A DNA stretch of 64,000 nucleotides from Acidobacteriota bacterium. GTDB lineage: Bacteria > Acidobacteriota > UBA890 > WLXD01. A program made the position numbers and the translations under genes. Under the pieces are notes generated by a model. That model saw only the letters and a list, made by a program, of their open reading frames with translations, did not search any database and was not told the origin of the DNA. Each line of letters opens with the position of its first letter. Positions within the stretch are counted from its first letter, which is position 1. The DNA is taken from NCBI GenBank assembly GCA_965248695.1, contig CBDFKD010000002.1, positions 2,400,001-2,464,000 on the forward strand, written 5' to 3'. This document shows, piece after piece, positions 1 through 64,000 of this stretch.

Positions 1-7
1 ACGCCGC

Positions 8-112
8 TCATCGCGGTCGCCGCCCGCGCTCCCGGCGCTCGAGCATCAGGGTCAGGATCAGCGGGATCAACGCGATGCCGATCGCCGAGGCCAGGATCCA
101 GTAGACCGTCAT
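8..112 (-). CDS. Small single-pass membrane protein (34 aa, MTVYWILASAIGIALIPLILTLMLERRERGRRPR)
   Basis: Hand translation (below the ORF track cutoff). Hydrophobic stretch followed by an Arg-rich tail, starts 7 nt after the upstream gene, and its TGA overlaps a next ATG (ATGA) running off the window edge. Confidence 0.6.
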   Translation of the reverse strand: MTVYWILASAIGIALIPLILTLMLERRERGRRPR

Positions 113-119
113 TGCAGTC

Positions 120-794
120 TCAGCCGACCACGCGGCGCACCGCTTCGACAGTCGCCTGGTTGCTGGTGATGACGGGAACGCCGAACCGCACCCGCGCCGA
201 TTCGATCGCGTCGAGGGCCTGCCAGTTCGTGCACGAGAGAAAGATGCAATCGGCCTCGACGCCGGTCATCTGCGCATCGACGAACTCTACGATCTCCCCC
301 GGGGAGACCCTGCCGATCTCGCAGTTGTCTCGGATCCCCATGCCCGCGACCTTAGCGAGCTCGTAGCCGTCCGCAGTGACACACTCCGCCACGCTATTCG
401 TCAGGTCGCTTTCGTATGGCGTGAACACGGCCACGTGGCGTCCGCCGACCGACCGCAACTGCCCCAGCACCGACTCGACGACCGTCACGGCACCGCAGCC
501 CGTGGCCTGTTCGATGCTGTGCGCAATGCCGCGATCGTGCTCGATCCCGTCCAGCGCCCCAGCCGAGGTGCAGCCGAAAACGACGACGTCAGGCTCCGTC
601 GTCTTGATTAGTGCGATCGATCGCGGCAACTCCTCCTCGAGCATCCGCTCTTCGGCCGCGCGAGTTACCTCCTGCAAGTAGATCCTCGACGTGCTGATAG
701 CACAGGTCGCGCCGAGGGACCGATGAAGATCAGGCTCCATGACGGTGTTCGAAGAAGGAACGATCAAGCCGACTCTCGGCTGCTCGGAAGGCAT
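120..794 (-). CDS. Asp/Glu racemase / maleate cis-trans isomerase family protein
   Basis: GLIVPSSNTVMEPD N-terminal motif; two catalytic Cys motifs, FGCTS and LSCTN; ITSNQA near the C-terminus. Confidence 0.85.
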   Translation of the reverse strand: MPSEQPRVGLIVPSSNTVMEPDLHRSLGATCAISTSRIYLQEVTRAAEERMLEEELPRSIALIKTTEPDVVVFGCTSAGALDGIEHDRGIAHSIEQATGCGAVTVVESVLGQLRSVGGRHVAVFTPYESDLTNSVAECVTADGYELAKVAGMGIRDNCEIGRVSPGEIVEFVDAQMTGVEADCIFLSCTNWQALDAIESARVRFGVPVITSNQATVEAVRRVVG

Positions 795-870
795 CGTTTA
801 GCTCTCTCGCCGGCGCTCTCGGCGCAACTGTGATCCTCGGTCGACTCCCTTTTGCCACATAGGTAGCTTC

Positions 871-2787
871 CTATCCCAATTCCTGCACTGCTCTCCATGC
901 CTGATCTACTGCAACGTGTACATAGGAACTGGGGGCGGAGTCGATATTGGCAATGGTAATTTGGCCAAAGGGTTGGCGACCCCTTTCTGCCATCTCGAGC
1001 ATTTCGGGGTCATACAGCGCATAGCCATTGTGGGCGTACCCATGCGCCCAACGATTGACCGTAATGCTCTCAACGTCCCTGTCGAACTCGAATGAGCTCT
1101 TTGGCAGCATGCCACTCAGGTGCTCCCTGACTTCGTTTTCGTAGTCCTTGAACTCCAGCGCCAGCATTCTGTGCCGTGCTTCGCGGAATTGTTCGACGGG
1201 AGGTGCGCCAACGGTCTCGCCTACTGGAACACCCGTCATGTAGATGGCGCAGGGGTCGTCCGGCGTTCTGGTGAACTCATAGCCGCCCATGCTTACCGGA
1301 TAGTCCATTCCCACCACTTGGTGCATGTTCCCGGGCGACATGGCCACTCCGATCCCCAACTCTTTCATTGCCCTCCAGTTCCGTAGCCCGACAGTCGTGA
1401 CCTGTATGGGAAGCTTCACGAGACGCTTCAAGGCAGCTGCCTGATCGGCTGGAAGATCGGGGACCAGATAGGGAATCATCATGTTGTAGCAAGCCATTAC
1501 CACAGCTTTGCCTGTTACTTGATAGGACTTGTTGTCATTGATGTAGGTGACGTCTACTTCACTCGAGTTGTCGGGATCGCCGCGATGGACAGCATTGACA
1601 ACCGTACTGTTCAGTCTGATCCGTACCGTGTTGCTGGCTCTGTCTAGCTCGTCATATTGGAATCTCGACAGCACGATGTCGTCAGCGTTGTTCCCGGGTC
1701 CGACACCGGGAATCATCTTCCGTACCAGCAGGCGTGCAATGGATGCATTCCCGTCGGGAAAGTGATGTATGTATGGGTCCCCCTCGTCATATAGATACCC
1801 ATAGGTCTCTATGTAGTTTCTGTACTCCTCTTCCTCCATTACGTCTTCGAGTGACGACGGATCCAGACCCATAGCCCCAGATTCCAGCGCTTCGGATATG
1901 GTCATGACGTCCGCACCCGCTCCGTCGACATCGACAACGGAATGCCTGGCCATCCGTAGGACCCCGGGATCATCGACACCCAGGGTGGTCTGGAGATAAT
2001 CGAAGTAGGAATGGGTGGAGATGTAGTCCTGCAATTCCTCTAGGGCCACCGGCAATACGTGTAGACCACCCTCGAGGACGGTGAGCAATTGCTCCTTGCC
2101 CTTCTCGCTCAAGGGAGCTTGTTGTACCGCCTCTTCATGGACCAGCTCCGGCGGCTTGAGTCCTTGGACAAACGATGGGTAGGGACAAAAGGGGTGCTTC
2201 ACGACTTTGTCTTCGCCAAAGACTCGCTTGTTGAAATAGGTGACGGGCCCCAACGCGTGCTGCTTGAAGAAGTCGAAGTCATAGGCGGTGTTGAATCGAT
2301 CTGGGTCTACGCCTAGGTCGTCTAGCAGTCCTTTCGCGACGTCACTGAATGCATGTGGACTCTGCAAGCTCTCCGATCCACCGCGGATGAGGCTCGTGTT
2401 ACCCCCAACTGTGTGCTCGTTTCTCTTGGCGTGGCCACCGAAGTCATCGTGATTGTCGAGTATCAGTACCCTCTTGTCCCGTCCGTGAACGCGTTGATAG
2501 AAATACGCCGCCGACAGCCCGCTGATCCCGCCGCCTACGACAACCAGGTCGTACTCTTCCTTCAACTGGGTGGTTGCTCCCCAATCGGTCTTACCGTCGA
2601 GCGCTCGGGCGTGGGCGTGGGTGTTGGAGCCCGGGTGGCTGCCCCTCAGTCCTGTCAGCGCTGGCGGGTAGTACTCCGGCTGTAGGCTGGCCAGAACGGT
2701 CTCACCCCTGCCGCCAAATGGAAACATGGATGCTCCGGCTGCCATCAGAGCTCCATTGATAAAGTCCCTTCGCAATATGTTGGTCAT
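871..2787 (-). CDS. spdH: Spermidine dehydrogenase-like FAD oxidoreductase, Tat-exported
   Basis: Start at MTNILRRDFING (Tat motif); YYPPALTGLRGSHPGS; GGGISG FAD motif; LDNHDDFGGHAKRNE; HFPDGNASIAR; TVNRWAHGYA. The ORF extension to 2961 overlaps the cupin gene and is unlikely. Confidence 0.8.
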   Translation of the reverse strand: MTNILRRDFINGALMAAGASMFPFGGRGETVLASLQPEYYPPALTGLRGSHPGSNTHAHARALDGKTDWGATTQLKEEYDLVVVGGGISGLSAAYFYQRVHGRDKRVLILDNHDDFGGHAKRNEHTVGGNTSLIRGGSESLQSPHAFSDVAKGLLDDLGVDPDRFNTAYDFDFFKQHALGPVTYFNKRVFGEDKVVKHPFCPYPSFVQGLKPPELVHEEAVQQAPLSEKGKEQLLTVLEGGLHVLPVALEELQDYISTHSYFDYLQTTLGVDDPGVLRMARHSVVDVDGAGADVMTISEALESGAMGLDPSSLEDVMEEEEYRNYIETYGYLYDEGDPYIHHFPDGNASIARLLVRKMIPGVGPGNNADDIVLSRFQYDELDRASNTVRIRLNSTVVNAVHRGDPDNSSEVDVTYINDNKSYQVTGKAVVMACYNMMIPYLVPDLPADQAAALKRLVKLPIQVTTVGLRNWRAMKELGIGVAMSPGNMHQVVGMDYPVSMGGYEFTRTPDDPCAIYMTGVPVGETVGAPPVEQFREARHRMLALEFKDYENEVREHLSGMLPKSSFEFDRDVESITVNRWAHGYAHNGYALYDPEMLEMAERGRQPFGQITIANIDSAPSSYVHVAVDQAWRAVQELG

Positions 2788-2833
2788 TGGTTTTGTGCCT
2801 TGTCGTAATGCCGGACGGGCGACGCGTGAACCT

Positions 2834-3238
2834 TCACTCCGATGGTGGGTACAGGTTGTAAATGAAAAAGGCGGCCTCGTCTCCCGTGTTCCTGAGCTTG
2901 TAGTGCCCGCCGGGGGCAAGGTAGACCGCGTCGTCGGCGCCAAACTCGATCTCGCCCTCATCGCACAAGAGCGTCAGCTGGCCACGAGTGCAATAGTAAG
3001 TTTCTTCGACGGGTCCCATCCAGTATTCGCCCGGCCGCGCCTCGTCTTCCGGCATGGAGGACCACCAGCAGGTCTCTACGCCGGGGTCCAAGCTGGCCAC
3101 TCCGAGCATGAGCTCCGATCCCTGGCGCCCGCGCGTGATCAGCCGCCGGACGCGCAGTTTCTCAGACGAACCCTCTATGACCCCCCACGGAACTGCGTCG
3201 TAGTGGATCTTGGCGGGCTTCGCTTTCGGCTTGGACAT
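2834..3238 (-). CDS. Cupin-domain protein
   Basis: EETYYCTRGQL...DAVYLAPGGHYKLRN cupin pattern; GGAGG RBS upstream. Confidence 0.7.
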   Translation of the reverse strand: MSKPKAKPAKIHYDAVPWGVIEGSSEKLRVRRLITRGRQGSELMLGVASLDPGVETCWWSSMPEDEARPGEYWMGPVEETYYCTRGQLTLLCDEGEIEFGADDAVYLAPGGHYKLRNTGDEAAFFIYNLYPPSE

Positions 3239-3443
3239 GATCTCTACCTCCTGTTCAAGTTGTTGTCGTCAAGAGCGAGCCGAACGAGCGAACGGGTTGA
3301 GAATCCCGAGCCGGTCACGCAACGGCACGACCCAAGCTCTTGCCAGCACTAATCCGTTGAGTTACGAAGTGGCCCAAAGCCTTGCGGGCAGGTCACTGTC
3401 CGGTGAGCGCAGATGGCGCTCGATCCAAAGAGTTGCATGCCAC

Positions 3444-4955
3444 ATGACTAAAGAGCCTTCGAGTAAGACGGCGTTGTTGACCGCAGCATTGTTGCCGCTG
3501 GGATTGGGGCTGTCCCTTGCGCTCTTCTCCTGTGCGGCGCCGGTCCAAGAAGGCTCCGAGAGCGTGCGCGCGGCCGAAGACGACCCCATGTCCGACGGCG
3601 CACAGAACGTGCGGCTCGTAGGCTACAACGATCTGCAGGGCCGCGAATCACTGCAATTAGTGACCCGCTCGGACCCGGAGAACGGAGATTGGCTTTATGT
3701 CGGTCACCAACCGAATGCACGCGGCGGCGACGAAGAGGGGCTGCTGAATCCCATCACCGGGGAGTCGGAAATCAATGGGACGTCGTTGATCGATATCTCG
3801 GACCCATCCAGCCCAACCACGATGTGGCACATTCCCGGCGTTTCGAAAGCAAATCACCGCTCGGTCTCAGTCGTCTATGACACCACGCACGAAGGAGGGG
3901 GCAAGGACTATCTTGCCCGCAGCCTAGACACGGGTGACGACTACAGGTTCCAGATCTTCGACATCACCGCCAGAAGCTCGGACCCGACGCAGATTACTCT
4001 CGTGGCCGAGATCACCGGTACGCCGCCGGATTCGTGCGGCCCTGGTTGCGGCGGCCCTTTCAAGTATCGAGCGCACAAGGGCTATTGGTCGCAGGATTCG
4101 GGCTACTACTACACATCGTCCGGGGAGCCCGGCTTCCGCAACACTTCGCTCCAGATTTGGGACCTCAGGGACCCGAGCAATCCGAAATTTGAAGGCCGGG
4201 CGTGGCTTCCGGGCATGAAGGAGACGGAAGACGAGGCGCTCTACGAGGGTCAGTACGTGCACCATCCGATCGTCGACGAAGCCAACAACAGGATGTACAT
4301 CGGCTTCCGCGGCTCCGGTTGGATGGGCGCGTGGGACATCTCCGACCGCTCGAACCCAAAGATGATCTGGAGCTACGATACGTCGCCGCCAGGGCGGGGT
4401 CCTCACACCCTTACGCCCGTCGTCTATGACGATCTCACCCAGTACTTCAAGGGCGAGGCACTACCCCGCAACTTCCTGTTCGTCACCGACGAAGCGGGCA
4501 CGGCCGACCTGGCGCCCTGCGAGGATGGCGTACGCCCGAAGTCCTACATGTTCGACGTCACCGTGGAGACCCATCCGATGCCGGTCTCGACGTTTCAGGT
4601 GCCGACCGGTGATTCCTGCAACAAGGGTGGGCGCTTTGGTCCCCACCAGCACGCTGAGCAGCGGAACGGCCGCATCAACCGCCACGAGGACCGACTTGCC
4701 TGGATCGCCTATTTCAACGCTGGCGTCCGTGTCGTCGACCTCTCGGATCCCTACCACTTGACGGAACTGGGTTACTACATTCCCAAAACGAACGAGAGCT
4801 CCCACCCGATGTCCGCGGGGCAAGAAACGGCGATCCAGATCAATGACGTCACGCTCGACCACCGCGGTCTTGCCTACGCGTCGGATCGCGTCGGAACGGG
4901 CATGTTCGTCTTCGAATACACCGGTCCTAAGCCAGGCTCGCAGCCGCAAAGCTAG
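3444..4955 (+). CDS. LVIVD-repeat beta-propeller lipoprotein
   Basis: Lipobox-like LALFSC; repeated I/V-x-D-I/L-S-D-P-x-x-P motifs; GGRFGPHQ and AYFNAGVRVVDLSDP. Confidence 0.75.
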   Translation: MTKEPSSKTALLTAALLPLGLGLSLALFSCAAPVQEGSESVRAAEDDPMSDGAQNVRLVGYNDLQGRESLQLVTRSDPENGDWLYVGHQPNARGGDEEGLLNPITGESEINGTSLIDISDPSSPTTMWHIPGVSKANHRSVSVVYDTTHEGGGKDYLARSLDTGDDYRFQIFDITARSSDPTQITLVAEITGTPPDSCGPGCGGPFKYRAHKGYWSQDSGYYYTSSGEPGFRNTSLQIWDLRDPSNPKFEGRAWLPGMKETEDEALYEGQYVHHPIVDEANNRMYIGFRGSGWMGAWDISDRSNPKMIWSYDTSPPGRGPHTLTPVVYDDLTQYFKGEALPRNFLFVTDEAGTADLAPCEDGVRPKSYMFDVTVETHPMPVSTFQVPTGDSCNKGGRFGPHQHAEQRNGRINRHEDRLAWIAYFNAGVRVVDLSDPYHLTELGYYIPKTNESSHPMSAGQETAIQINDVTLDHRGLAYASDRVGTGMFVFEYTGPKPGSQPQS

Positions 4956-5007
4956 CGGTCTAGACGCCGGACGGTGATGACCGCCTAGCGGCCCAGGTGC
5001 GTTTCCT

Positions 5008-6021
5008 ATGCCAGGTACAACCCCCCACACCGCCGTGATAGTCACCGCCGGACCCGTGTTCGTGGCTGCGCTACTGTGCACCCTCGCGTTCCCCACCTCT
5101 TGTGCTCCAATCGACGCGGGGCGTGGCTGGGAATGCATTGCACCCGCGGCAGCCGGGGGAGGGTGGGACCTGACCTGCAGGGCCGTGGCCCAGGCCGTCA
5201 GAGAGCTGCGGCTCGCGCCTGGGGCGATGCGGGTGACGAACCTTCCCGGGGCCGGAGGCGGAATCGCGTTCGCCCATACGGTGGCGCAGCGCGGTGGAGA
5301 CGAGACCGTACTCGTCGCGGCGTCCCCGGCGACGACGCTTCGATTGGCGCAGGGACAGTTCGCGCACCTCACCGAAGGGGACGTGCGCTGGGTGGGAGCG
5401 ATCGGAACGGACTATGGCGTGGTCGTCGTGGGGCCCGAGGCGCCCTGGCAATCCCTGTCGGAGCTCCTACAACATTGGAGCCGCGACCCATCGAGCGTAG
5501 CGGTGGCGGGAGGGAGCGCCGTGGGTGGACAGGACCACATGAAGATGATGATGCTGGGACGAGCGGGCGGCGTGGACCCCCGGCGGATGCGCTACGTTCC
5601 GTTCGACGGGGGAGGCGAAGCGTTGACGACCCTCCTCGGAGGATTCGTCGAGGTGCTTTCTACGGATGCCTCACAGGTGATTTCGCACGTGGAAGCCGGG
5701 ACGCTGCGGGTGCTCGCCGTCCTCGCTCCGGAGCGAGTCGGCGGAGAGCTTGCCGCGATCCCGACGGCCCGCGAGCAAGGATACGATGTCGAATGGATCA
5801 CCTGGCGCGGTTTCTACGCTCCGATCGACATCCCCGACGCTCGGTACCGGAGTTGGACCGAGACCCTGAGGCGGGTGGAGGGATCCGAAATATGGGCGAG
5901 GGTACGGCGAAACAACGGCCTCGATCCCTTCTTGCTGGTGGGAGAAGACTTTCGAGCGTTCGTCGAGCAGCAGGTGACGGAATTCCGCGACATGTCCCGG
6001 GAGATGGGCCTGGTACGGTGA
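5008..6021 (+). CDS. tctC: Tripartite tricarboxylate transporter substrate-binding protein
   Basis: APAAAGGGWDLTCR, NLPGAGGG, YVPFDGGGEA and WRGFYAP Bug/TctC motifs. Confidence 0.88.
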   Translation: MPGTTPHTAVIVTAGPVFVAALLCTLAFPTSCAPIDAGRGWECIAPAAAGGGWDLTCRAVAQAVRELRLAPGAMRVTNLPGAGGGIAFAHTVAQRGGDETVLVAASPATTLRLAQGQFAHLTEGDVRWVGAIGTDYGVVVVGPEAPWQSLSELLQHWSRDPSSVAVAGGSAVGGQDHMKMMMLGRAGGVDPRRMRYVPFDGGGEALTTLLGGFVEVLSTDASQVISHVEAGTLRVLAVLAPERVGGELAAIPTAREQGYDVEWITWRGFYAPIDIPDARYRSWTETLRRVEGSEIWARVRRNNGLDPFLLVGEDFRAFVEQQVTEFRDMSREMGLVR

Positions 6022-6446
6022 CGGATCGGGTCGCGGGGTCGCTTCTCGTCGCGCTCGGTGCCGCGACCGGTGCCGAGAGCCTCACCTTTACCGTGGCCTT
6101 CCCCACCGACCCGGTGGGCCCCCGGGCACTTCCGCTCCTCTGTGCGATCGTCTTGGTAGTCGGAGGGCTCGCCTTGATCGCGCGGCCCGGCCTCGTGCCC
6201 GCGTGGCCTTCACGCGACAGGTTGATTCGGGCCGCAACCGGAGGCTCGATCTTCGCACTCTACGGCGTCCTGCTCGATCCTCTCGGCTTCGCGATCACCA
6301 CCTCACTGGGCGTGACCGCGCTGGGGATTCTGTTCCGCGGTTCGTTCGCCAAAGCGGTGGTCTCCGGGATTCTGGTGACGGCGGCGCTCTGGTTCCTGTT
6401 CCAGTACATGCTGGGGATTCCGCTTCCCGTCGGCCTGTTTCGTTGA
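6018..6446 (+). CDS. tctB: Tripartite tricarboxylate transporter small membrane subunit
   Basis: GTG start overlapping the tctC stop; four hydrophobic segments; DPVGPRALP and LGIPLPVG motifs. It is the 3' part of ORF 5076..6446. Confidence 0.82.
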   Translation: MTDRVAGSLLVALGAATGAESLTFTVAFPTDPVGPRALPLLCAIVLVVGGLALIARPGLVPAWPSRDRLIRAATGGSIFALYGVLLDPLGFAITTSLGVTALGILFRGSFAKAVVSGILVTAALWFLFQYMLGIPLPVGLFR

Positions 6447-6517
6447 GGAACCTCGAGGCATGACCCGGGAATCGGGCAGGACTACCTCCGCCTTTGTCCC
6501 CGTTTCAGGGATCTGAG

Positions 6518-8017
6518 GTGGAGTCTCTGGCCCACCTCGGGGAGGGGTTTCTGATCGCGCTCCAGCCGATCAATCTGCTCCTCGTCACGGTCGGGGTCGT
6601 GCTCGGCACCGTGGTCGGGATGCTCCCGGGGATCGGGCCGATCAACGCCATTGCCGTTCTCCTGCCGATGGTCTTTGCCGTCGACTTGCCGGCAGAATCC
6701 GGACTCATCCTGCTTGCCGGAATCTATTACGGCTCCATGTACGGGAACTCCATTTCCACGATCCTCCTGAACATCCCGGGAACCGCTTCGTCGGTGGTCA
6801 CTGCCGTGGACGGATACGCCGCCACGCAGCGCGGCAAGGGAGGACCTGCGCTGGCCATGTCGGCGATCGCTTCCTTCGCCGGAGGAACCCTTTCCATCGC
6901 CGGCCTGGTGTTGCTGGCTCCGGTGCTCGCCGGCTGGGCCACCCGGTTCGGACCGGCGGAGTACTTCGCCCTGATGGTCTTCGCTTTGGCGGTGCTGTCG
7001 TCCCTCTCGGGACGGACGGTGCGGAAGGGGATCATCTCGGCGGCGGTCGGGCTCCTGATCGCGTCGGTCGGACTGGATCCGAATTCCGCCGTGCCGCGCT
7101 TCACTTTCGGCCAGCTTCGCCTCTTCGACGGGATCGATTTCGTCGTCGTCACGCTGGGGCTGTTCGCCGTCGGTGAGGTGCTGCGCTTGCTGGCCGCAAC
7201 GGAGCCCGGCTCAGAGGCTCATCGCGCCGTCGGGCGAGTGATGGTATCCGCGAAGGAGCTCGCCGCGTCTGGCTGGACCATCGTGCGGGGGACGCTGACC
7301 GGCTTCTTCACCGGGGTGCTCCCCGGGGCGGGGGGGACGATCGCCACGTTCCTGGCCTACTCGATCGAGCAGCGCATCTCCGATCGCGAAGGCACGTTCG
7401 GGAAGGGTGACTTGCGCGGGGTCGCGGCTCCTGAGTCCGCCAACAACGCCGCGTCCGTGGGGGCGATGATTCCCCTCCTCACGCTGGGAGTGCCCGGCAG
7501 CGGAACGACGGCCGTCCTCCTGGGCGCCCTGCTCGGAATGGGGGTCGTGCCGGGGCCGCTTCTGCTCGATCGCAACCCGGAGGTCTTCTGGGGCGTGGCG
7601 GCGTCGATGGTTCTTGGGAACATCCTGCTCCTGGCACTGAATCTCCCCCTGGTCGGGATCTTCGTGCGAATCCTGTCGATCCCTCGCTGGATCCTTCTCC
7701 CGGGGGTCTCGGCGCTGACGGTCGTCGCGGCCTACGCGGTCAACCGAAGCGTCTTCGACATCGTGCTCATGGCGGGATTCGGCGTCCTCGGGTACGTCAT
7801 GCTGACTGCGGGCTTTCCCCTCGCTCCGGTGATTCTCGGAGTGGTGTTGGGTCCGCTCATGGAGCGCAGCCTGCGTCGATCGCTGGCGCTGTCAGGCGGG
7901 GATTGGGAGATCCTGTTCAGCTCTCCCATCGCGTTGGCCTTCTGGGCCGCCGCGATCGTCGGCGTGGCGGGGCCGGCGCTCGTGGCGCTGTGGAACCGGC
8001 ATCGGGGAAAGGCCTGA
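6518..8017 (+). CDS. tctA: Tripartite tricarboxylate transporter large permease
   Basis: GMLPGIG, IYYGSMYG, LNIPGT, APESANNA and PLLTLGVPGS signature motifs. Confidence 0.92.
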   Translation: MESLAHLGEGFLIALQPINLLLVTVGVVLGTVVGMLPGIGPINAIAVLLPMVFAVDLPAESGLILLAGIYYGSMYGNSISTILLNIPGTASSVVTAVDGYAATQRGKGGPALAMSAIASFAGGTLSIAGLVLLAPVLAGWATRFGPAEYFALMVFALAVLSSLSGRTVRKGIISAAVGLLIASVGLDPNSAVPRFTFGQLRLFDGIDFVVVTLGLFAVGEVLRLLAATEPGSEAHRAVGRVMVSAKELAASGWTIVRGTLTGFFTGVLPGAGGTIATFLAYSIEQRISDREGTFGKGDLRGVAAPESANNAASVGAMIPLLTLGVPGSGTTAVLLGALLGMGVVPGPLLLDRNPEVFWGVAASMVLGNILLLALNLPLVGIFVRILSIPRWILLPGVSALTVVAAYAVNRSVFDIVLMAGFGVLGYVMLTAGFPLAPVILGVVLGPLMERSLRRSLALSGGDWEILFSSPIALAFWAAAIVGVAGPALVALWNRHRGKA

Positions 8018-8045
8018 CCGTCGATCTCGGCACGACAGCGACGCA

Positions 8046-8074
8046 GGATCCCCTCAGCGAGCGGCGGGGGATCC
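8046..8074. terminator. GC-rich hairpin between convergent genes
   Basis: GGATCCCC...GGGGATCC inverted repeat between the tctA and hydrolase stop codons; no clear U tract. Confidence 0.4.
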
Positions 8075-8075
8075 G

Positions 8076-9644
8076 TCACTGCCCCCGGGCTGTGCCGCGC
8101 AGGGTCGGGGCAACGAGCGGCGCGTAGTTCGCGTTGGTCCTGCGGTCGATGCTGATGCGGTCGCCGTGGAATCGGCACACCACGTGATCGACCCACGCGG
8201 TCTCGATGAACTGCCACGTCATCTCGAACGTATGCTCATCCCACCATTGGCCGTGAGCAACGACCCGCATGTCGTCCGATTGGTACTGGTGATGCAGCTT
8301 GTTGCCCGTGATGCCAGTACTGCTTTCGATCCAGTCTCTCAATCCGACACGCACCAGATGCTCACCGCGATGATCGGCCAGCCGGAAATCCGCCCGGCCA
8401 TCGGAGAAATCCAGTTTGACCGTGGATACGTTGTCGTCGTTGGGCTCAATGACGTAGGTCCTGCCGGCAACCTGCGGCACCATCGGCGATGTCGTATAGC
8501 GGGCCAGCGGCAGTAGCCTGAGGTTGTCGAGCCTGTCCTGGAGCTCGTTAGTGGCTGCATCGCTCGGACCGAGGTCTGCATCGCCGAACGCCGCCGGGAA
8601 GTGCTTGAAGATCAGCGACTCCAGTGGCGATCCTCGCGGCACGCCGGCCGTGATCGCGAGCACGGCATCATGTCTCGGGAACACGACGGAGAACTGGCCG
8701 AACGCGCCTTCGGCATAGTACGCGTCAGCAGCTTCATTGACCCACCAGTGGTAGCCGTAGTCCCTGTTCGGCACCTGGGCCCGTGTTGCCTCCTCGACCC
8801 AGCTTTGTGGCAGCAGCTGCTCGCCGTCCCATTGCCCCTTGTCGAGGTGCAGGATTCCGAGCTTCAAGGAATCGGCCGTCATCCAGGTCAGCCCGTTGCC
8901 GCCCGAGCTGATGCCGTTGGGGCTGGCGCCCCAGGTCAGGCCTGAAATGCCGAGCGGTTGGAACACGCGAGGCTCGAGGTAGTCCCGCACGGCCTTACCC
9001 GTCGTCTTCGTGACGATGGCCGACAGCATGAAGCTCAATGCGCTGCTATAGAGGAACTCGTCACCGGGCTCATTCACGACCGGGATCTTGAAGAACTCCA
9101 CCACCCAACTCGTCGTGATCGGCCGGAATACGGATCCGGATACGCTCTCGGCATGCCCGGCCTGCATGGTCAGCAGATCCCGGACGCGCATGGCCGCAAG
9201 CTTGTCGTTCACGACGTCCGGCAGCTCGTCTTCGAAGAACGAGACGACCTTGTCTTCAGGGGAGAAGTGGCCCTCCGCCATCGCCAGGCCGACGCCGCAG
9301 GCTGTCACGCTCTTGGTCAGCGAATGCATGATATGAGGCTGGCAACTCTCGTACGGCCAGCTCCAGCCTTCTGCAACGACCTTCCCATGGCGATAGAGCA
9401 TGAAGCTGTGCAGATCTAGGTCGTTCGCGAACACCTCATCGATGAAGTTGAGCACCACGCGCGAATCCACATTCGCCTCGCCCGGCGAGCCGCGCGTCAG
9501 GCCATCTTCGACTCTCGTCGCACCGAAGTTAATCGATGGCGCAGGCAGCCCGACCGGCAGCAGCGATCCGCCGGCACCCGCCGCCGCGATTGCCTGAACG
9601 AACTGTCGCCGTGACACCCGGTGTTTCGGCTTGGATGCCTTCAA
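8076..9644 (-). CDS. Serine hydrolase, beta-lactamase class C-like family, Tat-exported
   Basis: SRRQF Tat motif; SLTK (SxxK); FLYSS; YGYHWW; GAFGQ. Start codon (TTG 9644) is uncertain. Confidence 0.82.
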   Translation of the reverse strand: MKASKPKHRVSRRQFVQAIAAAGAGGSLLPVGLPAPSINFGATRVEDGLTRGSPGEANVDSRVVLNFIDEVFANDLDLHSFMLYRHGKVVAEGWSWPYESCQPHIMHSLTKSVTACGVGLAMAEGHFSPEDKVVSFFEDELPDVVNDKLAAMRVRDLLTMQAGHAESVSGSVFRPITTSWVVEFFKIPVVNEPGDEFLYSSALSFMLSAIVTKTTGKAVRDYLEPRVFQPLGISGLTWGASPNGISSGGNGLTWMTADSLKLGILHLDKGQWDGEQLLPQSWVEEATRAQVPNRDYGYHWWVNEAADAYYAEGAFGQFSVVFPRHDAVLAITAGVPRGSPLESLIFKHFPAAFGDADLGPSDAATNELQDRLDNLRLLPLARYTTSPMVPQVAGRTYVIEPNDDNVSTVKLDFSDGRADFRLADHRGEHLVRVGLRDWIESSTGITGNKLHHQYQSDDMRVVAHGQWWDEHTFEMTWQFIETAWVDHVVCRFHGDRISIDRRTNANYAPLVAPTLRGTARGQ

Positions 9645-9972
9645 GTTGTCCCCTGTGGCTCGAGCTCGTCGAAATCCTTCGCGATCACTTCCCTGTATAG
9701 CCCGTACACACTCAACCTGACAGCGCATAGGTAGGTGGTCACGAAAAGCGACCTGCTCTTTACCGCCGGCTGGGGCCGACCGGATCCACCTGGTTTACCA
9801 GGATCTCACGTGCATATGATGCGTAGGCTAGGAGTCATGATGTCAGCCGTTGAAGAAGCCATGCCGCGACGCACCACCTTCTTGGTCCTGAGCGTGCTGT
9901 ACCCAACTCACGAGATAGCTGTCAAAGACCGGCGAGACTGCGCTCAACCGTAGGTGCATGGAGGCAACTGCT

Positions 9973-11298
9973 ATGACGAAAACCAAGTTCGACCGGCGCG
10001 CTTTCGTGGGTTCTTCAGCGGCAGCGTTGATGCTCGGTGCTCCTAACGGCCGCGCCGTCGCGAGCGGCGCGCCGCATCGCCAGCCAACTCAGCGGTTCGA
10101 CTCCGTCGGAGTCGACGAGGTAAGTCCGGCCTTCTCGGCGGAAGAGTACGAGGATCGTCTCCGGCGCGTTCGAGAACGGATGGCGCAGGACAACATCGAC
10201 GTCCTGTGGACCATGATGCCGGAGGGCATCTGCTACCTCCACGGCATGGGTTCCCTCTGGTACCAGGCGAACTCGCCCAAAGCATGGTCCGCGGCTTCGG
10301 GCACCGCGGTTCATGTCGACCACGACAAGGTCATCCACTTCGACGACGGGTACCACAGCCACCTTCTGGAAGGGAGTCCCGCACCCCTGGAGATCGAGTA
10401 TTTCCGCGGCGGCGACCAGCTTGAGTTCATGGTCAGGCAGCTGGGATCGCGCGGTTGGCTCGGGGGCACGGTCGGCCTGGAATTCTGGAGCTACCGGCCG
10501 AATCCGGCGATCACCGCGCGTCTGCAGGAGACGTTCCGCGCGGGCGGCTGTCAGGTAGTCGACGGCAGCGACGTGCTGCGAGAGGTCAGGTTGGTCAAGT
10601 CTCCGCCGGAGATCGCCTACATCGAGGAGGCGGCGCGAATCTGCGATATCGGCCACGAGGCGATCAGGGCGACGCTCGCACCGGGAGTCACCGAGCTGGA
10701 GGTTTACGGAGAGGCCGTGCGCGCGATGTACGCCGCCGGCGGGGAGACCGCGGCGCTCATACAGGGGATCGGTGGAGGTGGAGTGCACGGGTTGCCTTCA
10801 CGGCGTCGTGTCCGAGCGGGCGAGACCCTTTGGGCGGACCTTTCTGGCGTCGTCAACCGATACCACGCCAACGCTCTCCGAAACTACATCGTTGGAGAGC
10901 CGACGGCGCAGATGATCACGGACTACGAGAAATCGGCCGGATCGTTCGACGTTCTGGAGCGAACGGCCAAGCCAGGAACGCCGCTCCGAGACGTCAATGA
11001 TGCGCTCGTCGATTACTACAAGCAGGTCGGAACGTGGGGAGCCTCAGGGTGGGCAACCGCGTACGAGCTTGGCATCAGCTTCCCACCGGATTGGGTCGGC
11101 AACTTCGTCTTCAACATCACGGACCCAGGGCCGTCGTTCAGCGGAGTGACCGCCGATCCTTCCGAGTGGTCAATCCCGGTTGGCGCCGTTACGAACTACG
11201 AGAGCATCTTCCAAGCTCCGCTGATCGACACGTTCGTTTACGAGGCTGATGGCGCACGACGACTGTCGGCGTTGCCGCTCGAGATCTTCCCGGTGTGA
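9973..11298 (+). CDS. M24 (Xaa-Pro peptidase / creatinase-like) family protein with Tat signal
   Basis: DRRAF Tat motif; FSAEEYEDRLRRVRERM creatinase N-domain; RLVKSPPEI; PGVTELEV. Confidence 0.8.
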   Translation: MTKTKFDRRAFVGSSAAALMLGAPNGRAVASGAPHRQPTQRFDSVGVDEVSPAFSAEEYEDRLRRVRERMAQDNIDVLWTMMPEGICYLHGMGSLWYQANSPKAWSAASGTAVHVDHDKVIHFDDGYHSHLLEGSPAPLEIEYFRGGDQLEFMVRQLGSRGWLGGTVGLEFWSYRPNPAITARLQETFRAGGCQVVDGSDVLREVRLVKSPPEIAYIEEAARICDIGHEAIRATLAPGVTELEVYGEAVRAMYAAGGETAALIQGIGGGGVHGLPSRRRVRAGETLWADLSGVVNRYHANALRNYIVGEPTAQMITDYEKSAGSFDVLERTAKPGTPLRDVNDALVDYYKQVGTWGASGWATAYELGISFPPDWVGNFVFNITDPGPSFSGVTADPSEWSIPVGAVTNYESIFQAPLIDTFVYEADGARRLSALPLEIFPV

Positions 11299-11326
11299 GG
11301 TTCTAGAGCGCGTGCTCAGGTTCGCA

Positions 11327-11377
11327 AGCGTGCTCTTGGTTCTAGTTGGCTCCAGTTGTTCCTCGTTGGGTCCCCGC
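11327..11377 (+). repeat. Eroded partial copy of the att-like repeat (distal TTGG block only)
   Basis: GCGTGCTCTTGGTTCTAGTTGGCTCCAGTTGTTCCTCGTTGGGTCCCCGC aligns without gaps to 52162-52211 (GCGCGCTCTTGGTTCTAGTTGGCCCCAGGTGGTGCTGGTCGGTTTCCCGC). Confidence 0.75.
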
Positions 11378-11438
11378 CTAGCATGGCCCTACGGTGCAAG
11401 GCCAACGTCTGCAACTCTGCCGGACGAGGAGGTGGACC

Positions 11439-13574
11439 ATGTCGCTGCCCAGATCAACTGTCGGCCCGCAATCTCGTAGAAGGCCCCTCGGGGCACCTGT
11501 TCCAACCTTGCGTTCCTTCCGCCGCTGCGTCACCGGGCTGGTGCTGGCCGCGTGCATGCTCGCCAGCTCGGCCACCGTGGTGCCCTCGGCAGCAGGCGAG
11601 AGGGGCCCGTACGGCGTGCGGATCGAGAAGGCGTGGATCCCGATGCCGGATGGCGTGCGGCTATCCGCCACGCTGTACATGCCGGACGGGGAAGAGCCCG
11701 GGGAGAAGTTCTCGTCGGTGTTGAACTACCACCCTTACCGCAAGGACGACCGCGACGTGTCGAGCACCGACAGCTACCTCGCCGCGCACGGCATAGTGGG
11801 AGCGGTCGTCGACATCCGCGGCACCGGCAGCAGCGAGGGCAAGGCCATCGAGCACGAGTACTCGGATCCCGAGCAGCGTGACGGGCTGGAGGTCATCGAT
11901 TGGCTGTCCAAGCAACCCTGGTCGACGGGCAACGTCGGCATGCGGGGACTGTCCTGGGCCGGCTTCAACTCCATCCACATGGCGATGCGCAAACCGACGG
12001 CGCTCAAGGCCATCATGCCGAACATGGCCAGCGACGACCTCTTCTACGACGACGTGCACTACTGGGACGGCATGGTGCACCACTCCACGTGGGAGCAAGG
12101 CTTCGACGTGAGCCTCGCCAGAGGCCGTACGCCCGACTTTCCGACCGATGAGGAGACGTTGGCGCAGCGCTTCGACTCGCCGCCGCCGACGCTCTTCTAC
12201 ATCGACAAGCAACGCGACAGTTCCTACTGGGACGGCCGCTCGCTGAACAGCGACTACAGCGCCATCGACATCCCCACGATGATGATCGGTGGCTGGTACG
12301 ACGGCTATCGCGACAGCCTCTTCCGCATGCTCGAGCACATGGACGTGCCGGTCAAAGCGATCGTCGGCCCCTGGACCCACACCACACCACGCTCCGCTAG
12401 CCCCGGCCCGAGGATCGAACACCGCCACGAGATCGTGCGCTTCTTCGATCACTGGCTCAACGGCAACGACACCGGGCTCATGGACGAGCCACCATTGTCA
12501 GTCTTCGTGCAGCACTGGTACGCGCCGCCGGGCTGGGAGCTCGACGAGGTTCCCGGGGAATGGCGTCTGGAAGAATGGCCCTTGCCGCGCGCGCAAGAGC
12601 GCGCGCTGTACCTCACGGAGTCGGGCGCGCTGGCCGACGCCGCGCCGGGGGCGGGGCACCACGAGCTCGAGTACCGGCCGTCGGTCGGCGCCGAGTACGG
12701 ATCGCGGTGGTGGGGCAACTTCACACCCGACCAGCGTGAGGTCGACGAGAAGGGGAGCCTCGTGTACGAGAGCGAGCCGCTCACCGAGGATCTCGAGATC
12801 CTCGGCAATCCCATGGCGATGCTGCACGCCTCCGCATCGGCACCGCTCGCCAACTGGTTCGGGCGGCTGTCGGACGTGGCTCCGAACGGCAGCGTGACAC
12901 TGGTCACGGGCGGCGGCATGAGCGGTGCGCGACGCGATCAGTCCGAGGAGCCGACGGCGCTCGAGCCCGGCAAGGTGTACCCGCTGGAGCTGGAGCTACA
13001 CGTGACCTCCTGGGTGTTCCCCAAGGGCCACAAGATCCGGCTGGCGATCTCCAACGCGTTCTTCCCGCTCAACTGGCCGACGCCCTACCCCATGACCACG
13101 TCGCTGTATTTCGGCGGCGATCAGGTTTCCAAGCTCGTGCTTCCCACGGTGCCCTTCGAGGCGCGCCCGAAACCGGAGTTCCTCCCGGTGCAACCGCATC
13201 CACCGTCCGGCGACATGAACTACCTGCCGGGCTCGTCGTCACGGAAGATCGACCGCAACGAGGAGGCCGGACGGACACGCATCTCAGTGCGCAGCACCAG
13301 CGCTACCGACTACCCGTGGGGAAGGCGGGCTTCGGACCAGAACCTGATCTACGACATCGACGACGATCGGCCCGAGGCGGCGGAGCTAAGCAGTGACAAC
13401 AGCATCACGTTGACCCTCGACGGCGGATCACGCGTGCTTGTGTATCGCGGCTGGATGAACTTCCAGGGCGATCTCGACAACTTCTACTATCGCTACCGGC
13501 GAACGCTGCTAGAGAACGGCATCCAGATCCGACAGAAGAGCTGGGAAAAGACCGTCCCGCGGAACTACCACTAG
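11439..13574 (+). CDS. CocE/NonD family hydrolase (peptidase S15-like)
   Basis: IPMPDGVRL, YHPYRKDD, VDIRGTGSSEG, GLSWAG nucleophile elbow, GPWTH, and a C-terminal jelly-roll domain. Confidence 0.88.
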   Translation: MSLPRSTVGPQSRRRPLGAPVPTLRSFRRCVTGLVLAACMLASSATVVPSAAGERGPYGVRIEKAWIPMPDGVRLSATLYMPDGEEPGEKFSSVLNYHPYRKDDRDVSSTDSYLAAHGIVGAVVDIRGTGSSEGKAIEHEYSDPEQRDGLEVIDWLSKQPWSTGNVGMRGLSWAGFNSIHMAMRKPTALKAIMPNMASDDLFYDDVHYWDGMVHHSTWEQGFDVSLARGRTPDFPTDEETLAQRFDSPPPTLFYIDKQRDSSYWDGRSLNSDYSAIDIPTMMIGGWYDGYRDSLFRMLEHMDVPVKAIVGPWTHTTPRSASPGPRIEHRHEIVRFFDHWLNGNDTGLMDEPPLSVFVQHWYAPPGWELDEVPGEWRLEEWPLPRAQERALYLTESGALADAAPGAGHHELEYRPSVGAEYGSRWWGNFTPDQREVDEKGSLVYESEPLTEDLEILGNPMAMLHASASAPLANWFGRLSDVAPNGSVTLVTGGGMSGARRDQSEEPTALEPGKVYPLELELHVTSWVFPKGHKIRLAISNAFFPLNWPTPYPMTTSLYFGGDQVSKLVLPTVPFEARPKPEFLPVQPHPPSGDMNYLPGSSSRKIDRNEEAGRTRISVRSTSATDYPWGRRASDQNLIYDIDDDRPEAAELSSDNSITLTLDGGSRVLVYRGWMNFQGDLDNFYYRYRRTLLENGIQIRQKSWEKTVPRNYH

Positions 13575-13753
13575 GGCTCGAGCAAGCCTCGCTGCACCGT
13601 GTCTTGTGAGCGGATCTCTCGCGGTTTGCTCCCAGCCAGCCGCGGCAGAATCGCCGCGATCATCGTTCTCGACGCGCTGGCGGTCTTCGGTGCCGCGTCG
13701 TAGGGTCGGCGCGTCCGAAGTGCAGGCATAGCACCACGAAAGGAAGAAGAGAG

Positions 13754-15199
13754 TTGGCTCCGGAACGACCGCCGGTATTGCTGCGCAAGCTCGGCGTCTT
13801 CGACTCCACCATGATGTTGATGGGAATCATCATCGGGTCGGGGATCTTCACCACCGCCGGGATCATGGCGCAGTATGTCCCGTCGGCGCCCCTTCTACTC
13901 GGTGTCTGGCTCCTGGGCGGCTTGATCACGCTCGCGGGAGCCTTCGCCTTCGCCGAGCTGGGCACGGCGATGCCGGAGGCCGGCGGCCACTACGTGTATC
14001 TGCGGGAGGCTTACGGAGCGCTGGCAGGCTTCCTCTTCGGCTGGATGGCGTTCTGGGTGTCGATGACCGGGTCGATCGCCGCGCTGGCCGTCGCGTTCGC
14101 CGAGTACTTCAGTTTCTTCTTTCCGTCCCTGGGCACCGACGTCGAATTGCTATCGGTTCCTGTGTCGATGGGGCCAGCGTCGTTCGTCTACAGTCTGTCG
14201 GCGGGTCAGATTGTCGCCGTCGTCGTTGTGCTGGTCTTGTCGGCGATCAACTGCATCGGCGTGGGACTCGGGGCCAGGATCGCGAACGCGCTCACCGTGG
14301 TGAAGATCGGCACGCTGCTGGCGCTTGCCGGCTGCGCTTTCACGGTAGGTAGCGGCCGCAGCGTCGACATGACGCTCAACCCGACCGGCATGAGCCTCTC
14401 CGAAATAGTCGTCGGCATCGGGCTGGCTATGATCGCCGCCTCCTGGGCATTCGACGGCTGGAACAACATCAACTACATCGCCGGCGAGATCAAGGACCCT
14501 GCCCGCGCCCTGCCGGTTGCCCTGGTTTTCGGCGTCTCGGCGGTCACGTTTCTGTACGTCGTCACCAACCTCGTCTACTTGTACGCGCTTCCCATCGGCG
14601 AAATGACAGGAGTGGTACGCATCGCCGAGGTCGCTGCCACCGCGTTGTTCGGCGGCCAGATGGCGACCGTGATCTCGCTGGCCGTCATGGTGTCGGTGTT
14701 CGGCGCGCTCCACGGCACGATTCTGGTGGGCCCGCGTATCTACTACGCGATGGCGCGTGACGGCCTCTTCTTCGAGGGTGTCGCGAGGGTACACGAGCGT
14801 TACCGGACCCCTATCGCCGCCATCTCGCTGCAGGCTGCATGGGCGACGCTGCTCACCCTGTCGGGCACTTTCGAACAGCTATTCACGTTCGTGATGTTCT
14901 CGCAGCTGATCTTCTGGGTGGCCACGGTCTGTTCGGTCTTCACGTTGCGTCGCAAGCGCCCAGAGTTGGCGCGTCCGTACAAGACGTTCGGCTATCCGTG
15001 GACACCCTCACTGTTCATCGTGTTGACGGTGGGGATCCTGCTGAACACGTTGTTGGAGCGGCCGGTCGAATCGATCGCCGGCCTGGCGCTGACGGCGATC
15101 GGCATTCCCGCCTACTACCACTGGAGGCGGGGCGAACCGAAGCCGCCAACGGAACCCGGCGGATCGTCGGAGACCCCGGCCGAGCGATCTGAAGCGTAG
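13754..15199 (+). CDS. APC-family amino acid permease
   Basis: IIGSGIF, AELGTAMPEAGGHYVYL, FDGWNN..YIAGEIKDP, RIYYAMARDG; about 12 TM segments. Confidence 0.92.
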   Translation: MAPERPPVLLRKLGVFDSTMMLMGIIIGSGIFTTAGIMAQYVPSAPLLLGVWLLGGLITLAGAFAFAELGTAMPEAGGHYVYLREAYGALAGFLFGWMAFWVSMTGSIAALAVAFAEYFSFFFPSLGTDVELLSVPVSMGPASFVYSLSAGQIVAVVVVLVLSAINCIGVGLGARIANALTVVKIGTLLALAGCAFTVGSGRSVDMTLNPTGMSLSEIVVGIGLAMIAASWAFDGWNNINYIAGEIKDPARALPVALVFGVSAVTFLYVVTNLVYLYALPIGEMTGVVRIAEVAATALFGGQMATVISLAVMVSVFGALHGTILVGPRIYYAMARDGLFFEGVARVHERYRTPIAAISLQAAWATLLTLSGTFEQLFTFVMFSQLIFWVATVCSVFTLRRKRPELARPYKTFGYPWTPSLFIVLTVGILLNTLLERPVESIAGLALTAIGIPAYYHWRRGEPKPPTEPGGSSETPAERSEA

Positions 15200-15208
15200 G
15201 GAGGACAC

Positions 15209-16165
15209 ATGAGCAAGAGCGTTGACGCCCGGCGCTCGGATTGGGGTCCTCACGAGACCACATTGCGTGACGACCTCGAGGCGTATTGGGACGGGCCGTG
15301 GGGCTGCGACTCCGAGTGCGGCAGGTTGACGGCCGTGCTGTTGCGACGGCCAGGTGCGGAGATCGAAGGCATCGAGGATCCGAGCGCCGTGCGTTTCAAG
15401 CAAGCGATGGATCCGGAGCGGGCGCGCGGCCAACAGGATCTGCTGGCCGCCCTCTACCTTGAACACGGGGTGGAGGTGCATTACGTCGAGCGTATGCGCC
15501 AGGACCGGCCCAACGCCATCTACATGCGGGACAACATCCTGGGCACGCCCGAGGGAGCTATCGTCGGTCGCCAGGCAATGCGCTGCCGGCGCGGCGAAGA
15601 GCGCTACGCGGCCGAGGCGTTAGCCTGCCTCGGCGTGCCGATCCTGCGCACCGTAGGGGGCGACGGAATCTTCGAGACCGCCTGCTGCCTGTGGGTCGAC
15701 GCCGGGACGGTGCTCATCGGCAGGGGCGACCGCGCCAACGAGGAGGGCTGCCGGCAAGTAAGGGAGGCGCTCCATCACATCGGCGTGGAGCACTTCTTGG
15801 AGCTGCCCGTTCCCAAGGGTTACGCCCACATCGACAGCATCATCACGCTAGTCCGCGAGGACCTGGCGGTGATCGACGAACGCTACGTCCCCGCGTCAGT
15901 TGTCTCCGCGCTCCGCTCGAAGGGCATCGCGGTGGTGGCGGCACGCGACACAGACGAGCTCGACGAGCTGGCGTTGAACGTCGTCGCGCTTGCGCCGGGC
16001 CATGTTGTGATGGCGACCGGCAACCCGCGGACCTGTGATCTCCTCGAGTCGCACGGCATCCGTGTCGAGAAGATCGACGTCTCGGAGATCCTCAAGGGGT
16101 GGGGCTCGATTCACTGCATGACTGGCGTGCTGCGCCGGGACCCGATCCTTGAGGCGTCCAGATAA
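15209..16165 (+). CDS. Amidinotransferase / dimethylarginine dimethylaminohydrolase family protein
   Basis: YMRD, FE, HID and C-terminal GSIHCMT motifs of the pentein (guanidino-modifying) superfamily. Confidence 0.82.
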   Translation: MSKSVDARRSDWGPHETTLRDDLEAYWDGPWGCDSECGRLTAVLLRRPGAEIEGIEDPSAVRFKQAMDPERARGQQDLLAALYLEHGVEVHYVERMRQDRPNAIYMRDNILGTPEGAIVGRQAMRCRRGEERYAAEALACLGVPILRTVGGDGIFETACCLWVDAGTVLIGRGDRANEEGCRQVREALHHIGVEHFLELPVPKGYAHIDSIITLVREDLAVIDERYVPASVVSALRSKGIAVVAARDTDELDELALNVVALAPGHVVMATGNPRTCDLLESHGIRVEKIDVSEILKGWGSIHCMTGVLRRDPILEASR

Positions 16166-16301
16166 CTTTGATACAGAAGTCCGGAAATGCTCAGGGAGTC
16201 AGACTGTCGGTCGATTGGCCGATCAGCAACTCGCACACCTCTTTTTTCAAGACCCGGCCTGGCGCCTCTCTACGTGATCCTGGGATCGAGCGAGGTTCTT
16301 C

Positions 16302-17987
16302 ATGACGAGAAAGCGCTGCAGTCCTTCCGTTCGATCGGGGCGCTTCGATCGCCGTACGTTCCTCTCGGCCTCGATCGGCCTGGCGGGTGCCGCCGAGCTG
16401 TGGGCGCCAGGGCTGGCGGGAATCCGGCGTTGGGGTGCCCAGGGCGCGGCTGCCGCCCCCAGCCCGATCGTCGACACGACACTCGGGCGGGTACGCGGGC
16501 GCACGGCGCGCGGGGTGCACAGCTTCAAGGGCATCCCCTACGGCGCTCCGACGGGCGGTCGGAATCGCTTCATGCCACCGCGTCCGCGCGCCCTATGGGC
16601 CGGCGTCCTGGACGCCGTCGAATACGGCGCGAGCGCGCCGCAGCGCGGCGATCTACCTGGTCGAGACAATCTAGGTGTCCCTTTCGCAGGCAACGAGGAC
16701 TGCCTCGTGCTCAACGTGTGGACTCGCGGCGTCGGCGACGGCGCCGAACGCCCGGTCATGGTGTGGCTGCACAGCGGCGGGTTCAGCTCGGGCTCCGGCT
16801 CGACGGGTTGGTGCGACGGCACCAAGCTCTGCCTCGGGGGCGACGTCGTGGTCGTGACCCTGAACCACCGGCTGAATGCTTTCGGCTCCACATACCTCGC
16901 GGAGATCGGCGGGGCAGAGCTCAGAGACTCCGGCTGTGTAGGCATGCTCGACATCGTTGCGGCGCTCGGGTGGGTGCGCGACAACATCGAGAGGTTCGGT
17001 GGCGATCCGGGCAACGTCATGGTGTTCGGGGAGTCCGGTGGGGGTCGCAAGACGTCGACGCTCCTCTGCATGCCGGCCGCCCAGGGCCTGTTCCACCGCG
17101 CCGCCATCCAGAGCGGTGCGGTTCTGCGGGTGACCGACCCCGAGGACGCGACCGTGATCGCCTCGAGTGTCATGGCCAAGCTCGGGCTTCGCCCCGGACA
17201 GATCTCGGAGCTCCAGCAGGTGCCGGCGGATCGTTTCATGGCCGTCAGTGTCGAAGCGGCCGGCGAGCATCGGCCCAGACGACCGATCGTGGGTACCGCC
17301 CCCTTCACGCCGGTGCTCGACGGGCGGTCGATTCCCAGGCATCCGTTCGATCCCGAGGCACCAGAGATCTCCGCCGACGTTCCGGTGATGGTGGGCTGGA
17401 ATCGGACCGAGGAGACGCTCTACGCTCAGGGTCCACTACGAGAGGCGGATCTCGATCGAGCCGGCCTGCAGTCGAGGGTCGAGAATCGACTCGGCGAATC
17501 GACCGCCGCGCGGCGAGTGATCGAAGCGTACAGCCGGGCTCACCCGGCGGCCTCTCCTTGGGATCTCTACATCTTCATCGCCACCGATCATCCGCGCGGC
17601 ATGTATCCGCGAGAGCTGGCGAAGCGCAAGGCCGCGCAGGGCCGCGCGCCGGCGTATCTGTATCGTTTCGACTGGGAGCTCGACGACATGATGCTGGCCC
17701 CGCATTTTCTCGAGGTCCAATTCGTCTTCAACAATCTCGATCGTGCGGAGACGAGATACTTCGACATGCAACCCACGGCGGCGGCGCTGGCACTGGCCGA
17801 ACGGATGAGCGGCGCCTGGATGTCGTTCGCGCGCTCCGGGGACCCGAACACTGGGAACCTGCCGTCCTGGCCCGGGTACTCCGACACGACCCGCGACACT
17901 ATGATCTTCGACAACGAGAGTCGGACCGAGAGCGACCCGGAGCGCGAGCTCCGACTGGTGATGGAAGAGGTGCTTGGTCTGGCGTGA
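16302..17987 (+). CDS. Carboxylesterase type B, Tat-exported
   Basis: DRRTFL Tat motif; FKGIPYG; EDCLVLNVW; WVRDNIERFGGDP; GESGG catalytic Ser motif. Confidence 0.9.
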   Translation: MTRKRCSPSVRSGRFDRRTFLSASIGLAGAAELWAPGLAGIRRWGAQGAAAAPSPIVDTTLGRVRGRTARGVHSFKGIPYGAPTGGRNRFMPPRPRALWAGVLDAVEYGASAPQRGDLPGRDNLGVPFAGNEDCLVLNVWTRGVGDGAERPVMVWLHSGGFSSGSGSTGWCDGTKLCLGGDVVVVTLNHRLNAFGSTYLAEIGGAELRDSGCVGMLDIVAALGWVRDNIERFGGDPGNVMVFGESGGGRKTSTLLCMPAAQGLFHRAAIQSGAVLRVTDPEDATVIASSVMAKLGLRPGQISELQQVPADRFMAVSVEAAGEHRPRRPIVGTAPFTPVLDGRSIPRHPFDPEAPEISADVPVMVGWNRTEETLYAQGPLREADLDRAGLQSRVENRLGESTAARRVIEAYSRAHPAASPWDLYIFIATDHPRGMYPRELAKRKAAQGRAPAYLYRFDWELDDMMLAPHFLEVQFVFNNLDRAETRYFDMQPTAAALALAERMSGAWMSFARSGDPNTGNLPSWPGYSDTTRDTMIFDNESRTESDPERELRLVMEEVLGLA

Positions 17988-18032
17988 CAACCGGTCCCGT
18001 AATCAGGGACCTGCCTGCTGGAGGCTGCCGGA

Positions 18033-19775
18033 ATGGGGTTGCGCGGCATAGTTGCGTTGATCGCCTTGGCCCAGGCGGCCATGGGAGCGGATGGCTCGCC
18101 GGCGGACATGGTTTTTGTGAATGGCGCCGTTTACACGGTTGATGCGGCGCGAAGCCGGGCGTCCGCGATGGTGGTGACCGGTGATCGGATCACCTATGTC
18201 GGCGACGATGCCACTGCGCGCGATTTCGTCGGCCCGGCGACACGTGTCGTCGACCTCGAGCGGCGCATGCTGCTGCCAGGCTTCCAGGACTCCCACGTAC
18301 ACCCCGGAATGGTTCCCAATCCGGCCGACTACGTGAGGCTCGACGGCCTGATTCGGCGCCAGGACGTACTCGAGAGGATTCGGCAGTATGCCCAGGCGCG
18401 TCCCGACAAACCCTGGATAGAGGGCGGCGGCTGGGACGAGACGGCGTTTCTTCCTAGCGGCCTGCCCACCCGGGAGATGCTCGATAGCGTGGTCCCTGAC
18501 CGACCCGCGTATCTGGTCAACAACTCCGGCCACGGCGGTTGGGCCAATTCGCTGGCGCTGGCGGCAGCGGGCATCAACGCAGATACGCCCGACCCGCCCA
18601 ACGGACGAATCGAGCGCGACGCAGACGGTCAGCCGACGGGCGCCCTGCACGAGGAGTCGGCAATGGCGCTGGTCGACGCCGTCATTGCGCCGCTGACGCC
18701 CGACGCGCGCGTGCGGAATCTGTCGGCGGCACTGGACGAAATGAGTCGACTGGGCATCACGGCGCTCGAGGACGCCATGGCCACTCCCGAGATCGCGCGC
18801 GCCTACAAGACGCTGGACGCGCGCGGCAAGCTGCACCAGCGCACCAACCTGTGTCTGCCCCACAGCCCCGACGAAGACGATGACGCCCAGATCGAGTCGT
18901 TTCTGGCCCAGCGCGACGAGCTTGCAGGTCGCCGGTTACGGGCCGGCTGTGTGAAGCTCTTTCTCGACGGCGCCTACGGGTCTCACACGGTCGTCTTGCT
19001 CGAGCCGTACAGCGACGATCCAGACACGTACGGTAAGGGTGAGCTCTTCATCGAGCAGAGCCGACTCGACCGTCTTGTCACCCGCCTGGACGCCGAGGGT
19101 TTTCGGGTACACGCGCACGCTCAAGGCGACGGCGCCGTGCGTGCCGCACTCGACGCCTTTGCCGAGGCTCGTCGGCACAACGGCTTCCGCGACAACCGGC
19201 ACACCATCGCCCACCTGTGTCTGATCGACGCCGCCGACATCCAGCGTTTCAGGACCCTCGGTGTGATCGCCAACATGACCCCACTGTGGAGCCTTGGCGA
19301 CGCCTGGGAAACGGTGTTTGCGCCACGTCTATTCGGGCCGGAGCGCAGCCAGCGCATCTTCCAGACCCGGACGCTCCTGGGCTCGGGCGTGATTGTCGCC
19401 TGGGGTTCCGACTGGGATGTCACCGGGGTTTCACCCCTCGACGGCCTCGAGACCGCGACCACCCACCGCTATCCCGGCGGCATAGATCTCGCCGGCAACG
19501 AGGACAGCGCCTGGCTTCCTGAGGAGCGGGTCAGCCTGGAGCAAGCTATCGTCGCCTACACCAGCGCCGGGGCGTATCTCATGCACGCCGACAGCACGAG
19601 AGGATCGCTCTCGGCAGGCAAGCTGGCTGACTTCGTCGTTCTGGACAGCAACCTCTTCGAAAGAGCTCCCCTGGAGATCCACACCGTGCAGGTCGACATG
19701 ACGGTCGTCGGTGGACAGTTGGTGTACACGGCGCCTGTCCCGGCTTCACCAAGCGATGCTGGCCCTTCCCGCTGA
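18033..19775 (+). CDS. Amidohydrolase 3 (YtcJ-like), secreted
   Basis: PGFQDSHVH, KLFLDG, HAHAQGD, RHTIAH, GSDW and GKLADFVVL motifs. Confidence 0.88.
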   Translation: MGLRGIVALIALAQAAMGADGSPADMVFVNGAVYTVDAARSRASAMVVTGDRITYVGDDATARDFVGPATRVVDLERRMLLPGFQDSHVHPGMVPNPADYVRLDGLIRRQDVLERIRQYAQARPDKPWIEGGGWDETAFLPSGLPTREMLDSVVPDRPAYLVNNSGHGGWANSLALAAAGINADTPDPPNGRIERDADGQPTGALHEESAMALVDAVIAPLTPDARVRNLSAALDEMSRLGITALEDAMATPEIARAYKTLDARGKLHQRTNLCLPHSPDEDDDAQIESFLAQRDELAGRRLRAGCVKLFLDGAYGSHTVVLLEPYSDDPDTYGKGELFIEQSRLDRLVTRLDAEGFRVHAHAQGDGAVRAALDAFAEARRHNGFRDNRHTIAHLCLIDAADIQRFRTLGVIANMTPLWSLGDAWETVFAPRLFGPERSQRIFQTRTLLGSGVIVAWGSDWDVTGVSPLDGLETATTHRYPGGIDLAGNEDSAWLPEERVSLEQAIVAYTSAGAYLMHADSTRGSLSAGKLADFVVLDSNLFERAPLEIHTVQVDMTVVGGQLVYTAPVPASPSDAGPSR

Positions 19776-19844
19776 CCGAGGCACGGAGAAGCGTTTCTGC
19801 GCCTCTGAACCGACGATCGTGGCGATCGCGTGGCCTTCCTCACC

Positions 19845-21254
19845 ATGAAACTCCCAACTCGGCGAGGTCCCCGCGAGGCACGGCGCATGCCCGTCTGCGC
19901 TCTCCTCCTTCTCATGATCGCGGGGAGTGCCGCGATTCCCAGCGCACCGCACACTCAAGCTGGCGTCACCGCCCTCACGGAAGGAAGCGATTGGCCCCGC
20001 TTCCTCGGACCGACCGACGACGGCAAGTCCCCGGAAACCGGGATTCTCACGGACTGGGGTGAGTCAGGTCCGCCGCTGGTTTGGGAGCACGTCGCCGGGG
20101 AGGGCTACCCCGGCGCGGTAGTGGCCGCGGGGCGGCTGTTCTTTTTCGATCACCACGATGGCCAGAATCGACTGGTTTGCCTGGATCCCGAGACCGGTGC
20201 CGAAGTGTGGAGGAGTGAGCACCCCTCCTTTTACAGGGACTTCTACGGCTACAATCGCGGCCCGCGCACCGCGCCGGTGGTGGACGGCGAGCGAGTGTTC
20301 ACCTTTGGCGTCGAGGGCACGCTCCGCGCCCACCACGTGACCGACGGCCGCACGCTGTGGGAGGTCGATACCGCCGAGCGTTTCGGCATGGTGCAGAACT
20401 TCTTCGGTGCGGGCAGCTCGCCGATCGTCGAGGGTGATCTTCTGATCGCGATGGTGGGAGGTAGCCCGCCAGGCAGCCCCGACGCCCACTCGGGCCAGGT
20501 CGTGGGCAACGGCACCGGGATCGTCGCGTTCGACAAGGCGACCGGTGAGATCCACTATACGATCAGCGATGAGCTCGCCAGCTACGCTAGCCCCGTGATT
20601 AGGACGATCGCCGGCAGGCGCTGGGGCTTGGTGTTCGCCCGCGGAGGCCTCGTCGGATTCAACCCGACCGACGGGACCATCGACTTCCACTTCCCGTGGA
20701 GGACGCGCCAGCTGCAGAGCGTCAACGCGTCGAACCCTGTGGTCGTCGACGACACGGTGTTCATCACCGAAGCCTACGGCCGCGGCGGAGCGCTGCTGCG
20801 GGTCGAGCCCGGTGGCTACGAGGTTATCTGGCAGGACGGACGACGAGATCAGAGCCTGGCCACTCACTTCGGCAATGTCATCTACCACGACGGGATTCTG
20901 TACGGGTCGCACGGCCGCCACGAGGGCCCCGCGGAGTTGCGCGCCGTCGACCACGCCAACGGCGAGATCCGGTGGCGCGTGCGCGGCGTTCTCTGGACGA
21001 GTCTGCTTTACGTGGACGGACATCTCATCGTCCTGAGCTCGGACGGCAGCTTGCACCTCGTAGAGGCCACACCGGAGGCCGTCCGAGCCAAAGCGTCGGT
21101 CAAACCGGCCCGGGCCGACGGGACCGCACTCCTGAGAACGCCCGCCTGGAGCCCGCCGGTACTGTCGCACGGCCTGCTCTATCTGAGAGGAAGGGACAGG
21201 CTGATCGCGTTGGAGTTGATCCCCGGACGTAGTCGAAGGCCGTTCGATTCCTAG
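19845..21254 (+). CDS. PQQ-binding-like beta-propeller repeat protein
   Basis: DWPRFLGP N-terminal motif; repeated A/C-x-D-x-x-TG-x-x-x-W motifs; C-terminal WSPPVLSHGLLYLR. Start uncertain. Confidence 0.8.
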   Translation: MKLPTRRGPREARRMPVCALLLLMIAGSAAIPSAPHTQAGVTALTEGSDWPRFLGPTDDGKSPETGILTDWGESGPPLVWEHVAGEGYPGAVVAAGRLFFFDHHDGQNRLVCLDPETGAEVWRSEHPSFYRDFYGYNRGPRTAPVVDGERVFTFGVEGTLRAHHVTDGRTLWEVDTAERFGMVQNFFGAGSSPIVEGDLLIAMVGGSPPGSPDAHSGQVVGNGTGIVAFDKATGEIHYTISDELASYASPVIRTIAGRRWGLVFARGGLVGFNPTDGTIDFHFPWRTRQLQSVNASNPVVVDDTVFITEAYGRGGALLRVEPGGYEVIWQDGRRDQSLATHFGNVIYHDGILYGSHGRHEGPAELRAVDHANGEIRWRVRGVLWTSLLYVDGHLIVLSSDGSLHLVEATPEAVRAKASVKPARADGTALLRTPAWSPPVLSHGLLYLRGRDRLIALELIPGRSRRPFDS

Positions 21255-21317
21255 TCCCGACAAATGAGTCCGGTCTTGGCCGTAAACTAGAGCAGGATCC
21301 GCTGAGGGAGCTCGCTC

Positions 21318-22751
21318 GTGGGCATCGACCAAACCATCGACCAGTTCATGCGGCCGCTCGCGGACGCGATCTACGGCTTCGTCTTCTACGCCGTGCCGGT
21401 AGCCGACGCAGAGCTGCCGCTGATCGTGGTGTGGCTGATCGCCGGGGGGCTCTTCTTCACGCTGTATCTGCGATTCATCAACTTCCGCGGATTCCGACAC
21501 GCGCTGCACCTCGTCAGCGGCCGCTACGCCGACCCGCTGCACCCGGGGGAGGTCACGCACTTCCAGGCGTTGGCGACGGCGTTGTCCGGCACCGTCGGCA
21601 TCGGCAACATCGCCGGCGTCGCGGTGGCGATCTCGGTCGGTGGGCCGGGCGCGACGCTATGGATGATCATCGCCGGCCTGCTGGGGATGAGCACCAAGTT
21701 CGCCGAGTGCACCCTGGCGGTGAAGTTCAGGCACGAGCACGAAGACCGCTCGGTCAGCGGCGGACCGATGTACTTCCTGGAGAGAGGGCTCGCGCTGCGA
21801 GAACTGCCGCGCGTGGGCCGCGCTCTCGGGATCTTCTACGCCGCCGCGATGATCCTCGGGTGCCTCGGAATCGGGAACATGTTCCAGTCCAACCAGGCCG
21901 CGGCGATCCTGATCGACGTCACCGGAGGCGCGGACAGCTTCTTCTTCGGCAGGGCCTGGTTGCTGGGGCTGGCGATGGCGGTCGTCGTGGCGCTGGTGAT
22001 CGTCGGTGGCATCCAGAGCATCGCCAAGACCACGTCGAAGCTGGTCCCGTTCATGGCGGTGCTGTACTTGCTCTCGGCGCTGCTCATCCTGGTTCTCAAC
22101 TTCGAGCGGCTGCCCGGGGCGGTGGGGCAGATCTGGCAGGGCGCATTTGCGCCGGAATCGATCGGTGGCGGCCTGATCGGCGTCATGATCGTCGGCTTCC
22201 GGCGTGCGGTGTTCTCGAACGAAGCCGGCCTCGGCTCCGCGGCGATCGCGCACTCCGCGGTGCGTACCGACGAGCCCGTGACCGAAGGCTTCGTCGCCCT
22301 GCTGGAGCCGTTCATCGATACCGTCGTGATCTGCACGATGACCGCGCTCGTCATCGTGACGACGGTCTACGACCCGGCGATGGCGTCGACCGAGGTGAGC
22401 GGAATCCAGCTGACGACGGACGCGTTCGCGAGCACGTTGTCATGGTCGCCGGTTCCGCTGTCGATCGCCGCCGTGCTCTTCGCGTTCTCGACGATGCTGT
22501 CCTGGAGCTACTACGGCCTCAAGTCGTTCACGTACCTTGCAGGACATGGTCCGGTCGCCGAGATCGGCTTCAAGCTTTTCTTCTGCCTCTTCATCGTCCT
22601 GGGCAGCAGCATCCAGCTCGGCGCGCTCATCGACCTGTCGGACGCGCTGATCTTCCTGGTGGCGATCCCGAATCTCGCCGGGCTCTACCTGCTCGCCCCG
22701 GTCTTGAAGGAGGAGCTGATCTCGTATCGCGAACGCCTCGGGCGCTACTAG
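21318..22751 (+). CDS. Alanine/glycine:cation symporter (AgcS family)
   Basis: FQALATALSGTVGIGNIAGVA, GGPGA, GGPMY, FSNEAGLGSA and FIDTVVIC motifs. Confidence 0.92.
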   Translation: MGIDQTIDQFMRPLADAIYGFVFYAVPVADAELPLIVVWLIAGGLFFTLYLRFINFRGFRHALHLVSGRYADPLHPGEVTHFQALATALSGTVGIGNIAGVAVAISVGGPGATLWMIIAGLLGMSTKFAECTLAVKFRHEHEDRSVSGGPMYFLERGLALRELPRVGRALGIFYAAAMILGCLGIGNMFQSNQAAAILIDVTGGADSFFFGRAWLLGLAMAVVVALVIVGGIQSIAKTTSKLVPFMAVLYLLSALLILVLNFERLPGAVGQIWQGAFAPESIGGGLIGVMIVGFRRAVFSNEAGLGSAAIAHSAVRTDEPVTEGFVALLEPFIDTVVICTMTALVIVTTVYDPAMASTEVSGIQLTTDAFASTLSWSPVPLSIAAVLFAFSTMLSWSYYGLKSFTYLAGHGPVAEIGFKLFFCLFIVLGSSIQLGALIDLSDALIFLVAIPNLAGLYLLAPVLKEELISYRERLGRY

Positions 22752-22878
22752 TGGCCTGTGCGCGACCGGGCCGCGCAGTACGATCGCGAGCCTCGAACCA
22801 AGCACGGGCCGCTGAGAGACACCGGGGCGGACCGTCGCGACCACCGATCGTCGGCGGCTATAGGAACAGGGAGGCTCT

Positions 22879-24588
22879 ATGAACAGATCGAGACGAGCCG
22901 TCGTCGTCGCTACGCTCACGCTCGTCGTCGGCTCCGGAGCCTGCACTCCAGGGGGCGACGCGGGGCCGCAGGCCGACACGATTTTCTTCGGCGACAACAT
23001 CGTCACGATGGACCCCGCCATGCCGTCCGTGGACGCGGTGGCGGTCACCGGCGAGACGATCACGGCCACCGGCACGCTCGACGAGATCATGGCGCTACAG
23101 GGCGCTTCGACGCGCGTCGTCGACCTCGGTGAGGATGCGCTGCTGCCCGGCTTCATCGACGCACACGGTCACTTCCTCGGAGCCGGGCGCGCCCTCGTTG
23201 CTCTGGGGCTCCACTCCCCGCCCGTGGGGGATGTGACCAACATCGACGAGCTGGTCGCCAAGATTCGCCGCTGGATCGAGGAGAAGGAGATCCCGCCAGG
23301 TGAGGTCGTCTCCGGCAGGGGCTACGACGACTCATTGCTCGACGAGAAACGCCACCCGACGCGCTTCGATCTCGATCGAGCGTCGACCGAGCACCCGATC
23401 GTGCTCGTTCACGTGTCGGGGCATCTCAGTGCAGCCAACTCCGCAGCGCTCGCGGCGAGCAACATTACCGCCGACACACCCGACCCCGAGGGGGGCCATA
23501 TCAGGCGGGTCGAAGGCTCGACGGAGCCGAACGGCGTCTTCGAGGAGAGCGCCGTGCGGCTCCTGGTCGCCGGAGACTCGTCGTCGACACCCGAGGAATC
23601 TGACGAGCTGATTCGCAAGTCGATCGGCGTCTATCTCGCCTACGGCACCACCACGATCCAGAACGGTGGCGGCACCAGCCCGGAGATGGTCGAGACGATC
23701 CGCGCCGCCGCCGAGCGAGAACCGCTGCTCGCCGACGTGGCGGTCTTCACGCGCGCCGACGCGATCCTGGAGGATCGGCTCCAGTACGAGCCGCGCTACC
23801 AAAACGGCTTCCGCGTCGCGGGCGTCAAGTTCGTGCTCGACGGCTCGCCCCAAGGGCGCACGGCATGGATCACCGAGCCGTACGAGGAAGGACCGCCCGG
23901 GGCGCCGGCAGACTACCGGGCGTACGGGACGATGGATCCGGCTGTCTACAAAACCCAGGCAGCGGCGCTGATCGAGCGGGGCGTGCCCTTCCTGGCCCAC
24001 GGCAACGGCGACGCTGCGATGGACCTGATGCTCGACGGCGTCGACGAGGCGGTCTCCAGCATGGACGTGGCGCCGGATCACCGTTCGGTGATCATCCACG
24101 CGCAGCTCATGCGCGCCGACCAGCTCGACCGCGCCGCCGAGCTGAGCGTCGTGCCCTCGTTCTTTGCCGCGCACACCTTCTTCTGGGGCGACTGGCACCG
24201 GATCAGCTTCGGCGAGGAGCGAGGCAACAACATCAGCCCGGTACGCTGGGCAATCGACCGCGGCGTGAGCTTCACCGTGCACAACGACGCCTCGGTCGTC
24301 CCGCCGAACATGATGCACCTGATCTCGATCACCGTGAACCGGAAGACCCGCAGCGGTCACGTGCTCGGACCGCATCAGCGAGCGACGATCCAGGAGGCGC
24401 TGCACGCGGTCACGCTCGGCGCCGCGTATCAATACTTCGAAGAGGACCGGAAGGGCTCGATCACGGTGGGGAAGCAGGCAGATCTGGTGATCCTGGGGCA
24501 GAACCCGCTCACCGCAGATCCGGCCGAGCTCGAGAACATCCCGATCATGGAGACGTTTTCTCGGGGTCGGTCGGTCTACACTCGATGA
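22879..24588 (+). CDS. Amidohydrolase 3 (YtcJ-like) lipoprotein
   Basis: Signal ending GSGAC; PGFIDAHGH; KFVLDGSPQG; HGNGD; HND; GKQADLVIL. Confidence 0.88.
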   Translation: MNRSRRAVVVATLTLVVGSGACTPGGDAGPQADTIFFGDNIVTMDPAMPSVDAVAVTGETITATGTLDEIMALQGASTRVVDLGEDALLPGFIDAHGHFLGAGRALVALGLHSPPVGDVTNIDELVAKIRRWIEEKEIPPGEVVSGRGYDDSLLDEKRHPTRFDLDRASTEHPIVLVHVSGHLSAANSAALAASNITADTPDPEGGHIRRVEGSTEPNGVFEESAVRLLVAGDSSSTPEESDELIRKSIGVYLAYGTTTIQNGGGTSPEMVETIRAAAEREPLLADVAVFTRADAILEDRLQYEPRYQNGFRVAGVKFVLDGSPQGRTAWITEPYEEGPPGAPADYRAYGTMDPAVYKTQAAALIERGVPFLAHGNGDAAMDLMLDGVDEAVSSMDVAPDHRSVIIHAQLMRADQLDRAAELSVVPSFFAAHTFFWGDWHRISFGEERGNNISPVRWAIDRGVSFTVHNDASVVPPNMMHLISITVNRKTRSGHVLGPHQRATIQEALHAVTLGAAYQYFEEDRKGSITVGKQADLVILGQNPLTADPAELENIPIMETFSRGRSVYTR

Positions 24589-24621
24589 CGGTCTCGGGAT
24601 GAATCTGGCACAGGAGATGGA

Positions 24622-26355
24622 ATGCCGAAGCAAAGGATGACCCCCTCCGAGGCCCTCGTCGAAACGCTCGTCGCGGAGGGCGTGACCGATGTGTTCGGGC
24701 TCGTAGGCTCGGCGTTCATGGACGCGCTCGACCTCCTTCCGGATGCGGGCATCCGTTTCATCCCGGTGGCCCACGAGCAGGCCGCGGCGCACGCCGCCGA
24801 TGGTCTCGCCAGGGTCACCGGCATGCCTCAGACGTGTCTCGCTCAGAACGGCCCGGGCGCCGCGAATTTCGTTTCCGCGATCGCCGCCGCGTACTGGGCG
24901 CACTCTCCGGTCGTCGCCATCACACCTGAGGCCGGCTCCGGCGGAATCGGCACGGGCGGCTTCCAGGAGCTCGACCAGATGGCGATGTTCGCCGAGCAGA
25001 CCGTGTATCAGGTGAGGGTCAACCGGCCCGACCGCATGGCCGAGCTCACCCGGCGCTGCTTCTATCGCGCCAAGCTCGAGCTCGGCCCGACGCAGCTCAA
25101 CATCCCGCGGGATTACTTCTTCGGCGACACCGAGCAGGAGATCTTTGCCACCCCGACGCTCGGCCCGGGCCGTCCGCGCCGAGAGGAGATCGCGGAAGCC
25201 GTGCGCCTCCTGGAGAAGGCCAAGTACCCGGTGATCATCTCCGGCGGCGGCGTCAGCCAGGGAGAGGCGCTCGCCGAGGTCGCAGCGCTCGCCGAGCACC
25301 TTAGCGCGCCGGTGGTCAGCACGTACCTGCACAACGATACGTTTCCCTACACCCACCCGCTCGGCTGCGGGCCGCTCGGCTACCTCGGGTCGAAGGCCGC
25401 GATGCGCACCCTCGCCAAGGCGGACGTGGTGTTGGCGCTCGGCACCAGGCTCGGGGTGTTCGGGCTGCTCCCGCAGTACGACATGGCGTACTGGCCCGAG
25501 GACGCTGTTCTGATCCAGATCGACCGCGACGCGAAGCAGTGGGGGCTCAGCAAGGTCCCGGATCTCTTCTCGGTGGCCGACGTGAAGGAGTACACGACGG
25601 AGCTAGTCGGAGCGCTGAAGGCAGCGGGACCGGCCCGTGCGAAGGACGAGGACCGCCTCGCCGACGTCGCCCGCGAGAAGGCCGAGTGGGACGGCGAGCT
25701 CGAGGAGCGGTCGTCTTCGACCAACGCGCTCATGCACCCGAGGCGTTTCCTCTGGGAGCTGCAGCTGGCGCTCCCCGACGACGCCCTCGTCGCCACCGAC
25801 ATCGGCAACACCTGCTCCATCACGAACGGGTACCTGCGCGGCTTCAAGGGGGGGCGCCAGCACCTCGCCGCGCTCACCTGGGGCAATTGCGGATTCGCCT
25901 ACGGCTGCGCGATGGGCGCCAAGGTCGGCAAGCCGCAGGCGCCGGTGTTAGCCATGCAGGGCGATGGTGCCTGGGGAATCAGCGGCCTCTCGGAGGTGAT
26001 GACCGCCGTTCGGGAGAAGATCCCCGTCATCGCGATCGTCATGAACAACCACGAGTGGGGCGCCGAGAAGAAGAATCAGATCGACTTCTACGACAACCGC
26101 TTCGTCGCCGTCGACCTGCCAGACAACCCCGACTACGCCAAGGTCGCCGAGGCGATGGGCGCCAAGGGCTACACCGTAGACGACTACCGGAACGTCCAGG
26201 ACGTGGTGCGGGACGCCATTGCTTCCGGCGAGCCTTGCGTCATCAACGCGATCGTCGAGGGTGGGGAGAACGTGCTGGCGGCGCCCTTCCGCCGCGATGC
26301 AATGGCGACACCGACCCGTCATCTGGACAAGTACGCACACCTGGATCTGAACTAA
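24622..26355 (+). CDS. xsc: Sulfoacetaldehyde acetyltransferase (ThDP-dependent)
   Basis: MTPSEALVETL, GSAFMD, AQNGPG, AAAYWAHSPVV, GDGAWG, WGAEKKNQIDFY and PFRRDA motifs typical of Xsc. Confidence 0.9.
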   Translation: MPKQRMTPSEALVETLVAEGVTDVFGLVGSAFMDALDLLPDAGIRFIPVAHEQAAAHAADGLARVTGMPQTCLAQNGPGAANFVSAIAAAYWAHSPVVAITPEAGSGGIGTGGFQELDQMAMFAEQTVYQVRVNRPDRMAELTRRCFYRAKLELGPTQLNIPRDYFFGDTEQEIFATPTLGPGRPRREEIAEAVRLLEKAKYPVIISGGGVSQGEALAEVAALAEHLSAPVVSTYLHNDTFPYTHPLGCGPLGYLGSKAAMRTLAKADVVLALGTRLGVFGLLPQYDMAYWPEDAVLIQIDRDAKQWGLSKVPDLFSVADVKEYTTELVGALKAAGPARAKDEDRLADVAREKAEWDGELEERSSSTNALMHPRRFLWELQLALPDDALVATDIGNTCSITNGYLRGFKGGRQHLAALTWGNCGFAYGCAMGAKVGKPQAPVLAMQGDGAWGISGLSEVMTAVREKIPVIAIVMNNHEWGAEKKNQIDFYDNRFVAVDLPDNPDYAKVAEAMGAKGYTVDDYRNVQDVVRDAIASGEPCVINAIVEGGENVLAAPFRRDAMATPTRHLDKYAHLDLN

Positions 26356-26376
26356 ATCATCTGTTGGAGGCCACCA

Positions 26377-27774
26377 ATGCCCGACACACTCGCTCCGCTC
26401 GACGCCCACGAGACCGCCGACATCGTCGAAAAGGACAAGAAGCACCTCTGGCATCACCTCCTCCAACACAGCGTCCTGGAGGAGAGCGACCCTAAGATCT
26501 TCGTCGAGGGCACGGGCGCCCGCCTGCGCGATATCGAGGGAACCGAGTACCTGGACGCGTCGTCCGGCGGCGTGTGGTGCGTCAACGTCGGGTACGGTCG
26601 CGAGAGCATCGCCGAGGCGATCCGCGACCAGCTCTTGAAGCTGCCCTACTACGCGGGGGCGGCGGGGACGGTGCCCGCCGCGGAGTTCGCGGATCAGCTG
26701 ACGGACCTACTCCCAGGTCTGGATCGCGTCTACTTCGCCTCGAGCGGCTCCGAGGCGAACGAGAAGGCGTTCAAGATGGTCCGCCAGATCGCCCACCTGA
26801 ACGGCCACGACAAGCATAAGGTCCTGTACCGGGACCGTGACTATCACGGAACCACGATCGCGTGCCTCGCCGCCTCGGGTCAGCCCGAGCGCAAAGAGGC
26901 GTATGGTCCCTTCCCGGACGGATTCGCTGAGATACCGCACGCGCTGTGCTATCGCTGCCCGTTCGGCAAGTCGTATCCGAGCTGTGACCTCGAGTGCGCG
27001 CACTCTCTAGAGGACGCGATCCTCGAAGAGGGGCCCGACACGGTCGGCGGCGTCATATTCGAGACGATCACCGCGGGAGGCGGCGTTATCCCTCCAGTCG
27101 ACGAGTACTACCCCGTCGTCCAGGACATCTGCGAGAAGTACGGCGTTGTCCTGATCCTCGACGAGGTCGTGTGCGGCTTCGGGCGCACCGGGACGATGTT
27201 CGGCTTCGAGCACTACGACATGGCGCCCGACATCGTCACGATGGCGAAGGGTATTGCGAGCGCCTACGCGCCGATCTCTGCCACGGCCGTGCGCGGCGAG
27301 ATCTTCGAAGCCTTCCTCAACGAGCCGAGCGCCCCGCTCGACTACTTCCGCGACATCAGCACGTACGGCGGCTGCACCGGCGGCTTCGCTGCCGGGCTCG
27401 AGAACCTGCGCATCATCGAGGCCGAGGCGCTAGTCGAGAACGCCCGCGTCGTTGGTGCGTACTTTCTCGACCGCCTCCGTGAGCTCGCCGACCACCAGCA
27501 CGTGGGAGACGTGCGCGGCAAAGGCCTCTTCGCCGGTGTGGAGCTAGTCGCCGACAAGGCCACGAAGGAGCCGCTCGGCGAGGAGGCGATGGGTGCGGTC
27601 ATGCGTTCCATCACCGCGGAGGGCGTGCTCGTCGGGCGGACGAACCGGAGCTTGCCCGGCCACAACAACACGTTGAACATGGCTCCACCGCTGATCGTGA
27701 CGGAGTCGGATGTCGACGAGATCGTGGCGGCCGTGAAGGTCGGAATCGAGAAGGGGTGTCGGGAGACGGCGTAG
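26377..27774 (+). CDS. tpa: Taurine-pyruvate aminotransferase (class III)
   Basis: LWHHLLQH, GGVWCVNVGYG, SGSEANEKAFK, RDRDYHGTT, TMAKG and YFRDISTYGG motifs; directly downstream of xsc. Confidence 0.85.
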   Translation: MPDTLAPLDAHETADIVEKDKKHLWHHLLQHSVLEESDPKIFVEGTGARLRDIEGTEYLDASSGGVWCVNVGYGRESIAEAIRDQLLKLPYYAGAAGTVPAAEFADQLTDLLPGLDRVYFASSGSEANEKAFKMVRQIAHLNGHDKHKVLYRDRDYHGTTIACLAASGQPERKEAYGPFPDGFAEIPHALCYRCPFGKSYPSCDLECAHSLEDAILEEGPDTVGGVIFETITAGGGVIPPVDEYYPVVQDICEKYGVVLILDEVVCGFGRTGTMFGFEHYDMAPDIVTMAKGIASAYAPISATAVRGEIFEAFLNEPSAPLDYFRDISTYGGCTGGFAAGLENLRIIEAEALVENARVVGAYFLDRLRELADHQHVGDVRGKGLFAGVELVADKATKEPLGEEAMGAVMRSITAEGVLVGRTNRSLPGHNNTLNMAPPLIVTESDVDEIVAAVKVGIEKGCRETA

Positions 27775-27829
27775 CCAATCAAGCACGCGGACGCCGAAAG
27801 TCAGGGCCGGCGGGGTCTTTCGGGGGCTG

Positions 27830-29200
27830 TCACGGGCGCCCGACGACCAGGATCTTCAGATCGTTCACATTGGTGCCGGTAGACCCTGTCACCACCGCGG
27901 CCGACAGTCGACGCAACGCGGCGCCCGCGTCGTGGGCACGAAGATACCTAGTCAGATCGAGCCCCATCCGTCGTGCCTCGTCGGCCACCGATCCATCGAC
28001 CAGCCCACCGGCCAGATCCGTCGGTCCGTCCGTTCCGTCGCTGTCGATGCCCAAGACGGCCACATCGCTCAAGCCGTCGATCCCGATGGCAGCGCTCAGC
28101 GCAAATTCCTGGTTGGGTCCGCCTTCACCTGCCGGGCCGTCGATCCGGACAATGGTCTCGCCGCCGCCGATGACAACGCATGGTGGGCGCACAGGCCGAC
28201 CGGTGTGGCGGACATCCTTGGCGATCCCGGCGAACGTGTGTCCGAGTGCAGCACTCTCGCCCTCGAACATGGTCGACAGGATGATCGTGTCGTAGCCCAG
28301 GGTCTCGGCACGCTTGGCCGCACCAACACAGGCGCGGTCGCCCGGCACGACCACGAGGCTCTGTGTCGCTCGACCAACGAAATCCTCTGGCTTTGGCGTT
28401 TCCTGATCCTCGCGGGCGTTGCGAAGGTGGGCCGCCACGGAGGCCGGCACCCGTGACCAGAGCCCGTACTTGTCCAGCGTTGCCACCGCGTCTTCCAGGG
28501 TCGACGTGTCCGGTACGGTGGGATCGGTGATGCAGTCGAGAGCGTCTCCAATAACGTCAGAGACCGTGAGATTGATTAGCGGTGCTTGCGCCGGCACACG
28601 CAGCGCTAAACGACCTCCCTTGACGCGGCTGATGTGCTTTCGAACCGCGTTTATCTCGGTAATCTTGGCACCACAGGTCAGCAAGGCATGGCTCGTTTCC
28701 TGCTTGTCTTGCAGGGAAATCCTGCCCGCCGGATCGACGAACAGCGACGAGCTCCCACCGGTGAAGCAGGCGATGACGAGGTCTCGGGGCATGACGCGGT
28801 CGAGCAGTGCTTTCGTCTGTAGCGCCCCCAGCCGTGAGGCCTCGTCGGGCACCGGGTGGGCTGCGAAATGCTGTGGGATATGTTGCAGCTGCGCGTCCGC
28901 GCCGTGCTTGCCGACTACCAGACCACCGCTGATTCTGCTCTCTAGCAGCTCTTCCAGGGCGCGGGCGATCGGGAAGCTGGCTTTTCCAGCTCCCACAACG
29001 AAGATTCGCCGGTCAGACGCGATCTCGTAGCTCTGGTCGGCCACGGCCAGGTTACGGCCGTCGAATGAGATCAGGGCCTTGGTGGCTTCATACGGGTCCG
29101 CGGCCGCCAGGCCGTGACTGGCGATATCTAATGCGACTCGCCGCAAATCGCCGATACCGTGGCCTATTAGCTCTTCGGCGTTGCGAAAACCCGACCACAC
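27830..29200 (-). CDS. Glycerate 2-kinase family protein (DUF4147/MOFRL)
   Basis: VGAGKA, HPVPD, GGSSSL, INAVRKHISRVKGG, SDVIGD, GGET, GGPNQE, SDGTDG and TGTNVND motifs. Confidence 0.9.
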   Translation of the reverse strand: MWSGFRNAEELIGHGIGDLRRVALDIASHGLAAADPYEATKALISFDGRNLAVADQSYEIASDRRIFVVGAGKASFPIARALEELLESRISGGLVVGKHGADAQLQHIPQHFAAHPVPDEASRLGALQTKALLDRVMPRDLVIACFTGGSSSLFVDPAGRISLQDKQETSHALLTCGAKITEINAVRKHISRVKGGRLALRVPAQAPLINLTVSDVIGDALDCITDPTVPDTSTLEDAVATLDKYGLWSRVPASVAAHLRNAREDQETPKPEDFVGRATQSLVVVPGDRACVGAAKRAETLGYDTIILSTMFEGESAALGHTFAGIAKDVRHTGRPVRPPCVVIGGGETIVRIDGPAGEGGPNQEFALSAAIGIDGLSDVAVLGIDSDGTDGPTDLAGGLVDGSVADEARRMGLDLTRYLRAHDAGAALRRLSAAVVTGSTGTNVNDLKILVVGRP

Positions 29201-29232
29201 GGACAGCCCTCCTCGGGCGATCGAGCCGCCGC

Positions 29233-30525
29233 CTATACGGGGCGCCGGAAATCGTGTCCGGCGTAGCGGGCGACCGCGCCCAGCTCCTCCTCGATCTGTA
29301 GCAATCGATTGTGCTTGGCGGTGCGCTCGCCGCGGATTGGCATGCCGGTCTTGATCTGGCCGCTGTCGAGGCCCACCACCAAGTCGGCGATGATCGGGTC
29401 CTCGGTCTCGCCGGAACGCTCGGAGACCTGAACGCCGTAGCCGCTACGGTAGGCGAACGCCGCCGCGTCCCACGCCTCGCTCAGCGAACCGATCTGGTTC
29501 ACTTTGAACAGCATCGCGTTGGCGGCGTTCACAGCGACCCCCTGTTTCAGGCGCTCGACGTTGGTGACGAAAAGATCGTCACCAACGATCTGGGTCTGCG
29601 GCAATTCCTTTGTCAAGCTGGCGAAGCCCTCCATGTCGTTCTCGTCGAGCGGGTCCTCTATCGAGCCCAACGGATACTTCGCGGCCACCTGCTTGTAGAG
29701 CTCGATCAAGGCGCCCCGATCGTACTGCTGGTCGTTCAACTCGTAGAGCCCAGTCGCTTCGTCAAACCAGTGGCTGGCGGCGCAATCGAGACCGTAGATG
29801 ATCTCCTCGCCGAAGCCCACTTTGTAACCCGCACTCTCGCAAGCACGCTGCATGAACTCGAAGGGCTCCCAAATGCCGTGCATCGGGGTCGCGAACCCCC
29901 CTTCGTCGCCAGTATTGGTTGCCAAGATCCCGTACTTCCTGATGACCACATCGCGCAGAGCCTCGTTGATCTCGGTGGTGATCTGCAAGGCACGACGGTA
30001 GGTCTCTGCCCCAACCGGGATAATGATGAACTCTTGGATTTCCAGCTCGTTCGCGGTCAGCTTTCCGCCGTTGAGGCAGTTCATCAGCGGCACGGGCAGA
30101 ATGCGCGCTGTCGGACGCAAGTAGCGGTAGAGGGGGACGCCGCAGACATTAGCCGCCGCACGCGCCACTGCCAGCGACACACCGACGATCGCATTCGCCC
30201 CTAACCGGCTCTTGTCGGGCGTTCCGTCGAGTCCGCACATAGCGAAATCGATCGCCCGTTGATCGGTGACGTCCATGCCGCGCACGAGTTCTGCGATCTC
30301 GCCGTTCACGTTGGCCACCGCTCGAAGCACGCCCTGTCCGGAATACCGGTCAGGTTCGCCGTCCAACAGTACGTGAGCCTCGTGAGTGCCGGTCGAGCGC
30401 CCCTGCGGCACGTCGGCGCGCCCAGCGAGGGTTCCGTCTACCCAGATGTCGGCTTGGACGGTGGGCCAACCGCGGCAGTCGATGATCTCCCGCGCCTTCG
30501 CGTCAGTGATTCTGAACCTACCCAC
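29233..30525 (-). CDS. eno: Enolase-family protein with divergent active-site loops
   Basis: LGANAI, GDEGGFA, IEDP, VGDDLFVTN, KVNQIG, RSGETED and IKTG motifs; GTG start at 30525 with a GGAGG RBS. Two conserved His are replaced (see findings). Confidence 0.85.
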   Translation of the reverse strand: MGRFRITDAKAREIIDCRGWPTVQADIWVDGTLAGRADVPQGRSTGTHEAHVLLDGEPDRYSGQGVLRAVANVNGEIAELVRGMDVTDQRAIDFAMCGLDGTPDKSRLGANAIVGVSLAVARAAANVCGVPLYRYLRPTARILPVPLMNCLNGGKLTANELEIQEFIIIPVGAETYRRALQITTEINEALRDVVIRKYGILATNTGDEGGFATPMHGIWEPFEFMQRACESAGYKVGFGEEIIYGLDCAASHWFDEATGLYELNDQQYDRGALIELYKQVAAKYPLGSIEDPLDENDMEGFASLTKELPQTQIVGDDLFVTNVERLKQGVAVNAANAMLFKVNQIGSLSEAWDAAAFAYRSGYGVQVSERSGETEDPIIADLVVGLDSGQIKTGMPIRGERTAKHNRLLQIEEELGAVARYAGHDFRRPV

Positions 30526-30703
30526 ACTTCCTCCGTTGGCTTTGAAACACCATGAATCTACTTGATCCGGCACTGGCTGGGTTGTGCGCCGCCTTGATTG
30601 CCGCCTCGACGCTCATCGCCATGGAGCTCTCCTCCATGCCCACATTCCCGACTTCCTGCAAGAGCCTCACAGCTTCCGTGGCATGCTCGCGCAGCGGATG
30701 CCA
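30518..30703 (-). pseudogene. Probable 3' stump of the gene formerly upstream of eno
   Basis: Open frame HPLREHATEAVRLLQEVGNVGMEESSMAMSVEAAIKAA... with no proper start; its stop overlaps the eno start. Confidence 0.4.
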
Positions 30704-30774
30704 TTATGATCTTCGACCCCGATGGCGTGAGCTGCTAGCCGACCGGTAATCGATAGCGTCTCGAATCGACATTC

Positions 30775-32259
30775 ATGACCCAACAAACCGGCCCGACCTT
30801 CGACAACAGCTACGCGCGCCTGCCAGAGCGCTTTTACTCGCGCCAGTTGCCAGAGCCCGTCTCCACACCGGGCCCGATCCGGATCAACAACACGCTGGCG
30901 CGATACCTGGGCATCGATCCGGATTGGTTGGCATCCCGGGAGGGTACCGAGGTTATCGCCGGCAATCGGATTCCCGATGGGGCCGATCCCATCGCCACGG
31001 TCTACGCGGGTCATCAATTCGGTGGCTGGAACCCGCAACTGGGCGACGGTCGCGCCATACTGCTCGGCGAGGTCATCGCCGCGGACGGTATTCGCCACGA
31101 TATCCAACTCAAGGGCTCGGGCCGCACGCCCTATTCCCGCAATGGCGATGGCCGCGCCCCCCTGGGCCCGGTATTGCGTGAGTACATTGTCAGCGAGGCC
31201 ATGGCGTCCCTGGACATTCCCACCACCCGCTCGCTGGCGGCCGTGACCACTGGCGATCCGGTATACCGGGAGGCAGCCTTGCCGGGCGCAGTCCTGGCTC
31301 GCGTGTCCCAGAGCCATATCCGCATTGGCACGTTCCAGTTTTTCGCCTCAAAGCAGGATACCGAGGCACTGCAAATGCTGGTGGCCCACGTGATAGCTCG
31401 CCACTACCCAGGCCTGGCCGCGGCAGACAATCCCGCGCAGGCGCTGCTGCAGGAAGTCGTAGGCCAACAGGCTCAACTGGTGGCCCGGTGGCAACTGGTC
31501 GGGTTTATCCACGGCGTGATGAATACGGACAATATGCTGCTTTCCGGGGAAACCATTGACTACGGGCCCTGTGCCTTCATGGATGATTTCAATCCCGACA
31601 CCGTCTACAGCTCCATTGACCATGGCGGCCGTTATGCCTACCGCAACCAGCCCCGCATCGCCCACTGGAACCTGGTCTGCCTGGCACAGACCCTGTTGCC
31701 ACTGCTGCACGAAGTCCCGGAGCAAGCCGGAACGCTGGCGCAGGATAGCGTCGATGCGTTTCCCGATAAGTTCCTGGATGCCCACCAGCAGGGCATTGCT
31801 TGCAAGCTTGGCTTTCGGCCCGAGGGTGAAGAGGACGAGTCCCTGCTACAGGACCTGGTGTCGGTGATGGCGGAGACCAGTGTGGACTTCACCCTCAGTT
31901 TTCGGCGCCTGGCTGACCTCGCCAACGGGAACACGGGCGACGAAGGGGTCGGCGCGATTTTCGAATTCCCGCAAGCATTCAATTCATGGCTGGAGCGCTG
32001 GCGGGCGCGACTGAAAGAAGAACCGACCACGCCAGCCGACCGACAGGAATCCATGTACGCCGCCAACCCGGCCTTCGTTCCGCGCAATCATCTGGTGGAA
32101 GAAGCGATTGAGGCGGCCACCAGCGACAGTGATTTCAAGCCATTTCACGCCCTGGTGGAGCGTCTGACAAAGCCTTTTGAGTACGATCCGTCTCAATCGC
32201 GCCTGGCCCTGCCGCCACGGCCGGAGCAAGTCGTGCGACAAACTTTCTGCGGTACGTAG
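30775..32259 (+). CDS. selO: Protein adenylyltransferase SelO (YdiU)
   Basis: YAGHQFG, LGDGRA, QLKGSGRTPYSR.GDGRA, HGVMNTDN, IDYGP, NP.FVPRNH, C-terminal TFCGT. Confidence 0.95.
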   Translation: MTQQTGPTFDNSYARLPERFYSRQLPEPVSTPGPIRINNTLARYLGIDPDWLASREGTEVIAGNRIPDGADPIATVYAGHQFGGWNPQLGDGRAILLGEVIAADGIRHDIQLKGSGRTPYSRNGDGRAPLGPVLREYIVSEAMASLDIPTTRSLAAVTTGDPVYREAALPGAVLARVSQSHIRIGTFQFFASKQDTEALQMLVAHVIARHYPGLAAADNPAQALLQEVVGQQAQLVARWQLVGFIHGVMNTDNMLLSGETIDYGPCAFMDDFNPDTVYSSIDHGGRYAYRNQPRIAHWNLVCLAQTLLPLLHEVPEQAGTLAQDSVDAFPDKFLDAHQQGIACKLGFRPEGEEDESLLQDLVSVMAETSVDFTLSFRRLADLANGNTGDEGVGAIFEFPQAFNSWLERWRARLKEEPTTPADRQESMYAANPAFVPRNHLVEEAIEAATSDSDFKPFHALVERLTKPFEYDPSQSRLALPPRPEQVVRQTFCGT

Positions 32260-32295
32260 TGCCATGCTCCTGGTCGGGGCGACGGTCTTGGCACG

Positions 32296-32318
32296 CGGCT
32301 GAAACCGGGGTTCAGCCG
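32296..32318. terminator. Hairpin between convergent genes
   Basis: CGGCTGAA-ACCGGGG-TTCAGCCG, a perfect 8-bp stem between the selO and aminotransferase stops. Confidence 0.45.
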
Positions 32319-32347
32319 GGAGCGCTATGAGATTCGACGCTCGAGTA

Positions 32348-33463
32348 TCAGGATCGCGCCGGCGACGCGACGACGACTTCTTCGATCGCGGCGAGCGCTC
32401 GAGCAAAGGTGTCGGGCTCGGTGGAGCCGAAGCCGATACGGAAGTGCTCGGGGCGACCGAAACAGTCGCCGGGCGACAGGAGGATTCCCGCCTCCGACAG
32501 CTGCTCACAAAGCGGCCATGCCGACGGTTCGCCGGCGACCCAGGGGAACGCGATGAGCCCGCCCTCGGGCTCGACCCAACCGAATCGGTCAGGGTGACGG
32601 TTGAAGAACGCACGTAGGAGTGTGAGATTCCGGCTGCCGAGAGAATGTGCGCGGGCGAGGATTCGCTGCCGCTGTCGCAGGCTGATCGCCGAAAGGCGCT
32701 CGGAGAGCGGCGAGCTCGAGATCGTGAAGAAGCGCCGGATGTCGAAGTAGCGCTTCCGACGCTCGGCGTCGGCATCGACGACCCAGCCGAGTCGCATCCC
32801 GGCCAGCGACATGGCCTTCGACATATCCCCCACCAACACGGCGCCGTCGACATCGGCGCCTCGCGGCGAAGTTCCATCATTGGCGATCGGGTACTGTACC
32901 TGATCGATTGCCACCGTTACGCCTCGGTGCGCTGCCGCCTCCTGGATCGTAGACATGGTAGCCGTCGCGGCGACGGCGCCCGTTGGGTTGTTCGGCGTGT
33001 TGACGATGACCAACCCGGTGCGGTCGTCGATGAGGTCGACGACCTTCTGCGGATCCAGTCGGAAGCCGTCGTCGCGGCACAGTCGGTAGGGACGCGGCTC
33101 CTGGTCGAAGATTACCGTCAGCCCAACGAATCCCGGGTATCCGGGGTTCGGAAACACGACGTTGCCGCCCGCGGTGGAGCCGGCCGCGATCAGCATTGCG
33201 AGACCCTCGGCCGCTCCGGTGGTGATCTGAACGTGCTCCGGCGCCGTGTCGGTGTGCGCCGCTACCGCCTCGCGAATCTCCTCCGAGCCGCTAATGGGCG
33301 CGTATGTGAGAGCCTCGTCGGCCAGTGCTTCGGGCGTCAGATCCTCTAGCGCAAGCAACTCGGACAGGTTCCACGTCGGGCCAGTGCTTCCGGACAGGTT
33401 GTAGCGCAGCGGGCGTGCCTCGCGCTCGTGGATCCAGTCGAGCGCCAAGGTCGGGGTAGCCAT
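32348..33463 (-). CDS. PLP-dependent aminotransferase class I/II
   Basis: ITTGAAEG, NTPNNPTG, MSKAMSLAGMRLGW and HFRIGFG motifs. Confidence 0.88.
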   Translation of the reverse strand: MATPTLALDWIHEREARPLRYNLSGSTGPTWNLSELLALEDLTPEALADEALTYAPISGSEEIREAVAAHTDTAPEHVQITTGAAEGLAMLIAAGSTAGGNVVFPNPGYPGFVGLTVIFDQEPRPYRLCRDDGFRLDPQKVVDLIDDRTGLVIVNTPNNPTGAVAATATMSTIQEAAAHRGVTVAIDQVQYPIANDGTSPRGADVDGAVLVGDMSKAMSLAGMRLGWVVDADAERRKRYFDIRRFFTISSSPLSERLSAISLRQRQRILARAHSLGSRNLTLLRAFFNRHPDRFGWVEPEGGLIAFPWVAGEPSAWPLCEQLSEAGILLSPGDCFGRPEHFRIGFGSTEPDTFARALAAIEEVVVASPARS

Positions 33464-33559
33464 GGGTCAACTTCACCTCGTTGCACGCGCGTGAGCAACC
33501 TCTCCGGCGCGCAGTATAGTCGGCCAAGTTCACGGCCACTTCGCGAGGACGACCAGCCT

Positions 33560-35437
33560 GTGTCACGCAGTTGCCAGCGCCCGCTCGCCACGATCTGTCT
33601 GCTTCTGATCGCCGCTCCGGTGCTGGCCCAGGTAAACGAGCTCCACCTGCAGGCACCGACGGTGGCGCTCGCCGGGGTGCCGACGCGAGCCACGGCGACG
33701 GGTCCGGTGGAATCGCTGTCGGGGCTGGTTCTTCGCGCCGGTAGCAGCCGTTACGCGGCCGTCCTCGACGGCGACACGGCGACGTTCGTCGGTCTCACGT
33801 TGCCGCGTGGCCGGGCACGCTTGGAGCTGGAGTCTGACGGCATGGTGGTGGACACCGCCGACGTGCGCGTGTTGCCGGGTTGGGTGTCGATTATCCCGCC
33901 GCTGCTTGCCATCGTCGTTGCGCTGGCGTTCAAGCAGGTGATCCCGGCACTGTTCCTGGGGGTCTGGTTCGGCGCCACGGCGCTGATCGGTTTCACGCCG
34001 GCTGCGGTGTTTCGTGGCCTACTCGATACCTACGCCGTTCACGTACTCGGCGCGGTCGCCGATCGAAGCCGTGCACAGGTACTGCTGTTCTCTTTCATGA
34101 TCGGCGGCATGCTCGGCATCGTCATCAAGAACGGCGGCATGCTGGGCGTGGTCAACCGGATCATGCGATTCGCGACCGATCGACGCCGCGGACAGCTGAC
34201 TACCGCTGCCCTAGGAATGGCGGTCTTCTTCGACGGCTACACCAACATTCTGATCATGGGCAACACGATGCGCGAGGTGACCGACCGCCTGCGTATCTCG
34301 CGCGAGAAGCTCGCTTACATCGCCGACTCTACCGCCGCTCCGGTTGCCTCCGTGGCGGTGGTATCCACCTGGGTCGGCTACCAGGTGGGCCTGATCGGGG
34401 CGGTCGTAGGACAGATCGGAACGATTGGCGAATCGGCCTATTCGATCTTCCTCAATTCGATCGCCTACAGCTTCTACCCCTGGCTGACGATGTTCATGGT
34501 TTTCACGGTTGCGGCGCTGGGCCGCGACTTCGGTCCGATGCGGGTGGCCGAGGAGCGCGCGCGGGCCGGCCAGGTGCTCGGACCGGCGCCGAAGGCCAAC
34601 TCGGCCGCTGCCGCCGATGCCTCGGATCTACGCGTCGATCCGGAGCGGCCGGTGCGTGCCATCAACGCCGTGGTGCCGATTCTCGTGCTCATCGGCGGCG
34701 TCATCGGGGGGCTGTGGGCAACGGGCAACGGCAACTCGATTCGCGACATCATCGGTACCGCCGATGCCAATGCGGCGCTGATGTGGGCGTCGCTACTGGC
34801 GGTGGCGGTCGCCGTGGCGATGACACTCGCGCAGCGCATCCTGACCCTCACCGAGATCGTCGACGCGTGGTACGCCGGGCTGAAGCAGATGCTGTACGCG
34901 TTGATCATCCTGGTGCTGGCATGGTCGCTCACCTCGGTGGTCGACGGATTGCAAACGGCCAGCTACTTGGTGTCGGTCCTCGGAGAGTCGCTGGCACCGA
35001 GTATGGTGCCCACGATCGTGTTCGTGCTCGCCGCGGCCACCGCCTTCGCCACCGGGTCGAGTTGGGCAACCATCGGCATCCTGATGCCCCTGGTCTTGCC
35101 GCTCGTGTGGGCCGTGCTGAGCGCCGCCGGAGCCCAGGATCAGATGCATATCCTGTACTCGGCGGTTTCGTGCGTGATGTCCGGCGCCGTTCTGGGAGAC
35201 CACATCTCGCCCATCTCCGACACGACCATCCTGTCGTCGATGGCTGCCGGCTGCGATCACATCGAGCACGTCCGCACGCAGTTGCCCTACGCGCTGATCG
35301 TGGGCGCGCTAGCGATCGGTCTGGGTACACTTCCCGCCGGGTTCGGCGTGCCGTGGTGGCTCGGAATACTGGCTGGCGCGGGGGCGATTTACGGCATCGT
35401 GCGCACCGTGGGCGAGCCGGCGGCGGCCACCCCGTGA
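33560..35437 (+). CDS. NhaC-family Na+/H+ antiporter-like transporter with extra N-terminal soluble domain
   Basis: FFDGY, SREKLAYIADSTAAP, FATGSSW, GDHISPISDTTILSS and HVRTQLPYA motifs. GTG start inferred. Confidence 0.88.
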   Translation: MSRSCQRPLATICLLLIAAPVLAQVNELHLQAPTVALAGVPTRATATGPVESLSGLVLRAGSSRYAAVLDGDTATFVGLTLPRGRARLELESDGMVVDTADVRVLPGWVSIIPPLLAIVVALAFKQVIPALFLGVWFGATALIGFTPAAVFRGLLDTYAVHVLGAVADRSRAQVLLFSFMIGGMLGIVIKNGGMLGVVNRIMRFATDRRRGQLTTAALGMAVFFDGYTNILIMGNTMREVTDRLRISREKLAYIADSTAAPVASVAVVSTWVGYQVGLIGAVVGQIGTIGESAYSIFLNSIAYSFYPWLTMFMVFTVAALGRDFGPMRVAEERARAGQVLGPAPKANSAAAADASDLRVDPERPVRAINAVVPILVLIGGVIGGLWATGNGNSIRDIIGTADANAALMWASLLAVAVAVAMTLAQRILTLTEIVDAWYAGLKQMLYALIILVLAWSLTSVVDGLQTASYLVSVLGESLAPSMVPTIVFVLAAATAFATGSSWATIGILMPLVLPLVWAVLSAAGAQDQMHILYSAVSCVMSGAVLGDHISPISDTTILSSMAAGCDHIEHVRTQLPYALIVGALAIGLGTLPAGFGVPWWLGILAGAGAIYGIVRTVGEPAAATP

Positions 35438-35439
35438 CG

Positions 35440-35493
35440 CTAGTCCCCGGCCTTGACGACCTCTTTCATGTACCAGATGGCGAAATCGTCCGG
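35440..35493 (-). pseudogene. 54-bp C-terminal stump of a third Rieske oxygenase paralogue
   Basis: Translates PDDFAIWYMKEVVKAGD*, against PNDFATWYMREVVKAAD* at the end of 37701..39197. Confidence 0.8.
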
Positions 35494-35543
35494 GTCATGG
35501 TTCTCTCAGCCTAGAGCTCTGGAGGCTGATAGCGGAGACCGAT

Positions 35544-36860
35544 ATGAGCAACGAGGAAAACACCGGCAAGAAGTCGACTCGGCGTGACCTGGCGCGCAGC
35601 GCCGTTGTCGGATACACCGCCGCCGCCATCGGTTTACCTAGGAACCTGCTTGCCAGGGCGATTCCAGACCCGGACCAGATGGGTGGCGCGGCATCAGGCG
35701 GCGAACGGTGGCGAAGAAACCGGACCCTCAACGCGGAGTACTACACGGACGAAGAGCGTTACCTGTTCGATGAGCGCTTGGTGGCCGATCATTTCTGGTT
35801 GATGGTCGATCACGAAAGTAGGATCCCCGACCCCGGCGACTACTTCGTCTTCGAATACGGTCGCAGCGAGAGCGTCATTATCCTGCGTGATGAGTCCGGC
35901 GCGGTGCGCGCTCACTACAACGTCTGCCGCCATCGTGGCTCGAGGCTGTGTCGCCACGACGGCGACGCCATCCCGGAAGATCCACGCCTGTCGGTTCGAC
36001 AGCTCGGGCAGACCGGCAACACGCCGGTCTTCCGATGCCCGTACCACGCCTGGACCTACGACCTGAGCGGCGAGCTCGTCTACGCCTATGGCATGCAGGA
36101 AGATTTCGACCCAGCCGACAACGGCCTGATCCCCTGCCATGTCCGCATGGCAGACGGCTTCATCTTCGTGAACCTGTCTCGGGAATCGGATCCGCCGGAG
36201 TTCGAGCCGGCGATCGAGCCCTTCCGCCGCAAGGTGGGCCAAAGACACGGCACCGCACAGTTGAAGGTCGGCGAACGGGTCAACGTTGCGATGCACGCCA
36301 ACTGGAAGCTAGCGCTCGAGAACTTCCTGGAGTGCTACCACTGCGGGCCGTCGCACGAGTACCTCTGCCAGGTGCACCCAGGCTCCGACCTCACGGTGCC
36401 GGGAAAGCGGGAATGGTGGGCTCAGGACTACGTCAGCGGCACGATGGACGGCAAGCCGGCGGCACCGCTACTGCCCAGTATCAAGCGCATCCGGGTCACG
36501 CAGAGCGAGACGGCGACGGGTTGGTCGAGCAGTTACTGGCTCGGCTACGACGACTACGTCTTCGCGGTTCGATTCACCCCCCGTGATGTCGACCTCACCG
36601 ACGTAGAATGTCTCTGGCTCGTGCACCCGGATGCGGAGCGCGGGGTCGATTACGACGCCGATAGGCTCAAGGAGCTGTGGCTCGTCACGCTCCTCGAAGA
36701 CATCTGGCTATGCGAGAACAACCACGCCGGAATCTGTTCCGGCGCCTACCGGTCCGGGCGCTACGCCACCCATGAGCTCGGCCGGGTCATGCCGGCGGGG
36801 TTCATCCGCTGGTACATGGCCGCCGTTGCGGGTGACATCGGGCCAGCGGCGCCCTACTGA
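35544..36860 (+). CDS. Rieske non-heme iron oxygenase alpha subunit (GbcA/CntA-like) with twin-arginine leader
   Basis: CRH...CPYH Rieske ligands; NWK..LENFLECYHC...H mononuclear Fe motif; ED near the C-terminus; STRRDL leader. Confidence 0.88.
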   Translation: MSNEENTGKKSTRRDLARSAVVGYTAAAIGLPRNLLARAIPDPDQMGGAASGGERWRRNRTLNAEYYTDEERYLFDERLVADHFWLMVDHESRIPDPGDYFVFEYGRSESVIILRDESGAVRAHYNVCRHRGSRLCRHDGDAIPEDPRLSVRQLGQTGNTPVFRCPYHAWTYDLSGELVYAYGMQEDFDPADNGLIPCHVRMADGFIFVNLSRESDPPEFEPAIEPFRRKVGQRHGTAQLKVGERVNVAMHANWKLALENFLECYHCGPSHEYLCQVHPGSDLTVPGKREWWAQDYVSGTMDGKPAAPLLPSIKRIRVTQSETATGWSSSYWLGYDDYVFAVRFTPRDVDLTDVECLWLVHPDAERGVDYDADRLKELWLVTLLEDIWLCENNHAGICSGAYRSGRYATHELGRVMPAGFIRWYMAAVAGDIGPAAPY

Positions 36861-36884
36861 CGATTGACGGCTCGATTTCCAACC

Positions 36885-36933
36885 CCGCTCTTGGTTCTGG
36901 TTGGCTGCGGTTGGTGCTAGGTGGTGTGCCGCG
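36885..36933 (+). repeat. Eroded partial copy of the att-like repeat (distal TTGG block only)
   Basis: CCGCTCTTGGTTCTGGTTGGCTGCGGTTGGTGCTAGGTGGTGTGCCGCG; same GCTCTTGG start and 10-bp TTGG phasing as the full copies. Confidence 0.7.
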
Positions 36934-36979
36934 CTCCGCGACCGCGTCATCGGGCCCACTCCGGTGGGAGCACCGCAAC

Positions 36980-37696
36980 ATGATCGCAAAACCGACTGTT
37001 GTTCGAAGCTGTCGAGCACTCGCGCTCGCGGCTATTGCCGTGTGGGCCCTGACGCGGCTCTCATTCGCACAACCGACGAATCAGGTGTTCGTGCTCAACG
37101 AAGGTTACGATCGAACCGTCGGTGCCGAACTCCTGGTTGAATCGACCGTTGCGCTAGTGGTGTCGGACGGAATCGTGCTGGTCACCGATCCAGGCATGGT
37201 CTCGGATCAAGCGAAGCTGGTGTCAGCGCTTGCCACACACGGGATCGATCCTGAAGACGTTAACCATGTGTTCATCACCCACCTGCATCCGGATCACACC
37301 GCGAACGTCGGCATGTTTCCAAACGCTAAACTAGTGGATGCGTTCTCTATCTACGATCGCGAACGATGGATCGAGCACGACGACGACTTCGTCCTTGCAC
37401 CCGGCATCCGCGTGCTCCGCACTCCGGGGCATACCTCATGGGACGCGTCCCTTCTGATCGAGAACACGATCAAGGGAACGATCGCGATTACCCATGCTTG
37501 GTGGCATAGCGACATGACGCCGAAGGTCGACCCGTTCGCCGACGATCAATCGGCCCTGGAGAGAAGTCGCGAACGACTACTTGGCGAAGCGGATTGGATC
37601 ATACCGGGGCATGGTGCTGCCTTCCGCAATCCGAACGCGCCCTCCGACAAGGGCCGTCTGCACCATCCCCCTCACGATCTCGGGGACCCGTTCTGA
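36980..37696 (+). CDS. Metallo-beta-lactamase fold hydrolase, secreted
   Basis: THLHPDH, TPGHT and IPGHG motifs; N-terminal signal peptide. Confidence 0.85.
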   Translation: MIAKPTVVRSCRALALAAIAVWALTRLSFAQPTNQVFVLNEGYDRTVGAELLVESTVALVVSDGIVLVTDPGMVSDQAKLVSALATHGIDPEDVNHVFITHLHPDHTANVGMFPNAKLVDAFSIYDRERWIEHDDDFVLAPGIRVLRTPGHTSWDASLLIENTIKGTIAITHAWWHSDMTPKVDPFADDQSALERSRERLLGEADWIIPGHGAAFRNPNAPSDKGRLHHPPHDLGDPF

Positions 37697-37700
37697 GTCG

Positions 37701-39197
37701 CTAGTCCGCGGCCTTGACGACCTCTCTCATGTACCAGGTGGCGAAGTCGTTGGGGCCGCCCTCGTGGGTGGAGTAGCGACTGGCGGCGTAGGCGCCTGAC
37801 TCGATGCCCACATGGTTGTTGTCGGTGATCCAGATGTCTTCCAGGAGCGTGATGTACCACAGCGCTTTGACGTTGTCCGGATCGTAGTCGCGACCCTCGA
37901 CAGCGTCGGGGTGCACTAGCCAGACAGTCTCGCAATCGATGAGCTTCTCTGTCCGCGGCGTGAACCGTGCTACCACGACGTGATCGTCGTAGGCTTGCCA
38001 GAAGCCGGTAAGCTGGCCTGTCGAGGCCTGCTCGGTCTCGTGGTTCCACCCGGTGATGTTGGGGAGGAGGATTGACGTCGGCTTGCCGTCGACCGACCCG
38101 GTGACGAAGCCGGGATTGAGCAACCCGCCCATGCTCGCGTACGTGGGAGTGTCACCCATACCAGCGGATTCGGACTGCCGCCCCGGCCGGGACTCCTCCG
38201 GGACCCACGCCGCGACCGCAGCATGCCTTTCGTTTTTCTGTTCGCGCGTGCCCTCCAGGTCCCAGTTGTGCGTGGCCACCAGATTCGTGTGCGCCGGGCC
38301 GCAGTGATAGCACTCCTTGAAGTTCTCGATAAACAGCTTCCAGTTGGCGTTGATCGGAACGTACTCGCGTGCCGCGATCTTCAGATCCGCGAGGCTCCAC
38401 TTGTCGCCTATGGCCCTCACCGAGCTCACCGCCGATTCGAAGTCCGGCGGCGTGTCCGACTTGGACAGGTTGACGAGGACCTGTCCTTCGACGACCCGCG
38501 TGTGGCAGGGAAGCAAGCCGTTCTCGGCCGGGTCGAAGTCGTCCTGCATGCCGTAGGCGTAGATCAGGCTGCCCTCGGTGTCATAGGTCCAGGCGTGGTA
38601 TGGGCAGCGGAATACCGGTGAGTTACCGGACTGTCCAAGCTGCTTGACCGACAGCCGTGGGTCGCTTGGTATCGCATCGGCGTCATGCCGGCATAGCCGC
38701 GAGCCGCGGTGGCGGCAGACATTGTAGAAGCCTCGAATCTCGTTGTCCTGCCCGCGCACGATCAGGATGCTTTCGGAGCGACCGAACTCGTACACGTAGA
38801 AGTCACCCGGGTTCGGAATGCGGCTCGCCTGGTCGGTGTACTGCCAGATGTTCTCCGCCAAGAACGCTTCGTCGGCGTCGAATATCTCCGGGTCGAGGTA
38901 GTACTCGCCGGGAAGGGTCAGGCCCTCTTTCCAGCCGTCCGCTCTGGCTCTCTGACGGACCGGCTCGGTCAAGGGAGCCCCACCCCCACCACCGTAGCGA
39001 CCGACCTCCTCTGGCATCTCGACACGAGCCACACGATAGGCCGTCTTCGGCGCGGCGGTCTTGGCTGGGGTCGAGCCGAGCAACGCGTTGGGCAGCGCGA
39101 CAGCCGCGGTACCGGCGGCGACCGAGGTCTTTGCAAAGGTCCGGCGGCTCAGCTTGGCATCCGCGCCGTTCGTCTCACCTGTATCTCGCCTGCTCAT
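37701..39197 (-). CDS. Rieske non-heme iron oxygenase alpha subunit with Tat signal (paralogue of 35544..36860)
   Basis: SRRTFAK Tat motif; CRH...CPYH; NWKLFIENFKECYHC...H; GGAGG RBS before ATG 39197. Confidence 0.88.
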   Translation of the reverse strand: MSRRDTGETNGADAKLSRRTFAKTSVAAGTAAVALPNALLGSTPAKTAAPKTAYRVARVEMPEEVGRYGGGGGAPLTEPVRQRARADGWKEGLTLPGEYYLDPEIFDADEAFLAENIWQYTDQASRIPNPGDFYVYEFGRSESILIVRGQDNEIRGFYNVCRHRGSRLCRHDADAIPSDPRLSVKQLGQSGNSPVFRCPYHAWTYDTEGSLIYAYGMQDDFDPAENGLLPCHTRVVEGQVLVNLSKSDTPPDFESAVSSVRAIGDKWSLADLKIAAREYVPINANWKLFIENFKECYHCGPAHTNLVATHNWDLEGTREQKNERHAAVAAWVPEESRPGRQSESAGMGDTPTYASMGGLLNPGFVTGSVDGKPTSILLPNITGWNHETEQASTGQLTGFWQAYDDHVVVARFTPRTEKLIDCETVWLVHPDAVEGRDYDPDNVKALWYITLLEDIWITDNNHVGIESGAYAASRYSTHEGGPNDFATWYMREVVKAAD

Positions 39198-39292
39198 GTC
39201 GTCCTCCAAGACCGAAGCTGCAGTTCCCTTCTGCGACAACTAGCGCATCACGACCCCGGCGGTATTTCAACTGTTGCGCCGTCAGCTGGCGA

Positions 39293-41686
39293 TCACGGCG
39301 AGTCGTCGGTTCCCTTCAGCCGGAGCAGAAACAGCCCCTCGCGCTGGCTGCTGACGGCGACAACCCCGCTCTTGAAGTAGGGGTAGTTGCTCCACGCACC
39401 GACAGACGTCACGCCGGCCACACCGAAGCCACCGTCATCGCCCCACGGAACGGTGTCGAAGAAGCCGATCGGGCGCATGCTCTCGCGATCGCTGATGTCG
39501 TACACGCGCAGGCCGCTGCGGAGGACGGACTGGTAGATCACGTCGCCGAGGACGTAGAGGTTGTGGTCGGTCCCCGTGGTCTCGGCAACGTATTCGCCGA
39601 CGAGGATCGGGTCGTCGAGCTCGGAGATGTCGAAGATCATCGTGCGCGCGCCGGGGGTGAGCCCGTTGATCTCGTCCAGCTCGTCGTTCAGGTAGAAGTA
39701 CCGGTGGTCCTCGGAGACCCCGCCCTGGTGGGTGTAGCCGATGTTCGGGTAGGTGGCGATCGACACCGCCACCGGGTTCCGCTTGTCGGTGACGTCGGCG
39801 ATACTGACCGCCGTTGCGTTCGACCCGATGCAGATCTCGCGGCCCGCGTAGCGCTCGTCGGGGCCGCTGTAAATGATGCACTGGGCATCGTGTGTGTACC
39901 CGGTGCCTCGGCCGGTGTTGGTGTCGGCGAAGCAGCCCTCGAACACCGGCTGCTGCGGGTCCTCGACGTTGATCATGTGCAGCCCGCCGCCGCAGGTCTC
40001 GCCACCGCCGCTGGCGCCGACGACGTAGGCGTAGGGGGTGCCCTCGTCGATGACGATGTTGTGGGCACTGTGGATGCGGTCGTAGTGCGCGTCCTCGGTG
40101 AAGGCGAGCGGCTCACCCTCGAACTCGCGCAGGTGTGCCAGGTCGAAGATCTGCACGCCGTGCGCGCCGGCGCCGTCGGCGACGATGAACACGTGGTCGC
40201 CGTAGATCTTGACGTCGCGCCACAGGGCGGAGTTCGCGCCCGCAGTTTTCTCGAGGCTGCCGACCCACACGGGGGCGTACGGGTCGGTGACGTCGACGAA
40301 GGAGGTCCGGTCGCCCATCCCGACGACGGCGTACTCGCGCCCGGTATCGGGATCGGCCCAGCCCCACATGTCGTTGACCCCGACGCCGCGGCTGCCGCCG
40401 AGCTCGTGGATCGGCATGAAGGCCACCAGGTCGACGTTGTCGCAGGGGAAGATGGCGGCCATGCCGTCGACGCACTCGATGGTCTCGCCGATGAGTGTCT
40501 CGAGCCGCGCCTCCTCGCTGAGCACACGGGTGCGGTCCCAGCCGCCGAGGCCACGGCTCATGATCACGGCGGTGCCGGCGCTGTAATCGTCCCCGGGCAT
40601 GCCGGCGGCGACGACGTCGCCCCATGCGGCGAGGGAGGCACCCATCTGGCTGCTGCCCAGGAGGCCCACGGCGCCGATCTTGCTCGCGTTGGTCCAGTTG
40701 CCCGTGCCGTCACGCCGGAAGTGGTAGACGTCTCCCGTCCCACCGTTGGCGCCGGGGGCGCCTACGAAGGCTTCGTCATTGTCGAAGACGAGCGCCGTGC
40801 CGAAGCGGCTGCCGGCCGGAGCATCGTACGGCACCAGCGTGCCGTGCTGGGCCCACTCGCCGGCAGGCTCGTCGAATCGGTAGGCGTAGACTGCCCCGGC
40901 GCCGTCGTTGACACCCGGCGAGCCGATCATCAACTCACCGTCGCCGGAGCTCATAGTGAAACCGAAGGCATCTCCCGCCTCAGACTCCGGGGCCGCCAGG
41001 CTGCCGACAGGTTGCCAGGCGTTGCCCCGGCTCCGGAACATGTGCACGCGCCCCGGGTTCGTTCCCCCTCCCGGCGCCCCGACGAGGAGCCAGTCCTCCC
41101 GGAGGGTCACGCTGCTGCCGAAGTTGGACGGCGCAGCCCCCTCGTCGTCCCCCTCATCTGGGACGTCCTCGGGACGCAGCTTGGAGAGGAGCTCCCAGCC
41201 CACATCGCCGCGGCGGTAGAGATAGACGGCGCCGATCCCGTCCTCGTGCTGTGGCGCCCCCACCGCCATGATCCCGCCCTCCGCCACCATCGATCCACCG
41301 AACTGGTCCCCTTCGGTACCGTCGTCCGGTGCCACCCTTCCGACCTCGACCCAGCTTCTGCCTCGGAGCTCGAAGACGTAGGCGACCCCCGCGCCAGCCT
41401 CCGTCGCGCCGACGAGCACCCGCTCCCCGGCCACCGCCAGCGACGCGCCGAACCCGTCTCCGGCGGAAGAATCGGAGCGTGTGAGGCGCTGGAACTCCAC
41501 CCAGCCTCCGGAGCCCGGGCGGTACACGTAGACGATGCCGGGGCCGACCTGGTTGGCCGGCTCGCCGATGAGGATCTCGCCCTCGACGGCAGCGACCGCC
41601 CGGCCGAAGCCGAGCTGCGCTTCGGCGGGGCTCGCCAGCGCGAGCGCAAGAAGGGTGAGACAGATCACTGGGACGTGCTTTCTCAT
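39293..41686 (-). CDS. Secreted FG-GAP repeat + choice-of-anchor B (LVIVD-like) protein
   Basis: Multiple FG...VGAP...GAVY repeats, followed by NDMWGWADP, WRDVK, AHNI, YTHDAQC, YTHQG, LNDELDE and GAWSNYPYF motifs. Confidence 0.85.
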   Translation of the reverse strand: MRKHVPVICLTLLALALASPAEAQLGFGRAVAAVEGEILIGEPANQVGPGIVYVYRPGSGGWVEFQRLTRSDSSAGDGFGASLAVAGERVLVGATEAGAGVAYVFELRGRSWVEVGRVAPDDGTEGDQFGGSMVAEGGIMAVGAPQHEDGIGAVYLYRRGDVGWELLSKLRPEDVPDEGDDEGAAPSNFGSSVTLREDWLLVGAPGGGTNPGRVHMFRSRGNAWQPVGSLAAPESEAGDAFGFTMSSGDGELMIGSPGVNDGAGAVYAYRFDEPAGEWAQHGTLVPYDAPAGSRFGTALVFDNDEAFVGAPGANGGTGDVYHFRRDGTGNWTNASKIGAVGLLGSSQMGASLAAWGDVVAAGMPGDDYSAGTAVIMSRGLGGWDRTRVLSEEARLETLIGETIECVDGMAAIFPCDNVDLVAFMPIHELGGSRGVGVNDMWGWADPDTGREYAVVGMGDRTSFVDVTDPYAPVWVGSLEKTAGANSALWRDVKIYGDHVFIVADGAGAHGVQIFDLAHLREFEGEPLAFTEDAHYDRIHSAHNIVIDEGTPYAYVVGASGGGETCGGGLHMINVEDPQQPVFEGCFADTNTGRGTGYTHDAQCIIYSGPDERYAGREICIGSNATAVSIADVTDKRNPVAVSIATYPNIGYTHQGGVSEDHRYFYLNDELDEINGLTPGARTMIFDISELDDPILVGEYVAETTGTDHNLYVLGDVIYQSVLRSGLRVYDISDRESMRPIGFFDTVPWGDDGGFGVAGVTSVGAWSNYPYFKSGVVAVSSQREGLFLLRLKGTDDSP

Positions 41687-41860
41687 CGTTCACCTCGTGT
41701 TGGCGGCGGATACGGGCACAGCGATAACGGTGGGGCGGTTGAGCCTGACGTTGCCGGTGCTACTCGGTCCGCCCGGCGTCGACTCTAGCGAAGAAACAAC
41801 CCGCCCTCCAGGGGGCTCGCGTGACTCAGCCTCCCGTATGCCCATCGCCCAGGTATTCAG

Positions 41861-41897
41861 TTGACAGCTTCAGCGTGAACTGATACCTAGAGGTATC
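41861..41897 (+). promoter_or_regulatory. Sigma70-type promoter with overlapping palindromic operator
   Basis: Perfect TTGACA at 41861; GATACC-TAGA-GGTATC palindrome (41882-41897) covering the expected -10, upstream of a membrane protein-XRE pair. Confidence 0.6.
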
Positions 41898-41969
41898 GAA
41901 ACGGGATGTTTAAGTTATATATTATCACCTGTAGTGCCCACGCCAAGCTTCCACTTTGGAGGCAGCAAC

Positions 41970-42455
41970 ATGAACGAGAACGTCGACTTTTCGCCGGCCG
42001 AAGCTTCCGACCGCCACAAACTACTAATGGGACTATCGATGTTGGCGCTCGCCTTGCTCTTCGCCACCGGCGCCGTCGAGCATGTCCTCGGACCGGACGC
42101 TGAGCTCTATGTGGACATTGTCAGCAAGGGGCTGACGATCTTCATCATCGTCCCGATTTCTTGGGTTGCCTACTGGAAGCTCTGGAAGCTTCCGAGCCAT
42201 CAGCGTGAGCAGTACTTCAGCGTCGACGGATTCGTTATGGACGCTTTGTATCGAGCCCAACGACTTTCGTGGACGGCAACGCTGGTGGTGCTCGCCGTGC
42301 TTGTCTCGATTTTTGATGGGCCGCTATTGAATGCCTACCCGACCGAGTTCTACCTGGACGCCGTGCTCGCCCTGATGCTCGGGGTTCTGAGCACGGTCTT
42401 CTTCTATCTGGTCGGGGTCGAGGACGACGACTCTGAGGACGCGTCGCATGCGTAG
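41970..42455 (+). CDS. Hypothetical membrane protein (about 4 TM)
   Basis: GGAGG RBS; four hydrophobic segments; overlaps the downstream XRE regulator. Confidence 0.7.
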   Translation: MNENVDFSPAEASDRHKLLMGLSMLALALLFATGAVEHVLGPDAELYVDIVSKGLTIFIIVPISWVAYWKLWKLPSHQREQYFSVDGFVMDALYRAQRLSWTATLVVLAVLVSIFDGPLLNAYPTEFYLDAVLALMLGVLSTVFFYLVGVEDDDSEDASHA

Positions 42456-42663
42456 AGCCACCCTGAACAACCGCATTCGGGTTTTCCGGGCCGAGCACCG
42501 ACTGAGTCAGAGCGAGCTGGCGCGCCTGATCGGCGTTTCCCGTAAGACGATCAGCACCATCGAGGTCGGGAGGTTCGTTCCTTCGACCGTCATCGCGTTA
42601 CTGATAGCGCGTCACTTCGACGTCCCCGTGGAAGAGATCTTCTCGCTCGAAGAAGCCCCCTGA
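42448..42663 (+). CDS. XRE/Cro-C1 helix-turn-helix transcriptional regulator
   Basis: NRIRVFRAEHRLSQSELARLIGVSRKTISTIEVGRFVPS...VEEIF. Confidence 0.92.
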   Translation: MRRATLNNRIRVFRAEHRLSQSELARLIGVSRKTISTIEVGRFVPSTVIALLIARHFDVPVEEIFSLEEAP

Positions 42664-42740
42664 GGCTTCTCGGCGTGCAAATATGCGAGCAGGAACGGCG
42701 CTCCCGGGGCAAGCAGATCAGTTCCTGGAGCGCAGCGCAC

Positions 42741-44000
42741 TGACCTGACCCCGCGGTTAGTACCATGTCTTATCTCAGTAACTCGGTGCTGACAAGAGGT
42801 TGTTGAGGCCGGCGAAGCGGAGCGCAGCCGGCTTCAACAACGTCGCTTCGGGTGCGGGCGGCCGATAGCTCAGCGAGCTGTGCGGTCGCATGCGGTTGTA
42901 GTGCTGACGCCATCTCTCGATCAGAACCTTTGCCTCCTTGAGCGTGTAGAAGATCTCTCCATCCAGCAGCTCGTCGCGTAGCTTGCCGTTGAAGCTCTCC
43001 ACGTAACCGTTCTCCCACGGCGAGCCCGGCTCGATGAACAGCGTCCCCACGCCCAACCGGCCCAGCCAGTCGCGAACCGCCTCGGCGGTGAACTCTGGTC
43101 CGTTATCCGACCGGATGTGCTCAGGTATGCCCCGGTGTACGAACAACCTCCCGAGCTGCTCCAGCACGTCCTCAGAGTTGAGCTTCCGTGCTACATGGAT
43201 CGCCAGGCTTTCTCGTGTGTACTCATCGACGATCGTCAGCAGCCTCATAGCCCGACCGTCGTGCGTCCGGTGGTGCAGGAAGTCATACGCCCAGACATGA
43301 TCCCGGTGCTGTGGGCGCAGCCGGATGCAGGAGCCATCGCTCAGCCACAGCCGTGCTCGTTTGGGCTGTTTTCTCGGTACTTTCAGCCCTTCGCGCCGCC
43401 AGATACGCTGCACTCGTTTGTGGTTCACGGACCAGCCCTCCATGCGCAGCAACGCTGTCACCCTCCGATATCCGTAGCGCCCGTACTGTCGGGCTAAATC
43501 CACGATCCGCTCCGTCAAAATCTGCTCCTGTTGCGGCTCTCTTGGCACGTACCGGTGTGTCGTGCGTGGTTGTTTCAGTACCCGACACGCCCGCCTCTCC
43601 GAGACGCCCAGCCGCCCCCGTACATGTGCCACCGCCTCTCGCCGCCGAGCTGGGCTCAGAAGTTTCCCTCCGCCACTTCCTTCAGGATCGACAGGTCGAG
43701 TTCCTTTTCCGCCACCAGCCTCTTGAGCCGGGCATTCTCCTTCTCCAGTTGCTTGAGCTTTCTGGCCTGGTTGAGCTTCAGTCCGCCGTACTCTCGCCGC
43801 CACCGGTAGTAGGTGTGCTCGGTGATTGCTAGCTTGCGGCAGGCATCCTTGACCGTCGCCCCTCGAGCCAGCTCCACCTCAGCCTCCCGGAGCTTGCGTA
43901 CGATCTGCTCGGCGCTGTGCCTCTTACTCGGCATTCTGACCTCCCGTTCTTGACCCAGATCGTGAGATTACATCCGGATCCGTTTTCGGGGGTCAGGTCA
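42741..44000 (-). mobile_element. IS3-family insertion sequence (IS407-like), 1260 bp, copy 1
   Basis: Terminal IRs TGACCTGACCCC; orfA 43656..43934 and DDE orfB ending at 42775. No target duplication (flanks GCAC / CTGC). Confidence 0.95.
42775..43934 (-). CDS. IS3 transposase OrfAB (programmed -1 frameshift)
   Basis: OrfA HTH plus leucine zipper; OrfB WAYDF, RSDNGPEF, SPWENGYVESF; GGGAAAC slippery site at the junction. Confidence 0.92.
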
Positions 44001-44003
44001 CTG

Positions 44004-44115
44004 CGAAGATCCACGGGGCGCGGAACCACTCGCTAGAGGTCAGTCCACATATCGGAGATGCCCGATCTGGGAGAGCGGCGAGCTTCGACGAGCGATGTTC
44101 CCTTTCGGCTATCCG
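44004..44115. repeat. About 112-bp dispersed repeat, copy 1 (copy 2 at 61935..62046)
   Basis: Ungapped hand alignment gives 25 mismatches in 112 nt; shared blocks TCCACGGGGCGC, GTCAGTCCACA and GAGAGCGGCGAGCTT. Confidence 0.85.
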
Positions 44116-44321
44116 TGCTTCAACCCACGCATGTTGGTCAAGAATCGTGTATGCCTTCCGGGGTTGTACTGAGCCGGACCTAGCGGCCTCCCGTTGACTG
44201 TCCGGACGGTACGCGGTAGTCCATGAAGAGGCTAGGAGCCTGCTCTACGCCATCACCTGGGAACACTGGGTGTTTCCGAGTCAGAGCTATGAAGTCCCGA
44301 GTAAGTCAAGGAGACCTGAGA

Positions 44322-45533
44322 ATGAAGAAGAGCGACCGCGAGCTGGGCATGGGCCGGGAGATCAACCGTCGCGACTTGCTGAACGGAGCGAGCATCGCGA
44401 TCGCGGGAACGGTCCTCGCGCCGCGTGCCTCGGACGCTAGCACCGCTCGGACGATGCCGAGTCCTCCACCCGTAGATGAACCGGTGCCAACAGGGGGTAC
44501 CGGCCACTACCTGTATGTAGCGACTCCCGGTATCAGAGACCACTTGGGCTATGGGGGTCACGGATTGCTCGTTTTCGATATAGACGACAATCACGAATTC
44601 GTGAAACGAATTAGCACCAGGGGCTTCCATGACGATGGCACCCCATCGAATGTCAAGGGCATTGATGTGAGTGTGCCGCTCAACAGTGTCTATATCTCCA
44701 CCCTCGAGGGTATGCAGCGGATAGATCTGAGTACGGAAGAGGTGGTGTGGGAAATCGCCTATGAGGGTGGCTGCGACCGCATGTCGATTTCACCTGATGG
44801 CATGACCATGTACTTGCCATCATTGGAAAAAGAGTTCTGGAACGTCGTGGATAACGAGACTGGTGATGTCATTGCCAGGATCGACGTAGATACGAGTGCA
44901 CATAACACGATCTACGGTCCTTCAGGAACTCGAGCGTATATGGCGGACTATAAGTCGCCCTGGTTGTTCGTTGCAGATACCAAGACGCACACAATCGTCC
45001 AGAAAATCGGCCATTTCAGTGCGCCTGTTCGACCGTTCACCATGAAGAGCGACGAGTCGATTGTGTATGTGAACGTTGATGATTTGCTGGGATTCGAAGT
45101 GGGAGATCTGAAGACAGGAGAAAAGCTAGCGAGTGTTCGGGTCCAGGGTTGGGACATGGGTCCCGTACAACGACATGAGAATCCAAGTCATGGAATAGCG
45201 CTGAGCCCGGATGAAAAAGAGATCTGGATTAGCGATGCCCCTAACCACCGAATTCATGTCTTTAGCGCAGAAGCCCCTTATCAACAGCTCACGACCATTG
45301 CACTACGTGACATGCCGGGTTGGGTCACTTTCACCATCGATGGTCAGTATGCCTATTCATCTAGTGGCGAAGTGATTCAGGCAAAGACACGGAGCATTCT
45401 GTATTTATTGCAAGATGAGAATTACAACACCGTTTGCAGCGAAAAGATGGTTGAGATCTATCTGCAAGACGGCACAGTAACCAAGGCAGGTGACCAATTT
45501 GGCTTGGGTAGATTAGATGTAGCAGGAGGTTAG
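44322..45533 (+). CDS. YncE/YVTN-like beta-propeller protein with an SpdH-type Tat leader
   Basis: AAGGAG RBS; MKKSDRELGMGREINRRDLLNG leader; propeller repeats (MSISPDG, HGIALSPDEKEIW, WVTFTIDG); body visibly A/T-richer than its surroundings. Confidence 0.75.
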   Translation: MKKSDRELGMGREINRRDLLNGASIAIAGTVLAPRASDASTARTMPSPPPVDEPVPTGGTGHYLYVATPGIRDHLGYGGHGLLVFDIDDNHEFVKRISTRGFHDDGTPSNVKGIDVSVPLNSVYISTLEGMQRIDLSTEEVVWEIAYEGGCDRMSISPDGMTMYLPSLEKEFWNVVDNETGDVIARIDVDTSAHNTIYGPSGTRAYMADYKSPWLFVADTKTHTIVQKIGHFSAPVRPFTMKSDESIVYVNVDDLLGFEVGDLKTGEKLASVRVQGWDMGPVQRHENPSHGIALSPDEKEIWISDAPNHRIHVFSAEAPYQQLTTIALRDMPGWVTFTIDGQYAYSSSGEVIQAKTRSILYLLQDENYNTVCSEKMVEIYLQDGTVTKAGDQFGLGRLDVAGG

Positions 45534-46023
45534 GTTTCATTGGAAAGTCGGGCAGCCGTCTCAACCGCTACATACCAGCAATTCAATCTGACTGGACGCC
45601 CAGCCGGCGGAGACGGCAGCGCCATGGCCTATGGGAATGACAGGTTGCGCACGCCGACTACGCCCCAGTCGTCGGACCCTAGGATGTGCATGCGCTAGGT
45701 GCTGCTACTGATCCGTCGGCACGAGCCGCTTCAGCTCGTCGAATCAGTTGGTGGGCGTGAGCCAGCCGAGTACGGGCCGACGGGAAAGGCAACACTGCTG
45801 GAGTGAATCGCTGACCTGTGGACAAGAGTTCAACGTCGCAGTCTGAGTTTTGAGAGGGCAGCCGAATGATGGACCCCATGGACTTCAGTACCGGCACCAC
45901 CAACCCGGAGACTTTTCCCACCGAGGAGCTGGCCGAAGCGGCAGCCCGGGCGGTTCGAGAGCACGGGGTGGAGCTCAACACTTACCCCTGCAGCTTGGGG
46001 CACGAGGGTCTGCGCCGTTTGAT

Positions 46024-47283
46024 TGACCTGACCCCCGAAAACGGATCCGGATGTAATCTCACGATCTGGGTCAAGAACGGGAGGTCAGAATGCCGAGTAA
46101 GAGGCACAGCGCCGAGCAGATCGTACGCAAGCTCCGGGAGGCTGAGGTGGAGCTGGCTCGAGGGGCGACGGTCAAGGATGCCTGCCGCAAGCTAGCAATC
46201 ACCGAGCACACCTACTACCGGTGGCGGCGAGAGTACGGCGGACTGAAGCTCAACCAGGCCAGAAAGCTCAAGCAACTGGAGAAGGAGAATGCCCGGCTCA
46301 AGAGGCTGGTGGCGGAAAAGGAACTCGACCTGTCGATCCTGAAGGAAGTGGCGGAGGGAAACTTCTGAGCCCAGCTCGGCGGCGAGAGGCGGTGGCACAT
46401 GTACGGGGGCGGCTGGGCGTCTCGGAGAGGCGGGCGTGTCGGGTACTGAAACAACCACGCACGACACACCGGTACGTGCCAAGAGAGCCGCAACAGGAGC
46501 AGATTTTGACGGAGCGGATCGTGGATTTAGCCCGACAGTACGGGCGCTACGGATATCGGAGGGTGACAGCGTTGCTGCGCATGGAGGGCTGGTCCGTGAA
46601 CCACAAACGAGTGCAGCGTATCTGGCGGCGCGAAGGGCTGAAAGTACCGAGAAAACAGCCCAAACGAGCACGGCTGTGGCTGAGCGATGGCTCCTGCATC
46701 CGGCTGCGCCCACAGCACCGGGATCATGTCTGGGCGTATGACTTCCTGCACCACCGGACGCACGACGGTCGGGCTATGAGGCTGCTGACGATCGTCGATG
46801 AGTACACACGAGAAAGCCTGGCGATCCATGTAGCACGGAAGCTCAACTCTGAGGACGTGCTGGAGCAGCTCGGGAGGTTGTTCGTACACCGGGGCATACC
46901 TGAGCACATCCGGTCGGATAACGGACCAGAGTTCACCGCCGAGGCGGTTCGCGACTGGCTGGGCCGGTTGGGCGTGGGGACGCTGTTCATCGAGCCGGGC
47001 TCGCCGTGGGAGAACGGTTACGTGGAGAGCTTCAACGGCAAGCTACGCGACGAGCTGCTGGATGGAGAGATCTTCTACACGCTCAAGGAGGCAAAGGTTC
47101 TGATCGAGAGATGGCGTCAGCACTACAACCGCATGCGACCGCACAGCTCGCTGAGCTATCGGCCGCCCGCACCCGAAGCGACGTTGTTGAAGCCGGCTGC
47201 GCTCCGCTTCGCCGGCCTCAACAACCTCTTGTCAGCACCGAGTTACTGAGATAAGACATGGTACTAACCGCGGGGTCAGGTCA
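46024..47283 (+). mobile_element. IS3-family insertion sequence, 1260 bp, copy 2
   Basis: Same IRs and same translated ORFs as copy 1; 4-bp target duplication TGAT (46020-46023 and 47284-47287). Confidence 0.96.
46090..47249 (+). CDS. IS3 transposase OrfAB (programmed -1 frameshift)
   Basis: orfA 46090..46368; GGGAAAC heptamer at 46356-46362; orfB DDE domain ending at 47249. Confidence 0.92.
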
Positions 47284-48297
47284 TGATGGCGAAACGAGAG
47301 CGGGACCGCGAAGGGGTAGCGATGGACCCTGAGCGGATCATGCTGACGAACGGTTCCATGCAGGCGGTAACCCTGGTTGCGGAGACCTTGTGCCAGGGCC
47401 GTGACGATGTGGTGGTCATGGAGGAGTACAGCTACTCGGGCACCATCGACGCTTACAAGTCGCTGGGTATCGAGATGGTCGGTGTTCCACTCGATGAGCA
47501 CGGCATGAAGATGGATGAGTTGGCGAAAACCCTCGCGCGTCTGCGCAAGGAGGGTCGGCTGCCGCGCTTCATTTACACGATACCGACCTACCAGAATCCA
47601 ACCGGCGCGGTCATGCCGCGAGAGCGGCGTATCGAGTTGCTGAGACTCGCGCGTGAGTACGATTGCATTGTGGTCGACGACAATTGTTACGGCGACGTTC
47701 ATTTCGAGGCCAGCCCCAAGCCGCCGGCGCTTTACACCCTGGATGACGGTCCCAACCAGATCTACATGTGCTCTTTGTCGAAGATCTTCGCCCCCGGGGT
47801 CCGTCTCGGTTATCTCACCGCGTCATCGGACGAGCTGTTCGACCGGCTCATTGCCCGGCGACACGATGCCGGTCCCAACACCCTGGCCGCCGCGATCACC
47901 GCCCAGTATCTGGAAGACAATCTCTGGGAGCACTGTGAGCGGGCGAACGTTGGCTTGAAGGAAAAGCGCGACGCGATGCTGGATGCGCTGGAGGCCGAGC
48001 TCGGCGGTCTGTGCTCGTGGTCTCACCCACCCGGCGGGTTGTTCATCTGGGTGCAGCTCCCCGATGGAGTGGATCTTGACCAGCTGGAAGCGCTGGCGGC
48101 CGAGCGCGGGGTGAGCTTTGCTCACGGTTGGGAATTCCACATCCACGCCGATCGCCGCCCATTCATTCGTCTCGCCTTTGGTTGGGCCACGGTCTCGGAC
48201 ACCCGTGAAGGAATTGCGCGTCTTGCCCGTTGTATCGAGCAAGTGCAAACCTGATCCCGCGGTGTTTGCTTACCTGGGCCCAAAGGACCTCGGCAAT

Positions 48298-49749
48298 CTA
48301 CACATTGGATAGACGCTCCAGAGTTTCCTGGTGGCGTGCACGGCTGATCCGATAGCGACTGATGGTCAGGATCGCCCCCATCCAGAGCAGGACTACCAAC
48401 GGCCCGTATGCCAACCCCAGCTTGACAATCACATCCGCTGGAACGTCACCAACAGCGGTCTCCGTGGGGAACGCGATCAGCGCCAGCAGGGTGCCGGCAA
48501 TCAACGTACCCAGTGCGTCGGCGCATTTGGACGTAAAAGTAACGGTCGAGGAGATCACGCCTTCGTTGCGACGCCCGGTCTCCAGTTCTGTCCGCTCGGT
48601 CAGGTCCGCGATCATGGAGCGCCAGCAAATGTCGAATAGCAGTAGCAGCATGGTCTCGAAACCACCGACCACCAGCATGATGTAGAAAAGCGCATCCGTG
48701 CCGTTTTCGGGAAAGAAACCGACCAAGCGCAGGCCGATGGGAATCGCGTAGAGCGCCATGCCGCCCAGCAATGCTGCGATGGCCACGGTCTTCTTCTCGC
48801 GCCCGACCCCCCAACGCGCGATGGCCGGCGGCAGAAACAGTGCGGCTACGGCCATGGGAATGACGATGATGGAAATCTGCTCGCTGGTGAACTCCCAGAA
48901 ATAACTGTAGATGTAGACCCACAGCGCGACGTAGGTGCCGACGCCGGCGTAGTACAACACACCGCCCAGGACGACGATGCGCGCCGATGCGCTGCGGAAC
49001 ACGTCTGCTACCTGACGGAAAAACTGGCTCGGGCTGAGCGGGCTATCGATCCGGTACTGCCTGAGCCGCGGTATGAACCGCCGTAGCCCAATGCTGAAGA
49101 ACAGCACAGACGCCACGATGATGATGGTGCCAACCAGGCCCGCATTCTGGTAACCGGACGGGTTCATTACACCGTCGGCATACTCCTCGGTGGGTACCAG
49201 CCAGATGGCATACATCAGCACCGACATGCCGTTGTTGAACGTCGAGTAGACGACGTGGAACCCGGTCAGCAGTCGGGTGCGCTCGTCGTAGTCCGAGGTC
49301 AGTTCGGCCACGATGGCCAAGGCCGGCACCACGAACATGGTGAGCGCGGTGCGCATCGAGACATTACAGACCGCCAACCAGGTGAACAGTAATGTGTTGC
49401 CCTCGATGAACCCCGGCGGATGCCAGAGCAAATAGAATGAAGCGGCCAATGGGAGAATCGAGGCGAACAGCCAGGGGTGGCGACGACCCCACCTCGAGCG
49501 GGTACTGTCGGACAGGTAGCCGATCAGTGGGTCTGTGATGGCGTCGAATACCAGGCCGATACCCACCGCCAGGCCGGCCAGGCCCGGGTCCAGTCCAAGT
49601 ACCTGACTGTAGTAGATCAGGACGAAGTAGTGGGCATTGCGCAGCACACCATACGCGGCGCCGCCACTGCTGTACGCCCAGTGCGTGCCTGTGGTTACTC
49701 CGGGTACATCCTGTGCCTCTGGTACCCGTGTTCTGCTGAAACTAAACAA
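48298..49749 (-). CDS. MFS transporter, glycoside-pentoside-hexuronide (MelB-like) family
   Basis: DAITDPLIGYLSDSTRSRWGRRHPW, AELTSDYDERT and SMIAD...GRRNEG motifs. Start uncertain. Confidence 0.9.
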   Translation of the reverse strand: MFSFSRTRVPEAQDVPGVTTGTHWAYSSGGAAYGVLRNAHYFVLIYYSQVLGLDPGLAGLAVGIGLVFDAITDPLIGYLSDSTRSRWGRRHPWLFASILPLAASFYLLWHPPGFIEGNTLLFTWLAVCNVSMRTALTMFVVPALAIVAELTSDYDERTRLLTGFHVVYSTFNNGMSVLMYAIWLVPTEEYADGVMNPSGYQNAGLVGTIIIVASVLFFSIGLRRFIPRLRQYRIDSPLSPSQFFRQVADVFRSASARIVVLGGVLYYAGVGTYVALWVYIYSYFWEFTSEQISIIVIPMAVAALFLPPAIARWGVGREKKTVAIAALLGGMALYAIPIGLRLVGFFPENGTDALFYIMLVVGGFETMLLLLFDICWRSMIADLTERTELETGRRNEGVISSTVTFTSKCADALGTLIAGTLLALIAFPTETAVGDVPADVIVKLGLAYGPLVVLLWMGAILTISRYRISRARHQETLERLSNV

Positions 49750-49998
49750 ACGACAGACCTCGAAAGAGGATAAGCCCCAGCGTCAAGAGCAAACTAATGG
49801 CCGGCCACGCGGTGTGAATGACATTAACGCCGTTGGGTCGCGGATCCGATAGGGGGGTGCCGCCTACTCGATGCCGCGTGGTCGCTGGCGGTGTCGAGGG
49901 CGGGTGTTCCTGTACCCGGTCTTCGTGTTAACAACACATCGTCTTGCGATGTTGTCGTCTCATTTGCCCGTTTAGCCAAGTTCGAAGGAGGCCACGCC

Positions 49999-50508
49999 GT
50001 GGGGAGCCGGATGCCAAGATGCCCGACCGTGTTGCAGGTGGCGCTGATCCTGATCGGTTCGGCAGCGGCCGCTCACGCCCAGACCGAGTCGCAGGATCCG
50101 TTGATCGGCACCTGGACACTCAACGCCGAGAAGTCGGTCTTTCGCGGGAACCAACCTCCGCCGACCAGTCTGACGAGAACGTTCGACTACACCAAAGACG
50201 GGCAGATTCTCGTGACGCTCGAGACCGTGAACGCTCGTGGCCGCTCATTTCTCCACTGGTACTTGGGATTCGATGACAAGGAGCACCCGGAATTCGGAAG
50301 GGAATCCGGGGCAGAGCCGACGTACTGGCTTTCGGCCAAAGTGATCGATCCCTACACGAAAGAGGTGATAGATCGGGTTGCGGACCAAGACGAGCCATTT
50401 CTGATTATCACCTTCGCCGTCTCGAAAGACGGCAAGGCCATGACAATGACGTACAAGGACATGGATGGCACGATCGGCAACGTCGTCGTGTACGACAAGG
50501 TGTTCTAG
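49999..50508 (+). CDS. Hypothetical secreted protein (lipocalin-like beta barrel)
   Basis: AAGGAG RBS; signal ending AHA; DPLIGTWTLNAEKS; C-terminal VVYDK. Confidence 0.65.
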   Translation: MGSRMPRCPTVLQVALILIGSAAAAHAQTESQDPLIGTWTLNAEKSVFRGNQPPPTSLTRTFDYTKDGQILVTLETVNARGRSFLHWYLGFDDKEHPEFGRESGAEPTYWLSAKVIDPYTKEVIDRVADQDEPFLIITFAVSKDGKAMTMTYKDMDGTIGNVVVYDKVF

Positions 50509-50637
50509 TGAGTGCCGCTTAGCTTGAAGCGAGCACAATCGTGGGCGCAGGCGACACGACCAACACAGCCAGGCCTCTGTTAGATTGGTTGCTGCACCCG
50601 CCAGATTGCATCCACATACCAGTTGAAAGGAGTCAGC

Positions 50638-51075
50638 ATGATTGCCAAGTCCACAGCAGCGGCGGCACTAGCAGCCTTCATACTTGTCGGGACCGTGGCG
50701 GCTCAGAGCGGCGACGGACTGGAAGCGAACAAGGCCCTGGCGGACCGGTATCACCTGGAGGTAATCCAGGGAAAGAACCTCGACCTTATCGACGAGATCT
50801 TCGTAGCGAACCCAGTGATCCACTATGGATCGCCGGACGTCACCGGTCGTGACAAAGCGCGACAGATAGCTGAGGTCGACTATACATACTTCCCCGGTGG
50901 TACAGATTTCAAGCACGACCAGGTCGTTGCGGAAGGTAACCTCGTCGCCTTCCGCTGGACAATGACTGGTATCCAAGAGTCCGGGGAGGAGTCGTTGTAC
51001 ACCGGAATCGATATCGTCCGCATCGAGAACGGCCGGATCGCAGAGATGTGGATCGAGTTGAATCCGGTCGAATGA
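50638..51075 (+). CDS. SnoaL/ester cyclase (NTF2-like) family protein, secreted
   Basis: LEANKALA, VVAEGNLVAFRWTMTG and GIDIVRIENGRIAEMW motifs. Confidence 0.85.
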   Translation: MIAKSTAAAALAAFILVGTVAAQSGDGLEANKALADRYHLEVIQGKNLDLIDEIFVANPVIHYGSPDVTGRDKARQIAEVDYTYFPGGTDFKHDQVVAEGNLVAFRWTMTGIQESGEESLYTGIDIVRIENGRIAEMWIELNPVE

Positions 51076-51178
51076 GGGCAAGCGAGATCGACGCGTTCGC
51101 GATGTGAGCTACTTGATGCCAGGCGGCTTACAAGCAGATCCCGCGCGGGCTGGATATCAGCATCCCGGAGATTCCTGA

Positions 51179-51358
51179 CTAGGCGATCCGGGAGCCCCTT
51201 TCCGCTGCACCTATGGGTTCGCGCAACAGGCCGAGCAAGAAGCTCTTGGCCAGGTACAGTAGCGCCGCCACGACAGCGGACCCCGCCGCGATTCCGAGGT
51301 TCACGGCGAGAAAACCGAAAGGCACGGCCAGTCCGTCGACAGCGAGGGCCGTGTAGCA
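51179..51358 (-). pseudogene. Probable C-terminal stump of a membrane protein gene
   Basis: Frame CYTALAVDGLAVPFGFLAVNLGIAAGSAVVAALLYLAKSFLLGLLREPIG...* with no start or RBS upstream (higBA promoter DNA lies there). Confidence 0.45.
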
Positions 51359-51408
51359 CCAGGGCGCCTCGTGGCCCGACCGTTGATGCGTGCGTATGGC
51401 GCATCACA

Positions 51409-51427
51409 TATTACGCAACGCGTGATA
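51409..51427 (+). promoter_or_regulatory. Palindromic operator upstream of higBA
   Basis: TATTACGC-AAC-GCGTGATA imperfect inverted repeat 10 nt before the higB ATG. Confidence 0.6.
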
Positions 51428-51437
51428 CTCTGAGTCT

Positions 51438-51716
51438 ATGATCCGCTCTTTCAAGTGCAAGGATACCGGAGCGCTATTCGGTGATGTCGCGGTTCGACGG
51501 TTCCGGCCCTTCGAGAAAGTGGCTCGGCGGAAGCTATTGTTGCTGCATCAAGCGCGTCGACTGGACGATCTTCGGGTACCGCCTGGTAATCGGCTCGAGG
51601 CTATGAAGGGGACGCGCAGGGGGCAACACAGCATCCGGATAAACAGTCAATGGCGTGTCTGCTTCCGTTGGACGAGAGGCAACGCACTCGATGTAGAAAT
51701 TGTTGACTACCACTGA
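51438..51716 (+). CDS. higB: HigB (RelE-like) toxin
   Basis: MIRSFKCKDT, ARRKL, LRVPPGNRLE, HSIRINSQWRVCFRW and EIVDYH motifs. Confidence 0.93.
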   Translation: MIRSFKCKDTGALFGDVAVRRFRPFEKVARRKLLLLHQARRLDDLRVPPGNRLEAMKGTRRGQHSIRINSQWRVCFRWTRGNALDVEIVDYH

Positions 51717-51723
51717 GCGAATC

Positions 51724-52029
51724 ATGAACAGACAGCCGAAAAACCTCGAGCCCATTCATCCCGGCGAGATTCTGATGGAGGAGTTCATGAAGCCGTTGAA
51801 CATCAGTATCAACCGGCTTGCGCGCGAGCTCTGCGTGCCTCCCGGTAGAATCAGCGCGATCGTCAACGGCAAGCGTTCGATAACTGCCGACACGGCTCTG
51901 CGACTAGGCAGGTTCCTCGGGGTTTCGCCGGAGATTTGGACGGGGTTGCAGTCCGACTACGAGCTGCGGATCGCGCGGCGCACCGTCGGCACTGAGATCG
52001 AGGAACGCGTACGCACGCACGTAGCTTAG
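51724..52029 (+). CDS. higA: HigA antitoxin (HTH)
   Basis: PIHPGEILMEEF, RISAIVNGKRSITADTALRL and W..LQ..YEL motifs. Confidence 0.93.
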   Translation: MNRQPKNLEPIHPGEILMEEFMKPLNISINRLARELCVPPGRISAIVNGKRSITADTALRLGRFLGVSPEIWTGLQSDYELRIARRTVGTEIEERVRTHVA

Positions 52030-52043
52030 CAATCGAGTCAGGT

Positions 52044-52085
52044 GCGCCCGTAGCTCAGCTGGATAGAGCAGCGGACTTCTAATCC
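52044..52085 (+). tRNA. tRNA-Arg(TCT) 5' half only (non-functional fragment, att core), copy A
   Basis: GCGCCCG TA GCTC AGCTGGATA GAGC A GCGGA CTTCTAA TCC gives the acceptor 5' strand, D arm and anticodon arm. No T arm or 3' acceptor strand follows. Confidence 0.9.
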
Positions 52086-52230
52086 AAACGCGCGCAGTTG
52101 GTTCGCGTTGGCGCTCGTTGTTTCTTCTTTGCTGCCGCTGGGTTGCGTTGGCAACGGATCAGCGCGCTCTTGGTTCTAGTTGGCCCCAGGTGGTGCTGGT
52201 CGGTTTCCCGCGGGCACAATCTCGGGCACA
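52044..52230 (+). repeat. att-like unit A: tRNA half + 10-bp-phased TTGG array + GGGCACA pair
   Basis: Colinear and ungapped with units B and C; GGGCACA at 52212 and 52224. Confidence 0.9.
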
Positions 52231-52320
52231 GTTCAGAACGGTCAAACGGCATCGCCACTGGTGCTCGTCGGCATCACTACTCGTTCGCAGCAACTAGAAA
52301 CTGGTTCAGGAGGACTTGCA

Positions 52321-54291
52321 ATGGCTCCTTTCCGCCGTTCCGTCATCATCTGCCTCATGGCCAGCCTCGGTGCGGGGGCGCTACCGGCCGCAACAACACC
52401 GCCTGCACAACCACAGCAGTCGGAGTGGAGCTACTTCGGTGGCAGCAAAGCGTTCACCCGCTACTCGCCTCTAGATCAGATCGACCGCGACAACGTGGCC
52501 CAACTGGAGATCGTTTGGGGACGCCCGGCGGTCCGCAGCGACCTCATCGAGGCTTTCCCCGATCTGTTCGCGCGCGCCTACCTGCGGTCGACCCCGATCA
52601 TCATCGACGGCGTGCTCTACACGCAGGACGCCCACGGGCTGGTGATCGCTCTGGACGGCCGAACCGGCGAGACCGTCTGGCAACAGGATCTCGTGGCCCT
52701 CACCGAGGAAGAGGCCGAAGGTGCGCCCACGCGCGGCGTCGACTACTGGAGCGACGGCGAGGGCGACGAACGGATCGTGGCGGTGCGCGGCGAATACCTG
52801 TATGCGATCAACGCCACGACCGGCGAGCCGTATGACGATTTCGGCGACGGTGGCCGCGTCTACCTGCGGTACGAGGACGGCGCGGCGCCAGCGGGGAGTT
52901 TCAGCGACAGCAGCGGTCCGATCGTCGTACGCGACGTCGTGGTCATCAGCGGACTTTCCGGCGGTGCGGGGGACCGCGGCAACAAGATGGAGGCGGTCTC
53001 GGAGGACGCACGGGGCTACGACGTCCGCACGGGAGAGCTGCGGTGGACGTTTCACGCCGTGCCGCGCGAAGGCGAGGTCGGCGTCGACACCTGGGGCAAC
53101 GACTCGTGGAAGGTCGCCGGCGACATGGGTGCCTGGTCGCTGATGAGCGCCGACGAGGAGCTCGGCCACGTGTATGTGGCGTTCTCGGCTCCGACGACCG
53201 CCTGGTACGGGGGCTGGAGGCCGGGCGACAACCTCTTTTCCAACAGCCTCGTGGCGCTCAACGCGCAGACCGGTGAGCGCGTCTGGCACTTCCAGATGAT
53301 CCACCATGGCCTGTGGGACTACGAGCCCATCGGCCCGGCGACGCTGGGCGAGATCACGGTCGACGGGCGCCGGATCCCGGTGGTGATGCAGCCCACCAAG
53401 CACGGGTTCCTGTTCGTGTTCGACCGCCGGAACGGCGAGCCCTTGTGGCCCATCGAGGAGCGCCCGGTGCCGGCGTCGACGGTGCCCGGGGAGGCAGCCT
53501 CGCCGACACAGCCGTTCCCCAGCAAGCCGCCGCCGTTCGACTGGCAGGGCATCACCGAAGCCGACCTGATCGACTACACGCCGGCGCTCAACCGCCAGGC
53601 GCGCGAGCTCGCCAGCCAGTACGTCACCGGGCCCCTGTTCACGCCGCCCTCCGTCCCCAGCGACGAGCCCGGAGGCACGAAGGGCTCGCTGCTGTACCCC
53701 GGCTCCTGGGGCGCGGGCAACTGGAACACTGGCGCGTTCGACCCGGAGACCGGCGTCTACTACGCAGTCTCCAACAGCTCCTACGGCCCGACGAACCGCA
53801 ACGCAGTCAAGCAGACCGACCCGGCGGCGACCATGGAGTACGCCTACGAGCCGGCCGCCGCGCCCACGATCGACGGGCTGTTCATCATGAAGCCCCCCCA
53901 CGGCCGCATCACGGCCCTGGACCTGAACCGCGGCGAGCAGCTGTGGATGGCGGCCAACGGCGACGGGCAGCGGAAGCACCCGTTGCTGCGGCACCTGAAC
54001 CTGCCGCCGCTCGGCGTTCCGAACCGTCCAGCGCCGCTGCTGACCAAGACCCTGCTCTTCCTCGGAGAGGGCAGCAACGCCGTCATGGGTACCCTCGACG
54101 AGGAGTGGGCCTGGGGCACGGTCTTTCGCGCCTATGACAAGGCTACCGGCGACGTGGTGTGGGCCATGGAGTTGCCATCCGGAACCACAGCCGGCCCCAT
54201 GACCTACATGCTAGACGGTAGGCAGTACATCGTCGTGTCGGTCGGCGACCAGAACCACCCGCCGGAGTACGTCGCCCTGGCGCTCCCCTAG
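52321..54291 (+). CDS. PQQ-dependent dehydrogenase (glucose/quinate dehydrogenase-like), secreted
   Basis: WSYFGG...RYSPLDQI, RGVDYW, RGYDVRTG, PGDNLF, WHFQMIHHGLWDY, WPIEERPVP and PMTYMLDGRQYI motifs. Confidence 0.9.
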   Translation: MAPFRRSVIICLMASLGAGALPAATTPPAQPQQSEWSYFGGSKAFTRYSPLDQIDRDNVAQLEIVWGRPAVRSDLIEAFPDLFARAYLRSTPIIIDGVLYTQDAHGLVIALDGRTGETVWQQDLVALTEEEAEGAPTRGVDYWSDGEGDERIVAVRGEYLYAINATTGEPYDDFGDGGRVYLRYEDGAAPAGSFSDSSGPIVVRDVVVISGLSGGAGDRGNKMEAVSEDARGYDVRTGELRWTFHAVPREGEVGVDTWGNDSWKVAGDMGAWSLMSADEELGHVYVAFSAPTTAWYGGWRPGDNLFSNSLVALNAQTGERVWHFQMIHHGLWDYEPIGPATLGEITVDGRRIPVVMQPTKHGFLFVFDRRNGEPLWPIEERPVPASTVPGEAASPTQPFPSKPPPFDWQGITEADLIDYTPALNRQARELASQYVTGPLFTPPSVPSDEPGGTKGSLLYPGSWGAGNWNTGAFDPETGVYYAVSNSSYGPTNRNAVKQTDPAATMEYAYEPAAAPTIDGLFIMKPPHGRITALDLNRGEQLWMAANGDGQRKHPLLRHLNLPPLGVPNRPAPLLTKTLLFLGEGSNAVMGTLDEEWAWGTVFRAYDKATGDVVWAMELPSGTTAGPMTYMLDGRQYIVVSVGDQNHPPEYVALALP

Positions 54292-54293
54292 GC

Positions 54294-54308
54294 GGGGGGG
54301 GGGGGGGG
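54294..54308 (+). repeat. G15 homopolymer tract
   Basis: 15 consecutive G between the PQQ gene stop and the CoA-ligase upstream region. Confidence 0.9.
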
Positions 54309-54370
54309 AACTGTCGAGTGGTAGACAATCTGGGTTGCAGCAAAGTCAATCCTGGTTCTTTGTACGGCAG

Positions 54371-55690
54371 ATGACGGTGCGGACGCAGCACGCGATCGAT
54401 GGGGCAGAGTTCCTCGACGAAGGCGAGCTCGCAGCGATCCGCACAGACCGTTGGCGCGCGCAGAGTGCCTATGTCGCGCGCGCGTCCCCGTTCTACGCAA
54501 GGCACTTCGCCGGGTTGAAACTGACCGGCGACCTCGCCGAGCTGGCGGACCTACCGTTCACTGACAAGGAGATGCTGCGCGCCGACCAGCGCGCCCAGCC
54601 GCCGTTCGGCAGCTACCTCGCCGCGCCGCCGCAGGACATTCGCCGCGTCCACCGCACCTCGGGCACCACCGGCGACGCCATGAACCTGGCGCTGTCGGCC
54701 GCGGACGCGAGGATGACCGCCGCGGTCGGCGCGCGCGCCCAGTCCGCTGCCGGACTCGGGCCGAGCCACCGGGTGGTGCACTGCCTCAACTATCAGCTGT
54801 GGATGGGTGGGTTCACCGACCACACGACGCTGGAGGCCACCGGCGCCACCGTGATCCCCTACGGCGTCGGCGATAGCGCGACGCTGATCCGGGTAATCCG
54901 CGACCTCGGCGTCACCGCGATCTCCTGCACGCCCTCCTATCCGGCGGTGCTGGAGCAGGTGCTGGCGGAGCACTATCCCGGCCTGGCGCCGCGTGACCTC
55001 GGCCTGCAGCTAGGCCTGTTCGGCGGCGAGCCCGGCCTCGACGACCCGGTGTTCCGTGCCCGGCTGGAAGAGACCTGGGGCTTCCTCGCCCGCAACGCCA
55101 ACTACGGCGTCACCGATATGCTGTGCAACTTCGCCGGCCAGACGGAGCTCTGCAACGACCTGCACTTCATGGCGCCCGACGTGCTGGAGGCGGAGCTGAT
55201 CGACCCCGACGCCGGCACCCGGCTGCCGTGGCGCGAAGGCGAGTCCGGCGAGCTGGTGCTGACCCACCTCGCCAAGGATTGCCAGCCGCTGGTGCGCTTC
55301 CGCACCGGCGACATCGTCACGTTGGCCGGCACCGGCCGGGCTGATTGCGGCCGCACGGTGCCCCGGTTCCGCGTCGTCGGCCGCAGCGACGACATGGTGG
55401 TGGTGCGCGGCCTCAGTACATTCCCGACCATGGTGGCATCCGTGCTCAACGGCTTCGACGCGATGAGCGGCGAGTACCGCATCGTGCTCGACCGGCCGCC
55501 ACCCTACGATGTGCTGCCGGTCGAGGTCGAGCTCGCCGAAGGGCAGGACGGCGGCGCTGATCTGGCGGCCAGCATCAAGGCGGCAATCAAGCGGGAGCTT
55601 GGCGCCACGGCGCGGGTGACGGTGCTGCCGCCGCGCAGCCTGCCGCGCACCGAGGGAAAGACCCGCCGCGTCTGGAGAACCTACACATGA
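54371..55690 (+). CDS. Phenylacetate-CoA ligase family protein
   Basis: LPFTDKE, TSGTTG, CTPSY, GGEPG, NYGVTD, RFRTGD, GRSDDM..VRG and EGKTRR motifs. Confidence 0.88.
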   Translation: MTVRTQHAIDGAEFLDEGELAAIRTDRWRAQSAYVARASPFYARHFAGLKLTGDLAELADLPFTDKEMLRADQRAQPPFGSYLAAPPQDIRRVHRTSGTTGDAMNLALSAADARMTAAVGARAQSAAGLGPSHRVVHCLNYQLWMGGFTDHTTLEATGATVIPYGVGDSATLIRVIRDLGVTAISCTPSYPAVLEQVLAEHYPGLAPRDLGLQLGLFGGEPGLDDPVFRARLEETWGFLARNANYGVTDMLCNFAGQTELCNDLHFMAPDVLEAELIDPDAGTRLPWREGESGELVLTHLAKDCQPLVRFRTGDIVTLAGTGRADCGRTVPRFRVVGRSDDMVVVRGLSTFPTMVASVLNGFDAMSGEYRIVLDRPPPYDVLPVEVELAEGQDGGADLAASIKAAIKRELGATARVTVLPPRSLPRTEGKTRRVWRTYT

Positions 55691-56448
55691 CCGCATTCGA
55701 CTACGAGACGGTGCTGAGCGAGTACGAGGCCGACGGCGTCCGCACCATCACGCTCAACCGGCCGGAGAGCCTCAACGCTATGAATCGCCAGTTGGTCGAC
55801 GACGTGGCAAAGGCCTTCGCCGACGCCGACGCCGACCCCGATACGCGGGCGGTGATCTTCACTGGCGCCGGCCGCGGGTTCTGTGCCGGCGACGACCGGC
55901 GCGAGCACACGCACCCGGAGACCGAGGCCGCTGCACGCGACATCGTCGACGCGATCCAGCGCGCGACCGACGCCATCGTTTTCGGCGGTAAGCCGGTGGT
56001 GGGCGCGATCAACGGTTGGGCCGTCGGCGGCGGCTTCGAATGGGCGATCAACTGCGACTTTCCGATCTGGGCCGAAAGCGCCAAGGGCTTCTTCCCCGAG
56101 GTCTCGCTCAACCTGTTCGTCACCGGCGGCGTCACCTCGCTGCTGCCGGCACTGGTCGGCCTAAACCGCGCGAGAGAGATGCTGTTCCTCGGTGCGCGCT
56201 ACGACGCCGCAACGCTGCGCGAGTACGGCATCGCCTGGCGCGTGGTGCCCGATGCCGCGCTGATGGACGAGGCGCGCCCTGTGGCGCGCCAGCTCGCCGA
56301 GCTTCCGCCGCTGGCAATACGCGCCATGCGCCGCACGCTCTACCGCACCGCGATGACGGACCTCGCCTCCGCGATGCGGCTGGAAGGGGAGGCCACCGTC
56401 GCCGGCTTCCTCGACCCGGAGACCACCAAGCGGGTCAAGGACTTCTGA
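55687..56448 (+). CDS. Enoyl-CoA hydratase/isomerase family protein
   Basis: TLNRPESLNA, FCAGDD, KPVVGAINGWAVGGGFE and FPEV motifs; ATGA overlap with the ligase gene. Confidence 0.9.
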   Translation: MTAFDYETVLSEYEADGVRTITLNRPESLNAMNRQLVDDVAKAFADADADPDTRAVIFTGAGRGFCAGDDRREHTHPETEAAARDIVDAIQRATDAIVFGGKPVVGAINGWAVGGGFEWAINCDFPIWAESAKGFFPEVSLNLFVTGGVTSLLPALVGLNRAREMLFLGARYDAATLREYGIAWRVVPDAALMDEARPVARQLAELPPLAIRAMRRTLYRTAMTDLASAMRLEGEATVAGFLDPETTKRVKDF

Positions 56449-56661
56449 CCGAAGACGGACGTGCGGCGGCGGCCTGGTCTCGGCTTCGAGGAGTCCTGAT
56501 CGCCCTCGCTCCGCCAGGCAAAGGCGGTCCCGCAGCGAATCCCTTGAGGAGCCCAACGATCAGTGGTTGCATCCACGCGTCCCTCTACTGACCAAGCCAA
56601 GAAAGTGACTCGACAAGGGTCATGCCGGAATCCCGGGAGGTAGACAGTGGTTGGAGGATCG

Positions 56662-58460
56662 ATGACTGAATCCAGGCCGCGGCTGTTGATCGCTTTGCTG
56701 GCGAGCCTGAGCATATCGGCTTGTCAGCCGTCAACGCAGGACGCGTCGCCAGGCGATGCTGGCAGCCCAGCCGATTTGGTGCTGCAGGGCGGCAAGTTCT
56801 TTACCGTCGACGAAGCCCAGGTTTGGGCTGAAGCCGTCGCGGTCAAGGACGGCAGGTTCGTCTACGTCGGCAACGACGTTGGTGCAGAGAGCTTCGTCGG
56901 TCCCGATACCGATCGCCATGACCTCGGCGGCAAGCTGACGATTCCCGGCCTGGTGGATTCCCATACGCACCCAGGTCTGATGGGGCGGGAGACGGCCGGG
57001 TACACCGCAGTCCCCGTGGGTGGTGGTCCCAGAGGAAGGCTGCCCGGGGGTGGGACCAAGGAGGAGATCTTCGCTGCGGTGGAGGCCTATGCCGAAGCCA
57101 ACCCGGACCTTGCCTGGATCGAGATGGGTAGCTGGTCCGGGGATCTGTACGGCGTCGCGGGCCCACACAAGAGAGATCTGGATCGCGTCGTACCCGATCG
57201 ACCGGTGATGTTAGGAAGCGTCCATAGCCTTTGGGTCAATTCCGTGGCGCTCGAGATGATGGGGGTCGACAGCAACACACCCGATCCGGTACCCGGTCTC
57301 TCATACTTCGTACGGGATGCGGATGGGGAGCCTACCGGCTGGATCAAGGAATGGGCCGCCTGGCCCTATGTGCAGCACCTTACTGACGTTGACCGGGAGG
57401 CCAACAAGGAGGGTATCGACACCTTCTTGGAGTACCTGTCAGGCCACGGCGTTACTACACTCTTGGACGCTGGCAACAACAGCTACCACGATCTCACGTA
57501 CTCGCTGCTTGCCGAGCTAGAGGCAGCCGGTCGCCTGCCGGTTCGCTACGAGGGCAGCGATCACATCTTCTTGCCCGATCAGGTGCCCGGTGCGATCGAT
57601 GAGCTACAGCGGCTGCACCGCACTTACGGCAGCGAGCGTCTGACGTTCAACACGATCAAGATTCACTTCGACGGCACGGACGAGATTCGTACCGGCGCGG
57701 TGCTCGAGCCGTTCAGCGATGACCCGGGCAACCGAGGCGCTACGCTCCTCGACACCGAGGAGTTGAGTGATTTCATCGTGCAGCTTCACGAAGCCCGGAT
57801 CGATTTACACCTGCACATCGTGGCCGACCGGGGCGTTCGCATCGCGCTGGATGCCGTAGAAGCGGCGCGGGGATCGGTCGACGGCGAGCTCTATCCGCGC
57901 GTTACGATCTGCCACCTCGACATCATCGATACGGTCGACTACCCGCGTTTCAAACAGCTGGGTGTCATTGCCAACTACACACCCCAATGGCACGGCCTGG
58001 GAGACAGACCGCCGTTACCCTTGGCGATCGCTTCGAGAGGATGTTGCTGGTGCAGCCGTTACTGGATGACGGTGCGTTGGTCACCTTCTCCAGCGACGTA
58101 ACATCGCTCGGGGGCATGGAGCGGGCCAACCCATATCTGGGAATGCAGATCGGCCACAACCGCCAATACCACGAACAGGGCGAGGCCGCGCCGATAAGGC
58201 TGCCGCTGAGCGAACGGCTGAACCTGGAGGATCTGATCAAGGGATACACCTTGAACGGCGCCTACCAGCTCCGTATGGAGGACCAGCTCGGCTCGATCGA
58301 GGTGGGCAAGCTCGCCGATCTGGTGGTGTTGGATCGCAACCTGTTCGAAATCGATCGCTACGAGATCCACGAGGTTCGACCCGAGGCGGTCATCATGGAA
58401 GGCGAGATCATCAGGGGGAGCTTGGACGGCAGCGCGGGCGCCCGTAGCTCAGCTGGATAG
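56662..58460 (+). pseudogene. Amidohydrolase 3 (YtcJ-like) lipoprotein, frameshifted near 58000
   Basis: PGLVDSHTH, KIHFDG and RVTICH in one frame; FSSD, YTLNGA and GSIEVGKLADLVVL in another (57987..58460). The stop codon lies inside the tRNA fragment. Confidence 0.8.
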
Positions 58461-58476
58461 AGCAGCGGACTTCTAA
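58438..58476 (+). tRNA. tRNA-Arg(TCT) 5' half only (non-functional fragment, att core), copy B
   Basis: 39 nt identical to 52044-52082, ending at the CTTCTAA anticodon loop. Confidence 0.9.
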
Positions 58477-58624
58477 ACCAAACGGTCGCAGTTGGTTCTG
58501 GTTGGCGCTGCTTGGTTCTTCTTTGCTGGCGTTGGTTTGCGTTGGTGCCCGATCACGCCGCTCTTGGCTAGCGTTGGTTCCCGTTGGTGCTGGCTGGTTT
58601 CCCGCGGGCACGATCGTGGGCAGA
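58438..58624 (+). repeat. att-like unit B
   Basis: tRNA half, phased TTGG array, GGGCACG at 58606 and GGGCAGA at 58618. Confidence 0.9.
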
Positions 58625-58769
58625 GTTTGGAACACCCCGATCACGGCTCCGACGATAGACTGTCTGAATACTGCCGCGGTAGGCTGTCACCTGCTGCGCG
58701 AGATGGGCGCTCCCTGGTCCCGCCGAGAGGCAGCGGCGGCGCACGGAGCGCTACGGGTCGGGACGGAGC

Positions 58770-59594
58770 ATGCGAACAGCGGAGGTCGAAGCCACCGGCT
58801 GGCGCGATCGCCTGCACGAGATCATCTTCGAGGCCGAGACACCGGCCGGTAAGAACTTCGACGTCGCGCTGTTGGTTCTGATCGTGCTCAGCGTGGTGAA
58901 CGTCTCTCTGGAGAGCGTCGCCGAGATCCGTGCCGAGCACGGGCTGCTGCTCCGACGCGTGGACTGGGCGATCACCATCCTGTTCACGATCGAGTACGTT
59001 CTCCGGCTGCTGTGCGTCCGCCGGCCCTTGCGCTACGCGCGGTCGTTCTACGGCGTGGTCGACCTGATGGCGGTGCTGCCTGTCTACCTGAGCCTGGTGA
59101 TCTCGGGGTCCCAGTCGCTGGTGGTGGTCCGGACCCTGCGCCTTCTGCGCGTCTTCCGTGTGCTCAAGCTGGCGCACTTCATCGGCGAGGAGCGCGCGCT
59201 GCGGGCGGCACTGCGAGCCAGCTCGCGCAAGATCGTAGTGTTCCTCGGTGCCGTGCTGACGGTGGTGCTGATCGTGGGTGCGGTGATGTACCTCATCGAG
59301 GGGCCGCAGAACGGTTTCAACAGCATCCCGGAATCGGTTTACTGGGCGATCGTCACGATGACGACCGTCGGCTACGGCGACCTTGCCCCCCAGACCGTGG
59401 CCGGCAAGCTCCTGGCGTCGGCGATCATGATCCTCGGGTACGGCATCATCGCCGTGCCCACCGGTATCGTCACGGTGGAGGTGGCCAGCACGCTACGAAC
59501 CTCGACGCGCACGATCGCCTGTCGCGAGTGCGCGATGGAGGGGCACGCCAGCGACGCGGTGTACTGCAAGTTTTGCGGTACGCGTCTCGAGTAG
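58770..59594 (+). CDS. Voltage-gated potassium channel-like ion transporter
   Basis: RTLRLLRVFRVLK S4 helix; TMTTVGYGD selectivity filter; C-terminal CxxC...CxxC. Confidence 0.92.
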   Translation: MRTAEVEATGWRDRLHEIIFEAETPAGKNFDVALLVLIVLSVVNVSLESVAEIRAEHGLLLRRVDWAITILFTIEYVLRLLCVRRPLRYARSFYGVVDLMAVLPVYLSLVISGSQSLVVVRTLRLLRVFRVLKLAHFIGEERALRAALRASSRKIVVFLGAVLTVVLIVGAVMYLIEGPQNGFNSIPESVYWAIVTMTTVGYGDLAPQTVAGKLLASAIMILGYGIIAVPTGIVTVEVASTLRTSTRTIACRECAMEGHASDAVYCKFCGTRLE

Positions 59595-59666
59595 CTGCGA
59601 CAGGATCGACGCGCGTCGCGCTGCACGAAGCCACCGATGTTCACGCTTCAGAGCTCGTGAAGAACC

Positions 59667-61889
59667 CTATTCGTCTATCCCGAAGGCCAATAGCACATTC
59701 CCCGGGCTATTACCGAAAATCGCGTACCCGGATCCCATGTACATCATCCCATCGACGATCGTTGGGGAGGTGGCACCAATCGCGCCGCCGAATGCCGGCA
59801 CTTCGTTAATGGCTTCGTAGGTTCGTTTCGTGGCGTATTCCCAGAGAATCCCGCCGTCCGCCTTTGAATATGCACGGAGTGTCCCTTGGGAAGAGCCGGT
59901 GATTACCGCACCGGGCACTGCGGTTGCCGCCGCCGTGTAACCCGAGGAGCAGGCGTTGAAACCCTCCAGGTCGCAGTCCTCCAGCCCCGGCAGCTCCGTG
60001 TACCAGACGCGCTCCCCCGTCGTCACCCGCAATGCCGCGACGGCTCCGGTCGCGTCCCGGTAGGTCAGCGGACGATAGAAGAGCTCGCCGTCGGACGCCC
60101 CGCCCCAACCCGCCGCGTTGGGAGCAAGCCGGTCGCCGGCCTGGGCTACCCAGAGGACTGCCCCGTTGTTGTCGGGATCCAAAGCGGTGATGCGGCCGCT
60201 CTCCTGTACGCCCAGCAGAACGCGGCGACCGTTCGGTAGGTCGAGCAGAATCGCCTGGTTGACGTCGTCGCCCGGGCCCTGAATGTAGCCAGGACAATTG
60301 ATCACACGCTCGGGACCGTGGCCGCAGCCACCTGAGTCTCGATCCGAGGCCGCAGGAAAGAGGTTGGTCATCCACAACCGTCGGCCGCTATCCATGTCGA
60401 GGGCCAGCATCGAGTTGCAGGCGCCGCCGTCGAAGGTCACGTTGCCGACACCGAAGTGCTCAGTGATGCCGCAGTTCCCGGTGGGCGCATAGATCGCGCG
60501 CCGTTTCTCGTCGATCGCGAGCGAGCTCCAGATGCCGGCGCCGGACGGTCCGAACAGCGGCGTGCCGGCCGAGTTGTTCTTGTCGAGTGGACGAGGCCGC
60601 TCTGGAAGTGCATACGTTTGCCAGACCTTCTCACCGTTCTTCACGTCGACCGCCACGACGTTGCCCTGGAACGTGCAACACTCGTACTCGAGATGGGTAC
60701 CTGGCTGTTCTTCCCACGACGCGACGGGCACATACAGGCGCTCGCCTGAGGAGTCGAGTCTCACGGCGGATGTGATCTTCGCCTGTGGGTGATCATCGGG
60801 GCGCATGGTCCACATCCCCTCGCCCGTCTCGGCGTTCACTCCGTACACGACCCCGCTCATGTCGCCAAAATACGCGCCATGGCGGACCCCCGGAACTCCA
60901 TCGACCGGGCCGATCTTGACCGCGCCCCGGACCGCCGTCTGCGCGCGGTACGACCAGTGAACGCAGCCGGTCTTGGCGTCGAGCGCATAGACGAAGAAGT
61001 TGTCGCTCGTAATGAACAGCGCACCGCCCACCACGCTGGGTTGCGACCAGTTGGCCACCGAGGCATCCGGGATCGCGAAAACCCACTTCAGCTTCAGGCG
61101 CGGGAGGTCCGCGGCGGTGATGCCGCCGACCGCCTCCGACGCGAACCGATGCACAGCGAGCTCGGGATCCCAACCGTTCCAACTGGGTTGGTCGTCCCAG
61201 TTGTCGAGGTTCAGGGGCCTGTCACACTGGTTCGGCATGGCCGACGCCTCGCGGTGGGCAACGCCGCCGAACGGCTTGCCGGTCACGAGCTCGATGGTGG
61301 CGCGCTTGTACTCCTCGTCGTCGAAGATCCGGAAGCGATCGCTCTCGTCATGTGCCGCGATCGGGCGGTGCAACACTGCCAGGAGCTCGTCGGGTTCCAT
61401 TTGCTGGATATCGAACCGTGACGGCATGCTGGCGGGAACGGTCCCTCCCGAAACGGGTCGACCGTCAGGCGAATTGTCGTGGCAGACCGCACACCCGTTT
61501 TCGAAGACACCGACCATCCTTGCCGGATAAACGGTGCGGTCGGCCGCGCTACCGAGAGGCTTGCCGGTCACGAGCTCTGCCATCGCCCGCAGCTCGTCGT
61601 CCGTGAACTCGGACGTGAACTCCACCATGGGCCCTTCCATCAGGGCGATGAGGACCTGCTCCGGTTCCATCTGTCGAAGCGCCGCCCGAGTGGGTGCCAG
61701 GATCTCGTCGCTCTGACTGTCATGACACTCGGCACAGACCGCTTCATACGTCGACACCATGCTGGCGGCGGTGGCCCTCGGTTCCGGCACATCTTGTGCC
61801 TGGACCGGCGCAGTAAGGAGCTGCGTCGTCAATGCGACTACAGCTGCAAACACCGTCACCGAGCTCATCATCAGGGCTCGTCTGAGCAT
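59667..61889 (-). CDS. Quinohemoprotein dehydrogenase (PVA dehydrogenase-like) with two c-type heme motifs
   Basis: CAECH and CAVCH; LKLKWVF; DAKTGCVHW; ECCTFQG; GPSGAGIW; C-terminal GNVLLAF. Confidence 0.85.
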   Translation of the reverse strand: MLRRALMMSSVTVFAAVVALTTQLLTAPVQAQDVPEPRATAASMVSTYEAVCAECHDSQSDEILAPTRAALRQMEPEQVLIALMEGPMVEFTSEFTDDELRAMAELVTGKPLGSAADRTVYPARMVGVFENGCAVCHDNSPDGRPVSGGTVPASMPSRFDIQQMEPDELLAVLHRPIAAHDESDRFRIFDDEEYKRATIELVTGKPFGGVAHREASAMPNQCDRPLNLDNWDDQPSWNGWDPELAVHRFASEAVGGITAADLPRLKLKWVFAIPDASVANWSQPSVVGGALFITSDNFFVYALDAKTGCVHWSYRAQTAVRGAVKIGPVDGVPGVRHGAYFGDMSGVVYGVNAETGEGMWTMRPDDHPQAKITSAVRLDSSGERLYVPVASWEEQPGTHLEYECCTFQGNVVAVDVKNGEKVWQTYALPERPRPLDKNNSAGTPLFGPSGAGIWSSLAIDEKRRAIYAPTGNCGITEHFGVGNVTFDGGACNSMLALDMDSGRRLWMTNLFPAASDRDSGGCGHGPERVINCPGYIQGPGDDVNQAILLDLPNGRRVLLGVQESGRITALDPDNNGAVLWVAQAGDRLAPNAAGWGGASDGELFYRPLTYRDATGAVAALRVTTGERVWYTELPGLEDCDLEGFNACSSGYTAAATAVPGAVITGSSQGTLRAYSKADGGILWEYATKRTYEAINEVPAFGGAIGATSPTIVDGMMYMGSGYAIFGNSPGNVLLAFGIDE

Positions 61890-61934
61890 CGGATTCCTCC
61901 AGTTCGAGAGCCTGAAGCCTATCGCCAGAGCGTT

Positions 61935-62046
61935 CGAGGGTCCACGGGGCGCAAGACCACCCGCTATCCGTCAGTCCACACATCGAAGATGCTCCCTACG
62001 AGAGAGCGGCGAGCTTAGCCGAGGGATGTGTGCTTCCGGCCATCCG
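61935..62046. repeat. About 112-bp dispersed repeat, copy 2
   Basis: Direct repeat of 44004..44115; lies about 95 bp left of the upstream arm of att-like unit C. Confidence 0.85.
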
Positions 62047-62139
62047 GGGCGCGGGGAACCGATCCTGCGCCTGTGAACTGACGAATAGTGGCTATCGCAA
62101 TCCGCATTTCTGGAGATGCGCCGACTCTTGCTAAACTGC

Positions 62140-62400
62140 GGGCACAGTTTGGGCACAATCGGCCTCACAAGAAAACACCGTGCAGCTCCTAAGTGCCCAT
62201 GAATAAAGGGGCGCCCGTAGCTCAGCTGGATAGAGCAGCGGACTTCTAAACCAACCGCGCGCAGTTGGTTCCAGTTGGCGCTGCTTGGCGCTCGTTGGCT
62301 GGCGTTGGTTTGGGTTGGTGCCGAATCAGCTCGGCTTTGGTTCTAATTGGTTCCAGTTGGTGCTGCTTGGTTCCCCGCGGGCACAATCGTGGGCACAATC
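62140..62400 (+). repeat. att-like unit C, the most complete (attP-like, arm repeats on both sides)
   Basis: GGGCACA at 62140 and 62151; tRNA half 62211-62249; TTGG at 62265, 62275, 62285, 62295, 62305, 62315 and 62337, 62347, 62357, 62367; GGGCACA at 62379 and 62391. Confidence 0.9.
62211..62249 (+). tRNA. tRNA-Arg(TCT) 5' half only (non-functional fragment, att core), copy C
   Basis: 39 nt identical to copies A and B. Confidence 0.9.
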
Positions 62401-62440
62401 CCCCGCACCCTCAGCGCACGTCGGGCACCAGCGGTGCCGA

Positions 62441-64000
62441 TCATTGCGAACCGCTGACAGGTATCCGGGCCTTGAGCTCCTCGACCCAGTGTTCCACGAA
62501 GATCATGGCGCCGGTCGACTGGCGCCTCGCGCTTCGCATGAGGAAGCGTTCGCCGTCCGGCGCGAGATCGAAGTGGGGCGCCCCGGCGTAGATAGCGTAG
62601 CCCTGGAGGCCGAACATCCCGGTCGGCGTGCGTGGATTGAAGGTCGGTTCCGTCTCGACCTCGGCGACCATCATCTGTTCGAGCTCCAGAAAAAACAGGC
62701 GCCGGCCATCAGGCGACCACACCGGAGCGACGCCGGAGTTCGCAGAGACCTGCCACTTCCCGGCGTCCGTCTCCGGGAACGGTTGGACGTAGATCTCTGA
62801 GCGGCCAGACTCGTTCGACTGATAAGCGATCCACCGGGCGTCCGGGGACAGCGCCGGTCCCTGCTCGGTGAAGTCGCTCGCGAGAAGCATCTCCACCGTC
62901 CGATCGCCCTCGACCGTAAGCACGCCGATGTCTCCGGGTGTCTGATCGAACACCAGCCGGCCGTCGGCCGACCAGTCCCAGGGGCGCGGTCGATCCGGAC
63001 TCTCCAGAAGCCGCTCAACCTCACCGGTTCCGTCCGCCGCCTTCCAGAACAGCCCGCCGCCGTCGCGATCCGACCGAAATACCACGCGCGAGCTGTCGGG
63101 GGTCCACAGCGGGGTGTCGTCTTGCGCCTCATCGAACGTCAGTCGGAGGAAGGGGCCCTGATCGAGGCGCCAGGTCCATACGTCCGTGTTGCCCTCCTCA
63201 GCAATTGCCATGGCCACTCTGCTTCCGTCCGGTGAGACGCGCACGTCCTGATAGTTTCCCCTGGGAAGACCTGTCGGTGTAGCGGCGACCATGTTCCCGT
63301 CGATGATCTGGTCATGGGTGTTGTCGACCCACACGAGCGAGAACCCTTCCGCCGGCCCGGTCGCTCCCGGGAGATAGATCAGCGCGCCGTTTCGCGCCAC
63401 GCTGAACTGGGAGGTCGCGTTCCCGACCGCCTGCCGGACGCCCTCGACGAGGGGCACCGGTCCCCCAAGGACCTGACGCGTCGCGAGGTCGAACGCGACG
63501 CCGAACACCACGCCGTCCGACGCATAAACGAGATGTCCCGTCTCCACGAAACGGGCGTCTCGTCCGCGGTCGATCAGTACCGCCCGCTCCCCAGTGGCGA
63601 GCGACTGTACGACGATCTGTGCCTCGTCCCATACGCCGGCGCCAGCGTCTGCGGGCCTGAGCGTATACAGCACCCATTCGCCGCCGGGCAGCATCTGAGG
63701 CCCATGTGCGGCTTCGCCTGCCGCCACCGTGATGACGGCCTCAGGCGTGCCGCCGGTGCCGGGCACCCTCCAGATGCCGTCCTGTCCCTGGCCATAGAGA
63801 ATCATGTCGTCGGCGCCCCAACTCGCACCAGACGGGACACTCGCATCGGCGAGCATCACCGGCGCTCCGCCGGTCGTAGCGACCTTGCGCAGTTGCCCGC
63901 CCGCGTGGAAGCCAATCCACTGGCTATCGGGAGAGAAGAACGGCGCTCGAGGCCCCCCGTCAGCGCCCATCAGCGGCGCAGCTGTGATCTCATCGAGTGA
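62441..64000 (-). CDS. TolB/PD40-like beta-propeller region, probably the C-terminus of a Ser/Thr kinase-propeller protein (5' end outside the window)
   Basis: Repeated P.FSPD/WSPDG motifs (PFFSPDSQW, VSPDGSRVA, WTPDSSRV, LSPDARWIAYQSNESGRSEIYV). The kinase domain itself is not visible. Confidence 0.8.
   Translation of the reverse strand, partial: SLDEITAAPLMGADGGPRAPFFSPDSQWIGFHAGGQLRKVATTGGAPVMLADASVPSGASWGADDMILYGQGQDGIWRVPGTGGTPEAVITVAAGEAAHGPQMLPGGEWVLYTLRPADAGAGVWDEAQIVVQSLATGERAVLIDRGRDARFVETGHLVYASDGVVFGVAFDLATRQVLGGPVPLVEGVRQAVGNATSQFSVARNGALIYLPGATGPAEGFSLVWVDNTHDQIIDGNMVAATPTGLPRGNYQDVRVSPDGSRVAMAIAEEGNTDVWTWRLDQGPFLRLTFDEAQDDTPLWTPDSSRVVFRSDRDGGGLFWKAADGTGEVERLLESPDRPRPWDWSADGRLVFDQTPGDIGVLTVEGDRTVEMLLASDFTEQGPALSPDARWIAYQSNESGRSEIYVQPFPETDAGKWQVSANSGVAPVWSPDGRRLFFLELEQMMVAEVETEPTFNPRTPTGMFGLQGYAIYAGAPHFDLAPDGERFLMRSARRQSTGAMIFVEHWVEELKARIPVSGSQ

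Follow-up and report, generated by a model that had tools for sequence, protein, structure and literature searches.

Displaced tRNA-Arg(TCT) 5' halves bounding integrase-less metabolic units in an Acidobacteriota genome: a putative gene-collecting site

Array of tRNA-Arg(TCT) 5' halves and structure of its junctions

The window analysed here is a stretch of 64,000 nucleotides on contig C2 of a 5.9-Mb metagenome-assembled genome of an Acidobacteriota soil bacterium, which consists of two contigs (hereafter G000). Three exact copies of the 39-bp 5' half of tRNA-Arg(TCT) (GCGCCC...CTTCTAA) were found in it, all on the + strand and each followed by an arm of about 150 bp carrying TTGG and GGGCAC motifs (Table 1), which confirms what the preliminary description had reported. 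The half had no match in 100 shuffles. In the whole genome we detected seven exact displaced halves, all on the + strand, the four outside the window being located to its right (C2 2465463, 2468253, 2473309 and 2476537), and the array ends 15 kb to the right of the window at an intact tRNA-Arg(TCT) gene (C2 2479082-2479157, +). Such further co-oriented copies leading to an intact gene on this side had been predicted. The successive core-to-core distances are 6394, 3773, 3252, 2790, 5056, 3228 and 2545 bp. When up to four substitutions were allowed, nine matches to the half were obtained genome-wide, all on the + strand of C2: the seven exact displaced copies, the intact gene and a decayed half with three mismatches at 2394504, 85 kb upstream of the intact gene. 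All seven copies are identical to the gene from tRNA base 1 onwards, and the identity stops with the last base of the anticodon loop. An intact tRNA gene with co-oriented displaced fragments on the correct side is the arrangement sought for a tRNA-gene island array.

The genome has 59 tRNAs, one of which is tRNA-Arg(tct). ARAGORN identified no tRNA in the window, and no 3' half of tRNA-Arg(TCT) was found apart from that of the intact gene. When the tRNA genes of G000 were scanned, no second co-oriented array of 5' halves was detected, and the tRNAs other than tRNA-Arg(TCT) had single 3' fragments at most. Rfam searches with the loci L001 and L003 returned the tRNA alone, together with one sub-threshold antisense match on the tRNA. 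A promoter and terminator scan of L001, which is uninformative for this phylum, revealed no promoter-like site by the cores, and the counts did not exceed those in shuffles. We also observed a 36-nt string dispersed in G000, the source of which is a doubtful 98-nt 'tRNA-Pro' call.

The layout of a junction resembles that of an attP site, with a P arm, the tRNA 5' half as the core and a P' arm. The P' arms of the window copies are homologous over about 150 bp after each core, with TTGG at positions +16, 26, 36, 46, 56 and 66 and then at +88, 98, 108 and 118, and with a GGGCAC pair of 11-bp spacing at about +128. Two arm families (types A and B) were distinguished, which differ in sequence and have identical phasing and geometry. 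The 20-mer GGGCACAGTTTGGGCACAAT of the type A P arm recurs in the integrase gene of locus L082, within its 3' coding end, and GHSLGTI can be read from the arm in one frame, matching L082. Judged by its sequence, the type A P arm is thus an apparent relic of an integrase 3' end. Upstream of it lies a right-end module that is common to three units of G000 and to copies in the related genomes G002 and G004; a long-range stem is predicted for its fold, with an unfavourable covariation term and double changes in only four pairs.

The preservation of the arms tracks the proximity to the intact gene: both arms are present at the sites from 62211 to 79082 (in window numbering), only P' arms are left at 52044 and 58438, the sites farther left (11332, 19755, 36884 and 44002) are fragments, and the farthest core is mutated. 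Two of these fragments (11332 and 36884) had been taken for shorter copies of the half; they are real and lie on the + strand, but they match the second TTGG block of the arm only and are not tRNA halves. The gene blocks on either side of the fragment at 19755 (17990-19772 and 19823-21250) occupy separate locations in G002 and G004, and the fragment at 44002 abuts an IS copy (42741-44000) whose transposase has rve domains. At most of the older block junctions no recognisable site is left.

Table 1. Features of the array within the 64,000-nucleotide window (positions are those of the window)
Feature	Position	Strand	Remarks
Type A P' arm remnant	11332..11377	+	second TTGG block; upstream of S15 peptidase gene; blastn 87%/46 bp, E 5e-9
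Type A right-end module remnant	19755..19816	+	between two gene blocks; blastn 81%/63 bp
Type A P' arm remnant	36884..36918	+	directly after Rieske oxygenase gene; blastn 89%/35 bp
Type A right-end module remnant	44002..44115	+	abuts IS copy; blastn 78%/114 bp
HigB/HigA toxin-antitoxin pair	51438..52029	+	PF05015 E 1.4e-15; HTH_3 E 6e-12
Unit U1, 6394 bp	52044..58437	+	PQQ dehydrogenase, AMP-binding enzyme, enoyl-CoA hydratase, truncated amidohydrolase (Pfam)
Displaced 5' half (core O), exact	52044..52082	+	without P arm upstream
Type A P' arm	52083..52233	+	phased TTGG; GGGCAC pair at 52212
Unit U2, 3773 bp	58438..62210	+	ion-channel gene 58770-59594 (+); cytochrome c/PQQ dehydrogenase 59667-61889 (-) (Pfam)
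Displaced 5' half, exact	58438..58476	+	without P arm; amidohydrolase ORF enters core
Type A P' arm	58477..58629	+	GGGCAC pair at 58606
Right-end module, ~200 bp	61916..62121	+	long-range inverted repeat
Type A P arm, 89 bp	62122..62210	+	pair GGGCACAGTTTGGGCACAAT at 62140-62159
Displaced 5' half, exact	62211..62249	+	arms on both sides, full attP-like junction
Type A P' arm	62250..62400	+	6 + 4 TTGG at 10-bp spacing; GGGCACA pair at 62379
Unit U3, start of cargo	62401..64000	-	Ser/Thr protein kinase with PD40 repeats, 931 aa

Cargo of the units and integrases of related genomes

The halves delimit seven units of 2.5-6.4 kb (U1-U7), all of them without an integrase; a unit holds between one and a few genes for metabolism or signalling, and several units are only 2.5-3.3 kb long and carry a single large gene. 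U2-U7 have a core and arms at both ends, and according to Pfam their cargo consists only of metabolic, channel, kinase and Calx-beta genes. Most cargo genes are directed opposite to the array. U3 extends past the window to C2 2465462, and the toxin-antitoxin pair stops 15 bp before the core at 52044. The amidohydrolase gene of U1 is cut off by the next core. This cassette occurs twice, since positions 4484-6394 of U1 are 89.75% identical to positions 331-2246 of U4, and the match ends 14 bp short of the end of the U4 gene. On these alignments U1 reads as two former cassettes that were probably fused by deletion.

The order of the cargo differs between congeneric genomes, in line with the earlier expectation of variable cargo at the sites. 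The island blocks shared by G000 and G002 are shuffled in order and 91.2% identical (12 blocks, 27.1 kb), against 80.5% for the collinear core (13 blocks, 40.1 kb), a contrast that is biased because island blocks were counted only if similar by megablast. The PQQ gene of U2 has copies of 90.8-93.5% identity in G002, G004 and a metagenome contig, with different neighbours there. Moreover, arrays of the same design were found in these independent assemblies, the metagenome contig having three cores. The P arm occurs in a short form with an identical start position in G000, G002 and G004, beside different cargo, and type A arms of 88% identity are present in G020, a genome of another family. Some units have mixed ends, for instance a type B P' arm and a type A P arm in G002; such mixing of arm types implies either that arm pairing is loose or that the units are recombinant. 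In G002 an integrase-bearing unit adjoins integrase-less ones. The intact tRNA of that genome has an A at position 16, and the displaced halves differ at this base. Because the A is absent from the displaced halves, the 5' half in G002 was supplied by the incoming DNA, which agrees with the direction of transfer proposed in the preliminary description. Shuffled blocks are also located downstream of the tRNA, and one IS is present in about 50 full or partial copies; therefore, other rearrangement processes act at the locus as well. A scan of metagenomes with a 20-nt P-arm motif matched four stretches, two of which had no core, and an integrase match was found in none of the four.

We searched G000 for the integrase in several ways. 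The PF00589 profile gave 13 matches in the genome, none of them within 2.39-2.48 Mb, which bears out the earlier statement that the window lacks an integrase. A tblastn search of G000 with the G002 integrase returned nothing at E<=1e-3, and at 1e-20 a match was present in eight of the 26 genomes of the order, G000 not being among them. No integrase of the family was detected within 1.5 kb upstream of any of the nine cores in G000, or within the same distance upstream of the 11 type A P arms in G000, G001, G002, G004 and one metagenome contig. Hence the integrase expected in each island of a tRNA-gene island array is missing from G000.

In relatives, a cognate integrase is present at tRNA-Arg(TCT): a full or partial gene ends 34-41 bp upstream of it in G002, G005 and G010, and a truncated one (164 aa) lies upstream of a displaced half in G004. 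Of 80 integrase loci, 20 have a co-oriented tRNA that follows the stop codon of the tyrosine integrase at 22-174 bp, 40 have a convergent tRNA, and the other 20 have none within 400 bp. Displaced 5' halves were found 2.8-6.7 kb upstream at five of the 20 loci with a co-oriented tRNA. A GGGCACA pair lies inside the integrase 3' end at 14 of the 80 loci, and at L076 and L082 a second pair follows at about +130 after the displaced half. The location of these pairs in the 3' coding end implies that the cassette arms are the arm sites of a tyrosine-integrase family. The tyrosine integrase anticipated near a GGGCACA-armed site has its counterpart in relatives, where an integrase of the family stands immediately before tRNA-Arg(TCT) or a displaced half in the same orientation, and where GGGCACA pairs occur in integrase genes of this family. 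The integrases of the genus at tRNA-Arg(TCT) have GGGACA repeats, not GGGCACA, and a type-A-armed integrase adjoining a type A cassette was found in none of the genomes searched. Upstream of the integrase of L076 there is a weak HTH_17 match (24.4 bits against a cut-off of 27), a hint of an excisionase.

Assembly of the array and alternative explanations

We consider it probable that the array arose by site-specific accretion, in which the integrase system supplies the tRNA 5' half, and that its cassettes form an integrase-less lineage putatively moved in cis or in trans. A single tRNA-Arg(TCT) gene would have been hit repeatedly by site-specific integration. Elements with a tyrosine integrase would bring the promoter and the tRNA 5' half, ending with the anticodon loop, and insertion would restore the gene from the 5' half of the element and the 3' half of the chromosome. 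The old 5' half, with all that lies behind it, would be shifted to the left by each insertion, and therefore the newest units would adjoin the gene and the oldest would be found far to the left, decaying. The type A units may represent a non-autonomous lineage in which the integrase was lost once; its final ~89 bp would survive as the P arm, and the lineage would afterwards have spread with cargo of various kinds. Its mobilisation could have depended on an integrase acting in trans, or a unit could have left in cis within a composite that includes a neighbour bearing the integrase. The GGGCACA pairs are putative sites for the arm-binding domain of the integrase, and the 10-bp-phased TTGG blocks may serve the binding or bending by an accessory factor, e.g. 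an excisionase. For want of an integrase, the array in G000 would now be frozen. A further reading, which we put forward only tentatively, is that of a tRNA-anchored cassette platform, a counterpart of the integron in function that would be assembled from lambda-type parts. Integrase-less cassettes of one to a few genes, each with a complete attP (P arm, tRNA 5' half and P' arm), would circulate in soil Acidobacteriota and be captured serially at the single tRNA-Arg(TCT) gene by an integrase that acts in trans and supplies the tRNA 5' half, which would make the array an ordered, exchangeable catabolic store and not a graveyard.

The absence of integrases could also be explained by decay in place, if the units had come complete and each had later deleted its own integrase, none of them having moved without one. 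This is consistent with the integrase relic (GHSLGTI) kept in the P arm, with the truncated integrase of G004, with the site loss by deletion visible in U1 and with the view of CIMEs as decayed elements in the review on IMEs (PMC5704250). However, integrases are missing from all seven units of G000 and from the upstream regions of all 11 type A P arms, and several units measure only 2.5-3.3 kb and contain one large gene. Moreover, the type A P arms are homologous, and the short form, which has one start position but different neighbouring cargo in the three genomes, speaks for a single loss and later spread and not for many independent deletions. We therefore regard decay in place as unlikely. 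Homologous recombination appears less likely still. Junctions of ~0.5 kb would here act as portable homology, and after the first insertions the units would be exchanged by a RecA-type process with no site-specific enzyme. Junction sequences share 78-96% identity in stretches of 190-300 bp, which may suffice for exchange, and the mixed arm types within units, the shuffled cargo with an interspecies similarity above that of core DNA and the lack of a cognate integrase in G000 would all fit. Yet such exchange leaves unexplained the strict polarity of the array and its end at the intact gene, the exactness of the 39-bp cores next to arms diverged by 4-22%, and the geometry common to arm types A and B despite their different sequences; it could, nevertheless, operate alongside integration.

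An artefact of assembling a repeat-rich region would be very improbable. G000 is a metagenome assembly in two contigs, and contigs from short reads do not span the junctions: the locus was recovered in four runs of one sample as short contigs that stop at the repeats, with joint sides of at most 31 letters. No excision, circle or empty site was observed, contigs of this kind being unsuited to reveal one. The cargo, however, differs between the units, the contigs of the four runs show zero differences from the unique segments, and arrays of the same design recur in the independent assemblies. Least probable of all is a tRNA-derived dispersed repeat of the MITE or SINE kind that happens to be dense here. 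A tRNA-like head and a length of a few hundred bp would suit such a repeat, but the array ends at the cognate gene and no target duplications were seen. We rejected this candidate, as the half and both arms lie at one locus and on one strand, the arm queries giving no match elsewhere in the 5.9 Mb; the copies are not scattered over the genome, as the preliminary description had required of an array.

Relation to known systems

The locus looks like a putative integron-style gene-collecting site on a tRNA gene. If small integrase-less attP cassettes are indeed captured serially at a tRNA gene, bacteria would have, besides integrons, another way of collecting genes in the integron manner. It would be at work in Acidobacteriota, a soil phylum both dominant and little studied, and its cargo would comprise dehydrogenases, amidohydrolases, peptidases and transporters. 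As an object of study the locus is also clean material, since it offers two arm families of one geometry, a series of decay from the complete junction to the fragment, and arm sites that double as C-terminal coding sequence of an integrase.

As in the tandem islands of Islander and TIGER, the tRNA is split and then restored, a displaced fragment marks the end of the unit and the crossover lies in the anticodon loop. According to the paper on Islander (PMC4383910), crossover in the anticodon loop forms a recognised class (Table 1 therein), 159 islands have a 5' fragment and 3760 a 3' fragment (3919 in total), and the islands mapped in 2168 genomes included only four arrays of at least three units; an island or tandem unit is accepted there only with an integrase of its own. 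The array described here has seven units with exact cores and zero integrases. A pipeline of the Islander type would reject it because an integrase is required per unit, and arrays of this kind hence go unreported by island mappers.

CIMEs, as presented in the same review (PMC5704250), are att-flanked units without integration genes that can leave with an integrase-encoding neighbour; the review treats them as ICEs or IMEs that have decayed, of which a site at a gene's 3' end usually holds a single one. Our units share with the CIMEs of streptococcal accretion-mobilisation the att-like flanks, the lack of integration and transfer genes (no conjugation or mobilisation genes were seen in the array units) and the stacking at a tRNA gene, and in these features they conform to the class. 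They differ in being serial single-gene units with a common integrase-less end, in occurring in Acidobacteriota and in being built on the 5' half. The tycheposons of Prochlorococcus, in the account given in the preprint (10.1101/2020.12.28.424599), target tRNA genes including tRNA-Arg(tct) and carry metabolic cargo, and successive integrations push older elements inward and leave partial tRNAs and remnants; by definition they carry integrase and replication modules. Compared by gene content, our array falls outside this class, as hallmark genes for integrase, replication or packaging were found in none of the seven units.

The similarity to integrons lies in the one-directional series of small promoter-poor cassettes with a site each, in the growth at a fixed end and in the adaptive genes. 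Toxin-antitoxin cassettes occur in chromosomal integrons, and a HigB/HigA pair is likewise located within our array. The integron-like character suggested earlier is an analogy only: IntI, attI, Pc and attC are all absent, the anchor is a tRNA gene, and the array was not classed as an integron by either of the two tests applied. In contrast to attC sites, which are short imperfect palindromes and recombine in folded single-stranded form, each site here is an attP-like duplex of 300-500 bp, in which a 39-bp core is joined by direct-repeat arms of 89 bp and 150 bp, and unlike integron cassettes most cargo genes oppose the direction of the array.

With lambda attP the junctions have in common a core between two arms, tandem direct repeats 11 bp apart and a 10-bp-phased run of sites, which recalls the excisionase (Xis) filament on an arm of lambda attP. 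The ten phased TTGG sites are, however, far more than lambda has, and the autonomous relatives carry one set of arm sites inside the coding end of the integrase itself. In a limited literature search we found no description of an integrase-less multi-unit array of 5' halves. The array is best read as a variant, apparently not described before, of the tandem accretion represented by CIMEs and tycheposons, and as integron-like in function only.

The tRNA-half series and its cargo

The 39-base 5' half of tRNA-Arg(TCT), hereafter the core, was found at window positions 52044, 58438 and 62211, in each case on the + strand with 0 mismatches, and gave 0 matches in 100 shuffles. No tRNA gene was called within the window by ARAGORN. 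The window corresponds to 2400001-2464000 of contig C2 in a genome of 5.89 Mb and two contigs. When the half was searched with up to 4 substitutions across this whole genome, 9 matches were obtained, every one on the + strand of C2. As the preliminary description had predicted, the co-oriented copies continue rightwards to an intact + strand tRNA-Arg(TCT) gene, the sole one among the 59 tRNA genes of this genome. The tRNA 3' half has a single occurrence in the genome, within the intact gene, and no other tRNA gene has a 5'-half array ahead of it. The two shorter copies reported at 11327 and 36885 are real as well, but they hold no tRNA sequence and comprise only the second TTGG block of the arm that flanks the cores; an arm query against the whole genome yielded no match outside the array locus.

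Coordinates of the array and of neighbouring features (L-numbers denote extracted loci)
Feature	Coordinates	Strand	Basis or position
Exact displaced halves (n=7)	C2 2452044, 2458438, 2462211, 2465463, 2468253, 2473309, 2476537	+	genome-wide half search
Intact tRNA-Arg(tct) gene	C2 2479082-2479157	+	tRNA gene listing and half search
Half with 3 mismatches	C2 2394504	+	genome-wide half search
Arm remnant, second TTGG block only	window 11332-11377	+	87% identity
Arm remnant, second TTGG block only	window 36884-36918	+	89% identity
Right-end module	window 61916-62121; L001 1163-1375 and 3961-4170		upstream of type A P arm
HigB-like toxin and HTH_3 antitoxin pair	window 51438-52029		inside array
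Inverted copies of 1260-bp IS	window 42741-44000 and 46024-47283		
NHL-repeat gene	window 44223-45533		between IS copies
Amidohydrolase gene in two frames	window 56647-58460 (56647-58101 and 57987-58460)		right end of U1
98-nt 'tRNA-Pro(ggg)'	C2 4157204-4157301		ARAGORN

The stretches from one core to the next form seven units of 2.5-6.4 kb each (U1 to U7, U1 being farthest from the intact gene). According to Pfam, their genes encode PQQ dehydrogenases, an AMP-binding enzyme, an enoyl-CoA hydratase, amidohydrolases, an ion channel, a Ser/Thr kinase with PD40 repeats, an ankyrin/PQQ-repeat protein and two Calx-beta proteins. The older part of the array within the window holds peptidases, permeases, amidohydrolases, an esterase, Rieske oxygenases, aminotransferases and a second enolase. 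None of the 13 Phage_integrase matches of the genome lies between 2.39 and 2.48 Mb.

Several neighbouring features were also recorded. The HigB-like/HTH_3 pair, which ends 15 bp before core 52044, recalls the toxin-antitoxin cassettes that occur in chromosomal integrons. Two inverted copies of an IS, whose transposase has rve and HTH_21 domains, enclose the NHL-repeat gene in a composite-transposon-like arrangement; about 50 copies in the present genome, whether full or partial, match the version of this IS in the congener G002 at about 91%. The amidohydrolase gene that closes U1 on the right extends into the tRNA half; it is likely to be a pseudogene or to contain a sequencing error. The first 36 nt of the 'tRNA-Pro(ggg)' are repeated about 25 times across both contigs and in both orientations, and this call probably represents a dispersed repeat rather than a tRNA.

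Arms flanking the cores

Identity among the core copies extends from tRNA base 1 to the final base of the anticodon loop, and directly to the right of each core in the window lies a homologous arm (P'). Arms of two sequence families, type A and type B, occur along the array (window numbering is continued past 64000 for cores farther right). The type A P' arm follows cores 52044, 58438, 62211, 65463 and 68253 and carries TTGG blocks and GGGCACAATCGTGGGCACA; TTGG stands at +16, 26, 36, 46, 56 and 66 and then at +88, 98, 108 and 118, and a GGGCAC(A) pair, 11 bp apart, at about +128. The type A P arm, 89 bp long and bearing GGGCACAGTTTGGGCACAAT, lies left of cores 62211, 65463, 68253 and 73309 and is absent at junctions 52044 and 58438. 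In three of the four junctions that have it, this arm is preceded by a right-end module of about 200 bp, which contains a long-range inverted repeat (GTCAGTCCAC ... GTGAACTGAC) and an inner hairpin and of which partial copies are island-confined in this genome and in its congeners G002 and G004.

The two gene-proximal units have type B arms of another sequence, laid out as in type A, with TTG at the matching offsets +26, 36, 46 and +88, 98, 108 and the pair GGCAGGAATTTGGCA at +119/+130. The retention of 10-bp phasing in two arm families of unlike sequence argues for a protein array or a bend on one helix face, for which the lambda Xis filament is the nearest model. Core 76537 and the intact gene are preceded by type B P arms that do not differ over 130 bp; the newest element therefore also brings the sequence just upstream of the gene, where the tRNA gene promoter is expected.

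Some P' arms are followed by a motif of about 50 bp (GCTGACGC.GCTACGG.TCCGTCGGCACGAGCCGCTTCAGCTCGTCGAA), for instance at L001 1696-1735. It was rejected as part of the recombination site; it occurs at about 25 further places in the genome on both strands and is dispersed like a REP-type repeat. In the autonomous relatives L076 (1160-1240) and L082 (1150-1210), the displaced 5' half leads directly into a hairpin that resembles a terminator and has a T run, at the place where type A and B cassettes have phased TTG blocks.

Integrases of relatives and signs of unit turnover

A tblastn search of the genome for the cognate integrase gave no match at E ≤ 1e-3; at 1e-20 no family match was found either, whereas 8 of 26 genomes of the order have one. 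In G002, a co-oriented 363-aa tyrosine integrase gene has its stop 34 bp upstream of the intact tRNA-Arg(TCT) gene, and three displaced halves lie farther upstream of it. A truncated copy of this integrase is found immediately upstream of a displaced half in G004. Two further genomes have family members at this site: G005 has two, one upstream of the intact gene and the other upstream of a displaced half, and G010 has one upstream of the tRNA-Arg(TCT) gene. Members likewise stand upstream of tRNA-SeC, tRNA-Lys(CTT) or tRNA-Lys(TTT) in six genomes (G001, G002, G004, G007, G014 and G020).

A scan of species-representative genomes retrieved 143 integrase relatives, of which the best 80 were kept; these are labelled as Acidobacteriota, Vicinamibacterales, Nitrospira, Rokubacteria, Binatia and other MAGs. 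Among these best 80 of 143, the tRNA was co-oriented just downstream of the integrase at 20 loci and convergent with it at 40, the latter being the classical layout, which supplies the 3' part of the tRNA; the other 20 had no tRNA within 400 bp. A displaced 5' half 2.8-6.7 kb upstream in 5 of the 20 co-oriented loci delimits small autonomous elements.

At 14 of the same best 80 loci, the last integrase codons contain a GGGCACA-N-GGGCACA pair, so that the predicted tyrosine integrase beside a related GGGCACA-armed site does exist in relatives, as at L076 and L082. The pair at the integrase end of L082 forms a 20-mer identical to that of the type A P arm, and both L076 and L082 have a second GGGCACA pair about 130 bp past the displaced half, as in type A; G002-type integrases have GGGACA repeats in corresponding positions. 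These matching pairs, in integrase 3' ends and after the halves, indicate that the type A arms are arm-type sites of this integrase family. The cassette P arm accordingly reads as a relic of an integrase 3' end, in which GHSLGTI is still readable in one frame, the frame being broken farther upstream. The integrase C-terminal motif itself (G-T-x-x-G-Q-S or G-H-S-L-G-T) is near-invariant and encoded by arm-type repeats (L014 13051-14142; L045-L124), and it may be conserved because its DNA is a binding site.

The claim that incoming DNA supplies the 5' half was borne out in G002, where position 16 is A in the intact gene and C in two exact displaced halves, a difference indicating that the gene-adjacent element brought its own 5' half. 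Cargo also varied between related genomes, as had been expected: gene-sized blocks from 2385-2490 kb are also present in G002 and G004, differently ordered and oriented, and a right-end module remnant lies at one breakpoint of this shuffling (window 19772/19823). Against G002, 12 island blocks (27.1 kb) showed 87.4-93.9% identity (mean 91.2%) and 13 collinear core blocks farther right (40.1 kb) 75.5-84.8% (mean 80.5%), a contrast biased by the omission of island blocks too diverged for megablast; 0 of the 13 core blocks attained the lowest island identity (87.4%).

Over 1922 bp, the right part of U1 matches U4 cargo at 89.75% identity, and its copy of the U4 gene is cut by the next core 14 bp short of the gene end. 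From this we infer that U1 consists of two former cassettes joined by deletion and that the amidohydrolase cassette was acquired twice. On one metagenome contig, three cores share one orientation and carry mixed arm types, and a PQQ gene that matches U2 cargo at 93.5% identity lies among different neighbours; G020, a genome of another family, has type A arms 88% identical. In G007, two full-length tRNA-Arg(TCT) genes lie 6.6 kb apart on the same strand (L019/L020, C2 2776900 and 2783494), the farther one with 4 changes in its 5' half; this pair represents another outcome at the locus of the array.

Probable growth of the array and comparison with known systems

At the level of sequence, the locus is established as a polar series of attP-like junctions that ends at the gene, with putative arm sites of the integrase family that, in relatives, adjoins the gene and supplies its 5' half. 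Integration would occur at the intact tRNA-Arg(TCT) gene and shift older units to the left; in these, the P arm would be lost first, followed by the core together with most of the P' arm.

Type A P arms were found beside varied cargo in 11 cases (four in this genome, one in G001, three in G002, one in G004 and two on a metagenome contig), and in 0 of the 11 did a family integrase lie within 1.5 kb upstream; of the 23 cores examined in 9 sequence sets, 2 have such an integrase. It is less likely that seven complete elements decayed independently, as the type A units share one integrase-less end. Exchange by homologous recombination via the junctions may well contribute, but it leaves the polarity and the exact cores unexplained. 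The array is part of a larger plastic region, about 200 kb in extent, in which an IS is abundant and shuffled blocks flank the tRNA-Arg(TCT) gene on either side. In the reading that we prefer, one ancestor of the type A units would have lost its integrase and its descendants would have spread with varied cargo. Their movement would depend on an enzyme provided in trans or on leaving in cis together with a neighbour that bears an integrase, an exit of the kind that PMC5704250 describes for CIMEs. The present genome seems unable to move its own units at present. Among sequencing runs, the locus was found solely in sets of short contigs, which are interrupted at the repeats.

The locus shows none of the defining features of an integron. 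It was built by tandem accretion, a known process: for tycheposons, 10.1101/2020.12.28.424599 describes successive integrations by which older elements are driven into the island, gives tRNA-Arg(tct) as one of the sites and defines these elements by their own integrase and replication genes. The Islander data (PMC4383910), for which an integrase was required in each unit, list 159 islands with a 5' fragment versus 3760 that carry a 3' one; in the islands from 2168 genomes, arrays reached three or more units in 4 cases. A 2026 preprint on six species (10.64898/2026.01.13.699239) reports that islands delimited by att sites hardly ever fall under 4 kb and that just 6% of them show no recombinase trace at all. 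Thus, the locus is unusual in the number and small size of its units, its zero integrases, its full attP junctions and its 5' polarity.

Follow-up and report, generated by a model that had tools for sequence, protein, structure and literature searches.

The window analyzed here, a 64,000-nucleotide stretch of Acidobacteriota DNA, carries near its right end a half tRNA-Arg gene that stands between two pairs of GGGCACA repeats and is followed by a long array of phased TTGG motifs (junction F in Table 1). What kind of site is this, and how did it come to lie inside a chromosome? An earlier note described it as a complete attP. The lambda-type character of the site is borne out by the data below; F is, however, integrated in the chromosome, and the best reading is that it joins two tandem elements as a chimera rather than being an attP on its own. 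We conclude that F is most probably an internal attachment junction in an island accreted in tandem at tRNA-Arg(UCU).

Junction F spans about 270 bp, with arms on both sides of the core. As in lambda-type att sites, the repeated arm motif (two pairs and one inverted site) occurs on both sides of a core shared with a tRNA gene, and the identity ends at a known crossover subsite: the 39-bp tRNA 5' half ends at the anticodon loop in all seven junctions identified in the window and in related genomes. The TTGG motifs are direct repeats one helical turn apart, conserved relative to their spacers, as in the arrays bound by recombination directionality factors (RDFs) of the Xis, Cox, and Apl types. 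From first to last these units cover 102 bp, that is, ten turns at 10.2 bp, a length that suits wrapped DNA; one extra TTGG lies off the lattice at +99 from the tRNA start. The tRNA half matches the Rfam tRNA model with E 0.21, below the gathering score, and its blastn matches are annotated tRNA-Arg genes. The positions that the earlier note gave for the GGGCACA pairs, the tRNA half, and the 6+4 TTGG motifs were all reproduced by sequence inspection and motif search, as were the A/T-richer spacer (49% A+T at 62158-62210 versus 36% in the window) and the first downstream GGGCAC at +168 from the tRNA start in three of three window copies. Its "three full copies" are full for the tRNA half and the downstream arm, but not for the upstream arm, which is absent in D and E. 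The inverted GGGCACT and the extended -10-like box were missed in that first reading.

Table 1. Features of junction F and of its copies and relics in the window
Feature	Coordinates	Strand	Remarks
Junction F, whole site	62129..62397	+	box, left arm, inverted site, tRNA half, TTGG array, right arm
Extended -10-like box TGCTAAACT (TG-C-TAAACT)	62129..62137	+	candidate element-supplied promoter
Left (P) arm pair, GGGCACA x2, 11 bp apart	62140..62157 (starts 62140, 62151)	+	putative integrase arm-type sites
Inverted arm-like GGGCACT	62192..62198	-	putative fifth arm site; conserved in L046
tRNA-Arg(UCU) 5' half, ending with anticodon loop (anticodon TCT 62245-62247)	62211..62249	+	probable crossover region
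Block 1 of phased array, six TTGG spaced by 10 bp	62265..62318 (starts 62265-62315)	+	putative directionality-factor sites
Spacer of 22-bp step, conserved ATC	62319..62336	+	no IHF consensus match
Block 2 of phased array, four TTGG spaced by 10 bp	62337..62370 (starts 62337-62367)	+	motif search
Right (P') arm pair, GGGCACA x2, 12 bp apart	62379..62397 (starts 62379, 62391)	+	motif search
Cargo segment between E and F, integrase-less	58627..62128		ion-channel gene; PQQ/cytochrome c beta-propeller gene (Pfam)
Junction E, tRNA half and right arm, fused to last codons of amidohydrolase gene	58438..58626	+	left arm deleted
Junction D, tRNA half and right arm, 14 bp past stop of higBA-like pair	52044..52232	+	left arm absent
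Relic C, degenerate arm pair only	50531..50549	+	motif search
Relic B, array block 2	36878..36934	+	profile match E 2.6e-5
Relic A, array block 2	11325..11377	+	profile match E 4.7e-6

The -10-like box TGCTAAACT is the sole TGCTAnACT on the + strand of the window. It is retained in the related loci L046 and L028, and the homology of L046 to F begins at the box; the same box precedes a tRNA half in locus L044. A two-hexamer promoter scan called no promoter. Since an element that replaces the 5' half cuts the tRNA gene off from its own promoter, the box is plausibly a replacement promoter for the rebuilt gene.

The array is far longer than chance would give. The longest run of TTGG on a 10-bp lattice in the window is six, while 200 order-3 Markov simulations of the window gave longest runs of one (54 times), two (145 times), and three (once). 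Single GGGCACA motifs are not enriched (eight observed versus 9.85 expected), and all five tandem pairs in the window, with at most one mismatch per site, fall on the + strand within copies or relics of the F-type element.

Accretion is supported by three same-strand tRNA halves, each ending at the anticodon loop and each followed by the same arm. D and E align to F without gaps; F alone has the upstream GGGCACA pair, none being found at 52044 (D) or 58438 (E). All junctions and relics of the window lie on the + strand and become more intact rightward, from the relics to D, E, and F, with five, eight, and ten of the ten TTGG units exact, respectively. From the tRNA half of E to that of F the distance is 3,773 bp. 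Several tRNA fragments of the same orientation, with arms and with integrase-less segments between them, are what tandem accretion of cis-mobilizable elements (CIMEs) leaves, and the segments between the junctions resemble such elements. ARAGORN reported no whole tRNA in the 64-kb window, which ends 1.6 kb past F, and an intact tRNA is absent also from the related loci L028, L045, and L046.

Several other features of the window deserve mention. The higBA-like toxin-antitoxin pair at 51438-52029 ends 14 bp before D and may stabilize the island. The amidohydrolase gene fused to E (56647-58460) is interrupted by a 10-bp deletion when compared with L028 and is either a pseudogene or the result of a sequencing error. 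An intergenic module, 76-84% alike among copies, occurs in the window at 61906-62140, 44004-44115, and 19765-19829 and in L028 at 1791-1913 and 14264-14315; the module has no protein match, and its copy at 61906-62140 lies immediately before the left arm of F. An NHL-repeat gene is flanked by two inverted insertion sequences, each of 1,260 bp and identical to the other, with an rve transposase (42741-44000 and 46024-47283); we take them to be IS3-like, and the whole is a recent composite transposon. Two convergent paralogous Rieske oxygenase genes are found at 35544-39239, with relic B between the first of them and a metallo-beta-lactamase-fold gene.

Relatives were collected in one scan of species-representative genomes for a tRNA-Arg half followed by two exact TTGG at variable spacing. 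It yielded 54 loci, many of them chance or native-tRNA matches; the requirement for two exact TTGG means that more divergent members of the family are missed, as are the elements' right ends. In this representative-genome scan, the exact family was confined to three genomes including that of the window: the other two, also Acidobacteriota, contribute four junctions in loci L028, L029, L045, and L046, L029 being a duplicate of L046. The full right arm, with the same offsets as F, is present in L045 and at one L046 site; at the second L046 site 82 bp between repeats are gone, and the L028 junction ends after two array units. Thus five of the seven tRNA-half junctions are full-length, and all five have the right arm pair at +168/+180 from the tRNA start.

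Comparison of the five full copies separates motifs from spacers. The tRNA half is identical at all 39 positions (and in six of the seven junctions), whereas the right arms are 77-89% identical. In the right arms, nine of 54 columns vary within the TTGG and arm motifs, compared with 48 of the 94 other columns (P=4e-5, or 3.4e-4 when F, the copy that defined the motifs, is left out), although the copies are related and the column counts not independent, so that these P values overstate independence. The motif positions thus vary less than the spacer bases, the outcome that the earlier note had named as a check on its proposal of geometric selection. For the positions of TTGG the proposal is supported; selection against indels is no more than possible. 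The five right arms show no small indel over at least 62 substitutions; from a control of eight non-coding stretches with four gaps per 97 substitutions (a ninth, not verified as non-coding, was excluded), 2.6 would be expected (P about 0.08), and the absence is only suggestive. Outside this count stand the 82-bp collapse, the one truncated copy, and a 2-bp indel in the left arm: between F and L046 the left arm pair is unchanged, with eight substitutions and this indel around it.

Divergence at four-fold sites gives a second measure. Between F and the full L046 site, where four-fold sites diverge by 0.137, the tRNA halves are the same at all 39 positions (P=0.003), and three arm sites are unchanged (P about 0.045); the halves of E and L028, with a four-fold divergence of 0.132, differ at one of 39 positions (P=0.028). 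The first base of the tRNA is retained in all seven junctions. On the simplest reading, each half belonged to a working tRNA until a later insertion, and deletions could then reach only as far as its first base.

Hybrid junctions are seen directly in the relatives. In L045 the same right arm is joined to a different left arm, which consists of a TTGGCAAG pair and an IHF-like box with one mismatch. The amidohydrolase gene has its native end in L045, whereas in the window (E) and in L028 it runs straight into the tRNA half at its first base, which shows that E lost its left arm by deletion. Gene blocks that are 89-98% identical are ordered differently around the junctions in the three genomes. 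As a separate observation, GGT precedes the tRNA start at 52041-52050 in the window, at 9981-9990 in L045, and at 8600-8609 in L046; read on the other strand it is a tRNA 3' end, and an IHF-like box flanks it in L045 and L046. The cause may be an element of the 3'-end type that entered the 5' acceptor strand in inverted orientation, or else the flipped arm of a second family.

Whole elements of the 5'-fragment type, with an intact tRNA-Arg 1.8-7.9 kb downstream, were found at five of the 54 loci (L002, L005, L021, L030, L042). A PF00589 integrase ends 46 bp before the tRNA in L005 and 3 bp before it in L030; L042 has an integrase fragment, and L002 and L021 have no integrase. In L005, L030, and L042 an arm pair precedes the tRNA and the motif recurs about 140-145 bp after the left tRNA start. 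L005 and L030, whose arm motifs differ from GGGCACA, are analogous in layout; this layout in whole integrase-bearing elements agrees with the proposal of the earlier note that GGGCACA marks arm-type sites. Similarly, in its free form phage MT375520 has the integrase, 62 bp, and then a tRNA-Arg 5' half. Across 20 representative loci of other types, TT dinucleotides set 10 bp apart are in excess (35 pairs; z 4.6 among 33 lags examined) with the two pattern-forced TTGG left out, and L041 resembles F, with TTGG units at +136/+146 and paired arm motifs at +168/+179. The phasing of arm-to-core distances in 12 families, with arms picked by eye, was not significant (Rayleigh p 0.07-0.37).

Some of these loci deserve description on their own. 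The 7.9-kb 5'-fragment element of L005 (2216-9909), from a Pirellulales genome, has matches to an integrase, a terminase small subunit, and a family A DNA polymerase and appears satellite-like. L021, L030, and L042 are Solirubrobacterales elements of 1.8, 4.7, and 2.2 kb, respectively, at tRNA-Arg(CCT), with common GGGCAGC arms; they form a decay series from a whole integrase (L030) through a fragment (L042) to none, with MNT/HEPN-like cargo (L021). Twelve loci from Alphaproteobacteria (L007, L011, L013, L017, L023, L024, L026, L033, L039, L043, L048, L051) share a tRNA-Arg(CCG) 5' half, a TTGG pair, a GCGTAAGCA pair, and a whole tRNA-Arg about 179 bp on, which in L033 is cut by the contig end; eleven are 84-100% alike without gaps, and L024 has a one-base insertion. 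An IHF-like box and more arm copies follow in four of the five that were read further (not in L043) and in the plasmid locus L058. A reading of these matches as a 179-bp mini-element was dropped, since most continue with more arm copies past the whole tRNA; they look like a widespread element with its own whole tRNA, as described for tRNA-dependent lysogeny (PMC10865867). The window junctions are not of this type, since no full tRNA follows D, E, or F. The plasmid locus L057 is a non-tRNA site that has only the anticodon stem-loop in common.

The earlier note also called for identification of a cognate integrase and a small HTH/Xis gene, and here the outcome was negative. Pfam found no tyrosine integrase or excisionase among 50 window ORFs and no integrase or excisionase for the F family among 113 proteins (110 from the fetched loci and three window frames), and our own integrase profile, run in six frames, had no match in the window, L028, L045, or L046. 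The adjacent cognate integrase of a lambda-type att site was thus found in none of the four. PHROGs on 125 intergenic frames gave one match, a repressor-type HTH at 42391-42660, and no excisionase. The region 61891-62199 was considered as a decayed integrase tail and rejected, as none of 265 candidates matched at E<=10, which is weak evidence. No site within two mismatches of the IHF consensus WATCAANNNNTTR occurs at F, while left arms of the other type, in L046 and L045, do have exact or one-mismatch IHF sites. F can be said to work like a lambda-type att junction; with the integrase missing, its assignment to a named family lacks footing.

We propose the following history. In 5'-fragment elements, crossover in the anticodon loop would be made by a tyrosine integrase that occupies the GGGCACA arms, and the element would supply a new 5' half, probably with a promoter, rebuilding the tRNA at the right end. 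A later element entering the rebuilt tRNA would join the left arm and 5' half of the older element to the right arm of the newer one, and the resulting hybrid would resemble a complete attP; F presumably arose in this way. The older junctions (E, D, and relics C, B, and A) would be pushed to the left and decay as the island grows upstream of tRNA-Arg, the intact copy of which is predicted beyond position 64000. The TTGG lattice, by analogy with known RDF sites, may bind a directionality factor that polymerizes head-to-tail and bends or wraps the right arm; the role of GGGCACA as integrase sites is likewise assigned by analogy.

An extension of this scheme, and not an exclusive alternative to it, is that the junctions are maintained sites of an active integrase-less cassette array, in which an integrase and a directionality factor from elsewhere move cargo such as the 3.8-kb segment between E and F. 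We consider this a tentative possibility. The differing order of cargo around the junctions in the three genomes, the unchanged tRNA half and arm sites of F and L046, and the higBA-like pair abutting D all fit it, but the tRNA-half conservation is equally explained if the halves were in a working tRNA until recent insertion. Moreover, the left arm is missing from D and E, a collapse has shortened one L046 copy, the L028 copy is truncated, the amidohydrolase gene at E carries a 10-bp deletion, and no integrase was found. In its stronger form, which we regard as unlikely, the array would be integron-like and anchored at the tRNA: a trans-acting integrase would move armed cassettes with their own promoters at tRNA-Arg, assisted by a ten-site filament on the right arm, and a cassette would be locked in place once its left arm had been deleted as far as the start of the working tRNA. 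The window differs from known integrons in having no tyrosine recombinase, and the junctions are long and arm-bearing, with no significant fold. It is very unlikely that F is an independent attP belonging to a plasmid or episome, or one that has not recombined and is merely a passenger: the arms on both sides of the core and the size conform to the 220-450 bp of the known attP sites treated in PMC4111918, but F is surrounded by metabolic genes, shares its strand with five further copies or relics, and has no integrase beside it, the same right arm has other left contexts in the relatives, and blastn matches of F in plasmid and phage records cover nothing beyond the tRNA half.

A transcribed structured RNA (the tRNA half with a GU-rich tail), or a tRNA-derived short repeat element, could account for the retention of the tRNA from its first base in all seven junctions, for the promoter-like box upstream of F, and for the terminator-like hairpins called inside the array (three versus 0.4 expected). 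The region folds no better than its shuffles, however (z -1.14, 28 of 200 as good), Rfam has no family at the gathering score, and conservation follows the 10-bp lattice. Among five sequences, a sample of low power, two of 66 pairs showed two-sided change, 134 of 500 shuffles scored as high, and the covariation term was unfavorable. Covarying pairs, which the earlier note had named as evidence against its DNA-site reading, are thus absent, a DNA rather than RNA role for F is supported, and the RNA reading seems highly improbable. Hardly credible at all is neutral expansion of a tandem repeat or an assembly artifact, even though the units are 10-mers and one copy is collapsed between repeats: it is contradicted by the motif-versus-spacer contrast, the TTGG and arm positions being kept in arms just 77-89% alike, and the element recurs in two independent genomes. 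We therefore retain the chimeric junction as the preferred reading of F.

If this reading is correct, it shows the probable way in which a large metabolic island of the poorly studied Acidobacteriota was assembled, at the 5' side of a tRNA gene, which is the less common one, and in a form that evades resolution by finders requiring an integrase. The arms provide a sequence handle for the cognate integrase and directionality factor and possibly an integration tool for Acidobacteriota, and F is a natural substrate for probing the maximal length of an RDF filament. Should the segments move in trans, they would form a cassette system parallel to integrons.

No description of an F-type element was found in the open-licence literature, and its parts have close counterparts. 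CIMEs, tandem accretion, and chimeric attI sites are treated in PMC5704250; the Streptococcus example given there lies at the 3' end of tRNA-Lys, whereas in the window it is the 5' half that is replaced, growth of the island is in the upstream direction, the host is an acidobacterium, and there are at least three junctions plus relics. Islander (PMC4383910) counts 5' fragments in 159 of 3919 islands and four tandems of three or more, and shares with F the 5' tRNA fragment upstream of the gene and the anticodon-centered crossover; by its description it requires an integrase per island, and integrase-less segments such as that between E and F are not resolved. In the account of pelagiphages in 10.1101/410191, attP sites replace tRNA 5' ends, and HTVC120P rebuilds tRNA-Arg from the phage 5' half; these phages and MT375520 share the order of integrase and tRNA 5' half, but are phage genomes with the integrase in cis, and the one attP of MT375520 inspected by eye has no comparable TTGG array. 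Prochlorococcus tycheposons, for which tRNA-Arg(TCT) is a target, are similar by description (10.1101/2020.12.28.424599), as successive integrations push older elements inward and leave partial tRNAs, while the island of F is without the hallmark integrase or replication gene. Loss of att sites is described as grounding prophages (PMC6379469).

The arms and the array likewise have known parallels. Paired arm sites flank the core, directly or with an inverted extra site, in mycobacteriophages L5, Giles, CrimD, and Pixie as presented in PMC3203893; these differ from F in motif and host, and F is an internal junction. Direct repeats one turn apart between core and arm sites are common to lambda Xis, Pukovnik Xis, 186 Apl, P2 Cox, and RdfS. 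According to PMC7498355 and PMC11963761, lambda uses three Xis monomers; the former reports five Apl sites at att and seven at promoters, and the latter RdfS filaments. Against these three, five, and seven sites, F has ten in two blocks. The underlying mechanism is thus already known, and the ten phased repeats and the integrase-less segments are its variant features.
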